This document shows positions 1 through 64,000 of a stretch of 64,000 nt of DNA, in pieces. The DNA comes from an uncultured Solirubrobacterales bacterium (GTDB lineage: Bacteria; Actinomycetota; Thermoleophilia; Solirubrobacterales; Solirubrobacteraceae): the NCBI GenBank assembly GCA_963792735.1, contig CAWBXK010000008.1, positions 14,306-78,305 on the forward strand. The letters are read 5' to 3'. How positions within the stretch are numbered: position 1 is the first letter of the stretch; each line of letters opens with the position of its first letter. Under the pieces are notes generated by a model. That model made no database searches. It was given only the letters and a program-made list of their open reading frames with translations, and had not been told where the DNA came from. Both the position numbers and the translations under genes were made by a program.

Positions 1-1295
1 TTCGGAGGCGTTTGGTACGGCGTGCGGGCGCCGCCGAAGTAGTAAGTGGGGTTGGGACCCGAGCCGAGGCCCTTGCCGGCGACCCAGACGAGCTGCCCCC
101 GCGATGTTGTCTGCACGCTGTTCGGATAGGCCGCGGTGGGGATCCGGCCGATGAGACGGAAGGGGCGCAGGTTGAGGCCGAAGCGATGGCCACGGCCAGC
201 AATGTGCCGGCGCCGGGACAGCGCGATCACGGCGATCGTGTCCTCTCCGGCGTCGGAGGCGTACAGAGTGCGACCGTCGGGCGAGATGGCGAGGTTCGTG
301 GGCGCCGTCCCGAGCCCTTGGCGCCTCGCCACCGAGACCCGGTGCGTCACGACCCTCCGCCGTGTGTTCACCACAGCCACGAGATCACGATTGGTGACCG
401 CGACGTAGAGCGCCGGTCGCCGGGGGTCGGCCACCATACCCTCGGGATGACTGGTCAGGTCGCCCAGGCGTCCCCCGAGGCCCCTGATCGTCGCCGTCAC
501 CTTGGCGGCTTTCGGGTCGATCACCGAAAGCGTCCCGTCGTACTCGTTGGAGACGTACGCGCGGCCCCGCGGGTCGAACGCCACCCCTTCGGGGTAGTGG
601 CCAACGGGCACCACGGTCTGGGTCAGCGTGCGCAGATCGACGACGACGGCATCGTCAGCCGCGTTGAGCGCGACGACGAGATAACGCCCGTCCCGAGACA
701 CGGCCAGCCCCTCGGGCTGAGCGGTCCCGACGCCGGACACCGGAGGCAGTGATTCCGTGCGCCCGCTTCCCCCCGTCGTCGCTGGGAGCTGGAGCGGGGT
801 GCCTTCGACGCCCCGACCCGTCCGGCGGTTGACGGTGAAGATGTGGATCACGTCTCCCTGGTCGCCATGGGTCGGACCTTCGGTGGGAGAGCTGCCCTTG
901 GGCGTCCCGCTGACGTAGGCGCGGCCGCCGTCGGGTGCGAACGCCACGCCCCCGTAGCAACCGGGCAGCGGCAGGGTCTGGATCACCGAGTGACGCGACA
1001 GATCGACCACCTTGACGTCGTCCTTGCCGTGACCGCAGTCGACAACCCAGAGGTAACGACCGCCCGGCAGGACCGCGCTGCCGGTCGGAAAGTCTCCGAC
1101 CGTGGTCAGCCGCCCGGCCGGATGGAGCAGGTGACCGTTGGCGGTCAGGCGCTGTGAGGGCCCCACCTCGCCGGCCGTGATGCTCGCGGCCACCGCCACA
1201 CCGGCGAGACCCAGAACGATCACGGAGACCAGCACCCCGAGCCAGCGGCGGGAATGGCCGCGCCGGCGCCGGTGGCTGGGAGCGGGCTTGAACAT
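1..1295 (-). CDS. Secreted YVTN/YncE-type beta-propeller protein, probably N-terminal part of a propeller + phosphoesterase/alkaline-phosphatase-like protein; runs off the window edge (partial)
   Basis: Not in the ORF track because there is no stop in the window. My translation from ATG 1295: MFKPAPSHRRRRGHSRRWLGVLVSVIVLGLAGVAVAAS (signal/TM), then propeller repeats (GVAFAPDGGRAYVS, GLAVSRDGRYLVVA, GVAFDPRGRAYVSN, AISPDGRTLYAS) and GKGLGSGPNP. The phosphoesterase domain is inferred and lies outside the window. Confidence 0.8.
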   Translation of the reverse strand, partial: MFKPAPSHRRRRGHSRRWLGVLVSVIVLGLAGVAVAASITAGEVGPSQRLTANGHLLHPAGRLTTVGDFPTGSAVLPGGRYLWVVDCGHGKDDVKVVDLSRHSVIQTLPLPGCYGGVAFAPDGGRAYVSGTPKGSSPTEGPTHGDQGDVIHIFTVNRRTGRGVEGTPLQLPATTGGSGRTESLPPVSGVGTAQPEGLAVSRDGRYLVVALNAADDAVVVDLRTLTQTVVPVGHYPEGVAFDPRGRAYVSNEYDGTLSVIDPKAAKVTATIRGLGGRLGDLTSHPEGMVADPRRPALYVAVTNRDLVAVVNTRRRVVTHRVSVARRQGLGTAPTNLAISPDGRTLYASDAGEDTIAVIALSRRRHIAGRGHRFGLNLRPFRLIGRIPTAAYPNSVQTTSRGQLVWVAGKGLGSGPNPTYYFGGARTPYQTPP

Positions 1296-1578
1296 CGCGC
1301 TCGGATTCATATCCGCTGGGCTGGACGTTCTGTCACGATCTTGTGAACCTGGGGACTCAGGCGGGGCGTGGTCATCTGTCAACCGGCCGCGAACCACAGC
1401 GCAGCGGAGTCCGGGCTCGACGGAAGATCGTCCCCGCGGTGAGCGACGCCTGGTGCCCGCGGACAGCGCGCTTCAGCGGCCACGCATACGAGCTCATGAT
1501 CTCGACCGGCGGCCGGCACCGCACAAGGCTACATCCGCGCGCGCTGTTCCGGCGCGCAGGACCGGCTGGGGGGGGCCG

Positions 1579-1917
1579 TCAGCCGCTGTGCCGCGTCGGC
1601 AAGTGGAGCCGTACCGGGTAATCGACGACGATGGCGCGGCAGGCGCCAACCACGCGCGCGCCATGCCAGACAGAGGGCGGGACCACCGCGGCGTCGCGTG
1701 CCTCCAACCGGCGCTCGGTCCCGTCGATGACGAGAAGGATCGCGCCGCTGACCACGTTCCAGACCTCTTCCTGCTCGTGGTGATGTTGGTGAAGATCGGT
1801 AGCACCCGCGGCGATCTCCCACTGGCCAAACGTCATGTTGGTGGAGTGAAAGAAGCGCCCGGACCATCCGTCGAGCGGCGCGACCTCGATCATCGCCGCG
1901 GGGTCGATGAACGGCAT
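1579..1917 (-). CDS. Cupin domain protein
   Basis: Cupin motifs LHQHHHEQEEVWNVVSG and VVPPSVWHGAR. Confidence 0.85.
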   Translation of the reverse strand: MPFIDPAAMIEVAPLDGWSGRFFHSTNMTFGQWEIAAGATDLHQHHHEQEEVWNVVSGAILLVIDGTERRLEARDAAVVPPSVWHGARVVGACRAIVVDYPVRLHLPTRHSG

Positions 1918-1958
1918 CGCGTCAGACTACGCCAGCTCGGCCGAGCCGCGGTACGCCT

Positions 1959-2909
1959 CTAGGGGTTGCTGGGCGTCGGTTGCGCAGATGTCTCGGGAGC
2001 CGTTGCAGACTCACCAGGATGGACCACTGGCCGCTGGTAGGTGTCATAGCGAAATCGAGGTGTCATGCCGAGCTGCTCGTAGACCCTGAGGGCCCGCGGG
2101 TTGCTTGACGCGACCCCGAGCTGGGCTTCTCGGAGCCCGGCCGCGCGGAACCGACGGAACGCTTCGACGAGCAGGTTCGTCCCGATCCCGATGCGCTGGT
2201 GATCGGGATGAACGGCGAGGATGTCGACGAACCCGACCGGCGCCTCGGTCCAGCGTCGCGCCAGCAGGAAGCCGGCGATCTGGCCGCCGAGCTCGGCGAC
2301 GCGGCTCAGCTCCGGATCAAGGTCGTGGGCGCCGAGGTGCTCCTCGCGGAAGGCCTCGAGCGATTCGGGGTGGTAGTCCGGAGCGCCGGCAAAGCTGGCA
2401 GCGTCGAGCGCGTGCAGGGTGGTGGCGTCCCGCTCTACCTCGAGCGAGCGCAGTCGCAGGCCGGCTGGAGGGCTGACCGGGTAATCGCACAGGTCCTCAA
2501 GCCCGAGCCCCATCCGCCAGTAGCTGCGGTCCAGAGCGTATCCGGCGGCGCGCAGGAGCGTCTTGGCGCGCTCGTTGGCGGAGCCGATCCATTGGCGATG
2601 GTGCGAGCGGCCCAGCACGCGCTCGCGCGGCTCCACCCAATCCAGCAGCCGCGCCCCGATGCCGTGGCCCTCGTACGCGGGAGCGACGGCGACGAGCGTT
2701 CCCAGCCGGCGCACGATCGCGTACGCGACGATCCGTCCGTCCAGCTCGACCACTCGGGAATCCGCGGCGAGATCGAGGTCGCTGCCGCGCCATTCGTCGA
2801 GCAGGTCCTCCAGCACGTAGTCGGGTACGCCGATGTCGGCGATATCTCGGGCCGCGAGCACCTCGAGGACGGCGGACGCGTCGTCGATGGCGGGCGCCCG
2901 TACTCTCAT
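1959..2909 (-). CDS. Tandem GNAT acetyltransferase (MshD-like fold)
   Basis: Starts at ATG 2909 (MRVRAPAIDD) inside the 653-aa track ORF. Two GNAT motif A segments: VAVAPAYEGHGIGARLL and LAVHPDHQRIGIGTNLL. Confidence 0.85.
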   Translation of the reverse strand: MRVRAPAIDDASAVLEVLAARDIADIGVPDYVLEDLLDEWRGSDLDLAADSRVVELDGRIVAYAIVRRLGTLVAVAPAYEGHGIGARLLDWVEPRERVLGRSHHRQWIGSANERAKTLLRAAGYALDRSYWRMGLGLEDLCDYPVSPPAGLRLRSLEVERDATTLHALDAASFAGAPDYHPESLEAFREEHLGAHDLDPELSRVAELGGQIAGFLLARRWTEAPVGFVDILAVHPDHQRIGIGTNLLVEAFRRFRAAGLREAQLGVASSNPRALRVYEQLGMTPRFRYDTYQRPVVHPGESATAPETSAQPTPSNP

Positions 2910-3004
2910 TGCGGCATGTCTACCGGCTTCGCCCCGTGTCGCGCAAGGCGAACTGGTGAAACCGGGCGACCGAGGTACGAGTGTCGCTCGTGGCCACGGC
3001 GGGG

Positions 3005-3920
3005 TCAGGCGAGGTCGGCGGCCATGACCGAGCGCTGGCGGGCGGTGAGCTGTCCGAGCTGTTTGTGCTCCCCGACCGCGTGTCGGGTTAGGAAGGTCTG
3101 CGTCCGGCGGGGTCCCCAGCCGGTCTGGCTGCGCAGCAGCTCGGCGACTGTGCACCCGTCGGCAGGCGCTGAGGGCCCCTGCAGCAGATCGCGCACCGTG
3201 ACCGCGCCGTCGCCGATGTCTCGCTTGAGCGCGGCTCGTTCCCCGCGCACGGTATTGGCCAGCGTGAGCGCGGCGTGTCGCTGCCGGCTTGCCAATATCG
3301 GGGCTGTGTCCTGCCCTTCGGTGGGCGCCGGCGTCCGTTGCGGTGGCACGGGCTCCGGTGGTAGCTGCGCCAGCGCTTCGACCTCGAACCGCAGTAGTTC
3401 GATGAGGTGGGCGTCGTCGAGCTCTTGCTCGAGCATCACCAGCGACTTCTGGTAGCGATTGAACTTTTGCCTCGGCCTCGTCCGGTGGCAGACCGGTGAC
3501 GATCAGCAGTCGCAGCTCGCGGACCTTGCTGACCTTATCGGCGGCATAGACCGCCAGCGCATCCCCACCGAACGCCCGGACACGGTCACGCACCTCGGCC
3601 TTGCGCCGATCCTCGTCGCCGATCGCCGGGTCGTCGCTGACCACCGCCACCAGCTCCGCGACCCGCGAGCCAAACCTCGAGTGCAAGTCGGCCAGCTCGG
3701 CGTCGGTGTCCTCCAGAACGTCATGCAGGACAGCGGCCGTCACGACATCGTCGCCGTAGCCCAAGCGGGCCAGCAGCGACGCCACCTCCGCGGGATGGAC
3801 GAGAAACACCGCGCCATCACCACTGCGGTGCTGATCGCCGTGGCGAGACCGCGCGAACCCCAGCGCCTGCCGGGTCTTCGGCAAGTTCTCAGCGAAGTGG
3901 AAGTGCAGCGGCGAGAACAT
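3005..3920 (-). pseudogene. HD-domain hydrolase (RelA/SpoT/Mesh1-type) fused to a C-terminal actinobacterial IHF-like (H2TH) domain, interrupted by a 1-nt frameshift
   Basis: N-part has HPAEVA, AAVLHDVLEDT, FGSRVAELV and YAADKVSKVR. Removing one base from the T4 run at 3465-3468 joins it to ORF 3005..3439 (EAKFNRYQKSLVMLEQEL...ALTLANTVRGERAALKRDI...GWGPRRTQTFL...LGQLTARQR), giving about 304 aa. May be an intact gene with a sequencing indel. Confidence 0.7.
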
Positions 3921-4023
3921 CGAGGACGGAGTTGCCGCGGAGGACAGCGCATTAGCCTACAAAGTCCGTCAACTCCTGCGGAAAACCCGCCCCGCTGCAC
4001 GACGTCGAGCAGGCTGATCTGAT

Positions 4024-4720
4024 CGCGGGGGCGGGCGCGGGCACGTCCCGGTGTCGCTGAGCCGCAGCATGAACGTCGAGGTCGCCACCGGCGCGGGCCT
4101 GACCGAGGCGCTGGCGGGGGTCGATCTCGTCGTCGACGTCGCCAACGCCGGCACGACCGAGGAGGCCGCGGCCACGGCGTTCTTCACCCGCGCCGCCGGC
4201 AATCTGCAGCAGGCGGCGGCCGCGCAGGGCGTGGAGCGGATCGTGACCCTCTCGATCGTCGGGATCGACCGTGCACCGTTCGGCTACTACGCGGCCAAGC
4301 TCGCGCACGAGCAAGCGGCCCACGACGGCCCGGTCGCGTCCACCATCCTGCGCGCCACGCAATTTCACGAGTTCGCCGGGCAACTGATCGCCGCCACCCG
4401 GCGTGGCGGGACCGCCAGCGTGTTTGACCTGCGTGCAGACCGTGGCCGCCCGGACCGTCGCCGAGGCGCTCATCGACGCCTGCGAGAGCGCGCCGCAGCC
4501 GCGCGTGCCGGACCTGGGTGGCCCCGAGCCGGCCTGGCTGGTCGAGCAGGCCCGGGCGTTCGTGGCGCGGCGGGACGAGCCGATCGAGATCGTCGCCGAC
4601 AGCGGGACCATCGCTGGGCTTCCCGTCGACGCGCTGCTGCCCGGCCCCGACGCCCGGCTCGCCGGGCCGACGTTTACCCGCTGGCTGGACACCGAGGATG
4701 CGGCCGCGCTGTCCCTCTGA
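4024..4720 (+). pseudogene. NAD(P)H-binding NmrA/atypical SDR family protein, 5'-truncated and frameshifted
   Basis: GHVPVSLSRS...GAGLTEALAGVDLVVDVAN...YYAAKLAHE...TILRATQFHEF, then a frame change at about 4432 to VQTVAARTVAEAL...DLGGPE. The N-terminal GxxGxxG motif is missing (in-frame TGA at 4015). Confidence 0.7.
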
Positions 4721-4763
4721 TGACGAGAGGAGGCGCGTACGCCGGCAGCGACCTACTCCGGCG

Positions 4764-5975
4764 TCAGAGCTGGTCGGCCACCGGCTCGCTCAGGATGATG
4801 GCTGCTGATGCCGCAATCAGGTTGATCGCCGTGAACCCGATGATCAGCGCGAGCGGGTCGTGGACGAGCCCTCCGAGCGCCGCGCCGCCGGCGATCGTCA
4901 GGCCCGACAAGCTGCTGACGGTGGTCATCACCTGGGCCCGGACCGCCGGCGGGGCGTGGCGCTGGCGGAGCGCGATCGTGCCGGAGTAGGCCGGCCCTTC
5001 GAGAAAGCCCGTCAGCCCGATGAGGGCGACACCAACCGCGAGCGTTCCGGCCAGCGGCCAGAGCAATGCCGACAGAGCGAGGATCCCGTAGGACAAGCCG
5101 ACGCGGCGCAGTCCCGGCGGGCCGTGCAGGACGAAGGTCCCGAGGATTGAACCGGCCGCCACCGCCGCCCAGAGGTATCCGCTGGTGTGCGCCGGGCTGT
5201 GCAGCGTCTGGACCGCGTAGAGAGGGAAACCGACCAGCATCAGTCCCCAGCCGAACGCGGCCATGCTGCCCGAAAAAGAGGTTGCCAGCAGCGTCCGCTC
5301 GCGCGCGAGGGCCCGCAGACCACCACGGAGCGCCTGAGTCAAGCTCGGGGAGCGGTCGCGGCCCCTGGCCTCAAAGGCGGGGTTCAGCGCCACCAGCACG
5401 GCAACGATCACGGTCAGCGCCGCCTGCAGCTCGACCGTTCGCGCAGCCCCGATCGCTCCCGCGAGCACGCCGGCCAGCGCGGGACCGATGATCACCGCCA
5501 GGTTGAGGCTGGTGGCCTCGACCGTGCTCGCCTGGTCAAGCAGCTCTGGACCGGCGATGTCGGCCAGAGCGCTGAAGAAGCTACCCGTGCTAAGCGGCCG
5601 CGTGATGCTGTACAGAGCGGCCACCGCAGGCACCGTCCAGCCTGGCGCGTGGCCGGCGAGCGCGACGATCGCCAGCAGCCCCGCGACACTCAACAGCTGG
5701 TCGAACACGATCAGCACGCGCCGGCGACGGACGACATCGAGCCACGCGCCGAGCACGGGACCGGCCAGCGCACCGGGCACGACAGCCGCCGCGGCCGTCG
5801 CTCCCGCCAACGGCGCATTTCCCGTCCGCACCAGGACCAGAAGCACCCCGGCGGTGTTGAACATCGTCGCGCTCGTCCGTGACAGGGCAACGGTCAGCAC
5901 AAACCCGGGATAGCGCGGGCGCCGCCATAGGCGGCGAAAGGCACTCTCAGAGCCGGTCAGCGGAGACGACGCCAT
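4764..5975 (-). CDS. MFS transporter
   Basis: About 12 hydrophobic segments; GAWLDVVRRRRVL resembles MFS motif A. Confidence 0.85.
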   Translation of the reverse strand: MASSPLTGSESAFRRLWRRPRYPGFVLTVALSRTSATMFNTAGVLLVLVRTGNAPLAGATAAAAVVPGALAGPVLGAWLDVVRRRRVLIVFDQLLSVAGLLAIVALAGHAPGWTVPAVAALYSITRPLSTGSFFSALADIAGPELLDQASTVEATSLNLAVIIGPALAGVLAGAIGAARTVELQAALTVIVAVLVALNPAFEARGRDRSPSLTQALRGGLRALARERTLLATSFSGSMAAFGWGLMLVGFPLYAVQTLHSPAHTSGYLWAAVAAGSILGTFVLHGPPGLRRVGLSYGILALSALLWPLAGTLAVGVALIGLTGFLEGPAYSGTIALRQRHAPPAVRAQVMTTVSSLSGLTIAGGAALGGLVHDPLALIIGFTAINLIAASAAIILSEPVADQL

Positions 5976-6076
5976 GCCGCCATCTTGCCGCAGCTTCCAG
6001 CCCTCTCGAGGTCGGTTTGCCGGGCGCGGGGGCGCGGGTATCTCTGCGCCACTGCATACGGTCGGGAGGAGAACTC

Positions 6077-8737
6077 ATGTCCAGAGGGACGATCGGGACC
6101 GGGGCGATCCGGCGCGGGATCATCGGCGCGGGGAGCGTCTGCGCGGTGGTGGTTGCGGCCGCGTCCATGGCGGCGCCGGCCCTGGCGTCACCGCGCGCCG
6201 CTGCACCCTCGGGCGAGGCTCCGGGTGGTCCGGGCGCCACCTCCTACCTGGACGTGGCCCGCAAGGACTGTTTTGGGACGGCGCGCAACACCACGTCGAA
6301 GGTTTGGTTCACCGTGGCCGGTGGGGTGCTGTCCGACGTGTTCAGCCCGACGATCGAGAACACCAACGTGAGCACCGTTCAGTACATCGTCACCGACGGG
6401 CGCACGTTCGCCGACCTGCAGCAGCGGGACATGACCTACTCGGTGAGCTCGCCGGATCCGAGCGGCATGGTCTGCCGGGTGACGAGCATTGACCGCGCTC
6501 ACCGCTTCCGTCTGGTCAGTGACTACGTCGCCGATCCGGCGCGTGACAGCGTCGTCATCCACACGACGCTGATGCCGATCGGCGGGGGCGTGCGCTCGGT
6601 CCGCAAGCTCAAGGTCTACGTCCGCTATGACGCCACCATCGACAACACGGGCGGCGGCGGCGCGGCCAATGGAGGCCCCAACAACGCCACCATCGATCCG
6701 GCGACGACGGCTCTGGTCTCCTCCGACACCACCACTCCGACCGGTCCGTTCTCGGCGCAGGTCGTCGGCGCGCTGGTGGCCGATCACCGCTTCCGGACGG
6801 AGTCCAGCGGGTTCGTCGGCAGCGCCAACGACGGCCTGAACCAGCTCGATGCCCGCCACCGCCTCGTCGCCGAGTACCGCTCGGCGGTCGACGGGAACGT
6901 CGTTCAGACGGCCCGCGTGGCTATGAAGCCGGGACGGCCGTTCACGCTCGCGCTGGGATTCGCGCCGGACGCCCCCGGGGCGATCGCCGCGGCCAGGGGC
7001 AGCGCCGCGGCGCCGTTTGCGCGGACGCTGGGGCAGTATGTGGCCGGCTGGCGCAGCTACGACGCCGCTCTGCGCCGCCCACCGCGGCGCCTGGCCGGGC
7101 TCACCGACGCCCAGAACGCCGCGATGAAGAGCACCTACTGGGTGTCGGCGAACGTCATCAAGGCCGCCGAGGACAAGACGAACATCGGGGCGTTCGTGGC
7201 CTCACCGACCGACCCGTGGGGCCAGTCGGTTCCGGCCGCCACCACGCACGCCGGGTGGACCTACCGGGAGGTGTTCGCCCGTGACAGCTACGAGACGTTC
7301 ACCGGCCTGCTCGCCGACGGCGACACGGCCAGCGCCAGGGACATGACCCTGTTCCTGTTCGACCGCGTCCAGCAGCCCGACGGGAGCTTCCCCCGCGACT
7401 CCGAGCTCGACGGCACGGTCGCCCCCGACACGTTCGGGCTATCGGAGATCGACGAGGTCGCCTACCCGCTGCTGATGGCGTGGGAGGCCGGGCTGGCCGG
7501 GAACGTGGCCCTCTACCGGGACCACATCCGGCCGGCGGCGGATTACATCGTCGACCACGGCCCGAGCACAGGCGCCGAGCGCTGGGAGGAGCATCCGGGG
7601 TTCTCGCCGGCGACGATCGCGTCGGAGATAGCGGGCCTGGTGGCGGCGGGCAAGCTGGCCACCGCGGCCGGCGATACTCCGCGCGCCCATCTGTACCTTG
7701 CCACCGCCGACTACTACCAGCGCAACGTCAAGCGCTGGACGGTGACCACGACCGGTCCCGACGGGCCCCGGTACTTCATCCGCGAGTCGGTCGACGGCCA
7801 CCCCAACACGGCACAGACCTACGACCTCGGCAACGGCAGCCTCAGCCACGTCGACCAGCGCTCGATCATCGACGCCGGCTTCCTGGAGCTGACACGGATG
7901 GGCGAGCTGTCCGCGCGCGATCCCGACGTCCGGGCATCGCTGCGCGTTGTCGACTCCGTGCTGAAGCGCCAGACCAGGTCGGGCCCCGGCTGGCACCGCT
8001 ATGGGATCAAGGCCCCCGGCGCCACCGACGGCTACGGAGACTGCTACATGCCGGATCCGACCACCTGCGCGCCGACGGGCGAGCCGTGGTTCACGCACGC
8101 GGTCGGCTCCGGTCACCTGTGGCCGCTGCTCACCGGCGAGCGCGCCGAGCAGGACCTCCAGTCGGGCGCCAAAGCTGCCGCTTCCGGCTTGGCGGTCGAT
8201 TTCCAGCGGATGACCTGGGGCTTGGGATACGTGCCCGAGCAGGCGTGGGAGGACCCTGACACACCGGCGTCGCCGTTCGGAGCGGACCCCACCACCGCCT
8301 CGATCGGCTTCAGCAACGGCCAGGCCGCCGGCTCCGCTACCCCGTTGATCTGGGGCCAGGCGCAGTACCTGAGGCTGGTGCTCGACCTCCAGTCCGGCAC
8401 TCTGATCGATCAGCCGCAGATCACCCGCGCCCGGTATCTGGGGCCGGCGGCGCCGGCGGACGTGCCGGTGGCGATCACTTCGCCGGCCAACGGCGCGACC
8501 GTGAGCGGCGCCAGCACGGTCGTGACCGGGACGACGAAGCCGGGGGCACGAGTGGACGTGGCCGCCGGTCAGCCGGGATCTCCGGCGAACGCCACCGCCG
8601 TGGTGGCGACCGTCGCCGACTCCCACGGTGCGTACGCGGCCACGATCCCGACTCCCTCCGCGACGACGATCATCACCGTGGCGGCCACGGTCGGCGCGCA
8701 GGCCACGGGCTGGGCTCAGGAATCGGTGACGGGCTAA
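6077..8737 (+). CDS. Secreted glucodextranase/glucoamylase (GH15)
   Basis: GGGAGGAG RBS before ATG 6077; signal peptide; SKVWFTVAGGVLSDVF (glucodextranase N domain), YREVFARD, ERWEE, GHLWPLLTGER, YVPEQAWE. Confidence 0.88.
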   Translation: MSRGTIGTGAIRRGIIGAGSVCAVVVAAASMAAPALASPRAAAPSGEAPGGPGATSYLDVARKDCFGTARNTTSKVWFTVAGGVLSDVFSPTIENTNVSTVQYIVTDGRTFADLQQRDMTYSVSSPDPSGMVCRVTSIDRAHRFRLVSDYVADPARDSVVIHTTLMPIGGGVRSVRKLKVYVRYDATIDNTGGGGAANGGPNNATIDPATTALVSSDTTTPTGPFSAQVVGALVADHRFRTESSGFVGSANDGLNQLDARHRLVAEYRSAVDGNVVQTARVAMKPGRPFTLALGFAPDAPGAIAAARGSAAAPFARTLGQYVAGWRSYDAALRRPPRRLAGLTDAQNAAMKSTYWVSANVIKAAEDKTNIGAFVASPTDPWGQSVPAATTHAGWTYREVFARDSYETFTGLLADGDTASARDMTLFLFDRVQQPDGSFPRDSELDGTVAPDTFGLSEIDEVAYPLLMAWEAGLAGNVALYRDHIRPAADYIVDHGPSTGAERWEEHPGFSPATIASEIAGLVAAGKLATAAGDTPRAHLYLATADYYQRNVKRWTVTTTGPDGPRYFIRESVDGHPNTAQTYDLGNGSLSHVDQRSIIDAGFLELTRMGELSARDPDVRASLRVVDSVLKRQTRSGPGWHRYGIKAPGATDGYGDCYMPDPTTCAPTGEPWFTHAVGSGHLWPLLTGERAEQDLQSGAKAAASGLAVDFQRMTWGLGYVPEQAWEDPDTPASPFGADPTTASIGFSNGQAAGSATPLIWGQAQYLRLVLDLQSGTLIDQPQITRARYLGPAAPADVPVAITSPANGATVSGASTVVTGTTKPGARVDVAAGQPGSPANATAVVATVADSHGAYAATIPTPSATTIITVAATVGAQATGWAQESVTG

Positions 8738-8751
8738 GGGTGAACGCGCAG

Positions 8752-8775
8752 GCCGCCGGCGGCGTCGCCGGCGGC
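8752..8775 (+). terminator. GC-rich hairpin after the GH15 gene
   Basis: GCCGCCGGC-GGCGTC-GCCGGCGGC is a perfect 9-bp inverted repeat 14 nt after the stop; no U-tract. Confidence 0.45.
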
Positions 8776-8856
8776 TCGTCGGATCGATAAGTGCTCCGAC
8801 GTCATCACAATTACCAGCCGGTTGCATTAGCGCCCGAGTGGTCATAGGTTCTCGCT

Positions 8857-10002
8857 GTGCCACCGGCGTCGCGATGGGAGCGCGTGAAGGGTTCGATGTC
8901 CCCCCGGGAGTGGCGGCAGGCCGGGGGGATGGCGGCGGTGATCGCGGGGCTGCACGTGATCGGGTTCGGGATCCTGATCCTGGTCGTGGCACCCCACAAG
9001 TACAGCCTCGGGTCCTCGGGCACGTTCGCGATCGGGACCGGAGTGACCGCCTACACGCTCGGTCTGCGCCACGCCTTCGACGCCGATCACATCTCGGCCA
9101 TCGACAACACCACGCGGAAGTTCATGAGCGAGGGCAAACGGCCGTTGAGCGTCGGGTTCTTCTTCTCACTCGGGCACTCCACGATCGTGTTCGGTCTTGC
9201 GTTTCTGATCGCAGTCGGTGTCAAGGCGCTCGCCGATCCGGTGCGCCACACCGGGTCACTGCTGCACGGGACGACCAACGTCATCGGCACGACGGTGTCG
9301 GGAACGTTTCTCTATGTGATCGCGATCCTGAACATCATCATCCTGGTCAGCATCGTGAAGATCTTCTTCGAGATGCGCCGCGGCACCTACAGCGAGGAGC
9401 AGCTGGAGAAGGAGCTCAACTCGCGCGGGCTGATGAGCCGCCTGTTCGGCAGGCGCCTGAACAAGATCAAGCAGCCGCGGCAGATGTACCCCGTCGGCGT
9501 GCTGTTCGGCCTGGGGTTCGATACCGCGACCGAGGTCGCGCTGCTCGTTATCGCCGGGAGTGCCGGGGCGGCCGGCCTGCCGTTCTACGCGATCATCTGC
9601 CTGCCGGTCCTGTTCGCCGCCGGGATGTCGCTGCTTGACACGATCGACGGGTCGTTTATGAACTTCGCCTACGGCTGGGCGTTCTCGAAGCCGGTCCGCA
9701 AGGTCTATTACAACATCACGATCACCGGCCTGTCGGTTGCGGTCGCGCTGTTCATCGGCACGATCGAGCTGGTCGGCTTGATCACCCAGAAGCTCGGAAT
9801 GACCGGGTCGGTCGCCGACTGGTTTCAGAACTTCAACATCAACACCGCCGGGTTCATCATCGTCGCCATGTTCGTCGCGACCTGGGTGTTCTCGCTCGCG
9901 ATCTGGCGCTTCGCGCGGATCGAGGAGAGGTGGACCGCCGGGATGCAGCAGGCCGACGCCCGTTCAACCGCAGCCCTAAGCGGCGGAGTGATCGACCCAT
10001 GA
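8857..10002 (+). CDS. hoxN: HoxN/HupN/NixA (NiCoT) nickel/cobalt transporter
   Basis: Signature GLRHAFDADHISAID, FSLGHSTIV, LFGLGFDTATE; exact start uncertain. Confidence 0.92.
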   Translation: MPPASRWERVKGSMSPREWRQAGGMAAVIAGLHVIGFGILILVVAPHKYSLGSSGTFAIGTGVTAYTLGLRHAFDADHISAIDNTTRKFMSEGKRPLSVGFFFSLGHSTIVFGLAFLIAVGVKALADPVRHTGSLLHGTTNVIGTTVSGTFLYVIAILNIIILVSIVKIFFEMRRGTYSEEQLEKELNSRGLMSRLFGRRLNKIKQPRQMYPVGVLFGLGFDTATEVALLVIAGSAGAAGLPFYAIICLPVLFAAGMSLLDTIDGSFMNFAYGWAFSKPVRKVYYNITITGLSVAVALFIGTIELVGLITQKLGMTGSVADWFQNFNINTAGFIIVAMFVATWVFSLAIWRFARIEERWTAGMQQADARSTAALSGGVIDP

Positions 10003-10577
10003 CCGTCGCTGCACAGACACCGCCGCTCGCATTCGACACGATCGAGGAGGCGATTCGTGCGGTCCGCGCGGGAGGCATGCGCCTCTCCACCCCCCGGCGT
10101 CTCGTGCTCGAGGCGTTCTTCGCCGCCGACGGCCCGGTCTCGGCGGTGCACCTCGCGCACACCCTGTCGATCGACGAGTCGTCGGTCTACCGAAACCTGG
10201 AGGTGCTCGAGCACCACGGGCTGATCCGCCACGTCCACCTCGGACACGGACCAGGCCTCTACGCACTCGTCGGGCGCCATGAAGTCGAATATCTCTACTG
10301 CGAGCGATGCGCCAAGGTCACCGCCGTCACACCCAAGCAGCTGGACCCCGTGCGCAAGAGCATCAAGCAGCGATTCGGCTACGAGGCACGATTCACCCAC
10401 TTCGCGATCGTCGGGCTCTGCGAACGCTGCGCCGCGAGTCCGCCCCCGGTCACAAATCCGACTGACGAACACGCCTCACGTGGTCAATCCCACGGCGGCG
10501 ATCTCCACACCCACGGCAACTACGTCCACTCGCACCCTAACGTTCACGCCTCCCACGAAGAGCACTCGCGGGCCTGA
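9999..10577 (+). CDS. Fur-family metalloregulator, Nur-like, with His-rich tail
   Basis: ATGA overlap with NiCoT stop; SSVYRNLEVL helix, HVHLGHG, CERC...HFAIVGLCERC, tail HGGDLHTHGNYVHSHPNVHASHEEH. Confidence 0.85.
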   Translation: MTVAAQTPPLAFDTIEEAIRAVRAGGMRLSTPRRLVLEAFFAADGPVSAVHLAHTLSIDESSVYRNLEVLEHHGLIRHVHLGHGPGLYALVGRHEVEYLYCERCAKVTAVTPKQLDPVRKSIKQRFGYEARFTHFAIVGLCERCAASPPPVTNPTDEHASRGQSHGGDLHTHGNYVHSHPNVHASHEEHSRA

Positions 10578-10644
10578 ACCGCAACGTCGCGGCTCCTACG
10601 ACTCGCACCGAGCGCCGCAGAGCTCGTCATCGAGTACGGTTCGG

Positions 10645-11100
10645 ATGGACGCGATGGACGGCAAGCGAGTGCTGGTGGTCTTTGAACCGGGGCGTGGTGG
10701 GGCGGCCGTCCTCGAGCTGGCTCGCGAGCTCGCCGAGCGCCAGGGTGCCACGCTGACTGTCGTCAGCGTCGTCCCTCAGGTGGGGTCGGGTGCGCGTTGC
10801 GGGTACTCGCCGCTCGACTACAACCTCGCCCTCCAAGACTCCGTCGTCAAAGACCTGGACCACGCGCGCGCGTGGCTCGAGGAGTTCGGCGCTCGCGCCT
10901 CCTACGAGTTGCTGATCGAGCGCGCGTCGTCGTCGCTCGGCGAATTCGCGGCGGCCAGTGGTGTCGACCTCGTGCTGCTGCCCGCGCGACACCGGCCGTT
11001 GCGAGCGCCCGGGCACCCTGCGGCAGACCGGCTGCGCGTCGCGACCGGGGCTGAGATCAAGGTCGTTGCCCCCCGGGCGCAACAACGGACGTGCCGCTGA
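10645..11100 (+). CDS. Universal stress protein family
   Basis: KRVLVVFEPGRGGAAVLELARELAERQGATLTVVSV ... VDLVLLP. Confidence 0.75.
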   Translation: MDAMDGKRVLVVFEPGRGGAAVLELARELAERQGATLTVVSVVPQVGSGARCGYSPLDYNLALQDSVVKDLDHARAWLEEFGARASYELLIERASSSLGEFAAASGVDLVLLPARHRPLRAPGHPAADRLRVATGAEIKVVAPRAQQRTCR

Positions 11101-11103
11101 GCG

Positions 11104-12729
11104 TCAGCGCGTCGCGATCGTCAGCAGCGCCGCGCTCGCCCCCGGGATCCTGACCAGGTAGGCGCCGCGCCGAAGGGCGACCCGGTCGATCTGAGCCTGC
11201 CCGGCCGGGACGGCAGCGGCGCTCGTCGCTGAGAAGCTGCGCCCACCGATCGTCACGCGAGTCCGAGCCCGCAGGCTCGGCGCGAGCAAGCGCTCGACGG
11301 TCGCGCTGGCGCCCCCGCCCGGGACGCGTACCGCCAGCATGCGCCTCCCGGGACGAGTATTGATCAGGACCACGCGGATGTGGCCGTCCCGGGCTCGGGT
11401 GGCCCACCCTTGGATCCCCGCCGGCCGGGCGCCGGCGATCGACAGAAGGCTCGATCCAGCGGGCGCCGCCTGGGCGAACATGAGCATCCCGTAGTACTCG
11501 GGGTAGACGACCGCGCTCCAACCGCCGCGGTGATGGTGGAACTTGAACAGCGCATAGGGCGAGCCCGCGTACGTGTGGATGTTGACCCCGTCGGCGCCGG
11601 TGCGGGCGAACGCGAACAGCGTCTGCAGGACCCACAGCGCTGAGGCGAATGACTCGTCCACCGCAGATACGCGGCCGCAGGAGATCGTGTTGACCTCGTC
11701 GATCCGTACCTGGAGCCCGTGCGCGTGTGCGAGCGCGACATCTCTGACGACGCTGCCGGCGAGCCCAGTCGTGGACGCCGGTGTGAGCAGATGCGCGATC
11801 GTCGGGTAGGCGGGGGCGGCGCGTGGGACGTAGCAGCGCTGGAGCGGATAGCGGTGAAGCGTGACGATCCGGACCCGTGGCTCGGCGGCAATGAACCGGC
11901 CGACGTAACCCATCCATTTCGGCGAGCCTGCCGCGGGACCCGCCAACGGCAGACGCGGAAGCGATCCGGCGATCTTCGAGAACTCCCGCAGGTAGTCGGC
12001 AAAGTTCCAACCGCGCGGGCGTCCGGTCATCTTCCGCCCGTGCACGTGGTACCAGGTGAAGGCGCTGTAGAGCTCGGGCTCGTTGCCAAGCTCGAGCGCC
12101 TGCACCCAAGGGCGTCCGATTGCCGCCGCCAGCCTCGTCGCCTCGACACGCGCGGAAGCGCCAGTGCCAGCCTCGAGGTCGATGCCGAGCATGACCCGCG
12201 CGTTGGTAGCGCGGACGAGTGCCCGCGCGACGGCTCCCCAGTGGTGATTGAGCCGGATGTATGCCCCGAGGGGTTTGCGAACCCCTGGCCCCGGCCACCA
12301 TGCGCGGTCGGTGCTGTCGCCTCCGATCCGCAACTCCGGCCGCTCGCCGGGGGAGAGACCCTGAATCAGGCGCACGAGGAGTGGATTGATCGCGCGCGGA
12401 TCGTGCCCGCCGTACTCCTCGATCGCTTTGTACTCGAGCGATAGCCCCATGAAGTCGCTGGGCAGCGGGCGCACCGGGAGCGGCGCGCCCACGGTCACCG
12501 CCGATGGCGCCGCTGATGCGCCCCCGAGCTCCGAGCGCCCAAAGGGAGCTGTGCGGGCGCGCTTCGCGGGCGCCAAGCGCTCCGAGCCGGTCAGGCCGAC
12601 GAGTGCCGCCACCATCGCCGCCAGCACGACGGCGGCCATCGGCCACCGCCAGACCTGGCGGCCAGAGCGCCGTGGAGAAGCAACCACCCGGCGCGCCAAC
12701 GCCAAAGCATCTGAGATCCGGGGGGCCAC
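11104..12729 (-). CDS. Secreted GH79-family glycoside hydrolase (beta-glucuronidase-like)
   Basis: FMGLSLEY, LRIGGDSTD, LELGNEPELY, RIDEVNTISCG, SFASALW, GVNIH, PEYYGML; true start may be ATG 12639. Confidence 0.8.
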   Translation of the reverse strand: MAPRISDALALARRVVASPRRSGRQVWRWPMAAVVLAAMVAALVGLTGSERLAPAKRARTAPFGRSELGGASAAPSAVTVGAPLPVRPLPSDFMGLSLEYKAIEEYGGHDPRAINPLLVRLIQGLSPGERPELRIGGDSTDRAWWPGPGVRKPLGAYIRLNHHWGAVARALVRATNARVMLGIDLEAGTGASARVEATRLAAAIGRPWVQALELGNEPELYSAFTWYHVHGRKMTGRPRGWNFADYLREFSKIAGSLPRLPLAGPAAGSPKWMGYVGRFIAAEPRVRIVTLHRYPLQRCYVPRAAPAYPTIAHLLTPASTTGLAGSVVRDVALAHAHGLQVRIDEVNTISCGRVSAVDESFASALWVLQTLFAFARTGADGVNIHTYAGSPYALFKFHHHRGGWSAVVYPEYYGMLMFAQAAPAGSSLLSIAGARPAGIQGWATRARDGHIRVVLINTRPGRRMLAVRVPGGGASATVERLLAPSLRARTRVTIGGRSFSATSAAAVPAGQAQIDRVALRRGAYLVRIPGASAALLTIATR

Positions 12730-12912
12730 GAAATCCGGAAGGGTGCCACGAAATCCAGGCCGATAGCCGGATCGCGAACGACCACCGGCTGCGGGCGGTT
12801 GGCGGTCCTCCGGGGGCCACGGATTGGGGGGTGAGAATGGGCAGCATCCCCGATGTGCGAATGGCCTGCGCGCCCCAGCATGGAGCCTCGTTCATCTACC
12901 AGGAGGTTTGTC

Positions 12913-13713
12913 ATGTCAGGGCTGTCTGTTACCGACGGTTCCGCCGCAGTCCAGAGCGATCTGTGGGGCGAGCGCGCTCGCGAGTGGTGCGCGATGGAGG
13001 CGCAGATGCGGCCGCTCTACGAGACGGTCCTCGAGCGGGTCGGGATCGGCAACGGTACCGAGCTGCTCGACGCCGGCTGCGGCGCCGGCCTCGCGGCTCA
13101 GCTGGCCGCCCAGCGCGGAGCGGTGGTCAGCGGCTTCGATGCGACGCCGGCGCTGCTGGCGATCGCCGCCGAGCGTGTGCCGAATGGCGACTTTGCCGCG
13201 GGTGACCTGGAGTCACTGCCGTATCGTGATGATTCCTTCGACGCTGTCGTTGGCTTTAACTCCTTTCAGTACGCGGCGAGGCCGCGGGTGGCGCTCGAGC
13301 AGGCGCGCCGGGTGGCGCGCTCCGGTGCTCCCGTCGTGATTGCCACGTGGGCAGTCCCCGAGCGTTGCGAGGCGGCTGCCTACCTGGCCGCTCTCGGCCC
13401 GCTGATGCCCCCGCCTCCGCCCGGCGCCCCCGGGCCGTTCGCGCTCTCGGCTCCGGGCGGGCTCGAACGGCTGGCGACCGAGGCAGGGCTCACACCGGTG
13501 GATGCCGCGGAGGTCTCATGCCCGTGGACGTTTGCAGACCTCGAGTCGGCTCTCACCGGGATGCTCGCCGCCGGTCCCGCGATCAAGGCGATCCGCTTCA
13601 CGGGTGAGGCGGCAGCGCGAGACGCCGTCGCGGCGTCGATTGAGCCGTTCCGTCAGCCTTCGGGCGGGTACGTGATCGGCTCGGCCTTCCGCTACCTGGT
13701 CACCAGCGCGTAG
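12913..13713 (+). CDS. Class I SAM-dependent methyltransferase
   Basis: AGGAGG RBS at 12901; LLDAGCGAG, GDLESLPYRDDSFDAV. Confidence 0.9.
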   Translation: MSGLSVTDGSAAVQSDLWGERAREWCAMEAQMRPLYETVLERVGIGNGTELLDAGCGAGLAAQLAAQRGAVVSGFDATPALLAIAAERVPNGDFAAGDLESLPYRDDSFDAVVGFNSFQYAARPRVALEQARRVARSGAPVVIATWAVPERCEAAAYLAALGPLMPPPPPGAPGPFALSAPGGLERLATEAGLTPVDAAEVSCPWTFADLESALTGMLAAGPAIKAIRFTGEAAARDAVAASIEPFRQPSGGYVIGSAFRYLVTSA

Positions 13714-13777
13714 GACGGTGCAGGTGCCCCGCCCGACATGGGCGGGGCATCATGGCTCGGGGATCGATAATGGCGCC

Positions 13778-16732
13778 ATGGCGAACCGCGTCTCGAGCCG
13801 CGGGCTGGTCGGGCGAGATCATGAGCTGGACCTGTTGCTGGGGCTGGTGCGACGCGCCGGCGAGGGTGACGGAGGCGCGGCACTGGTCGTTGGCGAGGCG
13901 GGGATCGGAAAGAGCCGTCTGGTCAACGAGTTCGCTCGTCGTGCCGGTGAGCACGGGACCCTCGTCCTGGTCGGCGAGTGCGTCGACCTCGCGGAAGCTG
14001 AGCTTCCCTACGCTCCGGTCATCGCCGCCCTTCGCGCCGTGGTCCGCGAACGCAGCGAGCGGGGCCTGGTCAAGCTCTTTGGCGCCGCCCGCAGCGAGCT
14101 GGCACGGCTCCTGCCCGAGCTCGGCGATCCGGCCCCGAGCGTCCAGCCTTCGGTCGGGCAGACCCGCCTGTTCGAGCTGCTGCTCGGGGTCCTCAGCCGC
14201 CTCAGCCAGGAGCGGCCGGTCGTACTCGTGATCGAGGATGTCCACTGGGCCGACAGCGCAAGCCTCGACCTGGTCGCCTTTCTCGTTCGCAACCAGCGCT
14301 CGGAACGGCTCGCCACGGTCATCACGTTCCGCTCTGGCGAACTCCCGCCCGATCACCCCGTGCTCGCGTGTCTCGCTGAGCTCGAACACGGCGGCCGCGC
14401 CCAGCGGATCGAGCTCGATCCCCTCTCTCCCGCGCATGTGGCCGAGCAGGTCCTCGACATCACCGGCACCCCTCCGACCGCAGCGCTCAGCCACACCCTG
14501 CACGATCGCGCCGGAGGCAACCCGTTCTTCGTCGAGGAGTTGCTGGCGGCCGGAGCCGGGAACGAACTGCCCGACTCCCTGCGGGAAGCACTCCTGGTTC
14601 GCCTGCGCCGACTCTCGGAGCGTGCTCGTGAGATCGTCGGCGTGGCGGCGGTCGCCGGCCGCGCGATCGACCACCGACTGCTCAGAGCGCTCGTTGTGAT
14701 GGAGGACGGCGAGTTGATCGCAGCGTTGCGCGAGGCAGTCGCCCAGCAGGTGCTGATCAGCGATGGTCTCAGCTACGCATTCCGGCATGCGCTCCTGCGG
14801 GAGGCCGTCTACGCCGATCTCGTCGCCGGCCAGCGCACCCCAGTTCATGCCGCGCTCGCGGAAACGCTCTCCCTGGTGCCCACGCTCGCGGGGGCTCACG
14901 CCGGGGTGGCCGCCGAGATCGCGCATCACTGGACTGCCGCGGGCGAGATCGAGCCCGGGCTGGCGGCCTCGGTCCGGGCGGCCGCCGAGGCAGAGCGGAT
15001 GTATGCCATGCAGGAGGCGCGCCGGCAGTACGAGCGGGTGCTCGACCTGTGGGATCGGGTGCCCGAGCCCGAGCGCATCACCGGAGTGCAGCGCTCGGTG
15101 ATCCTGGCTCGGGCCGCCGACGCGGAGTGGCTCGCCGGGAATGAAACGCGTGCGGTGGCGCTCGCTCGCGAGGCCCTCGAGCACCCTGAACTCCAGCATG
15201 ACGATGCCGGCGCAGCCCGGGTCGAGGACCGCCTGGCCCATTACCTGTGGGGCGCGGGAGACTCCGACGGCGCGCTTCAGGCGGGGCGCCGAGCGGTGGC
15301 CCGGCTCGAGGGCGGCAAACCTTCGGCCCAACGCGCTCGCGCACTCTGCGCCGAGGGTCGCATGCTCGTGATGCGCAGCCGCAACCAGGAAGCGCGCGAG
15401 CGGCTGCAAGAGTCGCTCGAGATCGCGCGCGCAGTTGGAGCCTCCAGCGAGGAGGCGCAGGCGCTCAACTACCTAGGCAGTGCACTTGCGTTCCTCGGCG
15501 ATTACACCGGTGGGATCGAGCATCTCCGCTCGGCGGTGCGAATCGCCTGCGAGATCGGGTCGCTGCCCCGCGGGCTGTCGCAGTACGAGAATCTCAGCGA
15601 GGTCCTCTCCGAAGCCGGCCAGCCCGAGCACGCGCGCGATATCGCCGCCGAAGGCATCGCCGCCGCCCAGGAGGTCGGCCTTCAGCGCTCCTACGGCCTC
15701 GTGCTGATGGGGCGTGGCGCGCTGTGCGCGCTCGCGCTCGGGCACACCACCGAGGCCGGCGAGCTGACCCGAGCGGCGCTCGAGCTCGGCGAGCAGACGT
15801 TCTTCGCCTTCAACGCGCTCGAAGCCCGTGCCCGCTACGAGATCGTGCGAGGCCAATTCGACGCGGCCGAGCGGCACGTCGTTGCCGCCGATGCGATGGC
15901 CACGCGTGTCGGCGACCCGATGTGGATCGGCCCAGTCGCCGCGGTGAGGGCCGAGCTCGAGCTGTGGCGCGGGCGGACGCCGCACGCCGCGGAGATCGTC
16001 CGCGCCGCGCTCGCGGTCGCGCCCGAGCGCCAGTGCCTCCAGCACACCAGCGAGCTACACGCGGTCGGCGGGCAAGCCCTCGCCGACCTCGCCGTCGCAG
16101 CGCGAGCCCGACACCAAGACTCGACCGCGGCCATCGAGTCAGCCTCCCTGCTGGCCCGTCTCGAGACCAGACTCACCACTGCCTTTCCGCTCGGCGCCGC
16201 CCCGCCCCGGGTATCGGCCGACGTCGCGCTCTGCCGTGCCGAGGCCCTCCGTGCTTGCGGCGATCCGGACAACGACGCGTGGGCAGTCGCGGTCGTCGCC
16301 GCCGACGCCGCGCGGCATGCGACCCGCAGCATCTACGCCCGCTGGCGGCTGGCCGAGGCGTTGCTGGAAAACTCAATCCGCGACCGTGCGCAGACCGCGC
16401 TCCGCGACGCGGCGCATCGGGCCGCGGCGCTCGAGCACGAGCCGCTGACCCGGGAGATCGCGGTCTTGGCCCGGCGCGCACGGATCTCGCTCACGGCCGA
16501 TCCGGAGTCACCCGCACCAGCCCACTTCGGTCTGAGCCCACGGGAGACCGAGGTGCTGGAGCTGCTCGCCGGCGGCCTGACCAACAAGCAGATCGCCGCC
16601 ATCCTGTACATCAGTGAAAAGACCGCCGAGCACCACGTCTCACGCATCCTCGGCAAGCTCGGCGTGAGCACGCGAACGGCCGCGGGATCGCTGGCCCACC
16701 AGCTCGGAATCCGGCCGACCGACGCGGGTTAG
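13778..16732 (+). CDS. AAA-ATPase (STAND) LuxR-family transcriptional regulator
   Basis: LVGRDHEL, Walker A GEAGIGKS, VLVIEDVHWAD, GGNPFFVEEL, C-terminal LSPRETEVLELLAGGLTNKQIA...HVSRILGKLGV. Confidence 0.92.
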   Translation: MANRVSSRGLVGRDHELDLLLGLVRRAGEGDGGAALVVGEAGIGKSRLVNEFARRAGEHGTLVLVGECVDLAEAELPYAPVIAALRAVVRERSERGLVKLFGAARSELARLLPELGDPAPSVQPSVGQTRLFELLLGVLSRLSQERPVVLVIEDVHWADSASLDLVAFLVRNQRSERLATVITFRSGELPPDHPVLACLAELEHGGRAQRIELDPLSPAHVAEQVLDITGTPPTAALSHTLHDRAGGNPFFVEELLAAGAGNELPDSLREALLVRLRRLSERAREIVGVAAVAGRAIDHRLLRALVVMEDGELIAALREAVAQQVLISDGLSYAFRHALLREAVYADLVAGQRTPVHAALAETLSLVPTLAGAHAGVAAEIAHHWTAAGEIEPGLAASVRAAAEAERMYAMQEARRQYERVLDLWDRVPEPERITGVQRSVILARAADAEWLAGNETRAVALAREALEHPELQHDDAGAARVEDRLAHYLWGAGDSDGALQAGRRAVARLEGGKPSAQRARALCAEGRMLVMRSRNQEARERLQESLEIARAVGASSEEAQALNYLGSALAFLGDYTGGIEHLRSAVRIACEIGSLPRGLSQYENLSEVLSEAGQPEHARDIAAEGIAAAQEVGLQRSYGLVLMGRGALCALALGHTTEAGELTRAALELGEQTFFAFNALEARARYEIVRGQFDAAERHVVAADAMATRVGDPMWIGPVAAVRAELELWRGRTPHAAEIVRAALAVAPERQCLQHTSELHAVGGQALADLAVAARARHQDSTAAIESASLLARLETRLTTAFPLGAAPPRVSADVALCRAEALRACGDPDNDAWAVAVVAADAARHATRSIYARWRLAEALLENSIRDRAQTALRDAAHRAAALEHEPLTREIAVLARRARISLTADPESPAPAHFGLSPRETEVLELLAGGLTNKQIAAILYISEKTAEHHVSRILGKLGVSTRTAAGSLAHQLGIRPTDAG

Positions 16733-16902
16733 GCGGCCAGGAATTGTCGCACCATCCGGCGCGCAAAAGCGGCTCTTGAGCCCGTCTGCACCGAGTGACC
16801 AGAGCCCGCTACCACGACCAGGTGCCCGTGAGGAGCCTTGGCCGCCTCCTGGCGTGCCAGGGGAGAGCACCGGCTCGCGAACGCTCCTGCAACTGCGCCC
16901 GT

Positions 16903-17322
16903 TCAGCGCGTGGTGTCGTGCCACAGGCCGATCACGTTTCCAGCCGGGTCGCGGAAGGTCGCGACGGTGAGCAGTCCCTCGGAAAACGGACTGGTGACGA
17001 TCTCGCCTCCGTGAGCGAGGATCCGCTCGATCGTCTCCTCGACCTGATCGACATAGATGTAGGGCAGCAATCCGGGCTGGGTGGCGGCGGGGTGGTCGCT
17101 GACCCATGCGCCGCTCAAGTGACCATTGGGCGTGTCGAAACTGGGCCTGTCGCTGTCTGGGTTGTGGATGTGCCAACCGAACACGCCGCCGTAGAACGCT
17201 GCCGCGCGCCGAACGTCGGTGGCGGGAATATGCAGGTAGGTGATGGCTCCGGGCGTGGCCAGGCTCGGGTCGGCGCCGTGCTCCTCGCCGGCGGTACGCG
17301 GGTGCTCTGCATCTTGGCTCAT
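16903..17322 (-). CDS. VOC/glyoxalase family protein
   Basis: PGAITYLHIPATDVRRAAAFYGGVFGW ... ATFRDPAGNVIGLW. Confidence 0.9.
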   Translation of the reverse strand: MSQDAEHPRTAGEEHGADPSLATPGAITYLHIPATDVRRAAAFYGGVFGWHIHNPDSDRPSFDTPNGHLSGAWVSDHPAATQPGLLPYIYVDQVEETIERILAHGGEIVTSPFSEGLLTVATFRDPAGNVIGLWHDTTR

Positions 17323-18071
17323 GACGTCGGTCTCCTTGGCTTGCGAGGGATCCTGGATCGCTGGAACGATGCGCCCGGGCGCTCCGGGGTGTCGGCCCCG
17401 GCGGTGTCAGCCGGGGCGAGCAGAAGCCGGCAGAGGCTGTCGGTGAACCATCGGCCGAACTGCTCGGCGGTCCAGCCGCGGTCTCGCGTCAAGGCGGAGA
17501 AACCGTGTGGGTCCATCAGCAGCCAGACCGTGTCGATCGCCCGGTCTCGGCCAAGCTCGGCGCGCAAAGACGAGCGCTTGATCAGGCCATCGACGATCCA
17601 GGCGGCGGTCTCAGCCCGCTGAGCGCGGAGCTGATCGGCCAGCGCGCGCATCGACTCATCCACGCGGGCGGCCTCGAACGCGGCCACGACCAGGCCCGCA
17701 GATCGCAGCTCCGCCTCAGTCAGAACGGGCTCCACGATCGCCAGGAAGTCCACGACGGATTCGGCCGACTCGGCCCTCGCCGCCCAGTCGCGTTCCAACA
17801 TCGGGACCGGCTCGCCGTCGCCACGGATGGTGAAGCTGATCGCCGCTCGCAGAAGCTGTGGCTTGGTCCCGAACGCCAGCTCAACCGTTGGCACCGACAC
17901 CTGGGCCGCGCCGGCCACCGCCCGCATCGTCGTGGCGCCATACCCCACGCGGACGAACTCGGCACTGGCCGCAGCAAGAATTCGCTCTCGTGTCAGGCGG
18001 GCTCGGCGCTCACGCATCTCAGATCGGTAGCCGCGCTTGCGCGAACTCTGGGGTGTCACCGCCGGCATCAC
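17319..18071 (-). CDS. TetR/AcrR family regulator
   Basis: RERILAAASAEFVRVGYGATTMRAVAGAAQVSVPTVELAFGTK; overlaps VOC start; true start may be about 50 nt downstream. Confidence 0.88.
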   Translation of the reverse strand: MMPAVTPQSSRKRGYRSEMRERRARLTRERILAAASAEFVRVGYGATTMRAVAGAAQVSVPTVELAFGTKPQLLRAAISFTIRGDGEPVPMLERDWAARAESAESVVDFLAIVEPVLTEAELRSAGLVVAAFEAARVDESMRALADQLRAQRAETAAWIVDGLIKRSSLRAELGRDRAIDTVWLLMDPHGFSALTRDRGWTAEQFGRWFTDSLCRLLLAPADTAGADTPERPGASFQRSRIPRKPRRPTS

Positions 18072-18160
18072 CCCCGGATATTAGCTAGGCACACACCATA
18101 GTCAATATCCAGCCCGTCAGTTCACGGCGTCCGCGCCGCCAGACGAGGCGACCGTAACCT

Positions 18161-19024
18161 GTGGCGATGTCGTCTCTCGCCATGATCGTGTGGCCGTACC
18201 ACGCCGGTCTCGTCGACGCTGGCATGGGCCTGGGCGCGACCACACTGGCGGCTGACGAGCGACTGCACCGGGCACTGGGCCAGGAGGTCGACGAGGTGAC
18301 CGTCGAACGCGTCGAGCCGGTCGACCCGTCGCTGCCAGAATTGGCTCGCATCTTCGAACTTGACCGTCGGCTCGCGCGGCGCGTCGCCGACGCCCGCGAC
18401 CGAGGTCAGTTTCCGTTGGTCCTGGGCGGCAACTGCATCAGCTGCCTCGGCACCACCGCCGGCGTCGGCGACGAGCGAGACCTGGGCGTCATCTGGCTCG
18501 ACGCCCACGCCGACTTCGACACACCCGAGGACAATCTGTCGGGGTTCACCGACGTCATGGGCCTCTCGATCCTCACCGGAAGCTGCTGGCGCGCGCTGCG
18601 CAACACGGTTCCGGGGTTCAGGACGATCGACGAGCGGCACGTAGTCACGATCGGCACTCGGGACCTCGAGCGCTACCAACGCGAACGACTGAATGCCTCC
18701 CGGATACGTGTCGTCGGTGACGCGGTGGATGTCGACGAGATGCGCAGCGCGCTGGGTGATCTGCGGCACCGCGTTGACCAGGTCTACCTTCATGTCGACC
18801 TCGACGTGCTCGATATCTCGGTCGGGCACGCGAACCCCTACGCCGCCGCCGGCGGTCCAGCCCTCAGCACTGTGCTCACAGCGGTCTCGGAGACGTTCGC
18901 CCGTTGCCAGGTGAAGGCAGCTGCGCTCACGGCTTACGACCCCCGAGTTGACAGCACCGCCGGCATCTCGGCCGCCGCAAGCGAGATCGGGCGCGAGATC
19001 GCCCGTGGCGCGGCCAACCAGTGA
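18161..19024 (+). CDS. Arginase family (ureohydrolase) protein
   Basis: LVLGGNCIS, WLDAHADFDT, YLHVDLDVLD. Confidence 0.9.
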   Translation: MAMSSLAMIVWPYHAGLVDAGMGLGATTLAADERLHRALGQEVDEVTVERVEPVDPSLPELARIFELDRRLARRVADARDRGQFPLVLGGNCISCLGTTAGVGDERDLGVIWLDAHADFDTPEDNLSGFTDVMGLSILTGSCWRALRNTVPGFRTIDERHVVTIGTRDLERYQRERLNASRIRVVGDAVDVDEMRSALGDLRHRVDQVYLHVDLDVLDISVGHANPYAAAGGPALSTVLTAVSETFARCQVKAAALTAYDPRVDSTAGISAAASEIGREIARGAANQ

Positions 19025-19070
19025 GCCGTGTGGGGCGCCGGCCCCCGCGGCCGGCGCAGAGGCACGGGTT

Positions 19071-19634
19071 CTATGGGCTCGTGTCACCTCCGGCGCGGGC
19101 GGGCCTCTGAGCCACGCGGAGGCTGTCGATCATCGCCAGCAGCCGGGCGCGGATCAGCTGTCCAGCGGCTGGCCCGAGGTAGATCTCGGCCTGAAAGGCG
19201 CGTCCGGCGTCCTGAAAGATGATCTCGTCGCTGGGGCCTTGGCACACGTGACGCTGGGGAGTGTCGGACGTGATGCGGAAGTGGGGCGGGCGGCGGGGGA
19301 AGTGCTCGAGCATCCGGGGCGGAGGGTGGGGGTACTCCCACACGAACAGAAACGCGCCGGCGCGGGGGAAATCACGCACGTTCGGCAGCCCGCACTCGCA
19401 TGCGTGTGCGGACAGTGTCACGGCGAAGGAAGCCAGGGCGAGCCGTGGTATCGGTTCGACGACGTCGGTCAGCGATCTGCGGATCAGATGCCAGCCCGGC
19501 AGCACGCTGATGCTGATGCGCCCTGCCACGTACCTGCGCCCATCGCTGGAGCTCCGGCTCCCCGCCGCCGCCGCCGTCAGGACGAGCACCGACACCGCGA
19601 GCAGGACCACGGCGATTTTGCGCATACCGACCAT
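19071..19634 (-). CDS. Hypothetical secreted protein
   Basis: N-terminal signal-like MRKIAVVLLAVSVLVLTAAAAG; fits behind the anti-sigma gene; no family recognised. Confidence 0.55.
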   Translation of the reverse strand: MVGMRKIAVVLLAVSVLVLTAAAAGSRSSSDGRRYVAGRISISVLPGWHLIRRSLTDVVEPIPRLALASFAVTLSAHACECGLPNVRDFPRAGAFLFVWEYPHPPPRMLEHFPRRPPHFRITSDTPQRHVCQGPSDEIIFQDAGRAFQAEIYLGPAAGQLIRARLLAMIDSLRVAQRPARAGGDTSP

Positions 19635-19691
19635 ACGTCGGCGGGCTCCCGACAGGTCCGCCGGGCCACCGGGTCGCCATCGCGGGCGAGA

Positions 19692-20888
19692 TCAGGGCTG
19701 CCAGCCGGCGAGAATGGGAGCTCCGGGCGGCTGGGCACCCTTGGCTCCGAATTGGTTGGCGATCTCGCCTACGGCGGTGAACCGGGTGGGCGCGCTGACG
19801 CGGATGAAGATCCACTGGTCGGCTGACGGGCTGGAGGTGAGCAGCCATTGATGTTGGGGGGACCAGTCGATCCCCGTCAGCCGCTCGGGGGCGGTGAAAA
19901 CGGTCTCAGGGGTCCGTCGAAGTCCCGGCCGGCTGGCGTCAACCAGGGCGACGCTGTCGGCCGGCTGGTTGAGGTGGTGAACGATGATGGCGAGCCGGTC
20001 GCCGGTCGTGACTGCCGCGGGTCCGACGGTCTCGCCGGCCGGCACCGAGCCTGTGGCGATTTGGCGTCCGCCGGCGCTGTAGAGACTGAGGTGGTGGTTC
20101 GCCACCGCAAGCAGCCGGGCTCCGTCGGCTGTCCAGAGCAGCTGTCGGGGTGCGACGGCCGGCTTGATGCGCCACAGCAGAGCGCCGGTGTCGGCGTCGC
20201 GCAGCTCGATGAGTCCGCCGGGGTCCAGAAAAGCGATCCGGTGCGACTGGGCGGTGGCGGGCTGCCACGCCGGTGTCACCGGGGCCACTCGACCGTCGAG
20301 CCGGTGCTTCTCGCTGCCGTCCCCGGCGACGATCCACAGGGACCCCCCGGCGATGTAGGCGATCCGGTACCCGTCCGGCGACCAGCGCGCGAGCGTGACG
20401 GGGGCGTCGCCGGCGAGAATCCATTGCCGATGGCCTCGGGGGTCGAGCGCCGCGAGCTCCGAGCCGCGCCACGCCACGACGTAGAGGCTGTGCGGTGACC
20501 AGGCCGCGGCGGTATAGCGGCCGAGGTACCGGCGGCTGCCGTCGGCGTGCACGATCCACGGCCCGACCGGAGAGTTGACCAGTAGCCGGCCTCCGCCCGG
20601 GAGTCCGGCCAGCACCGGACGTGGACGCAGCGGGGCGGTGACGCCGATGGCTTGGCGAAACCAGCGGGCAAGCGCCTCGCGCGGCGCGCTTGCCGTCGCC
20701 AGGACGATCGCCGCGACGGCGATCAGGCCAGCGACCGCCGGCACCGCCACCCGCCACCGAGATCTCGCCCGAAACGCCGATGTCGGCTCGTAGGCGCTCC
20801 GCACGACGCGCCAGGCGCGCTCCTGCACCTCGGCGTCGCTGTCTATCGGTATCGCCGCCAGCCGCTCTCGAAGCTCGCGTTCGATCAT
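19692..20888 (-). CDS. Membrane-anchored TolB/WD40-like beta-propeller protein, probable anti-sigma factor
   Basis: Short cytoplasmic N-term, TM (VAVPAVAGLIAVAAIVLATA), repeats WSPHS, WSPDGYRIAY, WTADGARL, WSPQHQWL; start overlaps the ECF sigma stop. Confidence 0.7.
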   Translation of the reverse strand: MIERELRERLAAIPIDSDAEVQERAWRVVRSAYEPTSAFRARSRWRVAVPAVAGLIAVAAIVLATASAPREALARWFRQAIGVTAPLRPRPVLAGLPGGGRLLVNSPVGPWIVHADGSRRYLGRYTAAAWSPHSLYVVAWRGSELAALDPRGHRQWILAGDAPVTLARWSPDGYRIAYIAGGSLWIVAGDGSEKHRLDGRVAPVTPAWQPATAQSHRIAFLDPGGLIELRDADTGALLWRIKPAVAPRQLLWTADGARLLAVANHHLSLYSAGGRQIATGSVPAGETVGPAAVTTGDRLAIIVHHLNQPADSVALVDASRPGLRRTPETVFTAPERLTGIDWSPQHQWLLTSSPSADQWIFIRVSAPTRFTAVGEIANQFGAKGAQPPGAPILAGWQP

Positions 20889-21502
20889 GTGACGTGCTCC
20901 CGGCTCAGCTGCTCTGCCAGCTTGTCCAGCCCGCGTCGCAGCCGCGAGTTGACGGTGCCGCGCGGCAGGCCTAACGCCCGGGCGATCTCGCCGGGCGAGA
21001 GATCCTGGAGATAGCGCATGACGATCACGGCACGATGATCGGGGTCCAGCTCGGCCAGAGCGGCGAGCACGTCGTCATCGGGTTCGGGTTCGGTTTCGGC
21101 CAAGAGCTCAGGGACGGCCTCGGTGGTGGTCTCGTGGCGGGCGGCTCGCATCCGCGTCCAGTCGATTGCGCGGTTGACGACGATCCGGTGAAGCCATGGC
21201 GCGAACGGCCGGCGGCGGTCAAAGCGTCCAAGCGACCGCACCGCGGCCAGAAACGCTTCCTGCGCAACGTCCTCGGCGCCGGCGCGATCTTGGCAGACCA
21301 GATACGCGGCCCGGTGGGCGTTTGACCAGTGGCGTTGAAACAGCGTCGCAAGCGCTGCCTCTGAGCCGTCGCGAGCGGCGCGAATGAGGGCAGCGTCGGA
21401 GCGGTCACGGTCACTCACCGGAGCGTCACGGGCCGACCCATCACTCCATATACGTGCCGCGGCCAGCGCGAGGTCCCTAGACACGGAATTCTTCGCGCCC
21501 AT
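20885..21502 (-). CDS. ECF (sigma-70 group 4) RNA polymerase sigma factor
   Basis: AEDVAQEAFL, FAPWLHRIVVNRAID, HRAVIVMRY, EIARALGLPRGTVNSRLRRG; start may be GTG near 21417. Confidence 0.92.
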   Translation of the reverse strand: MGAKNSVSRDLALAAARIWSDGSARDAPVSDRDRSDAALIRAARDGSEAALATLFQRHWSNAHRAAYLVCQDRAGAEDVAQEAFLAAVRSLGRFDRRRPFAPWLHRIVVNRAIDWTRMRAARHETTTEAVPELLAETEPEPDDDVLAALAELDPDHRAVIVMRYLQDLSPGEIARALGLPRGTVNSRLRRGLDKLAEQLSREHVT

Positions 21503-21579
21503 CTCGAGCCATCATCGCAAAGGCCGTCACACGGGCTCCGGGTGGCTCGACGTCTCACGGGGACCTTTGCGGCCCTGCG

Positions 21580-22800
21580 TTGCGTATCTGGGCTATGCGT
21601 TATGGGGTGCTGCTACTTGTCGTGGCGTTACTGCCGGCTAGCTGCGTTGGCTCGGGTCCACCCCGAGCCCGCCCTCAGGCACGCCGTCTGACCGCCACCC
21701 GCGCAGCGACCCCCCGGACGCGCGCGTTCACCTCCAAGGGCGGTCGCCACCCGGCACGGCAGCGGCGGTGGCAGGCTCTGATGACCGCCCAGACCGAAGA
21801 TCGGCTCCTGGCGGTGGACCTCCCCAACGGGCGTGTCGTGCGCCGGGTCACGGTGCCGGGCGACCCTGAGTATGTGGCCACGATGGGGCCCGGCGGCCCG
21901 ATCGTCGTGCCCAGCTCGGCCTCCGGCACAGTGACTGTGCTCGGCGGCTCGCCAGCGCACGTGATCAAGGTGCTGCATGGCTTTGGTGGTCCGCACATCC
22001 CGGCGATGGCCCCGGGCGGCGGCTACGCCTACGTCACCGACGACGCTCGCGGCCAGGTCGACGCGATCCTGCTCCGCACCGACAAGGTCGTCTCGCGTAC
22101 CTTCGTCGGAGCCGGCGCGCACCACCTCGCCTTCAGCCCCGATGGGCAGCAGGTATGGATCGCCCTTGGACAATCCGCGTCCACGGTCGCCATCCTCAGC
22201 ACGGTCGTAAGCCGGCCTCCGCCGCCGTCCAGCGTCATCGCCGATCCCGGCCATCCCCGCCTGGTCGGAACGTTTCACCCCGGATACCTCGCGCACGACC
22301 TGCGATTCACACCCGACGGGCGACGGGTCTGGATCACCTCCGCCAGCGGTTCCGGCGTCGGCGTCTTCAACGCCCGCAACCACCGCCTCATGTTCCGTGT
22401 CCCCGGCGGCCCGCCGCCCCAGCATGTCGCTTTCGACGGGCCGTACGCCTACGTGACCAGCGGCTACGGCAGCCAGATCGAGCAGGTCTCCCGCGCCAGC
22501 GGTCGCATCCTCAAACGCGCCACCGCACCGTACGGCTCGTTCGAGCTCGACGCCGGCGGCGGATACGTCGTCACCTCATCGCTGCTGCGCGGCACCATCG
22601 CTGTGTACAACACCCATCTGCACCTGCTCCGCATCCGGCACCTCGCGCCGTCAGCCGAAGACGTGACGATCCTCCCGCCGAAGCGTGTCGAATCTGGGAT
22701 AGCGCGGCGTAACCCTATGTCCTGTAGCGAAGGTCGATCCAGTCGGTGTGCCGGGCCCAGCGCAGGGTCAGGCGCCAACATCCTGCCGTCGGCACGTTGA
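21580..22800 (+). CDS. YVTN/YncE beta-propeller lipoprotein
   Basis: Lipobox-like LLPASC; repeats GGGYAYVTDD, HLAFSPDGQQVWI, LRFTPDGRRVWI, VAFDGPYAYVT. Confidence 0.75.
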   Translation: MRIWAMRYGVLLLVVALLPASCVGSGPPRARPQARRLTATRAATPRTRAFTSKGGRHPARQRRWQALMTAQTEDRLLAVDLPNGRVVRRVTVPGDPEYVATMGPGGPIVVPSSASGTVTVLGGSPAHVIKVLHGFGGPHIPAMAPGGGYAYVTDDARGQVDAILLRTDKVVSRTFVGAGAHHLAFSPDGQQVWIALGQSASTVAILSTVVSRPPPPSSVIADPGHPRLVGTFHPGYLAHDLRFTPDGRRVWITSASGSGVGVFNARNHRLMFRVPGGPPPQHVAFDGPYAYVTSGYGSQIEQVSRASGRILKRATAPYGSFELDAGGGYVVTSSLLRGTIAVYNTHLHLLRIRHLAPSAEDVTILPPKRVESGIARRNPMSCSEGRSSRCAGPSAGSGANILPSAR

Positions 22801-23278
22801 CGGCCGATGGATAGATCTCTCCGGGACTGGAGTCTGCCGGCCACTGGTGGGTGACCAGCGGAGCGCTGGCGTGCAGGGGCTTCGCCTGGATTGACAAGGG
22901 CGAGCCGTGCCGAGGCAGACGCATGATCCACAGGATCTTGTTGGCGCGATCTGAGGGATTGCCCGCGCGGAGGGGATAGCCGAACACGAGCGCGATGACG
23001 AAACCGCGGCCGCTGAGCGCGTGAGGCCACGGTGGCGGACCGGGGCTGCTGTTACTCAACGCCGGCGCTGTCCAGGCCGGAACGCGGCCCCGGTAGAGCT
23101 TGGTTGCTCCGCATCCTCCGGCGACGACCGCCGGGCCGGTGAGATGACGAACGTTCGATCCGGTGGATCCACAAGCTGCCACCAAGCACGTCGCCGCCAC
23201 GATCGCGACAGTGCGCCACATCCGCGGGGACGTTACTACTCCGGAGCCGGGTGCGGACGCCATCGTCGTGCTGCCCAC
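22715..23278 (-). CDS. Hypothetical lipoprotein
   Basis: Lipobox CLVAAC-G; NKILWI and GCWRLTLRW segments; no family named. Confidence 0.6.
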   Translation of the reverse strand: MGSTTMASAPGSGVVTSPRMWRTVAIVAATCLVAACGSTGSNVRHLTGPAVVAGGCGATKLYRGRVPAWTAPALSNSSPGPPPWPHALSGRGFVIALVFGYPLRAGNPSDRANKILWIMRLPRHGSPLSIQAKPLHASAPLVTHQWPADSSPGEIYPSAVNVPTAGCWRLTLRWARHTDWIDLRYRT

Positions 23279-23398
23279 ATTGGCTCAGCCGGTCCGTCTC
23301 AAAGCGGCTCCAGGCAACGCGCGCGGGCAAGACCGGACGGGGAGGGCGGCGTCGAGAATCCGCCTAAAGCCGATCGCTCGGACCAGGCGGCGCGAACG

Positions 23399-23830
23399 TC
23401 ATCCCTCGGTCGGAGGCTTGCTGTCGGCCCCGACCCGGGGGCCGGGCCGCTCGAGCTCAAACCACACGTGGGTGGTCCCCTCGTGCACGCCCCAGCGGCT
23501 GGCGACCGCTTCGACGATGTCAAGTCCCCTCCCCCCAATCGAATCGAAGTCATGGTCATCGAGGACCCGCTCAAACCCCGAACCCTCGTCGATCACCTCG
23601 ATCAGGAGCCGGTTCTCATCAAGCGCGGCGCGAAGCGAGATCGTGCCGTGTCCGTGGAGCACCGCGTTATTGACGAGCTCGGTGACCAGCAGCTTCGCCG
23701 CGTCGAGCTCGTCGCCGGCCAGCGCCGTCGCATATTCATCGTCCAGGCGTCGCCGCGCCCGTGATGACGCGTGCAGATCACGTGGCAGCTCGGTCTCAAA
23801 CGGCGTATGCGGATTGATTCTGCATCCCAC
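23399..23830 (-). CDS. ATP-binding protein (RsbW-like HATPase_c anti-sigma fold)
   Basis: LLVTELVNNAVLHG, IEVIDEGSG, GGRGLDIVEAVASRWGV, VWFEL. Confidence 0.85.
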   Translation of the reverse strand: MGCRINPHTPFETELPRDLHASSRARRRLDDEYATALAGDELDAAKLLVTELVNNAVLHGHGTISLRAALDENRLLIEVIDEGSGFERVLDDHDFDSIGGRGLDIVEAVASRWGVHEGTTHVWFELERPGPRVGADSKPPTEG

Positions 23831-24435
23831 CTTTCGGAGGTCGGTGCGCGTCGCTGGATGTTGGGCTGCCTACCGGCGGCTGATCCGCGGCCGCCCTGTC
23901 CGTATCCGTACGGGCCGGGTAGCTCACACATTACCCGCAGCAAGCATGGTTCTAGCTGTTCCTCCCGATGTGCGACGAGGTCGGTCGGGCTTGGAAGCCG
24001 CCGGCCGCCGGGGATAGACCCCGGCGGCCGGCGCCTTGGTGGCGGGAGAGGGAACCGCCAGATCCCGCTGCGCGAGGGCAGGCGCAGCGGGGTCTCGCGG
24101 CTCTGGTCGCGGATCGCTTTGTCGGTACAGAGGGGGGCGCGAAAGCGCCAACGGCCATGTGCTCACCTTCATGCGGCTGATGTTTGGGGAGGGACCGATC
24201 GCTCCGTCACGAACCGCTCGACCGCCGCCCTGCTCCTGCGCAGTTCAGCCGTGCTTCGCCCGTCGAACCGGAAGCAATCCTACCAAGCCTTCCTGCGGTA
24301 TTCAGCCAAACGCAGGGGCCGATCCGGCGCGGACATCCGCGCGGTCGCACCGCGGAGGGTCATCTGTGAGGAATCTCACCGGCGCCGGCAGGCGATCGCT
24401 CAGGGGCGCAGAACCGAACAGGCAGAGGTCAATTC

Positions 24436-25422
24436 GTGGCTGGAGCTGAGGCGGCGCCGCGCGCACACTTTGCGGCTGAACAGGACGTTGCCGGTGCCAT
24501 CGGGCGCCGAGCGCCCGCGCGCCAGGACCCGGCCACCCGGGTAGCCGCACTCCGACCGCCGGCGTCTGGTGTCGCCGCCTGGGTCCGCTCGGTCCGGGTG
24601 CGGCAGTGGCCCAAGAATCTGCTCGTGTTCGGCGCTCCGGCCGCCGCCGGAGCTCTGTGGCGTCCGTCGGTCCTCGGCCGGGTCTCGCTCGCCGCGCTTG
24701 CCTTCTGCCTGCTTTCCAGCGGTGCCTATCTGCTCAACGACCTGCGTGACGCGCCTGAGGACCGGCGCCATCCGGTCAAGCGCCACCGTCCGATTGCCGC
24801 GCGCGTGATCGCTCCCGGCCGCGCCCTGGCTGCGGCGCTGATCACGATCCTGGTGGGACTGTGCGCGTCGGCCTCCCTGGGAGGCGCGTCGCTGGCCATA
24901 GCGGGCTCGTACGTCGCGCTGAACTTCGCCTACACGACGTGGCTGCGCCGCGTGGCGATCGCCGACATCGCGACGATCGCAGGCGCGTTCGTGATCCGGG
25001 CCGCCGCCGGCGGCGTCGCCGCCGCCGTGACGATCTCGCCGTGGTTCTTCGTCGTCGTCTCGTCTGCCGCCCTGGTGGTGGCGGCCGGCAAGCGGTATGC
25101 GGATTTCCTGGATCCGGCGGCGCGGGCCTCGCGGGCCGCGCTGGCCGACTACAACGCCGACTTCCTGCGGATGCTGATCACGGCCGCGCTGGCGGTGGCG
25201 GTCGCGGCGTACTGTCTATGGGCGTTTCAGGCGGCGGCACCGGGCACCGCCGGCTGGCGCGAGGTGACCATCGTCCCGTTCACATTCGCGATCCTGCGTT
25301 ACGTCCTGCTCGTCTCCGGCGGCGCTGGAGGGGCGCCGGAGGAGGTCCTCCTCGGTGACCGATTCATCCATGTCACCGGACTCGCCTGGGTGTTGACGTT
25401 CGCGCTCGGCCTCGTGCACTGA
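24436..25422 (+). CDS. ubiA: UbiA-family prenyltransferase, decaprenyl-phosphate phosphoribosyltransferase-like
   Basis: RVRQWPKNLLV, YLLNDLRDAPEDRRHPVKRHRPIA, GGAPEEVLLGD; start uncertain. Confidence 0.85.
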   Translation: MAGAEAAPRAHFAAEQDVAGAIGRRAPARQDPATRVAALRPPASGVAAWVRSVRVRQWPKNLLVFGAPAAAGALWRPSVLGRVSLAALAFCLLSSGAYLLNDLRDAPEDRRHPVKRHRPIAARVIAPGRALAAALITILVGLCASASLGGASLAIAGSYVALNFAYTTWLRRVAIADIATIAGAFVIRAAAGGVAAAVTISPWFFVVVSSAALVVAAGKRYADFLDPAARASRAALADYNADFLRMLITAALAVAVAAYCLWAFQAAAPGTAGWREVTIVPFTFAILRYVLLVSGGAGGAPEEVLLGDRFIHVTGLAWVLTFALGLVH

Positions 25423-25464
25423 AGGGGTCGGCGCCAGGGAGGCCGGTGGCCGCGATCTGGGAGG

Positions 25465-27501
25465 ATGTGCGCAACCATGGAGACGCGGGCACAACGGGAC
25501 GGCCCTCAGAAGGGGAGCTCACCGGCTCCGATGCCGCGCGATCAGCAGGGTTGGCGAGTCGCGCCCGCGCCGGACGGCCGCGGGACGCCTGAACAGCACA
25601 AGCCGACGCCGCCGCACCGGTGGCGGGGCTTCTGGATGTTCCTGATCGTGCTGCTGGCGTTGAACTGGATCTCGGTCCTCGCCTTCCAGCCGTCGGCCCA
25701 GCCGCGTGTGACCGTGCCGTTCAATCCCTACTTCCTGGAGCAGGTTCAGGCCGGGATGGTCAAGTCGATCTCGGCCAAGGGTGACACGGTCGAGGGCACC
25801 TTCGCCACCAAGGTGAGATATCCGCCGAACAACAGGAACGCTACGCCGACGACGTTGTTCTCCACCCAGGTGCCGACGTTCTGGAGCAATCAGGAGCTGA
25901 CCGATCTGCTGCGCTCCAAGGGCGTGCAGGTCAACGCCCAGTCGACATCGACGAGCCGGTCGCTGCTGGCCGAGATCCTGCTCGGGTTCGGCCCCACGCT
26001 GCTGATCGTGGGGTTGTTCATACTGCTGGCGCGGCGCGCTCAGGCCGGCGGGGGAATGGGCGCGCTGGGGAACTTCGGGCGCTCGCAGGCGCGGCGAGTC
26101 GATCCCGAGAAGATCCGCGTCACCTTTGACGACGTAGCCGGAATCGACGAGGCGAAGGCGGAGCTGACCGAGATCGTCGACTTTCTCAAGACCCCCGAGC
26201 GCTACGCGCGGCTGGGCGGGCGGATGCCGCACGGGGTGCTGCTGTTCGGGCCGCCGGGCACCGGCAAGACGCTGCTGGCGCGGGCGGTGGCCGGGGAGGC
26301 GCACGCGGCGTTCTTCTCGATCGCCGCATCGGAGTTCATCGAGGCGATCGTGGGGGTCGGCGCTTCCCGCGTGCGGGATCTGTTCGCCAAGGCCAAGGAG
26401 GCCGCGCCGGCGATCATCTTCATCGACGAGCTCGACGCCATCGGGCGCTCGCGCGCGGGCTCGGTGTCGGTGACCGGGGCCAACGACGAGCGCGAGCAGA
26501 CGCTCGACCAGATCCTGACCGAGATGGACGGGTTCGAGAGCACCGAGGCGGTGGTGGTACTCGGCGCGACCAACCGTCCCGAGATCCTCGATCCCGCCCT
26601 GCTGCGGCCCGGCCGGTTTGACCGCCGCGTGTCCGTGCAGCCACCCGACCGCGTCGGACGGCTGAAGATCCTGCAGGTCCACACCCGAGCGCTGCCGCTG
26701 GCCGACGACGTCGATCTCGACGCGATCGCGGCGGCCACCCCGGGGATGGTCGGCGCTGATCTGGCCAATCTGGCCAACGAGGCGGCGCTGCTGGGAACCC
26801 GGCGCAACCACGACAAGGTGCAGATGGACGACTTCACCGACGCGCTGGAGAAGATCATGCTCGGTGCCCCACGCGGAATCCTGCTCTCGTCCGAGGACCG
26901 CGAGCGGACCGCCTACCACGAGTCCGGTCATGCCCTGGTCGGGATGCTCACACCCGAGGCCGATCCGGTGCGCAAGGTCTCGATCATCCCCCGCGGGATG
27001 GCGCTCGGGGTCACGCTCTCCACGCCCGACGCGGATCGGGTCTCCTACTCGCGTGAGGAGCTCGAGGCCAAGATCAGGGTGGCGCTCGGTGGGCGGTCGG
27101 CCGAGGAGATCGTCTACGCCAAGATCACCACCGGGGCGGAATCAGACATCCAGCAGCTGACCCAGATCGCGCGCCAGATGGTCGCCCGCTGGGGAATGAG
27201 CGACAAGCTCGGACCGATCAGCCTGCTGCCAAGCGAGGGCGCGGGACCGTTTCTGCCTGGCGTCAGTGAGACCTCGCCCCAAACCCAGTGGCTGGTCGAC
27301 GAAGAGGTCCACCGTCTCGTCGACGAGTCGCACGCCCAGGTCAGCCGGCTGCTGACCGAACATCGCTCCCAGCTTGACCAGCTCGCCCACGCGCTGCTCG
27401 AGGCCGAGACCCTCGACGCGATCGATGCCTACGCGGCCGCCGGAGTGCCGATGCGCGCCGCAGAGCCGCTCGAGCCGGCCACTCAGGCCCAGCCCGCCTA
27501 A
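25465..27501 (+). CDS. ftsH: ATP-dependent zinc metalloprotease FtsH
   Basis: Two TMs, [33 protein letters not shown] motif [25 protein letters not shown]. Confidence 0.97.
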
Positions 27502-27557
27502 GACGAGCTCGGACGCGACGTCCCCGCCGGTGAGCACCGAGCCGGGAAGGCATGGCC

Positions 27558-28484
27558 TCACCCAGCGGCGGCCGCCCGTGGCGGAGAGCCGGCGACCGGC
27601 CACTGGTTGATCGCGTGGCGGTTGGCGCCCCACAGGTGCTGGACCGCGTAGGCTCGCCACGGGCGCCACCGCTCGGCGTGAGCCGTAAGCTCCCGAGAGG
27701 CGCTGGGCAGGCCGATGGTGGTGGCGCCGCGGCGGACCCCCAGGTCGGTGCTGGGGAATGCGTCGGGGTCGCCGAGCGCCCGCATCGCGATCAGCTCGGT
27801 CGTCCATGGTCCGATGCCGGGGAGCCGGCCCAAGACGGCGAGGGCTGCGTCGCGGTCGCAGCCCGGCTCGAGTGAGAGCTGTCCGGATGCGAGCGCCTCG
27901 AGCAGCGCGGCCAGGCTGTGTCGCCGGCTGGCCGGCAGCGCCAGGCCGGCGGTGTCGATCGACGCAGGGGCGGGGAACAGATGGGTGAGACCACCGTCGG
28001 GGTCCGTCACGGGCTCGCCGAAGGCCGCCACGATCCGGCCGGCGTGGGTGCGGGCAGCGGCGGTCGAGATCTGCTGGCCGAGCACCGCTCGGACGGCAAG
28101 CTCGGCCCCGTCCACGCAGCGCGGCACCCGTCGGCCCGGGGCGAGCCCGATGAGCGGGCGCAACCACCGATCACCGGCGAGCGCCTGGTCGATCGTCTCG
28201 GGGTCGGCGTCGAGGTCGAGCAGCCACCGGCAGCGTGACACGGCTGCAGGCTGGTCGCGCGGGTCGGTGAGCGCGATCCGGCACCGGACGTGATCGGGCT
28301 CGGGGACGAGCGCGACGATGCCCGGTCCGTGGGGCAGGCGCAGCGTCCGGCGGTAGGCGCCTTCCCGGACCTCTTCAACGCCCGGAACGGCCGTGGCGGC
28401 GAGGTGACCGAACAGGTTCGCCGGACAGAGGGGTTGGCGAAACGGGAGCGTGAGCAGGACTGAAAGCCCTTGACGAGGGCGCAC
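27558..28484 (-). CDS. alkA: DNA-3-methyladenine glycosylase II (AlkA N + HhH domains)
   Basis: LFGHLAATAVPGVEE, LAVRAVLGQQIS, LPGIGPWT, DAFPSTDLG, WRPWRAYA. Confidence 0.92.
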   Translation of the reverse strand: MRPRQGLSVLLTLPFRQPLCPANLFGHLAATAVPGVEEVREGAYRRTLRLPHGPGIVALVPEPDHVRCRIALTDPRDQPAAVSRCRWLLDLDADPETIDQALAGDRWLRPLIGLAPGRRVPRCVDGAELAVRAVLGQQISTAAARTHAGRIVAAFGEPVTDPDGGLTHLFPAPASIDTAGLALPASRRHSLAALLEALASGQLSLEPGCDRDAALAVLGRLPGIGPWTTELIAMRALGDPDAFPSTDLGVRRGATTIGLPSASRELTAHAERWRPWRAYAVQHLWGANRHAINQWPVAGSPPRAAAAG

Positions 28485-28536
28485 GACCCCTGGAGGATGT
28501 CAGGCTCCGCCCATCTCAGCAGCTGATCGGAGAGCC

Positions 28537-30126
28537 ATGACCGAGCAGGCTCCTTCGCAGTCAACGACGTGCCTGGCGCCCGCGAACAAGAACCTGGTGC
28601 TGGCGGCGATGGTGTTCGCCGTCGCAATGACGTTCATCGATCAGACGATCGTGGCCATCGCGATCCCGAACATCCAGCGCGAGCTGTCCCTGTCGGCGAC
28701 CGGCTCGCAATGGGTGATCAACGGGTATCTGCTCGCGCTCTCGGCGCTGTTCGCGTTTGGCGGCAAGCTGGGGGATGTGCTGGGACGCCGGCGCATGGTG
28801 GTGATCGGGGTGATCGGCTTCGCGGTCGCGTCGGGATGCTGCGGGCTGACGCCGAAGGGGAGCGTGGCAGAGGTGTGGATCATCGTCTTCCGGGTGTTGC
28901 AGGGAGCGGCCGCAGCAATGATGTTCCCGGCGGCGGTCGGGATCGTGGTCGCATCGTTCCCGCTGCAGGAGCGCGGCCGGGCGATGGCGATCTTCTTCGG
29001 TATCTCCGGGGGGCTGACCGCGATCGGCCCGATCGCCGGCGGCTTTCTGACCCAGTGGACCTGGCGGTCGATCTTCTGGATCAACATCCCGGTGGCGATC
29101 ATCGCGCTGCTGTTGACCTGGAAGTCGCAACCGGATGAGCAGCGGCACCCGACCAAGCTCGACTACCGCGGGACGGTGCTGATCACGGGGGCGATGGGGC
29201 TGACGGTCCTGGGTCTGCAGCAGTCCGGCCTGTGGGGGTGGAGCAGCGCCAGGACGTGGGCGTGCATCCTGGTCGGTCTGCTGCTGATGGTCGGATTCGT
29301 GGCGTGGGAGCTGCGGACGCCTGATCCACTGCTGCGGCTGCAGATCTTCCGGGATCGCGGCTTCGCCACCGAGACTGTCGTCCTGGGCTTGATGTCGGTG
29401 GTGTTCGTCCCGTTCTTCTTCTTCGCCAGCGTGTATGCCCAGGTGTCGCTGGGAGAGACCTCCTCCGACGCCGGCATCTACATCATGTACTTCTTCCTGG
29501 GGTTCGTGATCGCGGCCCAGATCGGGGGTCGAATCCTCGACAAGCGGGGCGCGTGGCCAGCCGTCGTCGGCGGCAGTGCGCTCGGCGCGGTGGGGTTCTA
29601 CCTACTCGCCGGCAAGGTGACCAACCTGTCGCTGAGCGCCCAGACGACATACGTGATCCTCGCCGGCGCCGGGCTGGGCCTGATGCTCGGCACGGCTAGC
29701 ACCGACGCCGTCAACCGGGCTCCGAGCACGAGCTACAGCGAAGTGACTGGAGTGACGCAGACCGCCCGGAACTTCGGCGCCAGTCTCGGGCTGGCGGTTC
29801 TCGGGGCGCTTCTGGTCAGCCGCGACAAGGTCAATCTCACCGGTGCGCTGACCAAGGCCGGAGTCCCGAAGGCAGCGGCCGAGAAGGTCGCCGGTTCGTT
29901 CGGATCCGCCGCCGCCGGGTCGCAAGCCGGCACGGGCCATGGACGAGGACTGGTGCACGACGTCGCACTCGCCTTCGCCCACTCGACGCAGACGGTCTTC
30001 TACGTCATGGCGGCCGTCATGGCCGCGACGTTCCTCGTCGCGCTGCGCTGGTTGCCCCGCGGTCGAGTGCAGGCTCCTGACGAGCAATCGCTGCCCAGCC
30101 CAGGTCCAGCTCAGCTGGTGCCGTAA
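28537..30126 (+). CDS. MFS DHA2-type (EmrB/QacA) transporter
   Basis: FIDQTIVAIAIP, GKLGDVLGRRR, WRSIFWINIP; about 14 TMs. Confidence 0.9.
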   Translation: MTEQAPSQSTTCLAPANKNLVLAAMVFAVAMTFIDQTIVAIAIPNIQRELSLSATGSQWVINGYLLALSALFAFGGKLGDVLGRRRMVVIGVIGFAVASGCCGLTPKGSVAEVWIIVFRVLQGAAAAMMFPAAVGIVVASFPLQERGRAMAIFFGISGGLTAIGPIAGGFLTQWTWRSIFWINIPVAIIALLLTWKSQPDEQRHPTKLDYRGTVLITGAMGLTVLGLQQSGLWGWSSARTWACILVGLLLMVGFVAWELRTPDPLLRLQIFRDRGFATETVVLGLMSVVFVPFFFFASVYAQVSLGETSSDAGIYIMYFFLGFVIAAQIGGRILDKRGAWPAVVGGSALGAVGFYLLAGKVTNLSLSAQTTYVILAGAGLGLMLGTASTDAVNRAPSTSYSEVTGVTQTARNFGASLGLAVLGALLVSRDKVNLTGALTKAGVPKAAAEKVAGSFGSAAAGSQAGTGHGRGLVHDVALAFAHSTQTVFYVMAAVMAATFLVALRWLPRGRVQAPDEQSLPSPGPAQLVP

Positions 30127-30137
30127 GCCGCGTTAGC

Positions 30138-31112
30138 TCATCCTTCGCGGACGACCTGGCCGGCCGGCTTGTCGTCGCGCAGGCCCAGGAAGCGAGGGTG
30201 GCGCAGGCGCCCGTGCGAGGTCCATTCGGTGAAGCCGACCTGGGCGACCAGCGCGGGCTGCGTCCAGGTCACACCGCGCTCGCGGATCTGGGAGGCATCG
30301 GCGAACGGAGGCTCGGGTTGGGCCAGCTGGCGCAGGCGCGCGCCGAGGTCGCTCAGCGTCGGGCGATCGAACCCGGTCCCCACCTTGCCCGCGTAGCGGA
30401 GGCTGCCGTGATCGTAGTAGCCCACCAGGAGGGCTCCGAACTCGGTGCGCGAGCCGTGCGGGGACGTGAAGCCGCCGATCACCAGCTCCTGTCCCTGCTC
30501 GCACTTGAACTTCAGCCAGTCCCGCGAGCGGGTTGTGACATAGGGACTATCGGCGCGCTTGGCGATCAGTCCCTCCCAGCCCTTGCGGCAGGCCTCCTGA
30601 AACCACTCCTCGCCCGTCTCGTTGCGATGCGGGGTCAGCCGCACACCGTCGGCGAACGTCAAGGCCGCCCGCAACAACCGCTTGCGGCTGCGCAGCGGCA
30701 GCGGCCTGACGTCGCACCCGTCCACCCACAGCAGGTCGAAGACGTAGTAGAACACCGGCACGGGATGTCGCCCGCGCTGGGCGAGCCGGGCGAAGCTGGT
30801 CCGCGACCCGTCGAAGGCCACGATCTCCCCGTCGACGGCGAATCGCTCGCACCGCTCGATCTCCAGCGCGGCGGCGATCTCGGGGTAGCGACCGTTGAGC
30901 GACAGGTCGTTGCGCGAGAGCATGCGCACATGCTCCCCGGAGCGGATCGCCACACAGCGGATCCCGTCGAGCTTGCGCTCGAAGATCCAGTTCGGGTCGC
31001 TGAAGCGCTGCTTGGTCAGGACGGCCTTCATCACGTCTGCGCGCTCCGGGGGGTCGCTGGCGGGCACCCGCGAGCGCTCGGCCGGCCCGAGCTCGTCAAC
31101 GACGGAGCTCAT
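30138..31112 (-). CDS. ligD: ATP-dependent DNA ligase, stand-alone LigD ligase domain
   Basis: ERKLDGIR (KxDG), VDGEIV, YYVFDLL, EGLIAKRADSPY, WLKFK, GRLRHPRFLGLRDDK. Confidence 0.93.
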   Translation of the reverse strand: MSSVVDELGPAERSRVPASDPPERADVMKAVLTKQRFSDPNWIFERKLDGIRCVAIRSGEHVRMLSRNDLSLNGRYPEIAAALEIERCERFAVDGEIVAFDGSRTSFARLAQRGRHPVPVFYYVFDLLWVDGCDVRPLPLRSRKRLLRAALTFADGVRLTPHRNETGEEWFQEACRKGWEGLIAKRADSPYVTTRSRDWLKFKCEQGQELVIGGFTSPHGSRTEFGALLVGYYDHGSLRYAGKVGTGFDRPTLSDLGARLRQLAQPEPPFADASQIRERGVTWTQPALVAQVGFTEWTSHGRLRHPRFLGLRDDKPAGQVVREG

Positions 31113-31705
31113 TGCGGCTCCTCCTCGGCGACCTGCTCGACGGTACGGCCGGATTTGACCGATTCCGGCTGGCTGCTCTGGGGGTTGCGCCGGGCGTCGG
31201 CGCCCTCGTCACGGCGCTTGATCAGCAGCCACTGGGGCTTGGCGCCCCCTCGAGTCCGCTGCAGGGTCCATCCGCCGTTGAGCTTGCGGCCCTCCAGCCA
31301 CACCTTGGCGTGGCCGGCGTCGAGCGTCTCGGCGATCGGCCGCTCGTCGAGGTTGCGGTAGGTGCCGGCGTCCCACACGATCACGGAGCCCGCGCCGTAG
31401 TTGCCCTCGCCGATCACCCCTTCAAAGTCTGCGTACTCGAGTGGGTGATCCTCGACCTCGACGGCGAGCCGCTTCTCCCGCGGATCGGTGGACAGTCCCT
31501 TCGGCACCGCCCACGATCGCAATGTCCCGTCGACCTCGAGACGGAAGTCGTAGTGCAGGCTGGAGGCGGCGTGCTTCTGGATCACAAACCGCGGCTCGGT
31601 GCCACGACCGTCGGATCGCTTGCCGCGGCGACCTTCACGCACGCCCGGCTCACTCGTCCGCTCCGCATCTCGGCGGCCGCGGTAGCGCTCCAGTCGGTCG
31701 CTCAC
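31109..31705 (-). CDS. LigD 3'-phosphoesterase (PE) domain protein, stand-alone
   Basis: RFVIQKHAASSLHYDFRLEVDGTLRSWAVPKG, LAVEVEDHPLEY, VIVWDAGTY. Confidence 0.93.
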   Translation of the reverse strand: MSDRLERYRGRRDAERTSEPGVREGRRGKRSDGRGTEPRFVIQKHAASSLHYDFRLEVDGTLRSWAVPKGLSTDPREKRLAVEVEDHPLEYADFEGVIGEGNYGAGSVIVWDAGTYRNLDERPIAETLDAGHAKVWLEGRKLNGGWTLQRTRGGAKPQWLLIKRRDEGADARRNPQSSQPESVKSGRTVEQVAEEEPQ

Positions 31706-31819
31706 CCCCGGAACCTACCTCAGGTTGTCGGGATCCGGCACGGCCTCCAGCCTACCCTCCCGGCCAGTCCCGCTCGCAGCCCGTAGGCTTCTCGGCGTGA
31801 CAGTGGGCGGTTGGAGTGA

Positions 31820-33352
31820 GTGAGGGCTGACGTGGAGGCGGCTCCGGAATTCGAGCTGCCCACCGTCGCGGCCGGACCGGTACGTCTCGCCGAACTGCGG
31901 GCTCATGGCCCGGTGCTGGTGTTGTTCGTGGCCGAGGAATGTCCCACCTGCGCTCTGACCCTGCGCCGGCTGGCGCCACTGGTGGGCGAGCTGCAACGAG
32001 CCGGGGTGGAGGTGGCCGCCGTGTTCGAGGACCCGCTCGAGGTGGCGGCGCGCACGGCGAGGCGGGCCGGTTTCACCGGCGCGGTGCTGTCCGAGCCGGA
32101 CCCGTACGCGGTCTCTCGGGCGTATGGGCTTGTCAGCGTCCCGACGATCGTGCTCGTCGATCGCCAGGGAAGGATGGCTCAGCGAGTGGTGGGCTGGGAT
32201 GCCGCCGGCCTCGATCGGATGCTCGGTGCGGCGTGCGAGTCGCTCGGCGCGAAGGCGCCGTTGGTTCCGGGCCAGGAGCCGCGCCGCAAGCCCGGCTGCG
32301 CGTCCAAGAGCACCTACGACGCAGACACGCTGGCGCTGATGGCGGGGGAAAGCGGGGTCGATGAGTACGAGGACATGTTCGAGCGCGGATGGTCCGACGG
32401 CCTGCCGGTCATACCGCCCACGGCGCAGCGCGTGGAGGCGATGCTGGCGGGCCGCGACCCCGCTCGCTCGCTCGGGCGCGCGCCGCCGGCGATGGGCGAG
32501 GTGACACTCGAGCGACTCGCCGCTTGCGCCGTGCTGGCGGGGTGCCGCCCGGACTACTTCCCGGTCGTCCTGGCGGCGGCGGAGGCGGCGCTCGCGCCGG
32601 CCTTCAACCTCGGTGGCCAGGCGGTGACGACTCAACCCGCCGGCCAGCTGGTGATCGTCAACGGACCGGTGCGCGAAGCGATCGGCCTCAACGGATCGAT
32701 CGGGGCACTCGGCCCCGGCACGCGCGCGAACATGACCATCGGCCGGGCGCTGCGACTGTTGGTGAGCCTGACCGGCGGCGGCTTCCCGGGCCGCCTGGAT
32801 CGAGCCACGCTCGGTCACTCCGGGAAGCTCGGGCTGTGTGTGGCCGAGGCCGAGGAGCAGAGTCCGTGGGAGCCGTTGCACGTGGAGCGCGGGTACGCGG
32901 CCGAGGACTCGGTCGTGACGCTGATCTCATGCGATGCGCCGCTTTCGATCTCAGACCACCGCAGCCGCGACCCGCAGGAGCTGGCCCACGTCCTGGGCTG
33001 GGCAGCGGCGGCGACGTGGAGTCCGAACTGGTGGCCGCTGGGAGGCGCCTCGCTGTTCGTGATCTGTCCTGAGCATGCCGGCCTGTTCCGGGCGGCAGGC
33101 TGGAGCAAGACGCGCGTGCGCGAGGAGATGTTCGCTGCGGTGCGCCGACCCGCGCACGAGCTGCGCTGGGGGGAGACCACACCGGAGGTTCACGCGGCGC
33201 CACCCGACGCGCCGATCGCCAAGTGGACGCGGCCCGAAGATATCGTCCTGATGGTGGCCGGCGGCGAGGCCGGCCGATACTCGGCGGTGTTCGGTCCGTG
33301 CCTCGGCATGGACGCTCAGATCATTTCCCAGGAGGTCACATGGAATACGTGA
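31820..33352 (+). CDS. Fusion protein: N-terminal TlpA/AhpC-TSA thioredoxin-fold domain + large domain of unknown function (GWSDGLPVIPPT type)
   Basis: APEFEL...VLFVAEECPTC...VPTIVLVDRQG, linker KPGCASK, then GWSDGLPVIPPT, NGPVREAIGLN, RANMTIGRALRL. Confidence 0.8.
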   Translation: MRADVEAAPEFELPTVAAGPVRLAELRAHGPVLVLFVAEECPTCALTLRRLAPLVGELQRAGVEVAAVFEDPLEVAARTARRAGFTGAVLSEPDPYAVSRAYGLVSVPTIVLVDRQGRMAQRVVGWDAAGLDRMLGAACESLGAKAPLVPGQEPRRKPGCASKSTYDADTLALMAGESGVDEYEDMFERGWSDGLPVIPPTAQRVEAMLAGRDPARSLGRAPPAMGEVTLERLAACAVLAGCRPDYFPVVLAAAEAALAPAFNLGGQAVTTQPAGQLVIVNGPVREAIGLNGSIGALGPGTRANMTIGRALRLLVSLTGGGFPGRLDRATLGHSGKLGLCVAEAEEQSPWEPLHVERGYAAEDSVVTLISCDAPLSISDHRSRDPQELAHVLGWAAAATWSPNWWPLGGASLFVICPEHAGLFRAAGWSKTRVREEMFAAVRRPAHELRWGETTPEVHAAPPDAPIAKWTRPEDIVLMVAGGEAGRYSAVFGPCLGMDAQIISQEVTWNT

Positions 33353-33858
33353 GCCCGATCGATCAGCGCCGCCGCGAGACGTTCCCGCTCGCGCCGCGCC
33401 CGTCCACGCTGCGCGGCGCGCAGATCGCGCTCCTGGACATCAACAAGCGGCGCTCGGATGAGTTCCTGGACCGGATCGAGGTCCGGTTGCGGGCGGAGGG
33501 AGCGCACCCGTTCCGGGTAGCCAAGACGATCTTCTCCAAGCCGGCGGCACCGGAGATCATCCGCCGTATTGCCAACCGTGGCGACCTCGTCGTCGAGGGT
33601 CTCGCCGACTGAGGGTCCTGCACGTCGTGCAGTGTGCACGACATGGTGACGTTGGAGCGTCTGGGCATCGCCACCGCGGCGGTGGCGACCGAGCCGTTCA
33701 TCGACGAGGCGCTGGAGCAGGCTCAGCTGCTCGGCATGCCGGACTACCGCATGGTGCTCACCCCGCACCCGGTGCAACTGCTCAGCGCCGCCGAACTGAG
33801 CGAGCAGGCCGACCGTGCCTGGCCCGAGATCGTCGGTCGGCTTCGCATCCCGCGGTGA
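33340..33858 (+). CDS. UGSC-family selenoprotein (Sec at codon 91, TGA 33610-33612), 172 aa
   Basis: GGAGG RBS before ATG 33340. Track ORFs 33223..33612 and 33634..33858 are in the same frame; joined sequence VVEGLAD-U-GSCTSCSVHD; hairpin downstream of the TGA. Confidence 0.85.
33624..33642 (+). promoter_or_regulatory. Putative bacterial SECIS element of the UGSC gene
   Basis: GTCGTGCA-GTG-TGCACGAC: perfect 8-bp stem with a G-initial loop 19 nt after the TGA. Confidence 0.75.
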
Positions 33859-33864
33859 TTCGCG

Positions 33865-33888
33865 GTTCCGCGGCCGGGCGGGCGGGTA
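33865..33888 (+). promoter_or_regulatory. SigB/SigF-type promoter candidate
   Basis: GTTC-N15-GGGTA upstream of the CHAD gene. Confidence 0.55.
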
Positions 33889-33927
33889 GCTGAGTAGCAG
33901 ATATGCGGACGATCGCGGGAGTGACAC

Positions 33928-34893
33928 ATGCCCTACAGGCTCGATAACGCCGAGACGGTGCCGGATGGGCTTCGCCGCTGCGCGCGTGAGCAGCTCGACA
34001 TCGCCATCGCCGAGCTCACCGAAGGAGTGCAGTCGGATCCGGTCAAGGCGGTTCACCGGGCGCGCAAGGCACTCAAGAAGGAGCGCTCGCTGCTTCGCCT
34101 CGGTAGGGATGCGTTCGCGCCCGGCGCGCGCAGGCGCGAGGCCAGAGTACTGCGCGGCGTGGCCCAGGACCTGAGCGCCGCTCGCGACGCTGACGTCATG
34201 GTCCAGACCCTCGACGAGCTCGCCGACCGGTTCGCCGGCCAGGTGCCGGAGGTGAGCTTTGCCGTGATTCGCGAACGCCTCGAGCTCCAGCGCGACGGCG
34301 CCCGGCTCCAGCTCGTCAACTCGGCCTCGATCGGCGACGCCGCGGCCGAGCTGATCGAGGCGGGACGCCGTCTGGAGGGCTGGCCCATCCGGGGCGGCGG
34401 CTGGCGCGTGGTCGGCGCTGGTCTGAGCCGGAGCTATCGACGCGGCCGCCGGGCCTCCAGGAAGGCGCGGGCGAACCCCACACCCGAGAACCTGCACGCG
34501 TGGCGCAAGCGGACCAAAGACGTCTGGTATGAGCTACGGCTGCTCGCGCCGATCGCTCCGGGCACGATGCGCGGGCAGGCCAAGGAGGCACACCGCCTGT
34601 CGGATCTGCTCGGCGACGACCACGACCTGTCTGAGCTGCGCCCGGCGATCGCCCGGATCGGCGGCGACATACCGGCTGACGTCGGCTCGGTGATCGGGCT
34701 GATCGATCACCGCCAGGATCAACTTCGGGCCGACGCCTTCTTCGCCGGCGAACGCCTATACGCCGAGACGCCGAAGGCGATGCGGCGGCGAGTCCGCCGG
34801 TATTGGGAGACGTGGCGGGCGGAGGGGCGAGCCGCCAGCTCACGCCGGCCGGCTGAGCTGGCCGATCAGCTTGCCAGCGCGACTGTCCACTGA
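33928..34893 (+). CDS. CHAD domain protein
   Basis: VHRARKALKKERSLL, RDADVM, LHAWRKRTKDVWY, LSDLLGDDHDL. Confidence 0.92.
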   Translation: MPYRLDNAETVPDGLRRCAREQLDIAIAELTEGVQSDPVKAVHRARKALKKERSLLRLGRDAFAPGARRREARVLRGVAQDLSAARDADVMVQTLDELADRFAGQVPEVSFAVIRERLELQRDGARLQLVNSASIGDAAAELIEAGRRLEGWPIRGGGWRVVGAGLSRSYRRGRRASRKARANPTPENLHAWRKRTKDVWYELRLLAPIAPGTMRGQAKEAHRLSDLLGDDHDLSELRPAIARIGGDIPADVGSVIGLIDHRQDQLRADAFFAGERLYAETPKAMRRRVRRYWETWRAEGRAASSRRPAELADQLASATVH

Positions 34894-34923
34894 CGAGCAC
34901 GTGTTCCAGAACAGGAGGCGACG

Positions 34924-35169
34924 ATGGCAAAGGATCACGGTCCGAGCGTCAAGAACGACAAGCAATACGAGGGTCTGCGCAAGAAGGGGATGAGCAAAGG
35001 CCGAGCGGCGGCCATCGCCAACACGCCGGACGCATCGAGCAAGGGCGGCAAGCGGTCGGGCAGCGGGCAGGCCAGCAGCCAGAGCCGCAAGAGCAGTGGC
35101 AGTGGCAGCGGCGGGAACCGCGCGCAGAAGGCCGCCGCGGGGAGAAAAGGCGGCAAGAAGTCAAGCTAA
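34924..35169 (+). CDS. Small basic Gly/Ser/Lys-rich hydrophilic protein
   Basis: AGGAGG RBS; MAKDHGPSVKNDKQYEGLRKKGMSKGRAAAIAN...AAGRKGGKKSS. Confidence 0.8.
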   Translation: MAKDHGPSVKNDKQYEGLRKKGMSKGRAAAIANTPDASSKGGKRSGSGQASSQSRKSSGSGSGGNRAQKAAAGRKGGKKSS

Positions 35170-35187
35170 AACGACGCGCCGAGAAGG

Positions 35188-35211
35188 GTTCACCGCCCGG
35201 TCACTTGGGTA
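35188..35211 (+). promoter_or_regulatory. SigB/SigF-type promoter candidate
   Basis: GTTC-N15-GGGTA, 11 nt before ATG 35223. Confidence 0.6.
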
Positions 35212-35222
35212 GCACAGACGCG

Positions 35223-35687
35223 ATGGCCGATCCGATCCAACTCCTGTCGCTGGAGCTTCCGTGCAACGAGCACGCGCCAGCCACCGTTCGGCAAGCTCTG
35301 GGCAACGCCGGCGCAGCACTTGCCCTGCTTCAAGACGGCCTGCTGGTGGCGAGCGAACTGGTCACCAACGCCGTCCTGCACTCGGGGTGTGAGGAGGATC
35401 ACCGACTCCGCGTCGGGGCCCGTGTGGTGGACGGCCGCCTGCTGATCTCGGTCCACGATCCCGGCATCACGCGGCAGGATGCCACGCCCCGGTGGGAGGC
35501 GAGCGCGCCGGAGGCGACGCAGCGGCCTCAGCCATCAACGGATGGCGCCGTGTCGGCAACCGGGGTTTCGCCAGGCGCACGGGTCGGAGGCTGGGGGTTG
35601 CGGATCGTGGATCAGCTCGCACGTCGCTGGGGTTCCGAGCGACCCGACGGTTATTGCGTGTGGGCGGAGCTTGCGCCCTCGTCATAG
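35223..35687 (+). CDS. ATP-binding protein (RsbW-like anti-sigma factor)
   Basis: LVASELVTNAVLHSG, ISVHDPG, GGWGLRIVDQLARRWG, VWAEL. Confidence 0.85.
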   Translation: MADPIQLLSLELPCNEHAPATVRQALGNAGAALALLQDGLLVASELVTNAVLHSGCEEDHRLRVGARVVDGRLLISVHDPGITRQDATPRWEASAPEATQRPQPSTDGAVSATGVSPGARVGGWGLRIVDQLARRWGSERPDGYCVWAELAPSS

Positions 35688-35840
35688 CGGCCCGGCCGGA
35701 GTGGTACTTTTAGTCGGCTAGCGGCAACGGATGAGCACATCGCGTCCGGGGTGGCGGCAGAGTCGCAAATAGCGGGACTCAGGGCGATCTGAACGGTCGT
35801 TCGGGGACCATCAGCGTTATCGAGGCGGATGATCTGATGC

Positions 35841-36236
35841 TTGCTCGCAACCAACCCCACCCGATCGCCAACCGGCGCCGATGCCGTGCGTGAGAACGTC
35901 CTCAGCGACTCTCCGGCCCCGGGGCATCTGCAAATACGACGCGTCGACGACGCGGATGGCACCGTGGTGGCACTCCATGGCGAGTTGGACCTGAGCTCCG
36001 CGCCCACACTCGAAACGCTGCTGCGCGAGCTTGACGACACCATCCCCGGCCGCATCCTGATCGATCTGCGGAAGCTGAAGTTCATGGACAGCAGCGGCCT
36101 CGCCCTGATGATCCGAGCGCAGCAGATGGCGTTGGCGGCCGGATACCGCCTCGAGCTGCGGCCCGGGCCCAATCAGGTACAGCGGTTGTTCGAGATGACG
36201 GGAACGCTCGACCGCTTCGACTTCGTCTCGGCCTGA
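35841..36236 (+). CDS. STAS-domain anti-sigma factor antagonist
   Basis: VVALHGELDL, LIDLRKLKFMDSSGL (phosphorylatable Ser motif); start uncertain. Confidence 0.9.
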   Translation: MLATNPTRSPTGADAVRENVLSDSPAPGHLQIRRVDDADGTVVALHGELDLSSAPTLETLLRELDDTIPGRILIDLRKLKFMDSSGLALMIRAQQMALAAGYRLELRPGPNQVQRLFEMTGTLDRFDFVSA

Positions 36237-36448
36237 CCTTCGGCGGAGACTCGTGGATCCGGGCCGGAGCATCCTCCTTTTGCCCTCGGACCGGGTTGCC
36301 TGGTGCCGAGGATGCCCTAAGCTAGGAAGCGAGCGCCCGTAGCGCGGACAATGGTGTAGCGGGAGTCGTTTCGAAGCAACCGGCAGACGATCGCCACGCG
36401 GTCTTCTGACGAGCTATCGCAAGGTTTGCGAATCTCGAAAGGAGACAG

Positions 36449-37300
36449 ATGGATAACGGCACGGTGTCGCCAGATGTAGCTCGCGCCCCGCGAGCAGCTG
36501 TACCGCTCGCTCCGGGGCGAGCTCACACCGATCTCAGCACCGCCGCTCTGTTTGACCGCTGGCGTCGTTTCGGCGATCAGACCGCGCGACAGGAGCTCGT
36601 CGGGCGTTACCTTCCCCTCGCCCGCAAGCTCGCATCGCGGTACATGAGCCCGTACGAGCCGTTCGAGGATCTGGTCCAGGTGGCCAGCCTCGGATTGCTC
36701 GGCGCGGTCGATCGGTTTGATCCCGAACGTGGGGTGGAGTTCTCCTCGTTCGCGATTCCGACCATCCTGGGGGAGCTCAAGCGCTACTTCCGCGGCACGG
36801 GCTGGTCGGCCCATGTTCCGCGGCGGGCCCAGGAGCTGGCGCTGAGGGTCGAGACGGCGTCGCGTCAACTCGCCGAGCGGCCCGGCCCGCCGCCATCGGT
36901 GGCCGAGCTGGCGCAGTATCTGGAGTTGACCACCGAAGAGGTGATCACCGGCCTGGAGGCCGGCTCAGCCCACTACTCGGTGTCGCTCGACGCGCCCCAT
37001 GCCGGCGCCGATAGCGAATCCGATCCGGAGTCCCTGACGGAACGGCTCGGCGATGTCGACGAGCGGTTCGGCCTGATCGACACCACCGTGTCGCTTTCGG
37101 CAGCGCTCACGCACCTCCCGCATCTCGAACGTCAAGCGCTCAGTCTGCGCCTGCGGGAGGACATGAAGCAGACCGAGATCGCCGCCCGTCTGGGCTGCTC
37201 TCAGATGCAGGTGTCGCGGTTGCTGCGACGCGCGGCATCCCGGCTCACCGAGCTCATCGATCCGAGCCGCGCCTCGGGCGGGTCAGCTCAGGACGGCTGA
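36449..37300 (+). CDS. SigB/SigF/SigG-family RNA polymerase sigma factor
   Basis: EDLVQVASLGLLGAVDRFDPERG, FAIPTILGELKRYFR, YSVSLD, QTEIAARLGCSQMQVSRLL. Confidence 0.95.
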   Translation: MDNGTVSPDVARAPRAAVPLAPGRAHTDLSTAALFDRWRRFGDQTARQELVGRYLPLARKLASRYMSPYEPFEDLVQVASLGLLGAVDRFDPERGVEFSSFAIPTILGELKRYFRGTGWSAHVPRRAQELALRVETASRQLAERPGPPPSVAELAQYLELTTEEVITGLEAGSAHYSVSLDAPHAGADSESDPESLTERLGDVDERFGLIDTTVSLSAALTHLPHLERQALSLRLREDMKQTEIAARLGCSQMQVSRLLRRAASRLTELIDPSRASGGSAQDG

Positions 37301-37348
37301 CTGCAGCCCGGCTCCGCAGACGGCGCCAGCCAGGCCACCGCGGCGAAG

Positions 37349-37540
37349 CTAGCCCTGTGAATGCTGGTCGGTGTCGCCGAGCGGCGAGTCGTCGTCTGAC
37401 GGGGCGCCGGGAAGCTTCTCGCTGGCGTCGCTGCTCGATCCACCCTCGGCGCCGGGCTCGACGGGATCGTCCTCGGGGGCATGGGTGGGCCGATCGTCCT
37501 CGTCGGCAGCCGGCTGATCGTGCTCTGAGTATGAGTTCAT
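37349..37540 (-). CDS. Small acidic hydrophilic protein
   Basis: MNSYSEHDQPAADEDD...GDTDQHSQG; preceded by a promoter motif. Confidence 0.65.
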   Translation of the reverse strand: MNSYSEHDQPAADEDDRPTHAPEDDPVEPGAEGGSSSDASEKLPGAPSDDDSPLGDTDQHSQG

Positions 37541-37550
37541 GGAGCTTCGC

Positions 37551-37574
37551 TACCCGCCCGGGAGGGCGACAAAC
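37551..37574 (-). promoter_or_regulatory. SigB/SigF-type promoter candidate
   Basis: GTTT-N15-GGGTA on the minus strand, 10 nt before ATG 37540. Confidence 0.65.
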
Positions 37575-37649
37575 TAAAACCGCCATCCGGCGGTGATCCT
37601 CGATCCCGGTTCCGGGGGGTGCTGGTGGTGACCGGTGCTGGCCGGGTCG

Positions 37650-37680
37650 GGCCCGGCAAAGACCCGGTGTTTGCCGGGCC
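37650..37680. repeat. Perfect 11-bp inverted repeat overlapping a -35 element
   Basis: GGCCCGGCAAA-N9-TTTGCCGGGCC. Confidence 0.7.
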
Positions 37681-37692
37681 CGGCGCCGGGTA
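37669..37692 (+). promoter_or_regulatory. SigB/SigF-type promoter candidate
   Basis: GTTT-N15-GGGTA, 14 nt before ATG 37707. Confidence 0.65.
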
Positions 37693-37706
37693 GCGAGTGG
37701 GCTGAG

Positions 37707-38285
37707 ATGTCGTCGACCACCTTTTCCGTCAGTGGGCCCCCGGAGGACCTCGGAGAGCGCGCGGCCGCCTCGAGCGATCGGCCCGAGCGCGGGCCGGACG
37801 CCACCGGCGTACTGGCCGGACATTCCCCGACCCGGTACCGGCCCTTGGGTGGCTATGTCGCGGTGATGAGCACCTTCACGGGCGCCGCCACCGCGTTCGG
37901 CGTCTGGTTTCGCCGCAGTGGCCGTGAGCTGCCCGAGGCGATCTCGGTCAGGGACCTGCTGCTGCTCACCGTGGCCAGCCACAAGGCGGCGCGCGTGATC
38001 GCCAGGGATCGCGTCACCAGCGGCGTGCGGGCGCCGTTCACGACCTTCGAGCATGACGCGGGCCCGGGGGAGGTGGCCGAACGAGCTCGCGGCCGAGGCG
38101 TGCGTCGCGCGATCGGCGAGCTGCTGGTCTGCCCGTACTGTCTGGGAATGTGGACCAGCGCCGCATTGACTGCAATGTTGCTGGTGGCGCCCCGCTTGAC
38201 CCGCTGGCTGGCGTCGGTGCTGACGATCTTCTCGGGATCTGAGTTGCTGCAGGCCGTCCATCGCTCCAAGGCTCCCGAGCGGTGA
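37707..38285 (+). CDS. DUF1360-like membrane protein
   Basis: ASHKAARVIARDRVTSGVRAPF, IGELLVCPYCLGMW. Confidence 0.8.
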   Translation: MSSTTFSVSGPPEDLGERAAASSDRPERGPDATGVLAGHSPTRYRPLGGYVAVMSTFTGAATAFGVWFRRSGRELPEAISVRDLLLLTVASHKAARVIARDRVTSGVRAPFTTFEHDAGPGEVAERARGRGVRRAIGELLVCPYCLGMWTSAALTAMLLVAPRLTRWLASVLTIFSGSELLQAVHRSKAPER

Positions 38286-38468
38286 CGGCAAACCTGCACC
38301 GCAACGGTTAGACGCCCCGAGCTGGTGGTATCAGGTTGATTGGTAAGTCGGGGTGCCCGTCCTTGCGCGAGCGGCGCGTGAGCGGGCGAGGCGTGCAGCG
38401 TTGCCTGCAAGTAAGAGCCCGCCCGCCTGCGTCGCCGCCGCGTGAGGGCCCTCAGGCTCAGTCGGCCG

Positions 38469-38771
38469 TCACTTGGTCCGCTTGGTCTGCTTCGCGCGGC
38501 CGCCCTTGCCGGTGCCACTCACATCGGTGCCGGCCGCCTTGGCGGCCTGCTTGGCCGCGGTGCCCGCCGCGCGGGCGGCTTTGGCGGCACCACTCAATGC
38601 CCCGCGGGCGGCCTGCTTGGCGTCCTGCGCGGACTCCTCGGCGGCGTGCTTGCGACGGGTGCCGGCCGCCTTCTTTCCGGCCAGCTCGGACTGGGCCTGC
38701 TGCTGGTTTCGCTTCCTGGTCGCGGCGGCCTTCTTGGCCGCCGCCGAGCGGTCTGCCTTCGTCTGTGCCAT
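38469..38771 (-). CDS. Small Ala/Lys-rich basic protein (histone-like composition)
   Basis: RSAAAKKAAATRKRN, AGKKAAGTRRK, AAKAARAAGTAAKQAAKAAG. Confidence 0.75.
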   Translation of the reverse strand: MAQTKADRSAAAKKAAATRKRNQQQAQSELAGKKAAGTRRKHAAEESAQDAKQAARGALSGAAKAARAAGTAAKQAAKAAGTDVSGTGKGGRAKQTKRTK

Positions 38772-38816
38772 GGGCTTGTGCTCCCGGTGTCGAGGTTGCG
38801 CTGCTGGGCCGGGCTC

Positions 38817-38841
38817 TACCCGCGCGCCAGGACGTGCAATC
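38817..38841 (-). promoter_or_regulatory. SigB/SigF-type promoter candidate
   Basis: GATT-N16-GGGTA upstream of the Ala/Lys-rich gene. Confidence 0.45.
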
Positions 38842-38859
38842 GATGTCGGCTCGGCGGGA

Positions 38860-39984
38860 TCACCGCGCGGTCTGCGCGGTCAGCCACCGCAGCAGCGCGT
38901 CCATGCCGGCGATCTCGTACTGATCACGCTGTCGCTGGGCGGCCCCGCCATGCTGGGTCAGCGACGTCAACTCGGCGAGCTGATCGTCACAGCCGAGCTC
39001 ACGGGCGTGTCGATCGGCCACGGCGACCGCCTCACCGAGAAGGTCGCCAAGCGGTCGCAGACGACCCTCCGAATCCGGCAGCCGGGCCTGCACGCCGTAG
39101 CGCGCGGCTCGGAACACGCCTTCCTCGAGCAGCTCAGCGGAGGGGTTGACCGCGGGCGGGGCGTCGGCGGCGTCCCGTGCCAGGCAGTGCACCAGCGCGG
39201 CCAGCGCAGCGGTGCAGGGGAGCGAGGTCTGGACGTCGAGCGCGCGCAGCTCGACGGTGCCCAGCCGGGGATGGGGTCGCAGCTTCCACCAGAACCAGGT
39301 GTAGTCGGGCACGCCGGCCGCGCGGGTCAGCAGCGCCTCCAGCTCACGGAAGTCGTCGAAGTCCACCAGCGCGCGGGGCACGCCTGAGCGGGGCCAGGCG
39401 CGGATCGTCACCTCGCGCGCGGACGCCAGGCCGGTGTCACGACCGTGGCGGAACGGGGAGTTGGCCGCCAGCGCCTGCAGCAGTGGAAGGTGCCGGCGGA
39501 GTCCGTTGTACACGCGGATGGCGGTGTCCGCATCTGGCATCCCGACGTGAATGTGCAGCCCGCCGACCGGCGTCGCGGCGGCATCCCCGAGCAGCTCACG
39601 GATACGCTCGTAGCGCTCCTTATCGGTGATCTCGGCATCGTCCTCGCCGGCCGAGGGATGCGTCCCGGCTCCGATCAGACCGGCGCCGGTGTCCCGGACT
39701 GCACGCCGCATCGCGGCAAGCTGGTCGATCGCCTCGCCGGCCCGCCCGCAGACTTCGCTGATCAGCTCGACCTGGCAGGCGTGCAGCTCGGGCTCGACGC
39801 TGCCGCGCACCGGTTGCAGCTGTCTCTGCACGGCCGTCGAGGAGTTGGCCAGCCGCCCGCTGACAGGATCGACCAGGAACAGCTCCTCCTCGACCCCGAC
39901 CGAGAACGGATCGCCGGAGCCGAACGCCACCTCGCTCTGTGGATCGCCGGACAGGGTGCGGAAATGCCCGCGTCGTGACGGCAC
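38860..39984 (-). CDS. ybdK: YbdK/GCS2 carboxylate-amine (glutamate--cysteine) ligase
   Basis: FSVGVEEELFLVD, GAGTHP, GGLHIHVG, ANSPFRHGRDTGLASAR, WWKLRPHPRLGTVELRALD. Confidence 0.92.
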   Translation of the reverse strand: MPSRRGHFRTLSGDPQSEVAFGSGDPFSVGVEEELFLVDPVSGRLANSSTAVQRQLQPVRGSVEPELHACQVELISEVCGRAGEAIDQLAAMRRAVRDTGAGLIGAGTHPSAGEDDAEITDKERYERIRELLGDAAATPVGGLHIHVGMPDADTAIRVYNGLRRHLPLLQALAANSPFRHGRDTGLASAREVTIRAWPRSGVPRALVDFDDFRELEALLTRAAGVPDYTWFWWKLRPHPRLGTVELRALDVQTSLPCTAALAALVHCLARDAADAPPAVNPSAELLEEGVFRAARYGVQARLPDSEGRLRPLGDLLGEAVAVADRHARELGCDDQLAELTSLTQHGGAAQRQRDQYEIAGMDALLRWLTAQTAR

Positions 39985-40039
39985 GAAACATCGCCCACCC
40001 GGTCCGCCCGCACCCCGGTACCGGCGCTGCGCATCCGGT

Positions 40040-40065
40040 GTTACGGATCCGGGCCGACCCGGGTA
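40040..40065 (+). promoter_or_regulatory. SigB/SigF-type promoter candidate for the fdh operon
   Basis: GTTA-N17-GGGTA, 11 nt before GTG 40077. Confidence 0.55.
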
Positions 40066-40076
40066 GGGTTTCGGTC

Positions 40077-43000
40077 GTGTCGCTCCGCGAGCGCCTGACC
40101 CCGCCCCTGGTTCGCCAACTCGGCTCGGACCCGCTGGGGCTCAGCCGAGCGGCGCAATCCCCGCGCTCGGTCCACCTCACTCCGCGCACCGCGAGTGCCG
40201 ACAAGGTGGTCAGATCGGTATGTCCCTACTGCGCGGTCGGCTGCGGCCAGCGCGTGTATGTCAAGGATGAGCGCGTGATCCACATCGAGGGCGATCCGGA
40301 TTCTCCGATCTCCCGCGGCCGCCTGTGCCCCAAGGGATCGGCGTCCGAGCAGCTGGTCAACTCGCCGCAGCGCGAAACCAAGGTCAAGTACCGGCGGCCG
40401 GGCGGCACCGGCTGGGAGGAGCTGTCGCTCGAGCAGGCGACCGAGATGATCGCCGAGCGCCTGATCCGCGTCCGCGAGGAGACCTGGGAGGACACCAATG
40501 ACGACGGCGAGCCGCTGAAGCGCACACTCGGCGTCCACTTCCTGGGCGGGGCGACACTGGACAGCGAGGAGAACTACCTGATCAAGAAGTTCTTCACCTC
40601 GGCCGGTGCGGTGTCGGTCGAGAACCAGGCGCGGATATGACACAGCTCCACGGTTCCCGGTCTGGGAGCCTCGTTCGGGCGCGGCGGTGCCACCACGTTT
40701 CAGCAGGATCTGCAGAACTCCGACTGCATCCTGATCATGGGCTCCAACATGGCCGAGCAGCACCCGGTCGGCTTCCAATGGGTGGTGGAGGCCAAGGCGC
40801 GCGGAGCCAAGGTGATCCACGTCGACCCTCGGTTCACCCGCACCAGCGCGATGGCCGACCGCCACGTGCCGATCCGGGCCGGAAGCGACATTGCCTTCCT
40901 CGGCGGGATCGTCAACTACATCTTCGAGCACGACGCCTGGTTCCGCGAGTACGTCGAGCACTACACCAACGCCCCGGTCCTGATCCGGGAGGACTTCGAC
41001 GACGCGGAGCACGGAGGCGGACTGTTCTCGGGCTGGAACCCGGAGACGGGCGCCTACGACACCGACAGCTGGGGCTACGACGAGACCTCGCCGGGCTCGC
41101 AGGCGGGGTCGCGGGAAGCCGAGGCCGACCAGTCAGGCGAGCAGTCCCACGGCGCTCATGGGCTGAAGCTGGTGGGGGGCAACCCGCCCCATCTCGACCC
41201 GACGATGGAGCACGAGCGCTGCGTGCTGCAGATCGCCAAACGCCACTTCGCCCGTTACACCCCGGAGCTGGTGGCCGACCTGTGCGGATGCTCAGAGGAG
41301 GACTTCCTCGCGGTGGCCCGGACTCTGTGTGAGAACTCCGGCCGCGAACGCACCTCCGCCATCGTCTACGCGGTCGGCTGGACCCAGCACACGGTGGGGG
41401 TGCAGAACATTCGCGCCGCGTCGATCGTGCAGATGCTGCTGGGCAACATCGGTCGCCCCGGTGGCGGCATCCTCGCCCTGCGCGGGCACGCCAACATCCA
41501 GGGCTCGACCGACATACCGACGCTCTACAACATCCTGCCCGGGTACATCCCGATGCCCCACCCGCAGAGGCATCCAACGCTTCAGGCGTTCGTCGAGCAC
41601 AGCGGACCGGAGACCGGTGCCTGGGGAAACCTGTGCAACTACGTGGTCTCCCTGCTCAAGGCCTGGTGGGGCGACGCCGCCACCGAGGCCAACGATTACT
41701 GCTTCGGCCACCTGCCGCGGATCGACGGCGACCATTCGCACTACGCGATGATGCTGAAGATGCTCGACGGCGGGGTACGGGGTATGTTCTGCGTCGGCCA
41801 GAACCCAACCGTGGGCTCGGCGAACTCAAAGCTGATGCGCCTCGCCCTGGCCAAGCTCGACTGGCTCGTGGTGCGCGATTTCCAGCCCACCGAGACCGGT
41901 TCGTTCTGGCTGGACTCGCCCGAGCATGAATCCGGGGAAGTGCGCGCGCGGGACATCCAGACCGAGGTGTTCTTCCTCCCGACCGCCGCGCACACCGAGA
42001 AGGAGGGCTGCTTCACCAATACCCAGCGGCTGCTGCAGTGGCGTGAGAAGGGCTGCGAGCCACCCGGGGAGGCGCGCTCGGACCTGCACTGGATCTACCA
42101 CCTGGGCCGGGCGGTGCGCCGCAAGCTGGCCGATTCCGACGATCCCAAGGATCGGCCGATCCTCCAGCTGACCTGGGACTACCCGGTCAGCGGACCCCAC
42201 GACGAGCCCGACGCGACCGCGATCTTGCGTGAGATCGGGGGCCACGACGCCGATCGGGCGCCACTGCCCAGCTACGACGCGCTCAAGCCCGACGGCTCGA
42301 CCGCGTGCGGTTCGTGGATCCACGCCGGGATCTTCGCCGATGGCGTCAACCAGGCGGCGCGGCGGCGGCCGGGCTCGGAGCAGAACTGGATCGCCCCCGA
42401 GTGGGGGTGGGCGTGGCCCAAGAACGTCCGCATCCTCTACAACCGCGCCTCGGCCGACCCGGAGGGCAAGCCCTGGTCAGAGCGCAAGCGCTATGTGTGG
42501 TGGGACGCTGACCAGGGGCGCTGGACGGGACTGGGCGACGCGGCCGACTTCCCGACCACCAAAGATCCGGGCTACCGGCCCGACGACGACGCCGAGAGCC
42601 TGGACGCGATCGCGGGTGACAAGCCGTTCATCATCACTCCTGACGGGCGCAGCTGGATCTTCGCCCCGACGGGACTGGTCGATGGGCCGCTCCCGCTCCA
42701 CTACGAGCCCCACGAGAGCCACGCTCGCAATCCCCTCTACGGTCAGCAGCGCAACCCCACCCGGCAGCAGTTCCCGCGGCGCGAGAACGCGTATGACCCC
42801 GGCGGTCCCGAGGAGGGGGTGTTCCCGTATGCGCTCACCACCTACCGCCTGACCGAGCACCACACCGCGGGCGGGATGTCGCGGACCGTCCCGTACCTGG
42901 CCGAGCTGCAGCCGGAGTTCTTCTGTGAGGTCTCACCGGAGCTCGCCGCCGAGCGGGGGCTCGAGCCCGCCGGCTGGGCCACGATCATCACCGCGCGCGC

Positions 43001-43280
43001 GGCCGTCGAAGCGCGCGTGCTGGTGACCGAACGGATCAAGCCGCTGCGGATCCAAGGCAGAACCCTGCACCTCGTCGGTGCTCCGTACCACTGGGGTGGG
43101 GTCGGGGTCGTCACCGGGGACCCGGCCAACGAGCTGCTGCCGATCGTGCTCGACGGCAACGTGCACATCAACGAGTACAAGGTCGCCACCTGTGACATCC
43201 GGCCCGGCCGGCGCCCCCGCGGTCCGGCGCGCCTGGAGCTGGTGGAGCAGTATCGCCGGCGGGCCGGGATCTCCTCGTGA
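40077..43280 (+). CDS. fdnG: Formate dehydrogenase alpha subunit, selenocysteine-containing (Sec at codon 188, TGA 40638-40640), about 1067 aa
   Basis: CPYCAVGCG and RGRLCPKG (4Fe-4S); ENQARI-U-HSSTVPGLGASFGRGGAT; MGSNMAEQHP; LRGHANIQG; TYRLTEHH. Upstream and downstream track ORFs share one frame across the TGA. Confidence 0.95.
40652..40670 (+). promoter_or_regulatory. Bacterial SECIS element of fdh
   Basis: GGTTCCC-GGTCT-GGGAGCC: 7-bp stem (one G-U) with GGUCU loop 18 nt after the TGA, similar to the E. coli fdhF apical loop as I recall it. Confidence 0.85.
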
Positions 43281-44170
43281 AGCTCGAGACTCACAAGTGG
43301 CCGGCCGCCTACGGTGAGCAGGCCAAGCCCCGAAAGGGCTTCTTCACCGACACCTCGATCTGCATCGGCTGCAAGGCCTGCGAGGTCGCCTGCAAGGAGT
43401 GGAACCAGGTGCCGGCCTCGATCGAGGGGTTCAGCGGCAACTCGTACGACAACTCCGTCGCGCTCGGTGCCGATCGCTGGCGCCACGTGGCATTCATCGA
43501 GCAGCGACTCCCGACCGAAGTCGGCGATGGAGCATCGCTGGTCCAATCCGCCGAGCGCCACACCGCCGTCGACGCCGGGGTGGCCAGTCACCAGGAGGGC
43601 GACGGGCTGCGCTGGCTGATGGCCTCCGACGTCTGCAAGCACTGCACCGACGCCGCGTGCCTGGAGGTGTGTCCGACCGGAGCCCTGTTTCGCACCGAGT
43701 TCGGCACGGTGGTCGTCCAGCCGGACGTGTGCAACGGGTGCGGCTACTGCGTATCGGCCTGCCCCTTCGGGGTCATCGACCGTCGCGAGGACGACGGGCG
43801 CGTGTGGAAGTGCACGCTGTGCTACGACCGCCTCAAGGACGATCTGGAGCCGGCCTGCGCCAAGGCCTGCCCCACCGACTCGATCCAGTTCGGCGACCTG
43901 CTTGAGCTGCGCGACCGCGCCGAGCAGCGCGTGGCGAAGCTCCAGGCCGCCGGCCAGGAACGCGCGCAGCTCTACCTCGCCGACGAGCACGACGGGGTGG
44001 GGGGAGCGGGCGCCTTCTTCCTGCTGCTGGACGAGCCCGAGGTGTACGGGCTGCCGCCTGACCCGGTGGACACCGTGCGCGAGCTCGGGTCGATCTGGAA
44101 CGCCACCGGTGCCGCCGCGCTCGCGCTGGGCGCCGGTCTGGCCGCGGCGATGCTCGGCGGGCGACGATGA
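43277..44170 (+). CDS. fdnH: Formate dehydrogenase iron-sulfur (beta) subunit
   Basis: CIGCKACEVACKEWN, CKHCTDAACLEVCP, CNGCGYCVSACP, KCTLCYDR...PACAKACP; C-terminal TM; GTGA overlap. Confidence 0.93.
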   Translation: MKLETHKWPAAYGEQAKPRKGFFTDTSICIGCKACEVACKEWNQVPASIEGFSGNSYDNSVALGADRWRHVAFIEQRLPTEVGDGASLVQSAERHTAVDAGVASHQEGDGLRWLMASDVCKHCTDAACLEVCPTGALFRTEFGTVVVQPDVCNGCGYCVSACPFGVIDRREDDGRVWKCTLCYDRLKDDLEPACAKACPTDSIQFGDLLELRDRAEQRVAKLQAAGQERAQLYLADEHDGVGGAGAFFLLLDEPEVYGLPPDPVDTVRELGSIWNATGAAALALGAGLAAAMLGGRR

Positions 44171-45066
44171 ACGAGGACGCGGAGACCTCATACCACGGGC
44201 AGCCGGTGCTCAAGATGCCGGTGTGGAGCTGGGAGATCCCGTGCTACCTGTTCACCGGCGGGCTGGCCGGCGCGTCGGCCGGCGTCGCGTACCTGGCCGG
44301 GCTGCGGGGCGACCGGACGCTCGCTCGCCGGGCGTGGGTGGTGTCGGCGGCGGGAATCGGCGCCAGCCCGCCGCTGCTGATCTCCGATCTGGGACGGCCG
44401 GAGCGGTTCGCCTACATGCTGCGGGTGTTCAAGGTCACCTCGCCGATGAGCGTCGGTTCCTGGATCCTCTCGGTCTCCGGGACCGGCATCTCGCTGGCGG
44501 CGTTTCACGCTGTCACCGGCAAGCTTCCCCGCGGCGCCGCCCTGGCGCGCCCGGTGGCGGCGCTGTCCGGGCTGCCGCTGGCCACCTACACCGGCGCGTT
44601 GCTGGCCAACACCGCGGTCCCGGCCTGGCATGAAGCCAGACGGACGCTGCCGTTTGTGTTCGGCGCCGGCGCCGCGTTGAGCGCCGGGGCGGCGTGCACT
44701 GCGGTCACGCCGCCCGCCCACGCCGGCGCGGCGCGGCGGCTGGCCCTGGGGGCGGCCGGGGTCGAACTGGCCGCGACCCAGATCATGGAGCGCGGGCTGG
44801 GCGTCCACGCCGAGACCTATCGAACCGGACGCGCGGGCCGGTACTCGTGGCTCAGCCGCGGCTTCATCGTCAGCGGAGCGGCGCTGCTGGCCACCCGCGG
44901 CGCGGTCAGCCGCACGGCCGCGGTGGCCTCAGGCGCGCTGCTGTGCGCCGGCGCGTTCGCGACCCGGTGGACCGTGTTTGAAGCGGGCCGCCGCTCAGCC
45001 GCCGATCCTCGCTACGTGGTCGGTCCGCAGCGCCGGCGGGTCGGCGAGCGACTCCGGTCGGGATGA
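44167..45066 (+). CDS. nrfD: NrfD/PsrC-family membrane anchor subunit
   Basis: WSWEIPCYLFTGGLAG, LISDLGRPERF, SPMSVGSWIL, YTGALLANTAVPAW. Confidence 0.9.
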   Translation: MNEDAETSYHGQPVLKMPVWSWEIPCYLFTGGLAGASAGVAYLAGLRGDRTLARRAWVVSAAGIGASPPLLISDLGRPERFAYMLRVFKVTSPMSVGSWILSVSGTGISLAAFHAVTGKLPRGAALARPVAALSGLPLATYTGALLANTAVPAWHEARRTLPFVFGAGAALSAGAACTAVTPPAHAGAARRLALGAAGVELAATQIMERGLGVHAETYRTGRAGRYSWLSRGFIVSGAALLATRGAVSRTAAVASGALLCAGAFATRWTVFEAGRRSAADPRYVVGPQRRRVGERLRSG

Positions 45067-45067
45067 G

Positions 45068-45091
45068 GTGTACGCACAGACGGGCGGGGTA
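45068..45091 (+). promoter_or_regulatory. SigB/SigF-type promoter candidate
   Basis: GTGT-N15-GGGTA upstream of the pfpI-like gene. Confidence 0.5.
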
Positions 45092-45126
45092 CCCCTTCTC
45101 TAAGCGAGCAATCGATTGGAGTTGAG

Positions 45127-45705
45127 ATGGCAGAAGAACTGAAGGGCAAGAAGATCGCGATCATCGCCACCGACGGCGTGGAGCAGGTGGAGCTGGTCAA
45201 GCCGCGCGAGGCGGTACAGGACGCCGGGGCCGAGGCCGAGCTGCTGTCGCCGGGCGACGGCGAGATCCAGGCGATGAACCACGACCTCGAGCCCGCGGAC
45301 AAGTTCAGCGTCGACAAGCGCATCGGCGATGCTTCGGCCGAGGACTACGACGGGTTGATCCTTCCGGGCGGGACGGTCAACGCCGACAAGCTCCGGATCG
45401 AGGAGGACGTGATCTCGTTCGTGCAGGAGTTCCTCCGGTCGGGCAAGCCGGTCGGGGTGATCTGTCACGGCCCCTGGACACTGGTCGAGGCGGACCTCGT
45501 GCGAGGCCGCACGCTGACCTCGTATCCGAGCATCCGGACCGACATCCGCAACGCCGGCGGAACGGTCGTGGACGAAGAGGTCGTCGTCGACGAGGGGCTC
45601 GTCTCCTCACGGAATCCCGACGATCTGCCGGCCTTCTGCGCCAAGATCGTCGAGGAGTTCGCGGAGGGCCGCCATCAGGTGGCGACCTCCGGCGCCACGG
45701 CGTAA
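45127..45705 (+). CDS. pfpI: PfpI/DJ-1 family (type 1 glutamine amidotransferase-like) protein
   Basis: DGVEQVEL, LILPGGTVNADKLR, VICHGPW, SSRNPDDL. Confidence 0.93.
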   Translation: MAEELKGKKIAIIATDGVEQVELVKPREAVQDAGAEAELLSPGDGEIQAMNHDLEPADKFSVDKRIGDASAEDYDGLILPGGTVNADKLRIEEDVISFVQEFLRSGKPVGVICHGPWTLVEADLVRGRTLTSYPSIRTDIRNAGGTVVDEEVVVDEGLVSSRNPDDLPAFCAKIVEEFAEGRHQVATSGATA

Positions 45706-45810
45706 GCACGCGCTGTTGCCGGCGTTCGGCGGCGGCCGCGCTTTTAGCTCGCCGCTGCGCGCCGGGCCACTACGCCCGCGGACATTCCGAGGCCTAAAAA
45801 TGACGGGCGG

Positions 45811-45835
45811 GTGAGAGGGCAGGCCTGATCGGGTA
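45811..45835 (+). promoter_or_regulatory. SigB/SigF-type promoter candidate
   Basis: GTGA-N16-GGGTA upstream of the GMC cassette. Confidence 0.4.
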
Positions 45836-45905
45836 GTCCCTCCCCGTGCGCCGTCCACGCCGATCGCTTCCTGCCGCGCGCAGGCCGCAGCACCTGATCG
45901 ACCGT

Positions 45906-46325
45906 ATGGCCGCGAACGTCGAGCACGGCCGCTTCGAACGCTCGTTGTCGGGCCTGACGGCGTTTGCGGCGCTGGTGACGACGGCCGAGGTGTATCTGGA
46001 GCACTACCGGGCGAGCTTCGGCCACAAGATGATGTGGAGCCCGATCGTGTTGACGCCGCCGGTGATCGTGGCCGGGGTCGGCGGGGTGTTCTCGCGCCGG
46101 TGGGCCAAGCGCTATCTGCCGGTCAGCGCCGCCCTCTACACCGCCAACGGGCTGCTGGGCGAGTACTACCACGCCCGCGGTGTGGCGCGGCGACCCGGCG
46201 GCTATGACCGCGACGTGGTGGTCTACAACCTCGCCATGGGCCCGCCGATCATGGCGCCCGGGCTGATGTCGATCGTGGGGGCGCTGGGGGTCCTGGCGGC
46301 CGTGCTGCGGCGGGAGGGCGAGTGA
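45906..46325 (+). CDS. Conserved membrane protein (first gene of GMC cassette)
   Basis: Hydrophobic; YLEHYRASF, YYHARGV, GPPIMAPG. Confidence 0.75.
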   Translation: MAANVEHGRFERSLSGLTAFAALVTTAEVYLEHYRASFGHKMMWSPIVLTPPVIVAGVGGVFSRRWAKRYLPVSAALYTANGLLGEYYHARGVARRPGGYDRDVVVYNLAMGPPIMAPGLMSIVGALGVLAAVLRREGE

Positions 46326-47065
46326 CGGACCATCGCAACCTGCGACGTCCCGACCATCTCCCCAACCGGCGGCCGGACCGCCAACCGCCGGATCCGTTGT
46401 GGCTGCCGCGCCAGCGCCGCGGCATAACGCCGCAGATGATCGGCCGGTATCCGGACTACGACGTGTTCACGGCGGAGACCAGTTGGGACCAGGTGACCGC
46501 CCGCGTGGTCAAGCGGCGGCTGGCGACCGGCGGCGCGATGCAGTTCTTCAGCGCCGAGCAGGAGGGCGCGCTGCGTGCGTTCTGTGACACCGCCACCGCC
46601 CAGGACCGGGAGCCGCGGGTCCCGGTGGCGGAGATGATCGACCAGAAGCTGGCCGACGGCCGGCTCGACGGGTTTCGCTACCACGACATGCCCGACGACC
46701 GGGAGACCTGGAAGCTCGTGCTGACCGGGCTCGACGAGGTGGCCCGCGAGCGCGGCGCCGCCGGCTTCGGAGCGCTGGACGCCGCCGATCGTGAGCAGAT
46801 CGTCGCCGCGCTGGCCGCGGGCGAGCTGCTCGGCGGGGCGTGGGAGCGGCTCAACGTCAAGCGAGCCTGGTCGGTCTGCATGAGGGGGATCCTGGCCGCC
46901 TTCTATTCGCATCCGTGGGCCTGGAACGAGATCGGCTTTGGGGGTCCGGCCTACCCCCGCGGCTACATGCGGCTCGGTCAGGGCGTCAGCTCGCTTGAGC
47001 CGTTCGAGCGGGGCGGCGCCACCGACGAGGATCCCGAGCGTGCCGTCCACGAGCAGGATCAGTGA
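46322..47065 (+). CDS. Gluconate 2-dehydrogenase subunit 3 family protein
   Basis: GRYPDYDV, DGFRYHDMPDDRETW, AFYSHPWAWNEIGFGGPAYPRGY. Confidence 0.85.
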   Translation: MTDHRNLRRPDHLPNRRPDRQPPDPLWLPRQRRGITPQMIGRYPDYDVFTAETSWDQVTARVVKRRLATGGAMQFFSAEQEGALRAFCDTATAQDREPRVPVAEMIDQKLADGRLDGFRYHDMPDDRETWKLVLTGLDEVARERGAAGFGALDAADREQIVAALAAGELLGGAWERLNVKRAWSVCMRGILAAFYSHPWAWNEIGFGGPAYPRGYMRLGQGVSSLEPFERGGATDEDPERAVHEQDQ

Positions 47066-48753
47066 CGCTGAGAAGTGTTCTGAAGGGCTCGGTGGGACCG
47101 CGGGCCAACGATTCGCGCTTTCTGCTCGACGTGCACTCGCGGGCCATCCCGGGCCGTGTGCGGATGCGACGCTACCGCGACGACGACAGCGTGGACCTCT
47201 GCATCGTCGGCGCGGGGGCGGGCGGGTCGGTGCTGGCCCAGCGGCTGGCGCGGGCCGGGTGGCGGATCGTCGTGCTCGAGGCGGGACCGTTCTGGGACCC
47301 CGACGCCGACTGGGTTTCAGACGAGGCCGGCTCACACGAGCTGTACTGGACCGAGCCGCGGGTGATCGGGGGCTCGGATCCGGTCGAGCTCGGCAAGAAC
47401 AACTGTGGCCGTGGCGTCGGCGGATCGATGGTCCACTACGCGGGCTACGCGCCGCGCTTTCATCCCTCTGACTTCGAGACCGCGCGGCGCGACGGCGTCG
47501 GCGCCGACTGGCCGGTGTCCTACTGGGACCTCAAGCCCCACTATGAGGAGATCGAGCGCGAGCTGCCGGTGGCCGGCCAGAACTGGCCGTGGGGCGACCG
47601 GCATTCCTATCCGTTCACGCCGCATCCGATCTCCGGCGCGGCGGCGGTGCTGTGGAAGGGCGCCCGGGAGCTCGAGATCGAGATGCGGGTGGGGCCGGTG
47701 GCGATCGTCAACGGCACCTTCGGCAACCGGCCGCACTGCATCTATCGCGGCTACTGCCTGCAGGGCTGCAAGGTCAACGCCAAGGGCAGCCCCTACGTAA
47801 GCCATCTCCCCGACGCCATCGAGCATGGGGTGGAGGTCAGAGCCCGGAGCATGGCCGCCCGCGTTGAGATCGACGAGGGCAGCGGCGCGGCCACCGGCGT
47901 GAGCTATTTCGACGAGGCGAGCGGGCGCGAGCGGATGCAGCGGGCCGACGCGGTGGCGGTGGCGTGCTATTCGATCGAGACACCGCGGCTACTGCTGAAC
48001 TCTGTTTCGAGACGTTTCCCGCACGGGGTCGGAAACGGGGAGGACCAGGTCGGGCGCTACGTGATGGTGCAGGGTGCGGCGCAGACGGCCGGTCGGTTCC
48101 CCGACGAGCTGCGGATGTACAAGGCGCCCCCGCCGGAGGTGTCCTCGGAGGATTTCTATGAGACCGACGCGGCCCGGGGGTTCGCCCGCGGGTTCTCGAT
48201 CCAGACCGTCTCGCCGCTGCCGATCGGCTGGGCCGAGCACGTGCTGGCCGACGGGCACTGGGGCCGGGCGCTGCGGGAGTACATGCGCGACTACAACCAC
48301 TGGGCCACGGTGGGGGTCCTCAACGAACTGCTGCCCCAGGCCAAGAACCGGGTGACCCTGGCTGACGACCGGGATCGATGGGGCCTGCCGGTGTCGCGGA
48401 TGGACTACAGCCTGTGCGAGAACGACCAGCGCAACATCGAGTTCTCGACCGGGGTGATCAAGGACATCCTGGACGCCGCGGGGGCCCAGGACGTTCTCAC
48501 GATCAACCGCTTTGCCCATCTGATCGGGGGAGCGCGGATGGGCTTCACGCCCCAGGACAGCGTGGTCGACGGCGACCATCGCGTCTGGGGAATGCCCAAC
48601 CTCTATCTGTGTGACGGCAGCGTGTGCCCGACCCAGGGCAGCGCCAACCCTGCCCTGACGATCATGGCGCTGGCCTCCCGTCTGGCCGAACGACTCGCGG
48701 CCGGCGCCGCTGTGCCCGCGTCCCTACGATCTCAAGGAGCCCGCCATGGGTGA
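47062..48753 (+). CDS. GMC-family FAD oxidoreductase
   Basis: [50 protein letters not shown]. Confidence 0.93.
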   Translation: MTLRSVLKGSVGPRANDSRFLLDVHSRAIPGRVRMRRYRDDDSVDLCIVGAGAGGSVLAQRLARAGWRIVVLEAGPFWDPDADWVSDEAGSHELYWTEPRVIGGSDPVELGKNNCGRGVGGSMVHYAGYAPRFHPSDFETARRDGVGADWPVSYWDLKPHYEEIERELPVAGQNWPWGDRHSYPFTPHPISGAAAVLWKGARELEIEMRVGPVAIVNGTFGNRPHCIYRGYCLQGCKVNAKGSPYVSHLPDAIEHGVEVRARSMAARVEIDEGSGAATGVSYFDEASGRERMQRADAVAVACYSIETPRLLLNSVSRRFPHGVGNGEDQVGRYVMVQGAAQTAGRFPDELRMYKAPPPEVSSEDFYETDAARGFARGFSIQTVSPLPIGWAEHVLADGHWGRALREYMRDYNHWATVGVLNELLPQAKNRVTLADDRDRWGLPVSRMDYSLCENDQRNIEFSTGVIKDILDAAGAQDVLTINRFAHLIGGARMGFTPQDSVVDGDHRVWGMPNLYLCDGSVCPTQGSANPALTIMALASRLAERLAAGAAVPASLRSQGARHG

Positions 48754-49750
48754 CACCCAACGCCCGGAAGTCGTCGTCGTCACGGGGTCCTCAGGCGGCG
48801 TCGGCCGCGCGATCGCGCATGCGTTCGCCAGGCGGAGCGCGCACGTGGGCCTGGTGGCCCGCGGGGAGAGCGCGTTGCAGGACGTGCGCCGGGAGGTGCA
48901 GGAGCTGGGTGGCCAGGCGCTGGTGGTACCCACCGACGTCGCGCACGCCGAGCAGGTGGAGGCCGCCGCCGAGGCGATCGAGGCGCATTTCGGCCCGATC
49001 GACATCTGGGTCAACGACGCGATGGCGACCGTGTTCGCGCGCGTGATCGACACCACCGCCGAGGAGTTCACCCGCGCCACCCAGGTCACCTATCTGGGCA
49101 CGGTCTACGGAACGATGGCGGCGCTGAAACGGATGACCGCGCGCGATCGCGGGAAGATCGTCCAGGTCGGGTCAGCGCTGTCGTATCGGGCCATCCCCCT
49201 TCAGGCCGCCTACTGCGGCGCCAAGTTCGGCATCCGCGGGTTCACCGATTCGATCCGCACCGAGCTGCTGCACGACCGCAGCCACGTGCAGATCACCATG
49301 GTCCAGCTGCCCGGCGTCAACACCACTCAGTTCAACTGGTGCCGGTCCAAGCTGCCCAATCATCCCCAGCCGGTCCCGCCGATCTATCAGCCCGAGATCC
49401 CCGCCGAGGCCGTGTACTGGGCCGCGCACCACCACCGCCGCGAGCTGTGGGTCGGCTACAGCGCCGTCGAAGCGATCGTGGGCAACATGATCGCGCCCAG
49501 CCTGGCCGATCGCTACCTGGCCAAGACCGGCATCTCCGGACAGCAGATCAAGAACAGGCCGGTTGCCCCGGATCGCCCCGACAACCTGTTCGAGCCGGTG
49601 CCCTCGCTGGCGGCCACGCACGGCATCTTCGACGACCAGGCCAAGTCCCGCAGCCCGCAGCTGTGGGCCACGACGCACCGCTCGCAGATCGCGGCGGCCG
49701 CGCTTGGTGCGGTGCTCGGAGCGGTCGCAGTGACGTCACGGTTGCGATGA
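48746..49750 (+). CDS. SDR-family oxidoreductase
   Basis: TGSSGGVG, WVNDAM, YCGAK (YxxxK). Confidence 0.93.
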   Translation: MGDTQRPEVVVVTGSSGGVGRAIAHAFARRSAHVGLVARGESALQDVRREVQELGGQALVVPTDVAHAEQVEAAAEAIEAHFGPIDIWVNDAMATVFARVIDTTAEEFTRATQVTYLGTVYGTMAALKRMTARDRGKIVQVGSALSYRAIPLQAAYCGAKFGIRGFTDSIRTELLHDRSHVQITMVQLPGVNTTQFNWCRSKLPNHPQPVPPIYQPEIPAEAVYWAAHHHRRELWVGYSAVEAIVGNMIAPSLADRYLAKTGISGQQIKNRPVAPDRPDNLFEPVPSLAATHGIFDDQAKSRSPQLWATTHRSQIAAAALGAVLGAVAVTSRLR

Positions 49751-51516
49751 TCGCGGCGCTCACGGGCGTGGGTGTCCCTCACGCGCTGCGTGATTACGCA
49801 CTGCTCGCCGACGGCGAGCGCGGCGTCCTGGTCGGTCCGCGCGGCGACTACGCCTGGATGTGCTTCCCCCGCTGGGACTCGGCGGCGTGCTTCGCGACCC
49901 TGATCGGCGGCCAGGGCGTCTACGCGGTGACCCCCGACGCCCGCTTCGTGTGGGGAGGCTACTACGAGCACGGCCTGATCTGGCGCAGCCGGTGGGTCAC
50001 CGACGACGGCGGCCTGATCGAGTGCCGCGAGGCCCTGGCGCTACCCGCGCGGCCCGACCGGGTGGTGGTGCTGCGCCAGCTCCTCGCGCGCACCGGACCC
50101 GCGCGCGTGAACGTGGTCCTCGACCTGCGGGCGGACTTCGGCGCTCAGCGGGCCCGCCGCCTCACGCGTGCCGACGACGGAAGCTGGAGCGCGCAGGTGG
50201 GGGAGTCTCACGTGCAGTGGACGGGGGCGGGCACGGCCAAGCCCCGCGCCGACGGTCACGGGGGCGAGCCCCTGGTGATGGCGCTCGAGCTCGCGGAAGG
50301 CGCCGTCCACGACCTGGTCCTGGTCATCGACTCTCGGCCCGACGGCGAGCCGGCGCCCGAGCCGGCGCGCGCCTGGTCGGGCACCGAAGCGGCGTGGCGC
50401 GAGCGCCTGCCCGAGCTGCAGTGCCCGGTGGCGGCCCGCGATGCGCGTCACTCCTACGCGGTGCTGCAGGGACTGACCAGCGCCGGCGGCGGGATGGTGG
50501 CGGCGGCCACGATGTCGCTGCCCGAGCGCGCCCGCCAGGGACGCAATTACGACTACCGCTACGTGTGGATCCGGGATCAGTGCCTGACCGGCCAGGCCGT
50601 GGCCAAGGCCGGTCCGTTCCCCCTGCTGGACGATGCCGTGGGGTTCGTGCGCGATCGCCTGCTGGCGGACGGGCCGAACATGGTGCCCGCCTACACGGTC
50701 ACCGGCGGCCCCGTGCCCGACCAGCGCAGCCTCGGCCTGCCGGGCTACCCGGGCGGGACCGACGTGGTCGGAAACTGGGTCAACCATCAGTTCCAGCTCG
50801 ACGCCTTCGGCGAGTCGCTGCTGCTGTTCGCCGCCGCGGCGGGCCATGACCACCTCGACGCCGACGGCTGGCGTGCGGTGGAAATCGCGGTCGACGCGAT
50901 CGAGCGGCGCTGGCGCGAGGCCGACGCCGGCATCTGGGAGCTCGAGCCCGACCACTGGACCCACAGCCGGCTGATCTGCGCCGCCGGGCTGCGCGCGATC
51001 GCCGCCCATCAGTCCTCGGAGCGGGCCGCCCGCTGGGTGGCCCTGGGCGACGCGATCGTCGCTAGGACCGGCGCCGAGGCGGTTCACCCCGAGGGGCGCT
51101 GGCAGCGCTCCCCGACCGACACGCGGATCGACGCGGCCCTGCTGCTGCCGGCGATCCGGGGCGCGATCCCGGCAGCCGACCCCCGCTCCGTGGCCACGCT
51201 GGAGGCGGTCGAGCGCGAGCTGACCGTGGACGGCTACTGCTTCCGCTACCGCCCCGACGAGCGCCCCCTGGGCGAGTCCGAGGGCGCGTTCCTGCTGTGC
51301 GGCTTCTTGCTCTCGCTGGCCTGGGCCCAGCAGGGCGACGCAGTCCGGGCGGCGCGCTGGTTCGAGCGCAACCGGGCCGCCTGCGGCCCCCCGGGGCTCG
51401 TCTCGGAGGAGTTCGACGTCGCCGAGCGCCAGCTGCGCGGGAACCTGCCGCAGGCGTTCGTGCACGCCGTGCTGCTCCAGTGCGCCGTGACCCAGGATGA
51501 GGCCAGGACGCAGTGA
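49747..51516 (+). CDS. GH15 glycoside hydrolase (cytoplasmic, trehalase/glucoamylase-like)
   Basis: ATGA overlap with SDR; DYALLADGERG, NYDYRYVWIRD, QLDAFGE, DAGIWE, EGAFLLCGF, GNLPQAFVH. Confidence 0.92.
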   Translation: MIAALTGVGVPHALRDYALLADGERGVLVGPRGDYAWMCFPRWDSAACFATLIGGQGVYAVTPDARFVWGGYYEHGLIWRSRWVTDDGGLIECREALALPARPDRVVVLRQLLARTGPARVNVVLDLRADFGAQRARRLTRADDGSWSAQVGESHVQWTGAGTAKPRADGHGGEPLVMALELAEGAVHDLVLVIDSRPDGEPAPEPARAWSGTEAAWRERLPELQCPVAARDARHSYAVLQGLTSAGGGMVAAATMSLPERARQGRNYDYRYVWIRDQCLTGQAVAKAGPFPLLDDAVGFVRDRLLADGPNMVPAYTVTGGPVPDQRSLGLPGYPGGTDVVGNWVNHQFQLDAFGESLLLFAAAAGHDHLDADGWRAVEIAVDAIERRWREADAGIWELEPDHWTHSRLICAAGLRAIAAHQSSERAARWVALGDAIVARTGAEAVHPEGRWQRSPTDTRIDAALLLPAIRGAIPAADPRSVATLEAVERELTVDGYCFRYRPDERPLGESEGAFLLCGFLLSLAWAQQGDAVRAARWFERNRAACGPPGLVSEEFDVAERQLRGNLPQAFVHAVLLQCAVTQDEARTQ

Positions 51517-51866
51517 GTCAGATTCTCACCGCCGTTCGGGCCGTCTACGGTGCGGTCCTGCTGCTGGGCTCCGAGCATCTCCTCAGCCGCCTGTCCGGCG
51601 CGCCGGTCGACTCCCGCGCCCGTACCGTGGCGCGGGTGCTGGGGGCGCGGGAGCTGCTCCAGGCCGAGCTGACATGCCGGTATCCCACCCGCGCCGTGCG
51701 GCGCCTCGGGGTCGGGGTCGACTCAGTTCACGCTGCCTCGATGGTGGCGCTGGCCGTGCTCGATCCGGCCCGGCGGAGACTGGCGACGCACAACGCCGTC
51801 AGCGCGGCGGCGCTGGCGCTGGCTGGAGCCGCCGCCGTCTACTTCGCCCCGGCTTCGCGCTCTTGA
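51513..51866 (+). CDS. Small membrane protein
   Basis: GTGA overlap with GH15; ARVLGARELLQA, GVDSVHAASM. Confidence 0.7.
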   Translation: MSQILTAVRAVYGAVLLLGSEHLLSRLSGAPVDSRARTVARVLGARELLQAELTCRYPTRAVRRLGVGVDSVHAASMVALAVLDPARRRLATHNAVSAAALALAGAAAVYFAPASRS

Positions 51867-52234
51867 TCTCGCGCCCGCCGGAGCATGAACGCGCCGATCG
51901 AGCCGGCCATCGTCCCGACGACCGTGATCGCGTAGGCCTCCATGCCGATGTCGAGGATCCGCCCGGGCGCCGAGGTCGGGTTCTGGATCTGCGAGGACAC
52001 CGTGAGCAGCTGCGTCGAGGTCCAGAACAGGGCGCTGCCGTAGGACTTCAGCTGCGTCATCGGCTGGCCGTGCTCGAACCAGAACGACAGCGCGGCGCAG
52101 ATCAGGTCGACGGCGACGCTGACGATCAGCAGCCCCATGATCCGGTCGCGCAGCTCACCGTGGGTGGGCGTCTCGGCCCGGACGATGCGGCGAAGCTCGC
52201 CGGCGGCCCGGCGCACGAGACCTATGGCGTACAC
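51839..52234 (-). CDS. Two-TM ion-channel-like protein (KcsA/Ion_trans_2 topology) with non-canonical filter
   Basis: TM1, SYGSALFWTSTQLLTVSSQIQNPTSAPGRIL, TM2; start uncertain. Confidence 0.65.
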   Translation of the reverse strand: MYAIGLVRRAAGELRRIVRAETPTHGELRDRIMGLLIVSVAVDLICAALSFWFEHGQPMTQLKSYGSALFWTSTQLLTVSSQIQNPTSAPGRILDIGMEAYAITVVGTMAGSIGAFMLRRARDQEREAGAK

Positions 52235-52473
52235 CGCTCTGTATTCGGGGCGAACCCGGCCCGTCCTGTGCGCGGCGCTCGGGCACCCCGGGAACGGACG
52301 TGATGAGTCTGAGTGACCGCATGCGCCGCTCAGTCTCATCACGCCCGGATTCCGGCCGGTCCGGAGCGATTCCGACTCGAGTTGTGTGACGTCGGTCACG
52401 GTTGCGCGCTTTAGGCGGACCCGACCCCGACGAACGGGGTACATATGAATACCAACCCCCAAAGGAGCAATTG

Positions 52474-52983
52474 ATGCCTGAAGACAATCAGGGCGAACGC
52501 ACCGCCGGCGGCGTGGTCGGCCGCGCGGTCGGCAAAGCCAAGGAGGCGCTCGGCAGCGTCATCGACAATGACGAGCTGGCCCGCGAGGGGCGCCTGCAGC
52601 AGGCCCAGTCCGAAACCGAGCTCGAAGCCCGCCGCGAGGCCCAGGAGGCAAAGGCGCAGGAGCAGCGAGCCGAGGTCCGCGAACGCCAGGTGGAGGTCGA
52701 GACCGAGCGCGAGCGGCTCCAGAATGAGGTGGCCGCCAACCAGCGCGAGGAACGGATCGAGCAGGACCGGCGCGAGGCCGAACAGCGTGCCGCGGCGCAA
52801 GCCGCACAGGAGCGCGCGGCCGCGCAATCCCAGCTACAGGCCGAGCAGGACAACGCGGAGCGCTCCGTGCAGGCGGCCGAGCGCCAGCGCGTGGCCACGA
52901 CGGAGGAGGCGAACCGGCTCGAGCGTGAGGCCAGTGCCGCCGAGCGCCGCGCCGAGCACCTGGATCCCAAGGAGGAGTCATGA
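52474..52983 (+). CDS. CsbD-like stress protein with Glu/Gln/Arg-rich coiled-coil tail
   Basis: AAGGAG RBS; GKAKEALGSVIDNDELAREGRLQQ. Confidence 0.75.
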   Translation: MPEDNQGERTAGGVVGRAVGKAKEALGSVIDNDELAREGRLQQAQSETELEARREAQEAKAQEQRAEVRERQVEVETERERLQNEVAANQREERIEQDRREAEQRAAAQAAQERAAAQSQLQAEQDNAERSVQAAERQRVATTEEANRLEREASAAERRAEHLDPKEES

Positions 52984-53615
52984 AGACGCGTGACATCGCC
53001 ACTGCCACGATCGACGGCTATCTGAAGCTGGTGCGGCGCCCGGCCGACTTCGCTGTCAGCCTGCTGCCGGGCCGCCGAACCGGGCCCGGCGCCACGGCCA
53101 AGGTGACCCTGGACCGTGTTGACGCAACCGTGCGGGCAGTCGTCGGCACGGCACTGCGCAACGAGGGTCTCAAGCAGGACGCTCAGCGCCGCCGCGCGGC
53201 CGCGTCCGAACGCGAGCAGGCGGCCGATCTGCGCCGCCAAGCCGAGGCGCAGGCCGAGCACGCCGAAGCTCGCGTCGAGTCCCGCCACCAGGAGGCCGCC
53301 GGGCGGCGCGAGCGCGCGAGCGCCAAGGCCAACGCGCGGCGCACGGATGCCACCCAGAAGCAGCGCAGCCGGAGCCGCCGTGCGCAGGAGAGCGAGCGCG
53401 AGCGAGTTCAAGCCAGCCGCAAGCAGGAGGATCGGACGGCCGAGCAGATCGAGGCCGAGGCCGCCGAAGCCCGCCTGCCGGCCATGGCGGAGGAGGCGCG
53501 GGCGCTCGAGGAGCGTGAGGCCGCGCTTGATCGCAGCGACGAGGCCCAGCGCTTGGGCGACGCCGCGGCTCGCGTCAAGGAGGAGCGCAAGTCAGAGCCG
53601 GGCGCCCCGGTCTGA
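52980..53615 (+). CDS. Ala/Arg/Glu-rich coiled-coil protein
   Basis: ATGA overlap; low-complexity charged helix-forming sequence. Confidence 0.7.
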   Translation: MKTRDIATATIDGYLKLVRRPADFAVSLLPGRRTGPGATAKVTLDRVDATVRAVVGTALRNEGLKQDAQRRRAAASEREQAADLRRQAEAQAEHAEARVESRHQEAAGRRERASAKANARRTDATQKQRSRSRRAQESERERVQASRKQEDRTAEQIEAEAAEARLPAMAEEARALEEREAALDRSDEAQRLGDAAARVKEERKSEPGAPV

Positions 53616-53622
53616 CCCGGAG

Positions 53623-53653
53623 GGGCTCCCTACCCGGCCCGGGTGGGGAGCCC
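53623..53653. terminator. Hairpin between convergent operons
   Basis: GGGCTCCCTACCCG-GCC-CGGGTGGGGAGCCC: 14-bp stem with one G-U pair, covering the gpgS stop. Confidence 0.6.
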
Positions 53654-55279
53654 GTCCTGCCGGCGGCCCTCCAGGTCGGCGAGCGGGGGACGCTCGAGCA
53701 CCGGAACCGCCGCCACCGCGCCGTCGTCCCAGGGCCGCACATAGGTGCCGCCGATCGGGCTGCGCCCGCCACCGAGCCGCCGCTCCACCGCCGCCAGCAC
53801 GGCGTAGGCCATCTCTCCGAGCAACCGCAGCGGCTGATGGCGATTCTGGCGGCTGCCGAGATGGCACTCCGCCAGCGCGTCGAGTCCGTAGAGGCGGAGG
53901 GCGTCGATCAGCACCGCGATCTCCACGCCGTAGCCGACCGGGAACGGAATCGCCTCCAACAGCTCTCGCCGACCGGCGAACTCGCCCGCCAGCGGCTGCG
54001 CGAAGCCGGCCAGCCGCGGCTCGTGCAGGTTCAGCAGCGGCCGGGCCATGAGCTCGGTCACCCGGCCTCCCTCGTGAGCCAGCTGCTCGGCGCCGGCCTG
54101 CAGCGGCCGGTCGAAGGCCCCCTTGACGAGGACCAGGGAGTCGTCGGTCAGCATCGGGCCGAGCAGGCCCTGAAGGTGGCTCGGCTGAGGATTTCGCGTG
54201 TCGCCGTCCAGGAAGCACACCACGTCGCCTCCGGTGGCTCGCAGCGAGCGCCACATCGCGTCGCCCTTGCCCAGGGCCGGGCCGCGGTCGGTCAGCAGCT
54301 GATCCTGCTGCAGGACCCGGGCCCCCGCGGCGGCGGCGATCGCGGCCGTCCCGTCCTGAGAGCCGGCGTCGACCACGACGAGCTCGTCGACCAGTCCCAG
54401 CTCGGCCAGCGGCGCGACGGTCTGGCGCAGCACCGACGCGATCGTGTCAGCGCAGTCCTTGGTCGGGATGATCACCGTCACCGACGTCGCGCCTTTGCGC
54501 GCGGCGAGCATCTCGGGTGCGAAGTCGCCGGCGCGGTAGCGCCGCCGCTCGGTCCACACGGAGACGTCGAGGTCCACGGACAGGCCGCGGGCCACGCGTC
54601 CGTCCGAGCGTGCCGAGGTTCGCACGCGGACGTCGGACGGGCGCAGAATGGGGATGCGATGGTCCTCGAGGCGGGCCGCGAACGCTGCGTCCTCGAGCAC
54701 GGGGACCGCCTCCAGGCCTCCGACGGCTCGGTACACGGCGGCCGTCACCCCGAGCGAGGCACCCGCGAAGTGATGGTGGCGCGCGTCGGGGTCCACCGCG
54801 CGAACCCGTTGCAGCCGTGCCGCGGCATCTCGCTCGCGTCGCGCCAGCACGCCGTCGGGCAGCTCGGCGAGCTCAGTCGGATCGAGCTCGATCAGGCCGG
54901 CGATGGCACTCGCCCCCAGTTGCACGTGCGCTCGCTGGCGCTCGAGCCAGTCGGCGGCCGGACAGGAGTCCGCGTCAGTACACGCGATCAGCCCGTCGGG
55001 CCGGCCCAGGGCCAGCAGCCGGGCCGCGGCGGCGTCCATCCCAGCTCGTCTCGCCGCGCCGGGACCGAGCCCGGGTCCAGGCAGCGTGCTCAGCGCGAGG
55101 CCGAGTTCGCCGGCGACCGAGTTCACCACCGCCCCGGTGTCGTCCCGGCAGTCGTCGAGCACCACGATCGTCTCGAACGTCTCGGCGGATACGGTCTGGT
55201 TGGCCAGCGCGCGCAGGCACGCTGCGATCCGCCGCGCCTCGTCGCGCGCCGGCACCACGACGATGCAGCTCAGTTCCAT
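53630..55279 (-). CDS. gpgS: GT2 glycosyltransferase fused to glucosyl-3-phosphoglycerate synthase
   Basis: N-domain VVVPARDEA...LIACTDADS...EDAAF...TSAR; C-domain GKGDAMWRSL, FLDGD, GGRVTELMARPLL, QPLAGE, GYGVEI, RQNRHQ. Confidence 0.88.
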   Translation of the reverse strand: MELSCIVVVPARDEARRIAACLRALANQTVSAETFETIVVLDDCRDDTGAVVNSVAGELGLALSTLPGPGLGPGAARRAGMDAAAARLLALGRPDGLIACTDADSCPAADWLERQRAHVQLGASAIAGLIELDPTELAELPDGVLARRERDAAARLQRVRAVDPDARHHHFAGASLGVTAAVYRAVGGLEAVPVLEDAAFAARLEDHRIPILRPSDVRVRTSARSDGRVARGLSVDLDVSVWTERRRYRAGDFAPEMLAARKGATSVTVIIPTKDCADTIASVLRQTVAPLAELGLVDELVVVDAGSQDGTAAIAAAAGARVLQQDQLLTDRGPALGKGDAMWRSLRATGGDVVCFLDGDTRNPQPSHLQGLLGPMLTDDSLVLVKGAFDRPLQAGAEQLAHEGGRVTELMARPLLNLHEPRLAGFAQPLAGEFAGRRELLEAIPFPVGYGVEIAVLIDALRLYGLDALAECHLGSRQNRHQPLRLLGEMAYAVLAAVERRLGGGRSPIGGTYVRPWDDGAVAAVPVLERPPLADLEGRRQDGLPTRAG

Positions 55280-56442
55280 GCGGCCCCCTCCTCGATCAGC
55301 GAGCGCCCCTGCTCGTAGGCGTCGTCGCGGTCGTGCGCCAGGACGCCCACCACCCGGCCCTCCCGGCCGTACCAGACGGCGAAGGCGCCTTCCGGCCCCC
55401 GCTCGAACCGGGACACGTCGTAGCCGTCACCCCAGGCGGCGTACTTCAGCGTGCGCGTCGCGATCGTCGACCAGAACCCGGGAACGTCGCCCCAGGGTTC
55501 GGGCCGGGCCGCCGCCGTGCGACCGGCCACAGCGCCCTGGCCGAGCGCGTCACCCCAGTGCTCGACCCGTAACCGGCGACCGGCGGTGGCGTTCTCGGCC
55601 GAGCAGACATCGCCGGCGGCGAGCACGTACGGCAGGCTGGTGCGCATCGCGGCGTCGGCGGCGACGCCGCCCCCGTCGATGACGTGCGCGCCCGCGGCCA
55701 CGGCGAGCTCGAGTCGCGGGGCGACTCCGGTGGCCATGATCACGATCGTGCCGGAGGTCCGGGCGCCTGCGGCCACTACATCGAGCCCGGTCTCGGTGCG
55801 CTCGATCGCCTCCACCGCTTCCCCCAGCCCCAGCTCGACGCCCTCCTGGCGCAGCCAGCCCAGAATCTCCGCGCCCGCCTCCTCGCCGAGACGGCCGACG
55901 TTGGGCGCAGGCTCGTCGGATACGAGCGCCACCGGATGACCGCGCCGCCGTAGCGAGGCAGCGATCTCGCAGCCGATGAAGCCCGAGCCGATCACGACCG
56001 CCCGCGCCCCCGGCGCCAGGCGGTGCTGCAACTCGCGCAGATGATCGAGCGACCGCAGGACCACGACGCCGGGATCATCGGCGCCCGGCACGGGGATGCG
56101 CTTGGGCTCGGCCCCGGTGGCGAGCACGCAGTGTCGGTATTCGAGCTCACGGCCGCCCGAGAGGGTCACCGTGCGCGCGTGCGGATCGAGGTGGGCGGCC
56201 CGGCCCGAGACCAGGGCCACGTGATTGCCGCAGAACCAGCGCTCATCCTCGAGCGGCAGCTCCTCCTCGGCCATCTCCCCGCGCAGCAGCTCCTTGGTCA
56301 GGGGCGGTCGGTTGTACGGCATGCGGTGCTCGTCGGCGATGATCGCCACCGCCCCAGCACCGCCGGCATCGCGATAGGCCCGCACCGCCGAGAGCCCGGC
56401 CGGCCCCCCGCCGATCGCCAGCAGCCCGAACGCCGCGCTCAC
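55270..56442 (-). CDS. FAD-dependent NAD(P)H oxidoreductase (ferredoxin reductase-like)
   Basis: IGGGPAG, PYNRPPLTK, LATGAEP, IGSGFIGCE, AAGDV, RVEHW, FWS. Confidence 0.92.
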   Translation of the reverse strand: MSAAFGLLAIGGGPAGLSAVRAYRDAGGAGAVAIIADEHRMPYNRPPLTKELLRGEMAEEELPLEDERWFCGNHVALVSGRAAHLDPHARTVTLSGGRELEYRHCVLATGAEPKRIPVPGADDPGVVVLRSLDHLRELQHRLAPGARAVVIGSGFIGCEIAASLRRRGHPVALVSDEPAPNVGRLGEEAGAEILGWLRQEGVELGLGEAVEAIERTETGLDVVAAGARTSGTIVIMATGVAPRLELAVAAGAHVIDGGGVAADAAMRTSLPYVLAAGDVCSAENATAGRRLRVEHWGDALGQGAVAGRTAAARPEPWGDVPGFWSTIATRTLKYAAWGDGYDVSRFERGPEGAFAVWYGREGRVVGVLAHDRDDAYEQGRSLIEEGAAWN

Positions 56443-57008
56443 GAACGCTCCAGCACATCGAGCTCGTAATCAGTCGTGCCGGCCGAGGCGACCGGCGCCA
56501 ACCAGGACTGGTCGCGCAGCTGCTGGTGCACCTGCTGGGCGCTGAACGGCCGCTCCGGGCCGGGCGGGCGCCAGTGCACCGCGACCAGCCGGCCGCCGCG
56601 GGTCAGCAGCTCCCCCAGCACCGCGAGGGTTGAGCCGAGCTCGGCGGGGGGGAGGTAGTAGAGGATCTCGGAGGCGACGACCAGGTCGTAGGGCCGGCGC
56701 GGGATCGCGTCCGGAATCCGGCCCAGGATCGCCGTGACGTTGTGCCGGCCTGACAACCGCTCCCGCGCCACCGTCACCGCGGTGGGGGCGGCGTCGACGG
56801 TGACCAGCGAATCGCAGCGGGGCGCCAGCAGCTCGCTGAACACGCCGATCGAGCTCCCCAGCTCCAGCGCGCTCGCGAACCGACCGGGGCCGCAGGCGTC
56901 CAGCGTGGCCTCGTACTTCTCACGCTCGTAGGCACGGCTGTTGTAGCCCCAGGGGTCGGGATCGGTCTGATAGCGGGCTTCGAAGTCGGCGGGGGACATG
57001 TGGGCCAT
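56439..57008 (-). CDS. NodS-like SAM-dependent methyltransferase
   Basis: FEARYQTDPDPW...YEREKY, LELGSSIG, DLVVASEILYYL, LVAVHWR. Confidence 0.88.
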   Translation of the reverse strand: MAHMSPADFEARYQTDPDPWGYNSRAYEREKYEATLDACGPGRFASALELGSSIGVFSELLAPRCDSLVTVDAAPTAVTVARERLSGRHNVTAILGRIPDAIPRRPYDLVVASEILYYLPPAELGSTLAVLGELLTRGGRLVAVHWRPPGPERPFSAQQVHQQLRDQSWLAPVASAGTTDYELDVLERS

Positions 57009-57009
57009 C

Positions 57010-58118
57010 TCAGACACCGTCGACCGTCGCGGCGTCCGCGATGGCGGCTTCGCCCGCCCGCGCGAGCAGCGGATCGAGCCGATGCTGAAGCAGGAACACC
57101 TGCAGGTCGCGACGCGAGCGATCAAGCGCATCGGCGCGCACGAACGGCCGCGATCCGCACGCTCGCGCGGCCTCGTCCAGGAGCAACCGGCAGGCGTCGG
57201 AGATCGCCGCTCGCGCGTGCAGACCGACCGCGGCCAGATCCGGGCCGGAGAGGTCCATCGCCGAGGCCGCCGCGTCGATCCAGACCGAAATGGTCCGCTG
57301 GGCGGTGAGCATGCGGCCCGCGGCCACGGCCTCGAGCTGGCTGCTCGCCGGCCGCGCCGCCAGCCCGGCCAGCGCCGCCCGCACGGCGGTATCGGCCATG
57401 CCGGCCCAGGACGCCGCGGTACGCAGCGCGTCGCGGGCGAACCAGGGCGGCTCGGAAATGCTTCCGGGTCCTCCGAGCTGGGCCATCACCGGCGCGTCGT
57501 CGAACACCACGCGGTGTGACACCGACGCCCGCAGGCCGTGGGAGAGATACCAGGACTCGTCGATCTCGATCCGCGCGTGGTCGGTCATGTCGATCCACAC
57601 CAGAAGCGGTGGCCCGCCGTGTTCGGCGCGGGCCAGCACGAGGGCGCGGTGCAGCCCACCCGCGCCGGAGCAGAACGTCTTCACACCGCGCAGGACCCGC
57701 GCCCCACCCCGCTCGAGCACCATCGCGGGGGCTCCTTCCCCGGCACGGGGTCACCGCCCCACACGCCTGCGCGCAGCTCGCCGGACGCCACGGCGGCCAG
57801 CTCGCGCTCACGCAGGCCCGGCGGTCCCTGCACGGCGATCCGCTCGACCGCGTTGAGATGCCCGTCGAAGATCCGCCCGACCGAGCCGTCGGCCGCCGCC
57901 ACCCGCCGGACCAGCCCGAGCTCGTCGGCGGCGGGCGGTCGCTGCGGCCCGAGCCCGGCGTTGAACGCCAGCGCGCCGGCCCGCTCGAGGCGGGCGATCG
58001 CCGCCTCGGGAAAGGCAGGGTGGGGCTCGGCGTCGAGCTTCCCCGCCTCGGTGGCGATCAGTTCAAGCGCCTGCTCGAGCTCCGCCGCGGCCTCGGCGCG
58101 GGCCAGCAGCGCGGTCAC
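57010..58118 (-). pseudogene. Acyl-CoA dehydrogenase-like protein split by a 1-nt frameshift
   Basis: N-part (DGSVGRIFDGHLNA, GVWGGDP) and C-part (GVKTFCSGAG, LRASVS, RDLQVFLLQHR). Adding one base to the C4 run at 57738-57741 gives DPVPGEGAPAMVL and about 369 aa. May be a sequencing indel. Confidence 0.75.
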
Positions 58119-58687
58119 CGCAGGGCCCTCAGCGCGAGACCGTGGCGGCGGGCGTGATCGATCGCCAGCTCGGCGTAGGCCAGCGTTGCCGTGGCGTCCT
58201 GCCGCCGTGATCCAGGGCCGATCCCGTCGTGGGCGAGCACGATCGCTCCGGCCGTCAACGCGTCACGCGTGGCGGCGAACATCTCGGGTGCCGCGTCGCC
58301 GCGCCAGTCGTGCGTGTCCACGCTCCAGCCGACCAGGCGCAGGCCGTGATCGGCGGCGATCCGTGGCGTCCACGACGCGGTGTCACCCCACGGCGTGCGC
58401 CACAGCGACGGCTTGACGCCGAGCCGGCGCAGGCGGGTGAGGGCGCGCCCGGTGTCGATCCGACACCACTCCGCGTCCTGGGCGGAGTGGCGCACGTGAC
58501 GATCGCAGTGCAGGCCGACCGTGTGGCCCTCGGCCAGCATCCGCTCGATCAGCGCCGGATGTTCGGCGGCCCGGGGAGCGATCGGAAAGAACGTCGCCTC
58601 GGCTCCGCTGCGGGCGAGCAGGTCGAGCAGCGGCGGCGTGTAACGGCCGTCCGGCCCATCGTCGAATGTCAGCGCGAGCGCCTGCAC
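58115..58687 (-). CDS. Polysaccharide deacetylase (NodB/CE4)
   Basis: ALTFDDGP, GLHCDRH, RTPWG, VGWSVDTHDW, IVLAHD. Confidence 0.92.
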   Translation of the reverse strand: MQALALTFDDGPDGRYTPPLLDLLARSGAEATFFPIAPRAAEHPALIERMLAEGHTVGLHCDRHVRHSAQDAEWCRIDTGRALTRLRRLGVKPSLWRTPWGDTASWTPRIAADHGLRLVGWSVDTHDWRGDAAPEMFAATRDALTAGAIVLAHDGIGPGSRRQDATATLAYAELAIDHARRHGLALRALR

Positions 58688-58697
58688 TTAGAACATC

Positions 58698-58721
58698 TAC
58701 CCGCGGGAGGAGCTTCATCAC
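58698..58721 (-). promoter_or_regulatory. SigB/SigF-type promoter candidate
   Basis: GTGA-N15-GGGTA, 10 nt before GTG 58687. Confidence 0.5.
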
Positions 58722-58745
58722 TCGGGAGGCATCGATGCTACGCGG

Positions 58746-58771
58746 GTTAGACGGTGGGGCGTTTGGGGGTA
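58746..58771 (+). promoter_or_regulatory. SigB/SigF-type promoter candidate
   Basis: GTTA-N17-GGGTA, 10 nt before ATG 58782. Confidence 0.55.
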
Positions 58772-58781
58772 GTGAGGGACG

Positions 58782-59435
58782 ATGGCGATTGCGATCCTCG
58801 ATATCGACGGCACGCTGGTGGACACCAACTACCACCACGTGATCGCGTGGGCCCGGGCCTTCGAGCAGTACGAGATCGTGCTGGCGCTGTGGCGCGTGCA
58901 CCGTCACATCGGAATGGGCGGCGACCAGGTCGTGGCCGCCCTGTGCGGCGACGAGGTGGAGAACGAGCTCGGCGACGACATCCGTGCCGCGGAGGGCGAG
59001 CGCTACCGCGAGCTGATCGACGAGGTGAAGACGATGGAGGGAGCGCGTGAGCTGATCGTCGCGCTCAAGGAGCGTGATCACGCGGTCGTGCTCGCGAGCT
59101 CGGCCAAGCAGGACGAGGCCGACCACTATCTGGACCTGCTCGACGCCCGCTCGCTCGCTGACGCCTGGACCACGTCGGCTGACGTGGAGGAGACCAAGCC
59201 CGCCCCGGACCTGGTCCGAGCCGCATTGAAGCGGGTCGAGAACCATCCCGGCCCGGCGGTCATGGTCGGCGACACGCCGTGGGACGTCAAGGCGGCGGCC
59301 GCGGCCGATGTGCAGACCATCGCCGTGGTCACGGGGGGTTTTGCCTCGCAGGAGCTGCGCGACGCCGGCGCCGCCGCGGTGTTCGAGTCGGTGGCGGAGC
59401 TGTGCGAACGGCTCGAGGAGACGCCGCTGCGCTGA
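58782..59435 (+). CDS. HAD-family hydrolase
   Basis: LDIDGTLVD, LASS, KPAPD, MVGDTPWD. Confidence 0.93.
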   Translation: MAIAILDIDGTLVDTNYHHVIAWARAFEQYEIVLALWRVHRHIGMGGDQVVAALCGDEVENELGDDIRAAEGERYRELIDEVKTMEGARELIVALKERDHAVVLASSAKQDEADHYLDLLDARSLADAWTTSADVEETKPAPDLVRAALKRVENHPGPAVMVGDTPWDVKAAAAADVQTIAVVTGGFASQELRDAGAAAVFESVAELCERLEETPLR

Positions 59436-59559
59436 CGGAGGGGCCTGGACGTGCGGAAGGTGGTGGCAGGGGATCGCTGGACAGATGGCCAAGGCACGCC
59501 GGTGCCGTGGCGGGCTTAATGTCCAGGTGAGCGAAACCGCCCAACCATGCGAGAGCTCC

Positions 59560-60717
59560 ATGGACGCCCCGACGTGGTCTGAGTGGGTTCCGTCGCGGCC
59601 GTTCTCGGTCGGTTTGGAGGAGGAGGTGATGCTCCTGGCGCCCGATCACGACTGGGCTCTGGCCCAGCGTTCCGACGACGTCCTGCCGGCGCTGTCCCCC
59701 GAGTTGGCCGAGCACGTCTCGGCGGAGACCCACAGCTCGGTCATCGAGCTCGCCACCTTCCCCCACCCGGACGTTGAGAGTGTCGCCGAGCAGGCGGGGC
59801 GGCTGCGCGCGCGCCTCGCCGACGAGCTGGGCCCGATGGGGCTGCGGGCCGCCTGCGCCGGAACCCACCCCCGCGCGGTATGGACCGAGATCGTGGTCTC
59901 GGCCGGAGACCGCTACCAGGAGGTCCACGCGGCGATGCGGGAACTGGCCCGGCGGGAGCCGACGCTGGGACTGCACGTCCACATCGGGGTGGACGACCCG
60001 GAAGCCGCCATCTCTCTGCACAACCGGCTGCGCGCCCACCTGCCGTTGCTGCTGGCGCTGTCGGCCAACTCCCCGTTCTGGCAGGGCCGCGACACCGGGT
60101 TGGCCTCGGCGCGGACGCCGATCTTCCAGGCATTTCCGCGCGTCGGAATCCCGCGCGAATTTGACGACTACCAGGACTACGTGGAAACGGTCGACCGGCT
60201 CCTGCGCTGCGGCGCGTTCCCGGATCCCACCTACCTGTGGTGGGACATCAGGCCACAGCCGCGGTTCGGGACAGTCGAGGTACGGATCATGGACGTGCAG
60301 CTCAACCCCACCGACACGCGAGCGCTGGTCGCCCTCGTGCAGTCCATCGCCTATCTGGAGCTCGAGGAGGGTTATCACTCCAGCGATCTGGCCGGGGGAG
60401 CCGAGGTCCTGGCCGAGAACCGCTTCCTGGCCTCACGGGATGGCATGCAGGCGCGGCTGATCGACGCGGTCAACGAGGAACAGGTGCCGGCGCTGACGGC
60501 GGTCGGGCGTCTGATCGACGCGACCCGGCCCTATGCCGAGGTGCTCGGTTGCGTGGAGGCGCTCGAGAGCGTGGCGGCCCTGGCCCGCGAGACCGGGGCC
60601 TCGCGCCAGCGCCAGGTCCGGGACGACTGCGGCGCGATGGCGTCGGTGGCGCGGTACCTGGCCGACGACTTCAGCGCCCCGTTCGGGCGCGGCACGAGCC
60701 GACCGGACCATCGCTGA
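59560..60717 (+). CDS. ybdK: Second YbdK/GCS2 carboxylate-amine ligase
   Basis: FSVGLEEEVMLL, AGTHP, GLHVHIG, ANSPFWQGRDTGLASAR, WWDIRPQPRFGTVEVRIMD; start uncertain. Confidence 0.9.
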   Translation: MDAPTWSEWVPSRPFSVGLEEEVMLLAPDHDWALAQRSDDVLPALSPELAEHVSAETHSSVIELATFPHPDVESVAEQAGRLRARLADELGPMGLRAACAGTHPRAVWTEIVVSAGDRYQEVHAAMRELARREPTLGLHVHIGVDDPEAAISLHNRLRAHLPLLLALSANSPFWQGRDTGLASARTPIFQAFPRVGIPREFDDYQDYVETVDRLLRCGAFPDPTYLWWDIRPQPRFGTVEVRIMDVQLNPTDTRALVALVQSIAYLELEEGYHSSDLAGGAEVLAENRFLASRDGMQARLIDAVNEEQVPALTAVGRLIDATRPYAEVLGCVEALESVAALARETGASRQRQVRDDCGAMASVARYLADDFSAPFGRGTSRPDHR

Positions 60718-60719
60718 GG

Positions 60720-61238
60720 TCAGGCCCGGTCTCCGAGCCGGCGGCGCGACAGCGCGATCTCGTCCAGCGCCTGCGCCCGGGAGCGCCAGCCGCCGATCTG
60801 GACCGACTTGTCCGCCTCCAGCTCCTTGTAGATCGAGAAGAACTGCTCTATCTCCTGCCGTAGCAGCAGCGGAAGCTCCTCGACCTCCTCGTAGTGATTC
60901 CAGTACGGATCGTGCAGCGGGACACAGAGGATCTTGTCGTCAGAGCCCTTCTCGTCGCTCATCACGAACATCCCGATCGGCTGGACCGGAATCAGGCAGC
61001 CGGGGAACGTGGGCTCGGTCAGGCACACCAGTGCGTCGAGCTCATCGCCATCGGCCCCCAACGTCCCGCGCAGGTAGCCGTAGTCGGTCGGATAGGTGGC
61101 GGCGCTCATCAGCAGGCGGTCGAACTTGATTCCTCCCAGCTCGGCGTCGTACTCGTACTTGTTGCGAGTTCCCTTGGGGATCTCGACGACGCAGAGGAAG
61201 GCGTGCTCTTCCTCCACGGGATCCGGGTCACCGCTCAT
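60720..61238 (-). CDS. ppa: Inorganic pyrophosphatase (family I)
   Basis: EIPKGTRNKYE, YPTDYGY, DGDELD, DDKILCV. Confidence 0.93.
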   Translation of the reverse strand: MSGDPDPVEEEHAFLCVVEIPKGTRNKYEYDAELGGIKFDRLLMSAATYPTDYGYLRGTLGADGDELDALVCLTEPTFPGCLIPVQPIGMFVMSDEKGSDDKILCVPLHDPYWNHYEEVEELPLLLRQEIEQFFSIYKELEADKSVQIGGWRSRAQALDEIALSRRRLGDRA

Positions 61239-61251
61239 CTGATCATCTGTC

Positions 61252-61276
61252 GCTATTAAAGCCGCAACCGGGGGTA
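61252..61276 (+). promoter_or_regulatory. SigB/SigF-type promoter candidate
   Basis: GCTA-N16-GGGTA, 10 nt before ATG 61287; -35 match is weak. Confidence 0.45.
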
Positions 61277-61286
61277 ACCGGGAGCC

Positions 61287-62255
61287 ATGACCCAATTCGG
61301 ATACACGATGATGTGCGAGCAGGCCCCGCCCGACCAGCTCGTGCGAGACGTTCAGCGGGCCGAGGCGGCCGGCTTTGAGTTCTCGGTCATCAGCGACCAC
61401 TTCCAGCCGTGGCTGGCCGAGCAGGGGCATTCCGGCTACGCCTGGTCGATCCTCGGAGCCGCGGCTCAGGCCACCGAGACGATCGGCCTGATGACCTACG
61501 TCACCTGCCCGACGCTGCGCTATCACCCCGCGATCGTGGCCCAGAAGGCCGCCACCATGCAGATCCTGTCGGCAAACCGCTTCCGCCTCGGGCTCGGAGC
61601 CGGCGAGAACCTCAACGAGCACGTCGTCGGCAAGCGATGGCCGGCGGTGGGTGTCCGCCACGAGATGCTGAGCGAGGCGGTCGACATCATCGCCGCGCTG
61701 TTCGACAGCGACGGCAGCGTGAACTTCCGTGGCCGTCACTTCGACGTCGAGCAGGCCAAGCTGTGGGATCGGCCCGAGCAGCGTGTCCCGATCGGGCTCG
61801 CGGTCTCAGGCCCGAGCTCGTGCCACCTGGCCGGGAGCAAGACGGATCTGATGATCGCCACCGAGCCCAAACCCGAGCTCGGCGAGTGGTTCGACGCCGC
61901 GGGCGGTAGCGGCAAGCCGCGGGTGGGCCAGATCGCGCTCGCCTACGATCCCGACCGCGAGGCGGCCGTCCAGCGCGCCCACGAGCAGTTCCGGTGGTTC
62001 GGGCTCGGCTGGAAGGTCAACGCCGATCTCCCCAATCCGGAGTCGTTTGAAGGCGCGACCCAGTTCGTCACGCCCGATCAGGTCGCCGAGCAGCTCGCCT
62101 GCGGTCCCGACGTCGACGAACACGTCGCGAAGATCAAGCCGTTTGTCGACGCCGGGTTCACCGAGGTGGCGCTGGTCCAGATCGGTGAGGCCCAGCAGGA
62201 GCAGTTCATCTCGTGGGCCGAACGCGAGCTGCTTCCGGCACTGAGGTCGTTGTGA
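61287..62255 (+). CDS. F420-dependent LLM-class oxidoreductase (G6PDH-like subfamily)
   Basis: MCEQAPPDQLV, ISDHFQPW, YHPAIVAQKAAT, LGLGAGENLNEH. Confidence 0.9.
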   Translation: MTQFGYTMMCEQAPPDQLVRDVQRAEAAGFEFSVISDHFQPWLAEQGHSGYAWSILGAAAQATETIGLMTYVTCPTLRYHPAIVAQKAATMQILSANRFRLGLGAGENLNEHVVGKRWPAVGVRHEMLSEAVDIIAALFDSDGSVNFRGRHFDVEQAKLWDRPEQRVPIGLAVSGPSSCHLAGSKTDLMIATEPKPELGEWFDAAGGSGKPRVGQIALAYDPDREAAVQRAHEQFRWFGLGWKVNADLPNPESFEGATQFVTPDQVAEQLACGPDVDEHVAKIKPFVDAGFTEVALVQIGEAQQEQFISWAERELLPALRSL

Positions 62256-62257
62256 CG

Positions 62258-63208
62258 TCAACCCGTCCGGTCATCGGCGAGCAGGCGGTCCTCCTCGCTG
62301 ACCTCCTCGTTGGGCGCGTCGGGATGCGCGGACGAGGCAGGGGGGATCCAGGGCCGGGCGATCACCAGCCACGCCAGCGCGGCTCCCAGCAGCGTCGCGC
62401 AGAGGATCCAGCCCAGAGCGGTCGTATCGACGCCGACGTACTTGAGCCCTGAGGCGAAGATCACGAAGGCGATGGCGGGGCGGACGTAGCGATCGGGCAC
62501 GCGTGAGGACAGCAGCGAGCCGACCAGCACGGCGGGAACGCTGCCGAGGATCAGCGACCCGGTGACGGCGAACTCCACGTGTCCGAACGCGAGCGCTCCC
62601 AGCGCCGCCGCCATGGTCAGCGGCACCGCCTGGGTCAGGTCGGTCCCGACCAGCTGATTGGCGCCGAGGGTGGGGTAGATGAACAGCAGGCCGATGATCA
62701 TCAGCGACCCGGAGCCGACCGAGGTGATCCCCACGATGATGCCGCCCACGACGCCGATCGCCAGCGTGAGCAGCGGGCGGGGATGCACGTCTGTGACGTA
62801 GGCCGTGCGGCGATGACCTCCCCTGCGGTCCAGCACGAAGCGCAGCGCCATCGCGCCGGCTCCGATCAGCAGCGCGACGCCGAGGAAGACCTCGATCTTG
62901 TTCTCGGCCGCCTTGGCGTTGCCGAGCAGGTGCAGCAGGTACGCACCCAGGAAGGCCGACGGGACCGATCCCAGCACCATCCAGCGCACCAGCTTCAGGT
63001 TGACCGTACCGGCGCGCATGTGGACGGCAGCCCCGATCGGCCGCATCACGACCGCGGCGACGAGGTCACTGGAGATCGCGGTCGATGGTTTGACCCCGAA
63101 CAGGAGGATCAGCATCGGCGTCATCAGCGCTCCGCCGCCAGCCCCGGTCATGCCGACCAGCAGGCCGATGATCGCGCTCCCCAGGACGATGTATGGATCG
63201 ATGTGCAC
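62258..63208 (-). CDS. Sulfite exporter TauE/SafE family membrane protein
   Basis: GLLVGMTGAGGGALMTP, VGITSVGSGS, LVGTDLTQA. Confidence 0.9.
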   Translation of the reverse strand: MHIDPYIVLGSAIIGLLVGMTGAGGGALMTPMLILLFGVKPSTAISSDLVAAVVMRPIGAAVHMRAGTVNLKLVRWMVLGSVPSAFLGAYLLHLLGNAKAAENKIEVFLGVALLIGAGAMALRFVLDRRGGHRRTAYVTDVHPRPLLTLAIGVVGGIIVGITSVGSGSLMIIGLLFIYPTLGANQLVGTDLTQAVPLTMAAALGALAFGHVEFAVTGSLILGSVPAVLVGSLLSSRVPDRYVRPAIAFVIFASGLKYVGVDTTALGWILCATLLGAALAWLVIARPWIPPASSAHPDAPNEEVSEEDRLLADDRTG

Positions 63209-63212
63209 GTGT

Positions 63213-63992
63213 TCAGCGGCCGGACGGGGCGTCTGGACGCTCGCCGGGCGCTTTCGCGCTCTCGTGTGCGTCCGGCAGCTCACCGGGTGGATGGCCGGAG
63301 AGTAGCCATCCTTCGCCCACAGAGCGAACCAGCCCGCGCCGGGCGAGATCCGACAGGGCGCTGGTGACCGTGGGCCGGCGCGCCGCGACCAGGTCGGAGA
63401 GGATCGTGTGGGTCAGCCGCAACGGGACCAGCACCCCGTCGCTGCGCACCCGGCCCCAACGTCCCGCCAGATGCCACAGCAGCATGTGCAGGCGGATGTC
63501 CACGCGGGCCTGGTGCACGATTGCCAGGTTGACGATCAGCTGCCGCGAACGTCCCACGGCGCGGGCCAAAAGCCGCCCCGGGAGCTGCGGGAACTGCGCC
63601 ACCTGTCGCATGAAACGCTCGTCGAGCACCGCCACCCGGGACGGCTCGAGCACCAGCCACGCGCTGGTCGCGGACAACGTGGCCGAATCACGATCGGGAG
63701 TGGGGGGCCTCAGCACATCGCCCTCGCCGATTATCTCGGCGCCGAACCGCCGGTCGATCCCGATGCGGTGGATCAGGACGCCCTCCAGCACGAGCAGCCC
63801 GACGACGCCATCCAGCGACGGCGGGCGCTCGCGACGCCACGAGCCCGCCGGCAGACTGATCTCGCGCGCGACACAGGCTTCCAGCGCCTGCTGGCGGCGC
63901 TCGGGATCGATCGCCTCGGCCAGCTCCGGGTCCTCGCGCAGGACGTAGCAGGCGTTCGGGCTGGGGCGCGGCACCGTGCTCATCACGGGCAC
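63213..63992 (-). CDS. Crp/Fnr-family transcriptional regulator
   Basis: LLVLEG...AEIIGEGDVL; C-terminal LRLTHTILSDLVAARRPTVTSALSDL HTH. Confidence 0.88.
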   Translation of the reverse strand: MPVMSTVPRPSPNACYVLREDPELAEAIDPERRQQALEACVAREISLPAGSWRRERPPSLDGVVGLLVLEGVLIHRIGIDRRFGAEIIGEGDVLRPPTPDRDSATLSATSAWLVLEPSRVAVLDERFMRQVAQFPQLPGRLLARAVGRSRQLIVNLAIVHQARVDIRLHMLLWHLAGRWGRVRSDGVLVPLRLTHTILSDLVAARRPTVTSALSDLARRGLVRSVGEGWLLSGHPPGELPDAHESAKAPGERPDAPSGR

Positions 63993-64000
63993 TCTGTCAG

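Follow-up and report, generated by a model that had tools for sequence, protein, structure and literature searches.

The window, the whole stretch of 64,000 nucleotides analysed here, carries an interrupted gene on its reverse strand (3005..3920), which begins at an ATG at 3920-3918, ends at a stop at 3007-3005 and comprises 304 codons when one extra base is skipped. The frame that opens at the ATG (frame A, reverse strand) encodes MFSPLHFHFAENLPKTRQALGFARSRHGDQHRSGDGAVFLVHP...AAVLHDVLEDT...AVYAADKVSKVRELRLLIVTGLPPDEAEAK. Frame B, on the same strand, reads FNRYQKSLVMLEQELDDAHLIELLRFEVEALAQLPPEP..., a proline-rich stretch and then ...RQRHAALTLANTVRGERAALKRDI...CTVAELLRSQTGWGPRRTQTFLTRHAVGEHKQLGQLTARQRSVMAADLA before it terminates at 3007-3005; it includes ...FNRYQKSLVMLEQEL...ADLA, which runs to that stop. 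Three parts can be distinguished in the read-through product, all on the reverse strand: a small-alarmone-hydrolase (SAH) domain of the HD_4, RelA/SpoT hydrolase type at residues ~8-185 (3365..3899), which spans the frameshift; a flexible proline-rich linker of ~22 aa at residues 186-207 (3299..3364); and an actinobacterial-IHF-like domain at residues 208-304 (3008..3298), in which a long helix precedes a four-helix H2TH core. An Rfam scan and a promoter and terminator scan of positions 2700-4300 returned nothing relevant.

The frame switches at GCAAAAG, at codon 151/152 (3464..3468, reverse strand), where the extra base lies in or beside an A4 run of the coding strand, i.e. T4 at 3465-3468 on the forward strand. 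A DNA alignment that took in the relatives' genes L016, L017 and L018 compared two intact relatives with the window, which has one base more at the A4 run (GCAAAAGTTC versus GC-GAAGTTC). Independently, a codon-usage Viterbi segmentation of the genome placed a same-strand frame switch at 3464/3465. The preliminary description had one extra base in the T4 run dividing the two parts of the protein. The extra base is borne out by the DNA alignment, but its placement between the domains is not, as codon 152 lies within the hydrolase domain, upstream of its last two helices (residues 146-184 in the model of the relative P0004). Frame A stays open for 653 codons and continues in frame into a downstream GNAT acetyltransferase gene. 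The resulting 653-aa ORF is an annotation artefact, because frame A happens to be open in the same frame through the GNAT gene.

Programmed +1 frameshifting could in principle restore the protein at this site: a slip of tRNA-Lys from AAA to AAG, just ahead of GTT, would let the full product be made. The geometry works, since GCA AAA G TTC would give ...A-K-F..., as in the relatives. However, the intact relatives all lack the extra base, which means that the site is not conserved, and it has no stop and no known stimulator. We consider this explanation highly improbable. A GTT codon is expected to be rare in a genome of 70% G+C.

We then compared the read-through product with its relatives. The 304-aa sequence aligns without gaps with at least eight intact proteins of 267-344 aa that are 73-80% identical to it. 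P0003-P0008 match over their full length (301-344 aa, 75-80% identity), and P0009 and P0010 are shorter at the N terminus with both parts still present. The alignment of P0003-P0010 with the window protein (alignment A1) is ungapped over the frameshift position (...AKFDRYRASLAMLEQEL...). The intact fused genes are single ORFs on contigs of at least six assemblies, all metagenomic (JGI 3300037139, 3300014501, 3300037237 and 3300055138; ENA ERZ27248477, ERZ25039458 and ERZ27256462). The search for homologues of the same architecture hence returned intact fused genes from several independent assemblies, and at least eight fused relatives stand where the two parts might have been encoded only as separate genes. 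Around the fused genes no conserved neighbourhood was found, the flanking genes being unrelated and different in each assembly. Different neighbours together with intact fused frames argue that the join is not an operon artefact, and the fusion of a hydrolase with an IHF-like domain is, on this comparison, real. Both domains are of known kinds; we found no published description of their combination, in agreement with the preliminary description, which knew of none.

Other origins of the arrangement were considered. Two separate genes can be rejected, since the relatives are single ORFs in which the part corresponding to frame B has no start independent of the hydrolase. A merger of two neighbouring genes was likewise unsupported: no hydrolase precedes P0128, the closest stand-alone IHF-like gene, and the gene that follows the closest stand-alone hydrolase (G022) is unrelated.

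The N-terminal half carries the hallmarks of RelA/SpoT/Mesh1-type hydrolases, as the preliminary description had recognized. It matches Pfam HD_4 (PF13328) with 56.7 bits against a cut-off of 27.2 (E 3e-15), passes the HD_4 cut-off in the genome scan as well, and matches the N-terminal hydrolase region of TIGR00691 spoT_relA (E 2e-19). Pfam gave no match to the RelA_SpoT synthetase domain in the protein. The closest solved structures by sequence are Lmo0812, human and fly Mesh1, and the hydrolase domains of Rel enzymes. Frame A contains the motifs R32, H42-P43, H66-D67-x-x-E70-D71 and A127-D128-K129. The HD1 arginine R32 aligns with R24 of Mesh1, and HD2 (H42), HD3 (H66-D67), HD4 (E70-D71) and HD5 (D128-K129) are all present and invariant or nearly so in A1. 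The HD3/HD4 motif H66-D67-V-L-E70-D71 (3708..3725, reverse strand) provides metal ligands and the catalytic Glu-Asp pair. For the intact relative P0004, AF2 predicts two helical domains (pLDDT 91.3), and residues ~8-185 of this model match six solved SAHs in Foldseek at TM 0.77-0.82 over ~170-183 aligned columns, among them Mesh1, RelH(Cg) and the Leptospira SAH (TM 0.77-0.81), Lmo0812 and PaSAH.

The domain thus closely resembles characterized SAHs, namely Mesh1 (3NR1/5VXA/3NQW), RelH of C. glutamicum (7QOC/7QOD), the L. levettii SAH (7QOE) and Lmo0812 (4YF1), with the same HD_4 fold, a similar domain size, the HD1-HD5 motifs kept and no synthetase domain. It differs from them in two respects. 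SAHs have been described as single-domain proteins (PMC3153485), whereas the window protein adds a C-terminal IHF-like domain. The second difference lies at HD6. In the HD5/HD6 region A127-D128-K129-V-S-K132 (3525..3542, reverse strand), HMMER alignments to Mesh1 and Lmo0812 place K132 at the HD6 position, which is Asn in Mesh1 (ADKLYN), Lmo0812 (ADKLDN) and RelH. The roles of motifs HD1 to HD6 have been defined: the HD1 Arg stacks on the base, the HD6 Asn contacts the guanine, and an Asn-to-Leu change at HD6 is listed among the inactive RelH mutants (PMC9293644). Of the 120 closest homologues, whether fused or stand-alone, 118 have lysine at HD6. Because of this, the hydrolase half belongs to a distinct SAH subfamily, marked by Lys at HD6, for which the base preference should not be assumed. 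With the HD6 Asn replaced by Lys, the substrate is uncertain, and it may not be (p)ppGpp.

The hydrolase is followed by the linker, which is variable in A1 and has low model confidence (pLDDT 56-73 at residues ~186-210 of the P0004 model), and then by the C-terminal domain. The latter had been described in the preliminary description as mIHF/sIHF-like, and profile and structure searches both upheld this. Its 97 residues match NCBIfam NF041260 actino_IHF over positions 3/5-100 of 102 (E 2.5e-11), with a score of 44 bits that is below the 60-bit cut-off of the family; the eight fused relatives score 35-55 bits and are all below this cut-off too. Pfam alone gave no match in the C-terminal domain of the window copy, and Pfam H2TH_5 ("S13-like") is weakly matched by four of the nine fused members. 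A profile built from the nine fused C-termini matches sIHF 4ITQ (E 8e-7) and mIHF 6TOB (E 5e-6) over the whole length, so that matches to mIHF/H2TH-type references were obtained. The AF2 model of the window's own 99 aa (pLDDT 96) has as its top PDB folds DNA-bound sIHF (6bek_A) and then 4itq_A, at TM 0.84-0.86 and rmsd 1.7-1.8 Å over 88-89 columns. Next come mIHF 6tob and then partial matches to ribosomal uS13 and to topoisomerase VI-B H2TH domains; the same set of structural neighbours has been reported for sIHF itself (PMC3627587). On the predicted model, the C-terminal domain has the sIHF/mIHF fold.

The resemblance to sIHF (SCO1480; 4ITQ, 6BEK) and mIHF (6TOB) extends end to end, through the long helix, the four-helix H2TH core and the lid. 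The parts that match the DNA-contacting elements of sIHF, i.e. the H2TH turns (G267-W268-G269-P-R-R-T), the lid (V-G-E-H-K-Q-L-G-Q-L-T) and the R-Q-R that begins the last helix, lie at 3032..3154 (reverse strand). Aligned with sIHF and mIHF, the domain conserves the H2TH G-x-G, the next Arg and the (D/A)RQR motif. In the DNA contacts described for sIHF, the H2TH and R-Q-R elements hold the DNA backbone and sIHF acts as a monomer (PMC3627587). The fused domain departs from actinobacterial IHF of the NF041260 type in scoring below the family cut-off, in being joined to an enzyme where that IHF is a free protein of ~105 aa, and in its less basic lid (E-H-K-Q-L-G versus E-S-R-R-V-R-G in sIHF). Its net charge is +6, versus +12 for the housekeeping IHF of the same genome.

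Three IHF-like sequences are found in this genome: the housekeeping protein, a free paralogue and the fused domain. The canonical gene lies on contig C3, directly upstream of the guanylate kinase gene (gmk), and encodes 114 aa (69 bits), whereas the window domain is fused and located elsewhere. The free paralogue (C4:625943-626221) has 133 aa. A profile search of 1.84 billion representative proteins returned 3,036 relatives at E <= 1e-3, 547 of them at E <= 1e-10, and the best matches were free proteins of ~100-135 aa and tandem proteins of ~220-340 aa. In each of the four tandem sequences inspected, a canonical-like domain comes first and one of the fused type second. Across 97 sequences, the class has the signature E-L-L-x-S-Q-x-x-W-G followed by L-T-x-R-Q-R, in which conservation reaches at least 90% for W, G, Q, T and RQR. 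The Thermoleophilia-type paralogues (the 133-aa protein on C4, the 110-aa P0128, and the tandem proteins P0124, P0126 and P0131) share S-Q-x-x-W-G and T-x-R-Q-R with the fused domain and are 39-52% identical to it; they are free or joined to a canonical IHF-like first domain, and none carries a hydrolase. By its sequence, the fused domain is a member of this paralogue class and not the gmk-linked housekeeping IHF. Domain databases miss this large class of actinobacterial IHF-like paralogues, be they stand-alone, tandem or fused, and they also miss the SAH subfamily whose HD6 residue is Lys. Apart from P0123, a 120-aa protein that starts within the linker and appears to be a piece of the fused protein, a single representative cluster (P0004) combines the class domain with a hydrolase.

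The fusion has a narrow distribution. Among 346 species genomes of the genus, both halves are found only in the genome of the window. Orthologues with 46-66% identity occur in 28 other genomes of the genus and match only the hydrolase part (residues ~3-193); the one that was read, in G022, has 206 aa and ends after the hydrolase domain. Most other homologues are likewise stand-alone proteins of ~200 aa, ending just past the "...LRFE.EAL.QLPP" helix. The fusion was absent from 24 genomes of other families of the order. Searching a set of 5.8 billion proteins with the C-terminal region gave, among proteins of 167-532 aa, the same fused clade only, and of two scans of genome contigs for the IHF-like domain, the first gave no match and the second one distant match, in an uncultured Thermoleophilia MAG (36% identity), with no named organism carrying the fusion. 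Judging by the source names of its relatives, the organism of the window appears to be an uncultured member of the Thermoleophilia/Solirubrobacterales. Since one of 346 genus genomes and none of the 24 genomes from other families carries it, the fusion appears to be young and narrow, confined to one shallow clade, and dispensable for most relatives.

Within this clade the two domains are maintained by selection. Pairwise Nei-Gojobori estimates among five genes, with dS of 0.2-0.9 over the two domains, gave dN/dS of 0.09-0.15 for the hydrolase domain and 0.17-0.49 for the IHF-like domain. These values show purifying selection on both domains. The linker, at 0.2-0.97, is almost neutral.

We evaluated what such a protein could do. 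The N-terminal half would be a Mesh1/RelH-like SAH of the Mn2+ type, as its metal ligands and catalytic Glu-Asp pair are kept, and in the predicted model a flexible proline-rich tether of ~22 residues would link it to a domain of sIHF/mIHF fold. In the most likely mechanism, the IHF-like domain would anchor the hydrolase to double-stranded nucleic acid, meaning the nucleoid, where the 3'-pyrophosphohydrolase would have a local effect on nucleotides of the (p)ppGpp/(p)ppApp type produced by the organism's single long Rel. This Rel is the sole alarmone synthetase of the genome and has its own hydrolase domain; no SAS, toxSAS or other SAH was found in the genome. Bacterial SAHs are dimers (PMC9293644), and by analogy the protein could carry two DNA-binding modules.

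Taken together, we regard it as fairly probable that the locus encodes a lineage-specific two-domain protein, here interrupted by one extra base, in which an HD hydrolase, a linker and an IHF-like domain follow one another and which is likely tethered to the nucleoid. From the domain content and the model we infer, as the preliminary description did, a DNA-tethered hydrolase. The smaller number of Arg and Lys residues in the lid than in sIHF and the Lys at HD6 weaken the reading as a nucleoid hydrolase. Also counting against it are the NF041260 scores below the cut-off in all members, the lower net charge than in the housekeeping IHF and the restriction of the fusion to one shallow clade. A broader version, in which an RSH hydrolase whose base-recognition residue has changed (HD6 Lys) is tethered to nucleic acid and either clears alarmones specifically at the chromosome or acts on 3'-(pyro)phosphorylated nucleic-acid ends, is doubtful.

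An RNA-directed role is a live alternative, because SAHs can dephosphorylate tRNA 3' ends: MESH1 and ATfaRel remove the 3' pyrophosphate put on tRNA by FaRel2 (bioRxiv 10.1101/2021.04.30.441581). The H2TH domain would then recruit RNA (tRNA or ribosome, like uS13), and the hydrolase would remove 3'-pyrophosphate from its ends, countering toxSAS-type toxins of phages or neighbours. The uS13 proteins are indeed the next fold matches after sIHF and mIHF, with H2TH_5 as a weak Pfam match in part of the fused members, and the Asn-to-Lys change at HD6 fits a substrate other than free (p)ppGpp. However, the uS13 matches are partial (~50 columns, TM 0.4-0.5), against a full-length match to sIHF, and the genome has no SAS or toxSAS. 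Moreover, the HD6 Lys is common to more than a hundred stand-alone relatives that have no nucleic-acid-binding domain and is therefore not tied to the fusion. We consider the RNA-directed role unlikely.

The C-terminal domain could also bind no nucleic acid here and serve instead as an oligomerisation, partner-binding or autoinhibitory module. Its less positive lid and its net charge below that of the housekeeping IHF would fit such a role, as would the suggestion, made by the authors of the sIHF study, that the conserved N-terminal helix may mediate protein contacts (PMC3627587). On the other hand, the H2TH turn, the next Arg and R-Q-R are conserved across the 97 paralogues, and a floppy, nearly neutral linker argues for an independent tethered module and not for a docked regulator. 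This role seems still less likely than the RNA-directed one.

SAHs are treated as free single-domain enzymes, and little is understood of how they are regulated. A natural fusion that joins such an enzyme to a nucleoid-protein fold and is kept by purifying selection in several lineages gives a testable hypothesis, that hydrolysis of alarmones or related 3'-pyrophosphates may be localised on nucleic acid, and the protein itself is a construct ready for that test.

Two explanations of the extra base in the window copy are at roughly even odds. In the first, to which we give an even chance, the base is real and the gene is a very recent pseudogene in this genome, in which frame A loses the last two hydrolase helices and the whole IHF-like domain. 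Because codon 152 precedes these helices, a real extra base would cost the protein both domains, and the copy in this genome may be dead. The rate of frameshift-like junctions is consistent with a real mutation: a closed control genome, scored by the same procedure, has 5.0 per 100 kb, and the contig, with 4.4 per 100 kb, does not exceed it, so indels do not riddle the contig in general. The adjacent, divergent gene at 3960-4717 (NAD_binding_10/NmrA-like) is plainly decayed. Relative to an intact orthologue of 262 aa, it is missing ~12 codons downstream of the GxxGxxG (Rossmann) motif, and its frame changes a second time near 4430, outside a homopolymer. Loss of the fused enzyme might be tolerable, given the hydrolase domain of the long Rel. 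Against decay of the fused gene, the other eight proteins agree at 126 sites and the window copy departs from them at only two, the joint-lowest count of private changes, which makes it jointly the best conserved of the nine, and its dN/dS relative to its relatives is not raised.

In the second explanation, whose chance we put at just short of even, the extra base is an error of assembly or consensus, and the organism would produce the fusion protein of 304 aa intact. Homopolymers are the classic site of consensus errors, and the lesion is a homopolymer insertion in an otherwise pristine sequence. Homopolymers are not enriched at frameshift-like junctions genome-wide, which speaks against an error as does the absence of an excess of such junctions on the contig; the lack of enrichment does not itself discriminate error from mutation. 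Over 300 kb of contig C3, the consensus of the 11-contig assembly is very poor, with coding segments of 85 codons on average versus 256 elsewhere. Indel errors therefore occur in this assembly, which favours the second explanation and weighs against the first. The metagenomic relative P0013 likewise has out-of-frame stretches that come back into frame.

The hydrolase domain of the broken gene, in which a small alarmone hydrolase (SAH) is fused to an actinobacterial IHF-like domain, carries a lysine at the HD6 position (K132, window 3525-3527). This lysine, in the motif A-D-K-V-S-K-V-R-E-L-R, marks the SAH subfamily as a whole (118 of 120 homologues), whereas characterised SAHs and Rel hydrolases have a guanine-contacting HD6 asparagine. 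One fused relative, P0013, comes from a 12-kb ENA metagenome contig and contains two out-of-frame stretches, each returning to frame. The first spans the H-P metal-ligand region, and the second begins directly past T-G-L-P-P, a few codons away from the lesion of the window gene. P0013 is either an indel-laden assembly or a further decaying copy.

The C-terminal domain has relatives in a large paralogue class of actinobacterial IHF-like proteins, with the signature S-Q-x-x-W-G and L-T-x-R-Q-R, that apparently has no name yet. Some members are free proteins of 100-135 aa; others form the second domain in a tandem "double IHF" protein, 220-440 aa long (examples of the class are P0124, P0126, P0130 and P0131). 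In the four tandem sequences read, Pfam H2TH_5 matched the N-terminal part only. The genome of the window has its own copy of this class on contig C4 (625943-626221; 1444-1845 of locus L002).

Downstream from the broken gene lies a two-domain GNAT acetyltransferase gene (window 1962-2918, minus strand). The upstream frame of the broken gene, starting at the ATG at 3920, stays open through to this gene in the same frame. The resulting 653-aa ORF (1959-3920, minus strand) is spurious, and a gene caller could mislabel it as an HD-GNAT fusion.

The divergent NAD_binding_10/NmrA-like neighbour (3960-4717, plus strand) was compared with an intact 262-aa orthologue from another genome (G008, locus L061), and its sequence appears to be that of a pseudogene. 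About 12 codons are absent past the GxxGxxG motif, with a frame change at about 4030-4040; a second frame change, at about 4430, falls at CTGCGTGCAG, which is not a homopolymer. No ordinary start codon was visible. The glucodextranase/GH15-like protein (6080-8734, plus strand), MFS transporter (4767-5975, minus strand) and cupin (1582-1917, minus strand) nearby are ordinary, with no tie to alarmone metabolism.

Elsewhere in the same genome, bases 1-300000 of contig C3 have a mean coding segment of 85 codons, versus 256 over the remaining contig. Of the 443 frameshift-like junctions in the whole genome, 241 fall within these bases. Their G+C is a little raised (0.71-0.73). Within an otherwise clean assembly, this region looks like either consensus sequence that was poorly polished or a segment joined in the wrong place.

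Follow-up and report, generated by a model that had tools for sequence, protein, structure and literature searches.

We identified, in a Solirubrobacterales bacterium, a two-gene module in which a selenoprotein of the UGSC family (gene B) is paired with a larger protein (gene A) made of a thioredoxin-fold domain, a cysteine-bearing linker and a large domain of an uncatalogued family, which we call the partner domain. Throughout, the window refers to the whole stretch of DNA that was analysed (64,000 nucleotides). UGSC and the partner domain are regularly found together in genomes, as neighbouring genes or as fusions, and we lean towards a single cytoplasmic thiol/selenol redox enzyme, equipped with its own thioredoxin module, of which the products of genes A and B would be the two subunits. 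UGSC (NF041046, PF24696) corresponds to the ‘UGSC-containing protein’ of Zhang and Gladyshev (PMC2398784). From the Sargasso Sea and GOS surveys onwards, it has counted among the most abundant selenoprotein families of the environment. The literature that we searched, including a 2026 review (PMC13188914), gives neither a function nor a partner for UGSC, in line with a preliminary description of this DNA that had called the family catalogued and functionally uncharacterised.

The selenocysteine codon of gene B

The open reading frame track had split gene B (33340..33858, plus strand) into two pieces, which the preliminary description had placed in a single frame interrupted by one TGA. We found this to be correct: the sole stop between the ATG at 33340 and the TGA at 33856-33858 is the TGA at 33610-33612, and translation with TGA=U gives a joined product of 172 aa with Sec91, containing the predicted ...GLAD-U-GSCTSCSVHD.... 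Because this joined product matches both PF24696 (residues 3-168 of 172; E 2e-47, 161.9 bits vs. a cut-off of 25) and NF041046 (136.1 bits vs. a curated cut-off of 125), its two halves belong to one family member. Gene B shares with the UGSC family its D-U-G-S-C motif (residues 90-94), its downstream hairpin and its length, and shows no difference of its own. The redox motif U91-G-S-C94 occupies 33610..33621 on the plus strand (Cys94 at 33619-33621), with TGA or TGC/TGT at the aligned codon of the U in relatives; among 15 aligned members, position 91 is invariantly U or C, and C94 is at least 90% conserved. The earlier reading of a Sec followed by a CxxC is literally present (U91-G-S-C94-T-S-C97), but conservation is limited to U/C91 and C94; C97 is missing in Cys-type homologs, and its codon falls within the hairpin stem. 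The conserved selenium motif of UGSC is UxxC and not U plus a following CxxC. The start of gene B does overlap the stop of gene A, as had been noted, by 13 nt (ATG at 33340 vs. stop at 33350-33352), and a Shine-Dalgarno sequence, AGGAGG (33330..33335, plus strand), stands 4 nt ahead of the ATG; its position inside the end of gene A marks gene B, by its sequence context, as translationally coupled.

Both TGA and Cys were found at the aligned codon of homologs, a check that the preliminary description had proposed, in our phylum sample as well as in other phyla. Within the phylum sample (301 genomes), one in-frame TGA was present in 18 of the 29 UGSC matches, while 11 matches were stop-free; at the loci of six of these, the aligned residue was seen to be Cys. 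Among loci from other phyla, about 60 of 69 UGSC genes carry TGA at the U codon. Cys-type UGSC/partner pairs occur in the cultured Candidimonas nitroreducens SC-089 and Natrialba asiatica DSM 12278. The excess of Sec over Cys forms is shared with the GOS data, which give a Sec:Cys ratio of 255:21 for UGSC (PMC2398784), and a ratio this high fits a catalytically demanding Sec. The Sec machinery, whose presence in the genome was likewise to be checked, is there in full: selA and selB are neighbours on contig C7, selD is on contig C9 and tRNA-Sec on contig C5 (anticodon TCA, ARAGORN), all above their family cut-offs.

Just 3' of the TGA lies a probable SECIS hairpin (33624..33642, plus strand; centroid fold), GUCGUGCA-GUG-UGCACGAC, with a perfect 8-bp stem and a GUG loop. 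The stem and loop are as previously described, but the distance of 19 nt given there is that from the TGA to the loop, and the stem begins at 11 nt. This spacing and the G-containing loop are those expected of a bacterial SECIS, a stem-loop directly 3' of the UGA. The hairpin is no more stable than shuffled sequence (z = +1.27 over 76 nt, z = -1.3 over 45 nt) in its GC-rich context, and no Rfam family matches it. A hairpin stands at the same place in 13 other Sec-type relatives, where 92% of cells pair; orthologs also show conservation at its synonymous sites, and it is weaker or missing in four Cys-type relatives. One compensatory change was seen, in the paralog, and values like those observed came up in 99 of 500 shuffles, so covariation is not significant. 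We rank it as a probable SECIS by virtue of its kept position in orthologs. A scan for promoters and terminators found nothing.

That TGA 33610 might instead be a real stop or a mutation, leaving two small unrelated ORFs or a pseudogene, would agree with the products of 90 aa and 71-75 aa that plain gene callers give in relatives. However, one family model covers both halves of gene B, dozens of diverged orthologs have TGA at this very codon and others have Cys, the genome holds the full Sec machinery and the hairpin is conserved. We rejected a genuine stop on these grounds, and consider such a reading scarcely credible. Gene B is, from its sequence, a true UGSC-family selenoprotein hidden from plain ORF calling, as had been claimed, and its UGA at 33610 would be recoded to Sec by the SelA, SelB, SelD and tRNA-Sec of this genome with the help of the downstream hairpin.

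Architecture of gene A

Gene A (31820..33352, plus strand; ORF list and translation) encodes 510 aa comprising the thioredoxin-fold domain, the PGC linker and the partner domain; an alternative start, GTG at 31832, gives a product of 506 aa identical to the database product. The N-terminal domain (aa 6-120, 31835..32179, plus strand) is TlpA/ResA-like, and the AhpC/TlpA-like CPTC domain reported earlier is borne out by its match to PF00578 AhpC/TSA (E 1.2e-15, 58 bits vs. a gathering threshold of 26) and by its motif C41-P-T-C44 (31940-31951). It also matches Redoxin (E 5e-8), and its best NCBIfam match is the ResA model (E 5e-7, below cut-off). With the TlpA/ResA-type oxidoreductases it has in common the fold, the canonical position of its CxxC and a cis-Pro (VPT) loop; unlike them, it is cytoplasmic, having neither a signal peptide nor a membrane anchor, a conserved Cys-bearing linker joins it to a large enzyme-like domain, and its relatives often carry Ser or Thr in place of the second Cys. 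We ruled out a peroxiredoxin, as PxxxTxxC is absent and P31-VLVLFVAEE-C41-PTC has no Thr at -3.

The linker cysteine that had been pointed out in K-P-G-C160-A-S-K (32288..32308, plus strand; Cys codon 32297-32299) proved to be a lasting feature of the architecture. Nearly all thioredoxin-fused partners, across many phyla, have a PGC[GA]S[KRL] linker, including those with CxxS/T, so that the linker Cys is kept where the second Cys of the thioredoxin motif has become Ser or Thr. Of 80 partner loci, about 50 have a partner fused to a thioredoxin-like domain with the conserved PGC linker, as do 12 of the 25 partner matches in phylum loci, which fits a redox role.

The remainder of gene A, the partner domain (aa 165-510, 346 aa; 32312..33349, plus strand), had been described as a large domain without known function, and our searches agree: we found no Pfam, NCBIfam or PDB sequence match for it, and its AF2 model (pLDDT 92.9, pTM 0.89) gave no fold match in the PDB at E<=1e-3 by Foldseek. 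A likeness to class I fumarase or cyanuric acid hydrolase was discarded as noise (best Foldseek E 0.059, TM ~0.2), and PDB sequence searches with the gene A and gene B proteins returned nothing meaningful. The family comprises 4884 representative clusters (50% identity clusters) at E<=1e-3 and has about 30 near-invariant residues, the conserved positions including D193-G-L-P..P-T201, Cys242 at a helix N-cap (32543-32545), N304, R309, Cys340, an invariant Glu343 (32846-32848), W350 and His419 (33074-33076). Also in keeping with a redox role, one member of the family carries a fused ferredoxin-thioredoxin-reductase beta domain.

Linkage of UGSC and the partner domain

The claim that the two proteins work together, and the survey of gene neighbourhoods suggested alongside it, could be followed in the phylum sample and in 80 partner loci (at least 10 phyla plus one archaeon), and both bear out a conserved functional unit. 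Among the 301 genomes of the phylum sample, UGSC was found in 21, the partner in 22 and both in 21, and 27 of the 29 UGSC matches had a partner match within 800 bp on the same strand. An adjacent same-strand UGSC gene accompanied the partner at 67 of the 80 loci, and a fused UGSC domain was present in 37 of 150 partner-family representatives, in both orders; many gene calls of such fusions begin just past, or stop just short of, the Sec codon. A second paralogous UGSC/partner pair, also with a TGA, lies on contig C9 of the same genome. On this point, the literature that we searched notes only a ‘UGSC/Unknown_1’ fusion.

This pairing bears on an alternative in which the partner is a non-redox enzyme (a Cys-His-Glu hydrolase, transferase or isomerase with Cys242 as nucleophile), and UGSC and the thioredoxin-fold domain only keep Cys242 reduced or act as a redox switch on the enzyme. 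With Cys242 capping its helix, Glu343 invariant and His419 conserved, a nucleophile triad is conceivable; no cofactor-binding motif is present in the partner domain, a UGSC gene is missing within 7 kb of some thioredoxin-fused partners, and there are tandem double partners that lack UGSC. However, a dedicated stoichiometric pairing and frequent fusion with a selenoprotein would be a costly form of thiol protection, and the strong preponderance of Sec over Cys in UGSC speaks for catalysis; we regard this alternative as unlikely, while still deserving of attention.

Clustering of the neighbourhoods of the 80 loci did not reveal a third gene that recurs with the pair. SDR genes turn up often in these loci, but are distant and generic. 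By raw counts, a CoA-transferase family III gene occurs in 13 of 65 distant loci and is immediately adjacent in four; it is unlinked in this genome, the nearest copy being 16 kb from the C9 pair. The window locus itself adjoins LigD and an RsbW/RsbV/SigB-like stress module, a context kept in an 89%-identical ortholog. This setting, the AhpC/TSA and Redoxin matches of gene A and the thiol oxidoreductase-like character of most catalogued bacterial selenoproteins (PMC13188914) would suit an antioxidant or repair pair, in which Sec91 reduces peroxides or oxidised protein or small-molecule sulfur, the AhpC/TSA-like domain recycles it and the large domain serves as scaffold or substrate adaptor. On the contrary, the thioredoxin-fold domain lacks the peroxiredoxin signature and scores best as ResA/TlpA-like, a 346-aa domain with so many near-invariant residues is more enzyme-like than scaffold-like, and relatives further away do not keep the stress-gene context, which makes this role improbable in our estimation.

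Predicted fold of UGSC and the proposed selenoenzyme

For a structural view of UGSC, we used the model of a natural UGSC-partner fusion whose UGSC part is ~36% identical to gene B. The fusion was modelled as one rigid body (pLDDT 94.7, pTM 0.93); in this model, the UGSC part has a predicted five-stranded Rossmann/flavodoxin-like fold, and the U/C-G-S-C loop is placed between a strand and the N-terminus of a helix. Foldseek returned generic Rossmann/flavodoxin-like matches for the UGSC part (E 4e-4 to 1e-2), and no thioredoxin-fold protein stood among the 50 matches listed for the fusion. A thioredoxin-like fold was reportedly suggested for UGSC in 2008, counter to this Foldseek outcome. The more distant matches of the fusion model include small alpha/beta domains such as PTS IIB, and the linker of thioredoxin-fused partners repeats the U/C-G-S of UGSC as C-G-S; both could be read as signs of a role in sulfur or selenium handling, in which the pair would carry or reduce persulfide/selenide in place of an organic substrate. 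The Foldseek matches are generic, however, and no rhodanese, cysteine desulfurase, SelD or sulfur-relay gene recurs beside the pair in the 80 loci, leaving sulfur or selenium handling with a very modest share of our belief.

A further likeness is to selenoprotein B of the glycine and D-proline reductases (GrdB/GrdF/GrdH and PrdB; TIGR01917, TIGR01918, TIGR04483), which shares with UGSC a UxxC motif and, near the Sec, shows a weak local similarity to it that appears to be in register. TIGR01917 was matched by 10 of 15 UGSC members (E 3e-4 to 2e-2, each individually marginal), GrdF by eight and PrdB by two; the alignments span ~70 residues in one register, with the U near model position 350 (TIGR01917 ~326-398). 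All of these lie far below the selenoprotein B cut-offs (15.6 bits vs. 300 for PrdB, TIGR04483; at most 19.8 vs. 602 for GrdB). The preliminary description had proposed an electron relay from the thioredoxin-fold CxxC to Sec-CxxC, serving an unknown reductive enzyme in the large domain. The direction and nature of such a relay are conjectural: the conserved motif is UxxC, and relatives often have Ser or Thr for the second thioredoxin Cys while keeping the linker Cys. The similarity to selenoprotein B suggests that the Sec may be a catalytic nucleophile, beyond a relay station. Selenoprotein B acts together with a large, separate subunit that binds the substrate and with a dithiol reductant, and UGSC would do likewise. 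UGSC differs in being much shorter than GrdB, in having no GrdA/GrdC/GrdD-type genes near the pair, unlike Stickland-type reductases, and in its hosts, which are mostly aerobic soil and water bacteria and not amino-acid fermenters. Moreover, none of 42 partner-containing proteins matched a Grd/Prd model, even with the threshold relaxed to E<=1, Pfam (scanned with a 42-member subset of 121 family sequences) found nothing on the partner domain, and a GrdE/PrdA-like pyruvoyl proprotein was ruled out on the lack of Grd/Prd and Pfam matches. As the partner is unlike GrdE/PrdA or any other Grd/Prd subunit, the chemistry may differ entirely.

For the two-subunit redox enzyme that we favour, the following cycle can be envisaged. 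The partner domain would bind the substrate, with Cys242, Cys340, Glu343 and His419 as candidate catalytic residues, and Sec91 would act on the bound substrate or a partner disulfide, ending as a Sec91-Cys94 selenenylsulfide, a step that would resemble, by analogy, selenoprotein B of D-proline and glycine reductases. The thioredoxin-fold domain would then re-reduce the selenenylsulfide through Cys41, with Cys44 and/or the linker Cys160 as resolving thiol, and would itself be re-reduced by a cellular disulfide reductase. Going further, and with distinctly less confidence, we put forward the tentative possibility of an undescribed, very widespread selenoenzyme class, in which a mini selenoprotein-B-like Sec subunit and a catalytic subunit of a fold absent from solved structures, recycled by the built-in thioredoxin-fold module, perform a Stickland-like reductive bond cleavage of a metabolite in aerobic soil and water bacteria.

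The preliminary description had singled out this locus as the best candidate for an uncharacterised system in the window, a fair judgement, but the module is widespread. None of the outcomes that it had named as refuting its reading was observed. The partner family, with neither a Pfam or NCBIfam model nor a solved structural relative, marks a gap in the protein-family catalogues. The linkage of UGSC with the partner, often with its own thioredoxin-fold module, defines a working unit for which the question of function becomes testable, and the window provides a Solirubrobacterales example with two paralogous modules.

A UGSC-family gene interrupted by a single TGA

Gene A (31820-33352, plus strand, 510 aa) and gene B (ATG at 33340 to TGA at 33856-33858, plus strand, 172 aa on read-through) share a strand and, as the preliminary description had noticed, the start of gene B overlaps the stop of gene A: its ATG lies 13 nt within the 3' end of gene A, 4 nt after a plus-strand AGGAGG (33330-33335). 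A second in-frame GTG of gene A (31832, with GAGGG ahead) yields the 506-aa product found in the protein collection. The same description took gene B to be broken by one in-frame TGA, and TGA 33610-33612 is indeed the sole interruption of the frame. One family model covers both halves of the read-through product, which contains GLAD-U-GSCTSCSVHD (residues 3-168 match Pfam PF24696, UGSC, E 2e-47; NCBIfam NF041046, 'UGSC family (seleno)protein', 136.1 bits vs. a cut-off of 125), and from these matches we conclude that the two ORFs of a plain gene caller are halves of one UGSC family member. Public gene calls of UGSC in two relatives are split likewise (90 aa + 71-75 aa).

The Sec machinery was found in the window's own genome, with selA and selB adjacent on contig C7, selD on contig C9 and a tRNA-Sec (anticodon TCA) on contig C5, all above family cut-offs. 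TGA is otherwise an ordinary stop here, since genes A and B both terminate in it. Exactly one in-frame TGA is present in 18 of the 29 UGSC matches in a 301-genome phylum sample and none in the other 11, six of these stop-free loci having Cys aligned with U. We also drew 80 loci of the partner family (homologues of the C-terminal ~346 aa of gene A) from a species-representative genome collection; this other-phyla set covers Actinomycetota, Chloroflexota, Acidobacteriota, Myxococcota, Methylomirabilota, Binatia, Spirochaetota, Alpha-, Beta- and Gammaproteobacteria and the archaeon Natrialba. There the U codon is TGA in ~60 UGSC genes and Cys in 3, the motif being unresolved in a few, so that both TGA and Cys are seen at this codon in either sample. 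TGA 33610-33612 is very likely decoded as Sec, and the alternative that it is a true stop codon is hardly credible.

The perfect 8-bp hairpin with a GUG loop reported downstream of the TGA is present at 33624-33642 (plus strand, GUCGUGCA-GUG-UGCACGAC), starting 11 nt past the UGA. Its position is kept in 13 other Sec-type relatives, with standard pairs in 92% of pair cells; synonymous sites within it (ACG, TCG, GTG) are conserved, and the codons immediately 5' are variable. A paralog in the same genome carries a hairpin of different sequence in the same place, with one compensatory change (GUCCUGC-GGUCU-GCGGGAC), and in four Cys-type relatives the hairpin is weaker or missing despite a similar peptide. 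Covariation in the hairpin was not significant (observed values reached by 99/500 shuffles), its stability was not above that of shuffled sequence at the same GC content, and an Rfam search gave no matching family. The initial reading of Sec followed by a CxxC stands in part: U/C91-x-x-C94 is the conserved UGSC motif, and C97 is absent from Cys-type homologues (CGSCSAS, CGSCTAYS). The C97 codon falls within the hairpin stem, so what looks like a CxxC behind Sec probably arises from the RNA structure.

Pairing with the partner and genomic setting

Four independent lines, namely co-occurrence in the phylum sample, adjacency in other phyla, fusions and a paralogous pair, establish that genes A and B form one unit. 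Across the 301 genomes, UGSC occurs in 21, the partner in 22 and both in 21, and 27/29 UGSC matches have a same-strand partner match within 800 bp. A UGSC gene is present at 69/80 loci of the other-phyla set (two UGSC-less loci stop just past the partner gene) and is adjacent on the same strand at 67/80, a figure biased upward because the loci are those most closely related to the partner in the window. The UGSC domain is fused, in both orders, in 37/150 partner-family representatives; many of these gene calls start at UGSC residue ~100 or stop at ~90, which indicates that Sec-type fusions are truncated at the UGA by the gene caller. A full-fusion query returned 5799 partner-family proteins at E<=1e-20, with UGSC on many of the 120 listed, and NCBI names one matched protein 'UGSC family (seleno)protein'. 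A natural UGSC-partner fusion (P0261) was modelled as one rigid body (pLDDT 94.7, pTM 0.93). The paralogous pair lies on contig C9 of the same genome (~260.7-262.7 kb; ~4680-6700 of locus L022), where a short Trx-like domain (VKHDCPVC), the linker RPGCASR and a partner domain precede a UGSC gene with TGA (ADUGSCVSC); it is flanked by a gene for a divergent methylmalonyl-CoA mutase and, on its downstream side, by VOC/glyoxalase and SDR genes.

Among phylum loci L022-L042, the partner is Trx-fused in 12/16 Sec-type pairs and stands alone in 6/6 Cys-type pairs, counts that ignore shared ancestry; a locus of another phylum (L089) has a Cys-type UGSC with a Trx-fused partner. Cultured hosts of Cys-type pairs are Natrialba asiatica DSM 12278 (L116) and Candidimonas nitroreducens SC-089 (L120, ~6995-10961), the latter pair being followed directly by genes for a CoA-transferase family III protein and a thioredoxin-reductase-like flavoprotein.

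The window pair stands alone. Its neighbours on one side, encoded on the opposite strand, are an MFS transporter and a split LigD; on the other side lie the gene of a CHAD protein and a cluster of RsbW/RsbV/SigB-like type. An 89%-identical ortholog (L045) has the same arrangement. The split LigD genes (30138-31705, minus strand; ATP-dependent ligase domain 30138-31112, LigD_N phosphoesterase 31109-31705) diverge from the selenoprotein operon, as they do in L045. The downstream cluster (33928-37300, plus strand) encodes a CHAD-domain protein, a small lysine/serine-rich DUF7218 protein, an RsbW-like kinase, a STAS anti-sigma antagonist and a SigB-like sigma factor. The synteny of this cluster extends to L045, but relatives further removed do not retain it next to the pair. 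A 78%-identical ortholog (L043/L044, 3239-8526) has genes for an aromatic amino-acid lyase and an amidohydrolase ahead of the pair, neighbours that may hint at the substrate in an arrangement not seen in the window; there the amidohydrolase stop overlaps the partner start, and cysteine dioxygenase is encoded downstream, on the opposite strand. Neighbour clustering of all 80 loci gave no recurrent third gene: SDR genes are frequent and distant, and CoA-transferase family III occurs in 13/65 distant loci, at just four of them directly next to the pair. The unit is therefore the pair alone, and its context does not reveal the substrate; that it serves sulfur or selenium trafficking seems distinctly improbable.

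Domains of the two proteins

Residues 6-120 of gene A form a thioredoxin-fold domain (AhpC/TSA, E 1.2e-15; Redoxin, 5e-8; best NCBIfam model ResA, 5e-7, under its cut-off) holding C41-P-T-C44. The PxxxTxxC signature of peroxiredoxins is absent and gene A has no signal peptide, so the sequence identifies this domain as a cytoplasmic TlpA/ResA-like module. The proposal that the UGSC/partner pair is an antioxidant or repair system is one we rate as quite unlikely. A K-P-G-C160-A-S-K linker follows, and a Trx-like domain with a PGC[GA]S[KRL] linker precedes the partner in ~50/80 other-phyla loci and in 12/25 partner matches of the phylum loci. Trx-fused partners retain both the linker Cys and the first of the two Trx-motif Cys, and the second Trx Cys is often Ser/Thr (CPTS in many Solirubrobacterales relatives), a pattern suggesting that the linker Cys may serve as resolving thiol. 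In P0150, a 470-aa partner-family representative, a ferredoxin-thioredoxin-reductase beta domain (PF02943; NCBIfam FtrB double-selenoprotein model, E 7e-23) replaces the Trx-like module.

The partner domain (last 346 residues of gene A), singled out early as a large domain without recognised function, had no match in Pfam, in NCBIfam or among PDB sequences, and its family comprises 4884 clusters at 50% identity (E<=1e-3). Near-invariant positions (gene A numbering where given) are D193-G-L-P..P-T201, Cys242 in (M/L)AGC, NGP, GxGxRAN304..IGR309A, PGK, Cys340-x-A-E343 (Glu invariant), SPW350 and PEH419. An AlphaFold2 model from 121 sequences (pLDDT 92.9, pTM 0.89) found no solved structure by Foldseek at E<=0.001 (best E 0.059, TM ~0.2); in it, Cys242 falls between two helices and N-caps the second one, a placement that would be typical of an activated thiolate. 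That the partner is instead a non-redox enzyme, which UGSC keeps reduced or switches, is on balance unlikely. Tandem double partner domains (~710-740 aa) occur in P0132, P0135, P0137, P0142, P0158 and P0257 and on contig C272 of phylum-sample genome G281, in which no UGSC gene was detected.

The UGSC part of the fusion model is a five-stranded beta/alpha domain with the U/C loop between strand 3 and helix 3. Its Foldseek matches are generic Rossmann/flavodoxin-like proteins (EF-Tu G domain, lumazine synthase, azoreductase, PTS IIB), with no thioredoxin-fold protein among the 50 listed for the fusion model. UGSC members repeatedly match the region around Sec in selenoprotein B of Stickland-type reductases, in register and below threshold: of 15 members, 10 matched TIGR01917 (best E 3e-4), 8 GrdF and 2 PrdB, in alignments of ~70 residues (model positions 326-398). 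This suggests a possible remote homology of UGSC with the Sec-bearing part of GrdB/PrdB. The partner domain has no similarity to the pyruvoyl proproteins GrdE/PrdA or to any other Grd/Prd subunit.

A proposed cycle and the standing of the module

The joint reading towards which we lean, with some reserve, is of a redox enzyme: the partner domain would bind the substrate; Sec91 would act on the substrate or a partner disulfide, giving a Sec91-Cys94 selenenylsulfide; Cys41 of the Trx-fold domain, with Cys44 or Cys160, would reduce this bond; and a cellular reductase would complete the cycle.

The UGSC family has been in catalogues since the mid-2000s and is still uncharacterised according to a 2026 review (PMC13188914). 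A 'UGSC/Unknown_1' fusion is on record, in which Unknown_1 may correspond to the partner domain; no account of the partner family or of the Trx-fused architecture turned up in our literature search. The UGSC/partner module is genuine and well conserved, and as a selenoprotein system it is still uncharacterised; the window itself adds little that is unique, and the module is of solid interest to selenium biology.

Follow-up and report, generated by a model that had tools for sequence, protein, structure and literature searches.

A probable general-stress regulon island behind SigB/SigF-class promoters in an uncultured Solirubrobacterales bacterium

A window of 64,000 nt, i.e., the whole stretch of DNA that was analysed, was taken from the 4.9-Mb genome of an uncultured Solirubrobacterales bacterium from soil. 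Judged from its sequence, the block at 33.9-62.3 kb of this window very probably represents a general-stress regulon island whose transcription units stand behind promoters of the SigB/SigF class. Twelve such putative promoters lie within the 27.4 kb surrounding the gene of a SigB/SigF/SigG-family sigma factor. The island adds a genuine and conserved new case to an arrangement that is already known, and does not represent a new mechanism. Its gene content, together with the published biology of SigF and SigB, suggests stress, stationary phase or dormancy as the inducing signal.

Putative promoters of the block and their conservation in relatives

All 12 GGGTA sites listed in an earlier note on this DNA exist (its coordinates mark either where the -35 element begins or where the gene starts), and each of them is intergenic, co-oriented with a gene and pointing at the start of that gene (Table 1). 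The -35 element, previously described as G-rich, is GNTT/GTTT instead; across the 12 sites it is canonical in seven, a GTGT/GTGA variant in three, weak in one and absent in one. The gap between GGGTA and the start codon amounts to 10-11 nt at seven sites, so the geometry proposed earlier stands, but not the count of six. The remaining five units feature leaders of 14-45 nt and, in four cases, Shine-Dalgarno sequences, including those of the pfpI/DJ-1 gene and the CsbD-like gene (AAGGAG). The site of the latter is the weakest of the 12; as the earlier note had it, GGGTAC stands there alone.

Table 1. Features of the block and gene clusters in relatives. For promoters, the site position is the first G of GGGTA, followed by the -35 element, the spacer, the -10 element and the gap to the start codon.
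Feature	Position	Strand	Details
CHAD promoter	33864..33889	+	GGGTA 33884; GGTT-N16-GGGTAG; 39 nt before CHAD (33928-34893), then DUF7218 (34924-35169)
rsbW-like promoter	35187..35212	+	GGGTA 35207; GGTT-N16-GGGTAG; 11 nt before ATG; near-leaderless
RsbW-like anti-sigma candidate	35223..35687	+	HATPase_c_2, 36.3 bits (cut-off 27.4)
STAS anti-sigma-factor antagonist	35886..36236	+	TIGR00377, 61.4 bits (cut-off 53.45); STAS_2, 55.8 bits
SigB/SigF/SigG-family sigma factor	36449..37300	+	regions 2, 3 and 4; TIGR02980
orf63 promoter	37550..37575	-	GGGTA 37555; GTTT-N15-GGGTAG; 10 nt before ATG; leaderless geometry; orf63 (37540-37349) without Pfam match
DUF1360 promoter	37669..37693	+	GGGTA 37688; GTTT-N15-GGGTAG; 14 nt before ATG 37707; gene to 38285
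orf100 promoter	38816..38841	-	GGGTA 38821; GATT-N16-GGGTAG; 45 nt before orf100 (38771-38469)
fdhA promoter	40040..40066	+	GGGTA 40061; GTTA-N17-GGGTAG; 11 nt before GTG
fdhA-fdhB-nrfD operon	40077-45066	+	Sec TGA of fdhA at 40638
pfpI promoter	45068..45092	+	GGGTA 45087; GTGT-N15-GGGTAC; 35 nt before pfpI/DJ-1 (45127-45705)
GMC-cassette promoter	45811..45836	+	GGGTA 45831; GTGA-N16-GGGTAG; 10 nt before orf159 GTG 45846
GMC cassette operon	45846 to 51866	+	orf159, gluconate-DH subunit 3, GMC oxidoreductase, SDR, GH15, orf117
CsbD-like -10-only site	52437..52442	+	GGGTAC, no -35; 29 nt before CsbD-like (52471-52983), then orf211 (to 53615)
Deacetylase-operon promoter	58697..58721	-	GGGTA 58702; GTGA-N15-GGGTAG; 10 nt before GTG
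Deacetylase operon, six ORFs	58687-53630	-	deacetylase, two acyl-CoA-DH-like ORFs (57681-58118, 57010-57723), NodS methyltransferase, flavoprotein reductase, GT2-GpgS
HAD promoter	58746..58772	+	GGGTA 58767; GTTA-N17-GGGTAG; 10 nt before ATG of HAD (58782-59435)
GCS2	59560-60717	+	downstream of HAD
F420 LLM promoter	61252..61277	+	GGGTA 61272; weak -35 TATT-N14, GGGTAA; 10 nt before ATG
F420-dependent LLM oxidoreductase	61287-62255	+	TIGR03557
Clustered island genes in relatives	G017 C48 130-177 kb; G007 C2 381-438 kb; G015 C5 64-79 kb; G018 C12 317-351 kb

About 12 transcription units, comprising about 30 of the 35 genes, would start from promoters composed of a -35 GNTT/GTTT, a spacer of 15-17 nt and a -10 GGGTA(G/C). 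At seven of these putative units, the A of GGGTA is found 11-12 nt upstream of the start codon's first base; provided that this A is base -11 of the -10 element, the transcript would start on the start codon or right beside it, as a leaderless mRNA. RNA polymerase carrying a sigma factor of the SigB/F family, for which the genome offers four candidate paralogues, would read these promoters.

In orthologous upstream regions, GGGTA and its distance to the gene are kept while the surrounding intergenic sequence has diverged. Among orthologues, which are phylogenetically related, so that the counts are not independent events, GGGTA is retained at 10-11 nt and with GNTT -35 elements in 7/8 cases for the F420 LLM enzyme, in leaderless position in 11/12 for the deacetylase operon, in 16/18 for PfpI (other families of the order included), in 5/6 close orthologues of the Sec-FDH (FdhA) and in 9/18 for HAD. 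Thus, the earlier placement of the Sec-FDH, the F420 enzyme and the deacetylase-to-GpgS operon behind such promoters finds support in the conserved motifs. The motif of orf63 is conserved in four of seven orthologues and is found in the relative L001 as well, where a GGGTA likewise precedes the ATG of the DUF1360 orthologue by 11 nt. The promoter claimed for the GMC cassette is present but not conserved, being found in none of 12 relatives (1/13 genomes, i.e., this genome only). Island genes are also clustered in relatives, in shuffled order (examples in Table 1), and clusters of the promoter pattern recur in G017 and G015.

The sigma factor and its putative regulators

As the earlier note stated, the block encodes a SigB/F/G-family sigma factor, an RsbW-like protein and a STAS protein, all with profile scores above the cut-offs. 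The sigma factor barely exceeds the threshold of TIGR02980 (234.8 vs. 234.35 bits) and stays below those of the next-best models, SigF PRK07122 (229 vs. 372) and SigB TIGR02941 (166.5 vs. 315). It comprises 283 aa with the Pfam domains Sigma70_r2 at residues 50-119, r3 at 129-198 and r4 at 219-266, and lacks the long N-terminal region of primary sigma factors. The Shine-Dalgarno sequence GAAAGGAG precedes its start, and no GGGTA occurs in the upstream gap of 213 nt. The RsbW-like and STAS genes are located directly upstream, in the order RsbW-STAS-sigma, and the nearest GGGTA promoter on the module is the one before rsbW, 1.2 kb upstream of the sigma gene. The three genes may form a partner-switching module with a GGGTA promoter of its own. 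None of the NCBIfam models matches the RsbW-like protein, and no phosphatase of the RsbU/RsbP type was seen in the 64-kb window.

The presence of these genes had led to the claim that the island carries its own SigB-type switch, according to which it would be a self-contained unit, with the sigma factor at 36449-37300 as the specific reader of its promoters and the adjacent RsbW-like/STAS pair in control. The genes are indeed in the block, inside the densest promoter cluster, and the GGGTA promoter 11 nt before rsbW could feed all three of them. In addition, orthologues of this sigma clade adjoin island genes in G017, G012, G005 and L001-L003. Nevertheless, specific control by this sigma factor is rather unlikely. 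The genome contains four SigB/F paralogues whose regions 2.3-2.4 and 4.2 are nearly identical, and the clade of the island sigma is small, restricted to certain lineages and found in only a few relatives. Six relatives without this clade (G007, G011, G015, G016, G009, and G013) still keep GGGTA on the LLM, deacetylase, PfpI and FdhA genes. Moreover, it is another, widely conserved paralogue type (C7 308968 and orthologues) that carries a conserved GGGTA promoter, leaderless and autoregulatory, while orthologues of the island sigma show none. Relatives of the RsbW-like protein occur in 5 of 30 genomes and are all weak, and the 10 kb around the sigma orthologues in L001-L003 did not reveal its gene. 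Given the near-identical paralogues, the restricted clade and the promoters persisting in relatives that lack this sigma factor, a switch of the island's own is no more than a candidate.

Geometry and frequency of the motif

Across the genome, 30 genes have a GGGTA that starts at position -15 and thus has its A 11 nt ahead of the start codon, compared to about 1-7 at neighbouring positions and a background of about 3. GTT/GNTT upstream of GGGTA is enriched only at 15-17 nt, and a -35 element of such spacing accompanies 25% of upstream GGGTA vs. 5% of GGGTA in coding DNA. This placement is the geometry expected of a -10 element that would drive leaderless mRNAs. Other genes behind the same motif in this genome encode DUF892, PRC-barrel, SRPBCC, Ku, isochorismatase and CoxS proteins, a content which is typical of general stress.

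A fixed distance from the start codon could in principle also point to a translational element, or GGGTA could be the operator of a DNA-binding regulator. Both are very improbable, since the A is located exactly at the -11 position required for a transcript beginning at the start codon and a second element, GNTT, occurs at the promoter-typical distance of 15-17 nt. Furthermore, the motif is also found 29-60 nt upstream of genes with an ordinary Shine-Dalgarno sequence, e.g., PfpI; it shows no pairing to the anti-Shine-Dalgarno sequence, and its end, at 10 nt, is too distant from the start codon. It moreover equals the experimentally mapped SigF promoter (PMC4694148, PMC6448022), in agreement with the earlier assignment to the SigB/SigF type.

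The proposed comparison of motif density between the block, positions 1-31000 and shuffled sequence favours the reading as a promoter cluster. The intergenic DNA of 33859-61286 (1949 nt) holds 13 GGGTA, while 500 dinucleotide shuffles gave 3.2 +/- 1.6 with a maximum of 9, none reaching 13. Density in the block is 6.7 per kb of intergenic DNA vs. 0.39 per kb of coding DNA. In the left half of the window (1-31000), the intergenic DNA shows no excess, with 4 GGGTA vs. 3.0 expected. Among all 28-kb segments of the genome, taken in a sliding scan, the block ranks first by all three measures applied: upstream co-oriented GGGTA (11 vs. lambda 1.52, P 6e-7), leaderless-geometry sites (6 vs. 0.26, P 3e-7) and full -35/-10 sites (6 vs. 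0.38, P 3e-6). The earlier note thus correctly recognized a physically clustered putative regulon in which many starts would have short leaders or none. In relatives, whole-genome counts of GNTT-N15-17-GGGTA do not exceed a reversed-pattern control, so the signal lies only in the position relative to genes. That the motif recurs by chance or through the composition of G+C-rich intergenic DNA, as the shortness of GGGTA, its 51 copies vs. 35 expected in the complete window and these whole-genome counts might suggest, deserves practically no credence and is refuted by the sharp start-codon peak, the top genome cluster, the conservation in orthologous upstream regions and the shuffles, besides the lacking excess in the other half of the window.

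Relation to known SigB and SigF systems

In Bacillus subtilis, SigB is encoded by rsbV-rsbW-sigB and recognizes GTTTAA-N12-14-GGGTAT; the genes of its regulon are scattered, and their mRNAs carry leaders. SigB and the island sigma belong to one family (TIGR02980) and have the -10 core GGGTA in common. Both systems further feature a STAS antagonist, a kinase-type anti-sigma factor and the families CsbD and PfpI/DJ-1-type general stress protein in the (putative) regulon, whereas the gene order is V-W-sigma in B. subtilis and W-STAS-sigma in the island. Streptomyces coelicolor possesses several SigB-like paralogues with similar recognition regions, overlapping promoter specificity (consensus GNNT-N14-16-GGGTA(C/T)) and partner-switching regulators, which play roles in osmotic and oxidative stress as well as in differentiation. 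To our knowledge, no comparably dense physical island has been described for this organism.

For Mycobacterium smegmatis, the SigF promoter is GTTT-N14-19-GGGTA, often located 8-11 nt from the start codon and with -35 variants GTGT/GTGA, and the genes MSMEG_1766-1804 represent a contiguous SigF-dependent block ending in chaB-rsbW-sigF (Singh et al., 2015; PMC4694148). Likewise, 56 mapped hypoxia-induced transcription start sites have GGGTA in the -10 region (Martini et al., 2019; PMC6448022). M. smegmatis SigF and the island are alike in the promoter (GTTT/GGTT/GTGT-N14-19-GGGTA, many 8-11 nt from the start codon), in contiguous, in the island putatively dependent, operons adjoining the genes of the sigma factor and an RsbW-type anti-sigma factor, and in the distant location of the sigma factor's own consensus promoter (>1 kb upstream in M. 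smegmatis, 1.2 kb and before rsbW in the island). The kinds of genes overlap as well, including oxidoreductases, a GT2 glycosyltransferase, molybdopterin/CoxS-type enzymes and trehalose- or glycan-related genes. In contrast to M. smegmatis with its one SigF, the island host is an uncultured member of another class of Actinomycetota, the Thermoleophilia (order Solirubrobacterales), and has four paralogous sigma factors. Besides the order RsbW-STAS-sigma, the island differs by carrying a selenocysteine formate dehydrogenase, an F420-dependent LLM enzyme and a GpgS-containing operon.

Promoter motif and gene content of the island

All twelve GGGTA sites which the earlier note had placed in this block, giving as coordinate the first base of either the -35 element or the gene start, are present, and all of them are intergenic and aimed at a gene start. 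The proposed distance of 10-11 nt between GGGTA and start codon was found at seven sites instead of the six counted before (rsbW-like gene, orf63, fdhA, orf159, deacetylase operon, HAD gene, LLM gene). Likewise, -35 elements occur at the described spacing of 15-17 nt, their sequence being GNTT/GTTT and not G-rich; across the twelve sites they are canonical in seven, GTGT or GTGA in three, weak in one (LLM) and absent in one (CsbD-like). Compared with the left half of the window and with 500 dinucleotide-preserving shuffles, the motif is in excess in island intergenic DNA, as the note had presupposed, and not in positions 1-31000. The 1949 nt of intergenic DNA within 33859-61286 contain 13 GGGTA (6.7 per kb, vs 0.39 per kb in island coding DNA), whereas shuffled sequence yielded 3.2 +/- 1.6 with a maximum of 9; intergenic DNA of 1-31000 contains 4 vs 3.0 expected. 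At the pfpI promoter, GGGTA is counted on both strands because the -10 element lies within the palindrome GGGTACCC, of which the plus-strand copy alone faces a gene.

Genes were called with a codon-bias model trained on the source genome (4.9 Mb, 11 contigs, 69-70% G+C) and named via Pfam and NCBIfam, by which the gene names proposed for the island were borne out. Gene starts rest on this caller and on promoter geometry, three of them being revised to 45846, 37707 and 36449 (caller: 45906, 37635, 36644) by means of ORF listing, Pfam and promoter geometry. Scanning the window with Rfam and for tRNA genes gave no matches, thus the motif does not belong to a known RNA family. In a scan for sigma-70 promoters and terminators, counts matched those of shuffled sequence, and operon ends were not delimited.

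Features of the window (C8:14306-78305 of the source genome) and of related loci; positions refer to the window unless a contig (C) is named
Feature	Position	Strand	Remarks
GTTT-N17-GGGTAT	6019-6041		canonical, outside island; candidate isolated promoter of same class, 36 nt before 886-aa gene (6077-8737)
GGGTAGCTCACACATTACCC	23917-23936		inverted GGGTA pair in 767-nt gene-free gap (23831-24597); no Rfam or tRNA match
LigD split into ligase and phosphoesterase genes	30138-31705	-	just left of island
AhpC/thioredoxin-fold fusion	31820-33352		
UGSC ORF pair	33340-33858		TGA at about 33610-33612
CHAD, DUF7218			island
HATPase_c_2 (RsbW-like) protein	35223-35687		GGTT-N16-GGGTAG 11 nt before start
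STAS protein	35886-36236		
Island sigma factor	36449-37300	+	regions 2, 3, 4
orf63	37540-37349	-	
DUF1360, two GCS2 ligases			island
Formate dehydrogenase alpha subunit (fdhA), 4Fe-4S subunit, NrfD anchor	from 40077		in-frame TGA in alpha subunit
PfpI/DJ-1 protein			palindrome with promoter -10 at 45087-45094
Gluconate-DH subunit 3, GMC oxidoreductase, SDR, GH15	from 45846		cassette; first gene orf159, GTG start
CsbD-like protein			island
Polysaccharide deacetylase to GT2-GpgS fusion	58687-53630	-	operon
HAD, inorganic pyrophosphatase			island
TIGR03557 F420-dependent LLM oxidoreductase	61287-62255		
Second-densest GGGTA cluster	C6, about 249-293 kb		8 upstream GGGTA per 28 kb
Two SigB/F paralogues facing each other	C7:308968-311999		STAS gene between; + strand paralogue with leaderless GATT-N15-GGGTAG
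Ku gene	C10:15681		GGTT-N17-GGGTAG 12 nt before start
Island genes in relative G017	C48, 130-177 kb		
Island genes in relative G007	C2, 381-438 kb		
Island genes in relative G015	C5, 64-79 kb		
Island genes in relative G016	C18, 241-341 kb		
Island genes in relative G018	C12, 317-351 kb		
Island genes in relative G005	C24, 20-33 kb		

Position and clustering of the motif in the genome and in relatives

Throughout the genome, GGGTA begins at -15 from the predicted start codon in 30 genes vs about 1-7 at neighbouring positions, which puts the A of GGGTA at -11 (first base of the start codon as +1), the geometry expected where a -10 element gives rise to leaderless mRNA. GTT/GNTT upstream of gene-proximal GGGTA is enriched at spacers of 15-17 nt only, where it accompanies a quarter of these sites vs 5% of GGGTA in coding DNA. 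As a genome-wide baseline, GGGTA occurs anywhere in the 200 nt upstream of about 6% of genes and in leaderless geometry before about 1%. In sliding 28-kb windows over the whole genome, the island ranks first on all three measures, with 11 upstream GGGTA vs 1.52 expected (P 6e-7), 6 in leaderless geometry vs 0.26 and 6 full -35/-10 pairs vs 0.38. The next cluster, on C6, is weaker and includes two CoxS-type 2Fe-2S subunit genes, recalling the SigF-dependent MSMEG_0684-0686 of Mycobacterium smegmatis. A pile-up of this kind is also seen for the housekeeping-type TANNNT, which starts 12-16 nt ahead of the start codon in roughly 500 genes; accordingly, leaderless transcripts are common here, and those from housekeeping-type promoters, near-leaderless ones included, appear to account for about a tenth of all genes.

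The closest public relatives of the source genome are MAGs labelled uncultured Solirubrobacterales. Orthologues of the island genes were sought in 30-40 related genomes and their upstream DNA was inspected, revealing that GGGTA and its distance are kept while the neighbouring intergenic sequence has diverged. The motif was found in 7/8 orthologues of the LLM gene (all at 10-11 nt from the start and with GNTT -35 elements), in 11/12 of the deacetylase operon (mostly in leaderless geometry), in 16/18 of pfpI (33-60 nt upstream, usually with GTTT, other families of the order included), in 9/18 of the HAD gene, in five of the six closest FdhA orthologues and in 4/7 of orf63 plus the related genome L001, these counts stemming from phylogenetically related genomes and hence from non-independent events. 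Conservation was likewise expected for the orf159/GMC-cassette promoter and was seen in none of 12 relatives, in which another gene precedes orf159; this promoter is unique to the source genome and serves as an internal negative. A second one is the more distant FdhA paralogue group, in which GGGTA is rare. The island genes are clustered in relatives in shuffled order, and a pattern scan found the motif re-clustered in G017 (C48, where 48 kb contain 8 of 56 hits) and G015 (C5, where 22 kb contain 5 of 113). In six relatives, raw numbers of GNTT-N15-17-GGGTA over the whole genome carry no signal, since they do not exceed a reversed-pattern control; the signal there lies only in local clustering and in where the motif stands relative to genes.

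The sigma factors and control of the island

Judged by its promoters and genes, the island is a predicted SigB/F-class regulon cluster. The earlier note further ascribed to it a SigB-type switch of its own, and sigma factor, RsbW-like protein and STAS protein are indeed encoded there, the latter two upstream of the sigma gene. Their control of the island is nevertheless not established, since the genome holds four SigB/F paralogues with near-identical recognition regions, the island sigma is lineage-restricted, and relatives without island-type sigma retain GGGTA promoters on the same genes. Several paralogues with overlapping recognition, or a cascade headed by an autoregulated C7-type sigma factor, are at least as likely as the island's own switch.

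The island sigma barely reaches the cut-off of the SigB/SigF/SigG family model (234.8 bits vs 234.35). Its gene has a Shine-Dalgarno-led start, and the 213-nt gap upstream lacks GGGTA and contains a TTGCCT-N16-TAAGCT match, possibly a housekeeping promoter. Three further SigB/F paralogues are encoded in the source genome, at C7 308983-309819, C7 311223-311999 and C3 322388-323152. In a maximum-likelihood tree of 76 homologues, the island sigma falls into a small, well-supported clade (100/97) restricted to few related genomes (G005, G012, G017 and two further MAGs), while the C7-type paralogues represent the widely conserved SigB/F type. The C7-type genes feature a conserved leaderless GGGTA promoter, here at C7 308968 and also in most orthologues, whereas island-sigma orthologues generally lack one. 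Phylogeny and alignment of the recognition regions could not name the reading sigma factor, as regions 2.3-2.4 (PTI[LIV]GE[LI]KR[YH]FR) and 4.2 (SQMQVSR[LI]LR) are near-identical in all four paralogues and thus do not tell them apart. Conservation of RsbW, STAS and sigma as a unit, which had been expected, was not observed: the RsbW-like protein has weak relatives only, in 5/30 genomes, and in L001-L003 no RsbW-like gene was found within 10 kb of the island-sigma orthologues.

Comparison with Mycobacterium smegmatis and the predicted wider regulon

The SigF consensus of M. smegmatis is GTTT-N14-19-GGGTA with the variants GGTT, GTGT and GCTT; many of its promoters are located at 8-11 nt from the annotated start codon, an uninterrupted SigF-dependent block (MSMEG_1766-1804) has chaB-rsbW-sigF at its end, and the consensus promoter of sigF is found upstream at a distance of more than 1 kb (PMC4694148). 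In this species, mapped transcription start sites include 56 that are hypoxia-induced and have GGGTA in the -10 region (PMC6448022). At sequence level, the island agrees with this pattern feature by feature. Unlike the mycobacterial system, it carries the Sec-FDH, the F420 enzyme and the GpgS operon as lineage-specific cargo, and its genome encodes four paralogous sigma factors. The island is a known arrangement in an unstudied lineage and reveals no new mechanism. With it, both the SigB/SigF promoter code (GNTT-N15-17-GGGTA) and the arrangement seen in M. smegmatis reach into the Solirubrobacterales, whose stress or dormancy programme gains an in-silico handle. This abundant and hardly cultured soil lineage is a deep-branching one within the Actinomycetota. 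A selenocysteine formate dehydrogenase with NrfD anchor is predicted to belong to this programme, and likewise the F420-dependent oxidoreductase, the PfpI/DJ-1 protein and the glucosyl-3-phosphoglycerate-synthase operon. Where transcription starts, which conditions induce it and which sigma factor reads the promoters are inferred.

It seems improbable that SigB/F promoters of this lineage are preferentially wired to leaderless mRNAs, or that selection for co-location keeps the regulon as an island. Leaderless geometry is found at 7/12 island promoters and roughly a third of motif sites genome-wide vs about 11% of all genes; preferential wiring, if true, would couple stress induction to Shine-Dalgarno-independent translation. 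In the other reading, the regulon would have been reshuffled across the genus without being dispersed, being kept as one physical island. Such retention would mean selection for co-location, for example through co-inheritance or a common chromosomal domain; the additional, lineage-specific sigma paralogue would then add a second tier to a sigma cascade.

Outside the window, twenty genes behind GNTT-N15-17-GGGTA were named, 16 of them with a Pfam family: a PRC-barrel protein, an aldehyde dehydrogenase, a 4HBT thioesterase, two SRPBCC proteins, an isochorismatase, DUF6458, an MR/MLE enolase-superfamily enzyme, DUF1259, DUF892, an SDR, a lipase, a CoxS-type 2Fe-2S subunit, Ku, DUF6328 and a Clp_N-HTH protein. 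Such a combination is typical of general-stress and stationary-phase regulons. The split LigD genes have a GGGTAG 47 nt upstream without clear -35, and end-joining repair may belong to the same SigB/F regulon. Just left of the promoter island and without a GGGTA promoter, two adjacent ORFs downstream of the AhpC/thioredoxin-fold fusion match the N- and C-terminal halves of the UGSC model; they share one frame split by a single TGA, and the pair is likely a selenoprotein.

Follow-up and report, generated by a model that had tools for sequence, protein, structure and literature searches.

A conserved five-gene operon with a SigB/F-type promoter in two actinobacterial families may tailor an amino-sugar glycoside

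In a 64,000-nt stretch of DNA from an uncultured Solirubrobacterales bacterium (hereinafter the window), five minus-strand genes (53630-58687) encode, in order, a CE4/NodB-type deacetylase, a flavoenzyme with the acyl-CoA dehydrogenase (ACAD) fold, a NodS-like methyltransferase, a ferredoxin-reductase-type flavoprotein and a GT2::GpgS fusion. They form the tightly coupled operon that an earlier note on this DNA had described: every junction overlaps or abuts, reading GTGA, TGAgATG and GTGA along the operon and ending in a 10-nt overlap. The co-occurrence in related genomes that such an operon implies is found as well, with the block in identical order in ~75 of 80 Solirubrobacterales species and again in 15 of 15 Rubrobacteraceae loci, including that of the cultured R. 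xylanophilus DSM 9941. Far from being confined to this genome, the arrangement is the usual one throughout two actinobacterial families, the Solirubrobacteraceae of soil and that of the radiation-resistant Rubrobacter; the fixed gene order spans two actinobacterial classes, and its conservation is far beyond chance. Our tentative reading, to which we give slightly less than an even chance, is that the operon encodes a cytoplasmic, general-stress-induced pathway building a small modified amino-sugar glycoside on glucosyl(3-phospho)glycerate, and that a frameshift in its second gene is an assembly error.

Some database proteins join neighbouring members of the block: the CE4 enzyme and the flavoenzyme lie in one chain in P0256, P0264 and P0385, and the flavoenzyme is fused to the methyltransferase in P0262, P0266 and P0331. 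None of the five operon proteins contains a hydrophobic segment; the products are soluble, and a membrane or envelope role was rejected on this ground.

A SigB/F-type promoter precedes the operon on the minus strand (58698..58721), with a -35-like GTG at 58721-58719 and a -10 GGGTA at 58702-58698. In promoters of the SigB/SigF type (group 3 sigma), a -35 resembling GTTT and a -10 GGGTA(T/C) are set 12-17 nt apart, and the genome encodes a cognate sigma factor; the upstream site conforms to this description, and the window itself carries a TIGR02980 sigma gene (235.5 bits vs a cut-off of 234.35). In phylogenetic footprinting of 74 related loci, GGGTA lies within 45 nt of the operon start (typically ~15 nt before it) in 67, with GTK 13 nt upstream, at -19 to -17 relative to the GGGTA; information content is ~0 elsewhere and the flanking bases are unconserved. 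SigB/F/G sigma genes adjoin the operon in ~10 relatives. The GGGTA promoter reported in the earlier note is thus retained across relatives, and the footprint together with the adjoining sigma genes supports the stress-type control that it proposed, with the operon predicted to be driven by a SigB/F-type general-stress promoter. Here the GGGTA stands 15 nt before the GTG start of the CE4 gene and the start follows 9 nt after the -10 hexamer, which predicts a leaderless or nearly leaderless mRNA; the whole operon would be transcribed from this promoter as a single such message. A naive genome-wide scan for GGGTA at leaderless distance gives no enrichment relative to control pentamers, since sites within genes are counted too; it serves for individual examples only.

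The first gene (58115-58687) encodes a cytoplasmic 190-aa CE4 (NodB-type) metal-dependent deacetylase that begins directly at its TFDDG motif. The protein exceeds the Pfam gathering threshold of the family (PF01522, 78.7 bits vs a cut-off of 23.1) and carries all five catalytic motifs of the CE4/NodB-homology domain (TFDD, H(S/T)xxH, RxPY, DxxDW and LxH), read here as TFDDG, HCDRH, RTPWG, DTHDW and LAH. Its best NCBIfam match is NodB, but at 113.5 bits vs the TIGR04243 equivalog cut-off of 240 it is not NodB proper. The third gene (56439-57008), whose ATG lies 1 nt past the stop of the preceding gene, encodes a 189-aa NodS-like class I SAM methyltransferase (PF05401 NodS, 58.7 bits vs a cut-off of 24) that likewise falls below the NodS equivalog NF041650 (73.6 bits vs 300). 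Its closest solved structures are 4isc and NodS 3ofj, the latter being the nearest characterized one.

The second gene, which starts at a GTG sharing the sequence GTGA with the CE4 stop, is split between two frames. Its N-terminal part (frame A, 57739-58118) can be aligned with P0121 and P0122, intact homologues of 360-363 aa, and is trustworthy as far as ...GDPVPG; its C-terminal part (frame B, 57010-57738) is 75-91% identical to intact relatives. The earlier label of an acyl-CoA dehydrogenase-like protein does not survive comparison, since the best profile and fold matches are the two-component flavin monooxygenases DszC and MsuC. Among profiles, DszC (E 1.6e-26), MsuC and TdsC lead and the nitrososynthases KijD3 and DnmZ match too; a structure model (pLDDT 96) superimposes on DszC with a TM of 0.84. 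True acyl-CoA dehydrogenases show the ACAD N, M and C domains above Pfam thresholds and the catalytic glutamate region, whereas the sole Pfam match here is a sub-threshold Acyl-CoA_dh_M (22.1 bits vs 33.3). In place of the catalytic-base region, the protein shares with the DszC/MsuC class an R-x-x-R...L-H/Q-x-x-D-P motif, its C-terminal RRDLxLFLLQHRLDP aligning with RNVRTHSLHDP of DszC and RNLRTQTLHDP of MsuC. The fold search parts monooxygenases from true ACADs narrowly (E 1e-14 vs 1e-13), and the protein stays below the monooxygenase equivalog cut-offs (DszC, 23-39 bits vs 850; SfnB, 17-45 vs 431).

The class of ACAD-fold two-component flavin monooxygenases is defined by the fold, by best similarity to its members and by reliance for reduced flavin on a separate reductase that is NAD(P)H-dependent. 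DszC/TdsC, MsuC, SfnB and the amino-sugar N-oxygenases KijD3, ORF36 and DnmZ share the fold and give the best profile matches. The flavoenzyme differs from the DszC/MsuC class in being shorter (360 aa) and only ~20% identical, in belonging to a small separate family (714 cluster representatives at E<=1e-3) and in having a presumed partner reductase of ferredoxin-reductase type. We assign it, on profile matches and the structure model, as a predicted DszC/MsuC-type flavin monooxygenase and not a dehydrogenase.

The frame of this gene breaks at a G4 run (57738..57741, minus strand) with one base fewer than nucleotide comparison with relatives implies. Frame A past the run reads KEPPRW and then stops, whereas frame B from the run reads GEGAPAMV, which fits the family consensus GEG(D/P/E)PA(T/M)V. 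A C5 run 10 nt downstream (57731-57727) was excluded as the site by the same comparison. The gene is in a single frame in all 80 other loci. Were the frameshift real, the monooxygenase gene would be a recent pseudogene and the operon would be starting to decay, an outcome that the earlier note had considered; the break does stand in the deposited sequence, and the other frame breaks of this genome (G000) are not all within long homopolymers. Yet the lesion is a lone 1-nt indel and the only one present, and the part downstream of the break has a dN/dS of 0.095 vs the closest relative (L035), the lowest in the operon. Breaks in the same five genes are also concentrated in long-read MAGs (13 of 259, 5%, vs 1 of 128, 0.8%, among short-read assemblies), and G000 is broken in further conserved genes, with two breaks in a serA-like gene alone. 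Given the low dN/dS and the excess of breaks in long-read MAGs, we regard decay as unlikely; the frameshift is probably an assembly error, one base having been lost.

The fourth gene (55270-56442) encodes a 390-aa ferredoxin/rubredoxin-reductase-type FAD/NAD(P)H flavoprotein (PF07992 Pyr_redox_2, 171.9 bits; PF14759 Reductase_C, 26.1 bits) in which both glycine motifs (GxGxxG dinucleotide folds) are visible; among solved structures, 3fg2, BphA4 and putidaredoxin reductase come closest to it. Because the best matches of the flavoenzyme are two-component flavin monooxygenases, the reductase is the probable electron donor to it. Counting against this role, two-component monooxygenases are as a rule served by small flavin reductases and not by proteins of ferredoxin-reductase type. 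For the ferredoxin or rubredoxin partner that such a protein would use by its own class, no gene lies within or next to the operon, either in the window or in two related loci (L009 and L010). The reductase gene is missing in a few relatives (L043, L075, L088 and L117) that keep the other operon genes.

The last gene (53630-55279) joins two glycosyltransferases. Residues 1-250 (54530..55279) form an inverting GT-A domain of family GT2 (PF00535, PF13641) that carries a DAD motif at residue 102 and lacks any membrane segment, and residues 251-549 (53630..54529) form a glucosyl/mannosyl-3-phosphoglycerate synthase (GT81) domain that scores 353 bits on NF010496 vs a cut-off of 262. An internal duplication is ruled out, as the halves have only a 44-residue GT-A N-terminal motif in common. 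The GpgS half matches R. xylanophilus MpgS (3f1y) with E 1e-72 over 262 aligned residues; GKGDAMW, DGD, GGRVTEL, QPLAGEF and RQNRHQ are conserved between the two, and the motifs align with 7p5l too. Beyond the equivalog score, the DxD motif and the substrate- and metal-binding loops GGRVTE and RxxRHQ are present, with the donor and 3-PGA loops kept. The catalytic and 3-PGA-binding motifs are thus common to this half, R. xylanophilus MpgS (3f1y) and mycobacterial GpgS (4y6n, 7p5l), but the known GT81 enzymes are stand-alone, whereas here GpgS forms the C-terminal half of a protein with two glycosyltransferases, encoded in a tailoring operon.

How the two halves relate bears on the acceptor. The cassette might perform the same amino-sugar tailoring on an acceptor other than glucosylglycerate, with the GpgS half an independent housekeeping synthesis fused for a shared stress regime; we consider this less likely. 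At 6 of the 15 Rubrobacteraceae loci, and in all PIG-L versions seen (below), the cassette has no GpgS half, and where fused in Rubrobacteraceae this half has diverged to 116-174 bits, under the cut-off (262), so that the acceptor need not be glucosylglycerate everywhere. Cassette-free genera of a cassette-bearing family keep a stand-alone GpgS, and in G000 the fused copy is the sole NF010496 match above cut-off and must therefore also meet any general need for glucosylglycerate. On the other side, the GpgS halves that are joined to the cassette GT2 belong to at least two or three separate clades, and in G300 the fused copy is sister to that genome's own stand-alone gene. The separate clades point to repeated fusion, and repeated fusion of two enzymes usually signals consecutive steps. 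Moreover, every tested Rubrobacteraceae genome with an unfused GT2 has GpgS elsewhere, so that glucosylglycerate stays available as an acceptor.

The operon resembles a cassette of an ACAD-like protein, a PIG-L deacetylase, a NodS-like methyltransferase and a GT2, which the earlier note had called widespread in bacteria. That cassette exists: we find it in Euzebya (L118 and L135) and in an actinobacterial MAG (L136), and its flavoenzyme homologues carry Ilumatobacter and Acidimicrobiales names. In PMC9020721, an acyl-CoA dehydrogenase / GlcNAc-PI de-N-acetylase (PIG-L) / methyltransferase / glycosyltransferase cassette is drawn beside blsA in Acinetobacter. Three of the four cassette parts, the flavoenzyme, the methyltransferase and the GT2, are homologous to those of the operon (31-35% identity to L118); the GT2 domain, 31% identical to that of L118, is on sequence grounds the glycosyltransferase of the conserved cassette. 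Both forms have tightly coupled genes, soluble products and one deacetylase. Set against the PIG-L cassette, the operon shows the three departures that the earlier note had named, namely a non-homologous CE4 enzyme in the slot of PIG-L, an added reductase and fusion of the GT2 to GpgS, and it keeps a fixed order of deacetylase, flavoenzyme, methyltransferase, reductase and glycosyltransferase. As PIG-L is replaced, we class the operon as a variant of the PIG-L cassette and not as a member of it. A full-text literature search with the enzyme names combined found no paper on the cassette or its product. The gene set is kept across phyla and annotated in thousands of genomes, apparently without ever having been given a product, which marks a gap in basic bacterial metabolism. 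The operon offers handles that the PIG-L form lacks: the GpgS fusion suggests a glucosylglycerate scaffold, and the in-operon reductase suggests a two-component oxygenase.

In the pathway that we tentatively favour, the GT81 half would use an NDP-hexose and 3-phosphoglycerate to make glucosyl- or mannosyl-3-phosphoglycerate, an activity suggested by its family. The GT2 half would then add a beta-linked N-acetylhexosamine, a residue proposed because of the fusion to GpgS and the nature of the enzymes that follow; donor and acceptor are not readable from its sequence. The CE4 enzyme would take off the N-acetyl group, and the NodS-like enzyme would methylate the amine so exposed, in parallel with the NodB and NodS steps of Nod-factor synthesis. 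That the deacetylase slot of the sister cassette holds a PIG-L de-N-acetylase of the BshB/MshB kind argues for an N-acetylhexosaminide substrate. Finally, the DszC-like monooxygenase, with reduced flavin from the ferredoxin-reductase-type flavoprotein, would oxygenate a heteroatom, most plausibly that nitrogen. N-oxygenation is a guess by analogy; DszC, MsuC and SfnB act on sulfur.

Two known systems follow a comparable logic. In rhizobial Nod-factor tailoring (NodC, a GT2; NodB, a CE4 enzyme; NodS, an N-methyltransferase; then NodA), a GT2-added GlcNAc residue is deacetylated and the freed amine N-methylated, and NodB and NodS are the nearest named families of the operon deacetylase and methyltransferase. 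The operon proteins lie far under the NodB and NodS equivalog cut-offs, however, and the operon has a flavin monooxygenase and reductase instead of the membrane-bound processive NodC and the NodA acyltransferase; its acceptor is probably a glyceryl glycoside, whereas that of Nod factors is chitin oligomers. In mycothiol and bacillithiol synthesis (MshA/MshB/MshC, BshA/BshB/BshC), GlcNAc is likewise placed on a small acid or polyol, de-N-acetylation exposes the amine, and a phosphatase clears phosphorylated intermediates, as proposed here. The operon has a GT2 rather than a GT4, and a methyltransferase and an oxygenase instead of a Cys ligase. The MshC-type Cys ligase that defines a mycothiol-type thiol pathway was not found above the TIGR03447 cut-off in any of 9 genomes (255-382 bits vs 485.1); the profile also gives sub-cut-off matches in 12 of 14 control genomes, and matches near 280 bits are probably CysRS.

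A different use of a GpgS start is known from mycobacterial methylglucose lipopolysaccharide (MGLP), whose synthesis begins at GpgS and requires methyltransferases and acyl-handling enzymes, and CE4 enzymes include O-acetyl esterases. By this precedent, the operon could use glucosylglycerate as primer for a methylated and acylated oligosaccharide inside the cell, through O-methylation, a CE4 esterase and acyl handling by the ACAD-fold protein. We consider this very improbable: no alpha-1,4-glucan-forming GT4, GH57 or acyltransferase gene lies in or beside the block, the nearest characterized methyltransferase is the N-methyltransferase NodS, the sister cassette has a PIG-L de-N-acetylase, and the flavoenzyme groups with monooxygenases, its Pfam ACAD domains being sub-threshold. 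Returning to amino-sugar tailoring on glucosylglycerate, its most specific form would be a small stress metabolite of a class not described before, a hexosaminyl-glucosylglycerate with an N-methyl group and an oxygenated nitrogen (as hydroxylamine, nitrone or N-oxide). It would be made under SigB/F control, possibly as a redox-active protectant rather than simply an osmolyte, in desiccation- and radiation-tolerant Rubrobacteria and Thermoleophilia, which would have no mycothiol (no MshC above cut-off in the 9 genomes tested); we offer this as a speculative and rather improbable proposal. Should the product prove to be a new protectant or redox compound, it would be relevant to the ways in which deep-branching Actinomycetota withstand drying and radiation. 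The operon has a recognizable general-stress promoter and is present in R. xylanophilus DSM 9941, a cultured, biochemically studied extremophile with catalogued solutes, which makes the cassette product directly testable.

Divergent from the operon, a HAD-IA phosphatase gene (58782-59435, plus strand; HAD_2, 101.5 bits) has its own promoter (feature 58746..59435; GGGTA at 58767-58771) and may supply the enzyme that strips the phosphate. It is the divergent neighbour in ~28 of 80 relatives (about a third), and in 14 of the 24 relatives inspected, and also in the window, a GGGTA precedes its start by 14-17 nt. We regard it as a candidate co-regulated gene, loosely attached to the operon. Among the neighbours of stress type are a CsbD-like protein and a GH15 trehalase-like protein. 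A GCS2 ligase gene (59308-60717) was rejected as a component, since neither the closest relatives nor 13 of the 15 Rubrobacteraceae loci have it. GCS2 adjoins the operon in the window; in R. xylanophilus and in one further locus (L116) it is close to the cassette.

Five minus-strand genes at 53630-58687, in a window of 74% G+C and a genome of 4.9 Mb in 11 contigs, form a tightly coupled operon as the earlier note had proposed: their reading frames meet in GTGA at the first and third junctions and in TGA-g-ATG at the second, and overlap by 10 nt at the fourth. Proteins encoded in the window have homologues labelled Solirubrobacteraceae. They encode a 190-aa CE4 deacetylase with a full set of catalytic motifs (PF01522, 78.7 bits; the top NCBIfam model, NodB, is under its cut-off), an ACAD-fold flavoenzyme divided between two frames, a NodS-like methyltransferase (correct start, the ATG at 57008), a 390-aa Pyr_redox_2/Reductase_C flavoprotein, and a 549-aa fusion of an N-terminal GT2 domain to a C-terminal half that reaches 353 bits against the GpgS equivalog (cut-off 262). 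No membrane segment was found in any operon protein.

Co-occurrence in related genomes, for which a synteny search had been suggested, is extensive. An exact look-up recovered the five genes in identical order in two relatives, and a survey of 80 species loci across the Solirubrobacterales shows the same arrangement in about 75. All 15 Rubrobacteraceae loci carry deacetylase, flavoenzyme, methyltransferase, reductase and GT2 in that order, nine of them with a GpgS-like C-terminal half. The flanks vary among loci, so what is conserved as a unit is the block of five genes. The reductase is missing from four loci (L043, L075, L088 and L117) and the adjacent deacetylase from a few relatives. Among 301 genomes sampled evenly across the phylum, proteins of the flavoenzyme family are limited to two taxonomic families, the window's own and a second identified as Rubrobacteraceae from the GT protein of locus L115, which is ABG04307.1 of Rubrobacter xylanophilus DSM 9941. 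In that finished genome, the first ~58 residues of the operon's reductase (7725-8884 of the locus) align in another frame than the remainder, owing to a true frameshift or else to an atypical start.

Relatives encode the flavoenzyme in an unbroken gene of 356-373 aa, and nucleotide comparison with them places the window's lesion at a G4 run (57741-57738), from which the second frame reads GEGAPAMV, in agreement with the family consensus. Decay of the operon through a real frameshift, which the earlier note had allowed for, would account for the divided gene but has little probability given that the gene has no second lesion, that dN/dS is 0.095 for the half downstream of the break compared with the closest relative, and that frame breaks in these five genes affect 13 of 259 copies in long-read MAG assemblies versus 1 of 128 in short-read ones (about 5% of copies in the long-read soil MAGs, L011-L090, versus 0.8%). 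The sequence comparisons are evidence for an artefact or a very recent event, and an assembly error is very probable. Frameshift "pseudogenes" in long-read soil MAG assemblies merit suspicion. The source genome has further frame breaks in conserved genes; a serA-like (phosphoglycerate dehydrogenase) gene at C3:131032-131361, identified by eye, changes frame twice 330 nt apart, one sign of indel errors in this assembly.

The name acyl-CoA dehydrogenase, given to this protein in the earlier note, does not hold, and we read the flavoenzyme as a two-component flavin monooxygenase. Its Pfam ACAD domains are under threshold, and the family has few members (714 cluster representatives out of 1.84 billion at E ≤ 1e-3). 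A 30-sequence profile has DszC (E 1.6e-26), MsuC (1e-25) and TdsC as its top matches, with the nitrososynthase KijD3 ranking not far below. Toward the C-terminus, the motif RRDLxLFLLQHRLDP lines up with RNVRTHSLHDP of DszC, at the place where the catalytic base of dehydrogenases sits. The best structural matches of the AlphaFold model (pLDDT 96.2) are MAB_4123, DszC, TdsC and MsuC (TM up to 0.84), ahead of true ACADs by a small margin only. The monooxygenase reading would make the neighbouring reductase the source of reduced flavin and is also consistent with reductase loss in some relatives. The reductase is nearest to ferredoxin and rubredoxin reductases, a type unusual for flavin supply, and no ferredoxin gene lies near the operon; we infer that it delivers reduced flavin to the monooxygenase.

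The cassette cited in the earlier note, in which acyl-CoA dehydrogenase, NodS methyltransferase and GT2 genes accompany a PIG-L deacetylase, does exist: GT2, NodS-like methyltransferase, PIG-L (BshB-like) deacetylase and ACAD-fold protein occur together at L118 in Euzebya, on the related metagenome contig L135 and at L136, from a further actinobacterial MAG. The L118 flavoenzyme homologues carry the names Euzebya, Ilumatobacter and Acidimicrobiales. Genes for an acyl-CoA dehydrogenase, a GlcNAc-PI de-N-acetylase, a methyltransferase and a glycosyltransferase are also drawn, as context, adjoining blsA in a paper on Acinetobacter photoreceptors (PMC9020721). We found no study on the cassette's product in the literature. 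Components shared with the window are 31-35% identical, and the deacetylase slot holds a CE4 enzyme in the window operon in contrast to PIG-L in the other cassette, the replacement that had been suggested. With its CE4 enzyme, reductase and GpgS half, the operon stands apart as a variant of this widespread cassette, and the earlier interpretation is partly supported.

Alignments of the GpgS half extend over 262 residues to R. xylanophilus MpgS (E 1e-72) and over about 285 to mycobacterial GpgS (E 6e-65). This half keeps the loops for donor, metal and 3-phosphoglycerate, and is the sole GpgS of the source genome. A bona fide GpgS is encoded in each of the 14 genomes tested. Genera of the window's family in which the cassette is missing have a stand-alone enzyme, some cassette-bearing genomes have both forms, and the Rubrobacteraceae retain a stand-alone GpgS together with a diverged fused half (116-174 bits). 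Phylogenetically, the fused halves from the window's genus group in a single clade, that of genome G300 is sister to its own stand-alone gene, and those of Rubrobacteraceae form a third, long-branched clade. The likeliest explanation of this topology is that a gpgS copy became fused to the cassette GT2 repeatedly, the long Rubrobacteraceae branch making the number of events uncertain. Repeated fusion argues for consecutive steps, and a GT2 acceptor other than glucosylglycerate is a less probable alternative. CE4-flavoenzyme and flavoenzyme-methyltransferase fusions among database proteins likewise argue for consecutive steps of these three enzymes; some could be gene-calling artefacts at 4-nt overlaps.

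We tentatively favor, at somewhat less than even confidence, a cytoplasmic five-step pathway to a modified amino sugar on glycosyl-3-phosphoglycerate, for which we infer substrates, step order and oxygenation site; the sequence analysis shows the family assignments, the gene coupling, the conservation and the promoter. The GT81 half would yield glycosyl-3-phosphoglycerate, the GT2 half would append an N-acetylhexosamine, the CE4 enzyme would take off the acetyl group and the NodS-like enzyme would methylate the amine; the monooxygenase and reductase pair would then oxygenate a heteroatom, probably the methylated amine nitrogen. An MGLP-like methylated polysaccharide is a very improbable product. 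Nothing in the operon supports a thiol-cofactor reading. MshC over the family cut-off was found in none of nine Solirubrobacteraceae, Rubrobacteraceae or Euzebya genomes (G000, the source genome, and G045, G145, G300, G056, G041, G154, G193 and G216), so mycothiol is probably absent from them.

The GGGTA promoter noted before the operon is conserved. In an alignment of the upstream regions of 74 loci, 67 have GGGTA no more than 45 nt ahead of the start codon, usually at a distance of exactly 15 nt; G-T-(G/T) stands 19 to 17 nt upstream of GGGTA, and information content is near zero elsewhere. The SigB/SigF consensus comprises GTTT, a spacer and GGGTA, and the predicted operon promoter matches it, with GGGTA positioned to allow a leader of 1-3 nt at most. 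A TIGR02980 SigB/F/G sigma gene is divergent from and adjoins the operon in about 10 relatives; the window has a SigB/SigF/SigG-family gene at 36548-37279 (TIGR02980, 235.5 bits; cut-off 234.35), and the source genome encodes four or more paralogues of this family. A GTT...GGGTA promoter of its own (GGGTA at 58767-58771, 15 nt before the ATG) precedes the divergent HAD-IA phosphatase gene (58746-59435), placing two putative back-to-back stress promoters in the 94-nt intergenic region. In 14 of 24 relatives the phosphatase gene is likewise preceded by GGGTA, 14-17 nt ahead of its start, and a TAGGAT-type -10 takes that place in some. GGGTA also occurs at -15 or -16 of three further window starts (40077, formate dehydrogenase gene; 45846, 159-aa ORF; 61287, luciferase-like monooxygenase), a pattern that suggests a large leaderless SigB/F-type regulon. 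Downstream and convergent, plus-strand genes at 49339-53615 for a GH15 trehalase-like protein, a CsbD-like general stress protein and a 211-aa Ala/Arg/Glu-rich protein without family look like a stress-gene neighbourhood. Stress induction of the operon, as earlier suggested, is well supported as a prediction by the conserved promoter, the nearby sigma genes and the CsbD-like and GH15 neighbours, and the cassette is now linked to a cultured organism and a predicted stress regulon.

Between the HAD and pyrophosphatase genes, the window carries a GCS2/YbdK carboxylate-amine ligase gene (59308-60717), which the closest relatives lack at the corresponding position. In R. xylanophilus (L115) and a second related locus, L116, a GCS2 paralogue is found <3 kb from the cassette.
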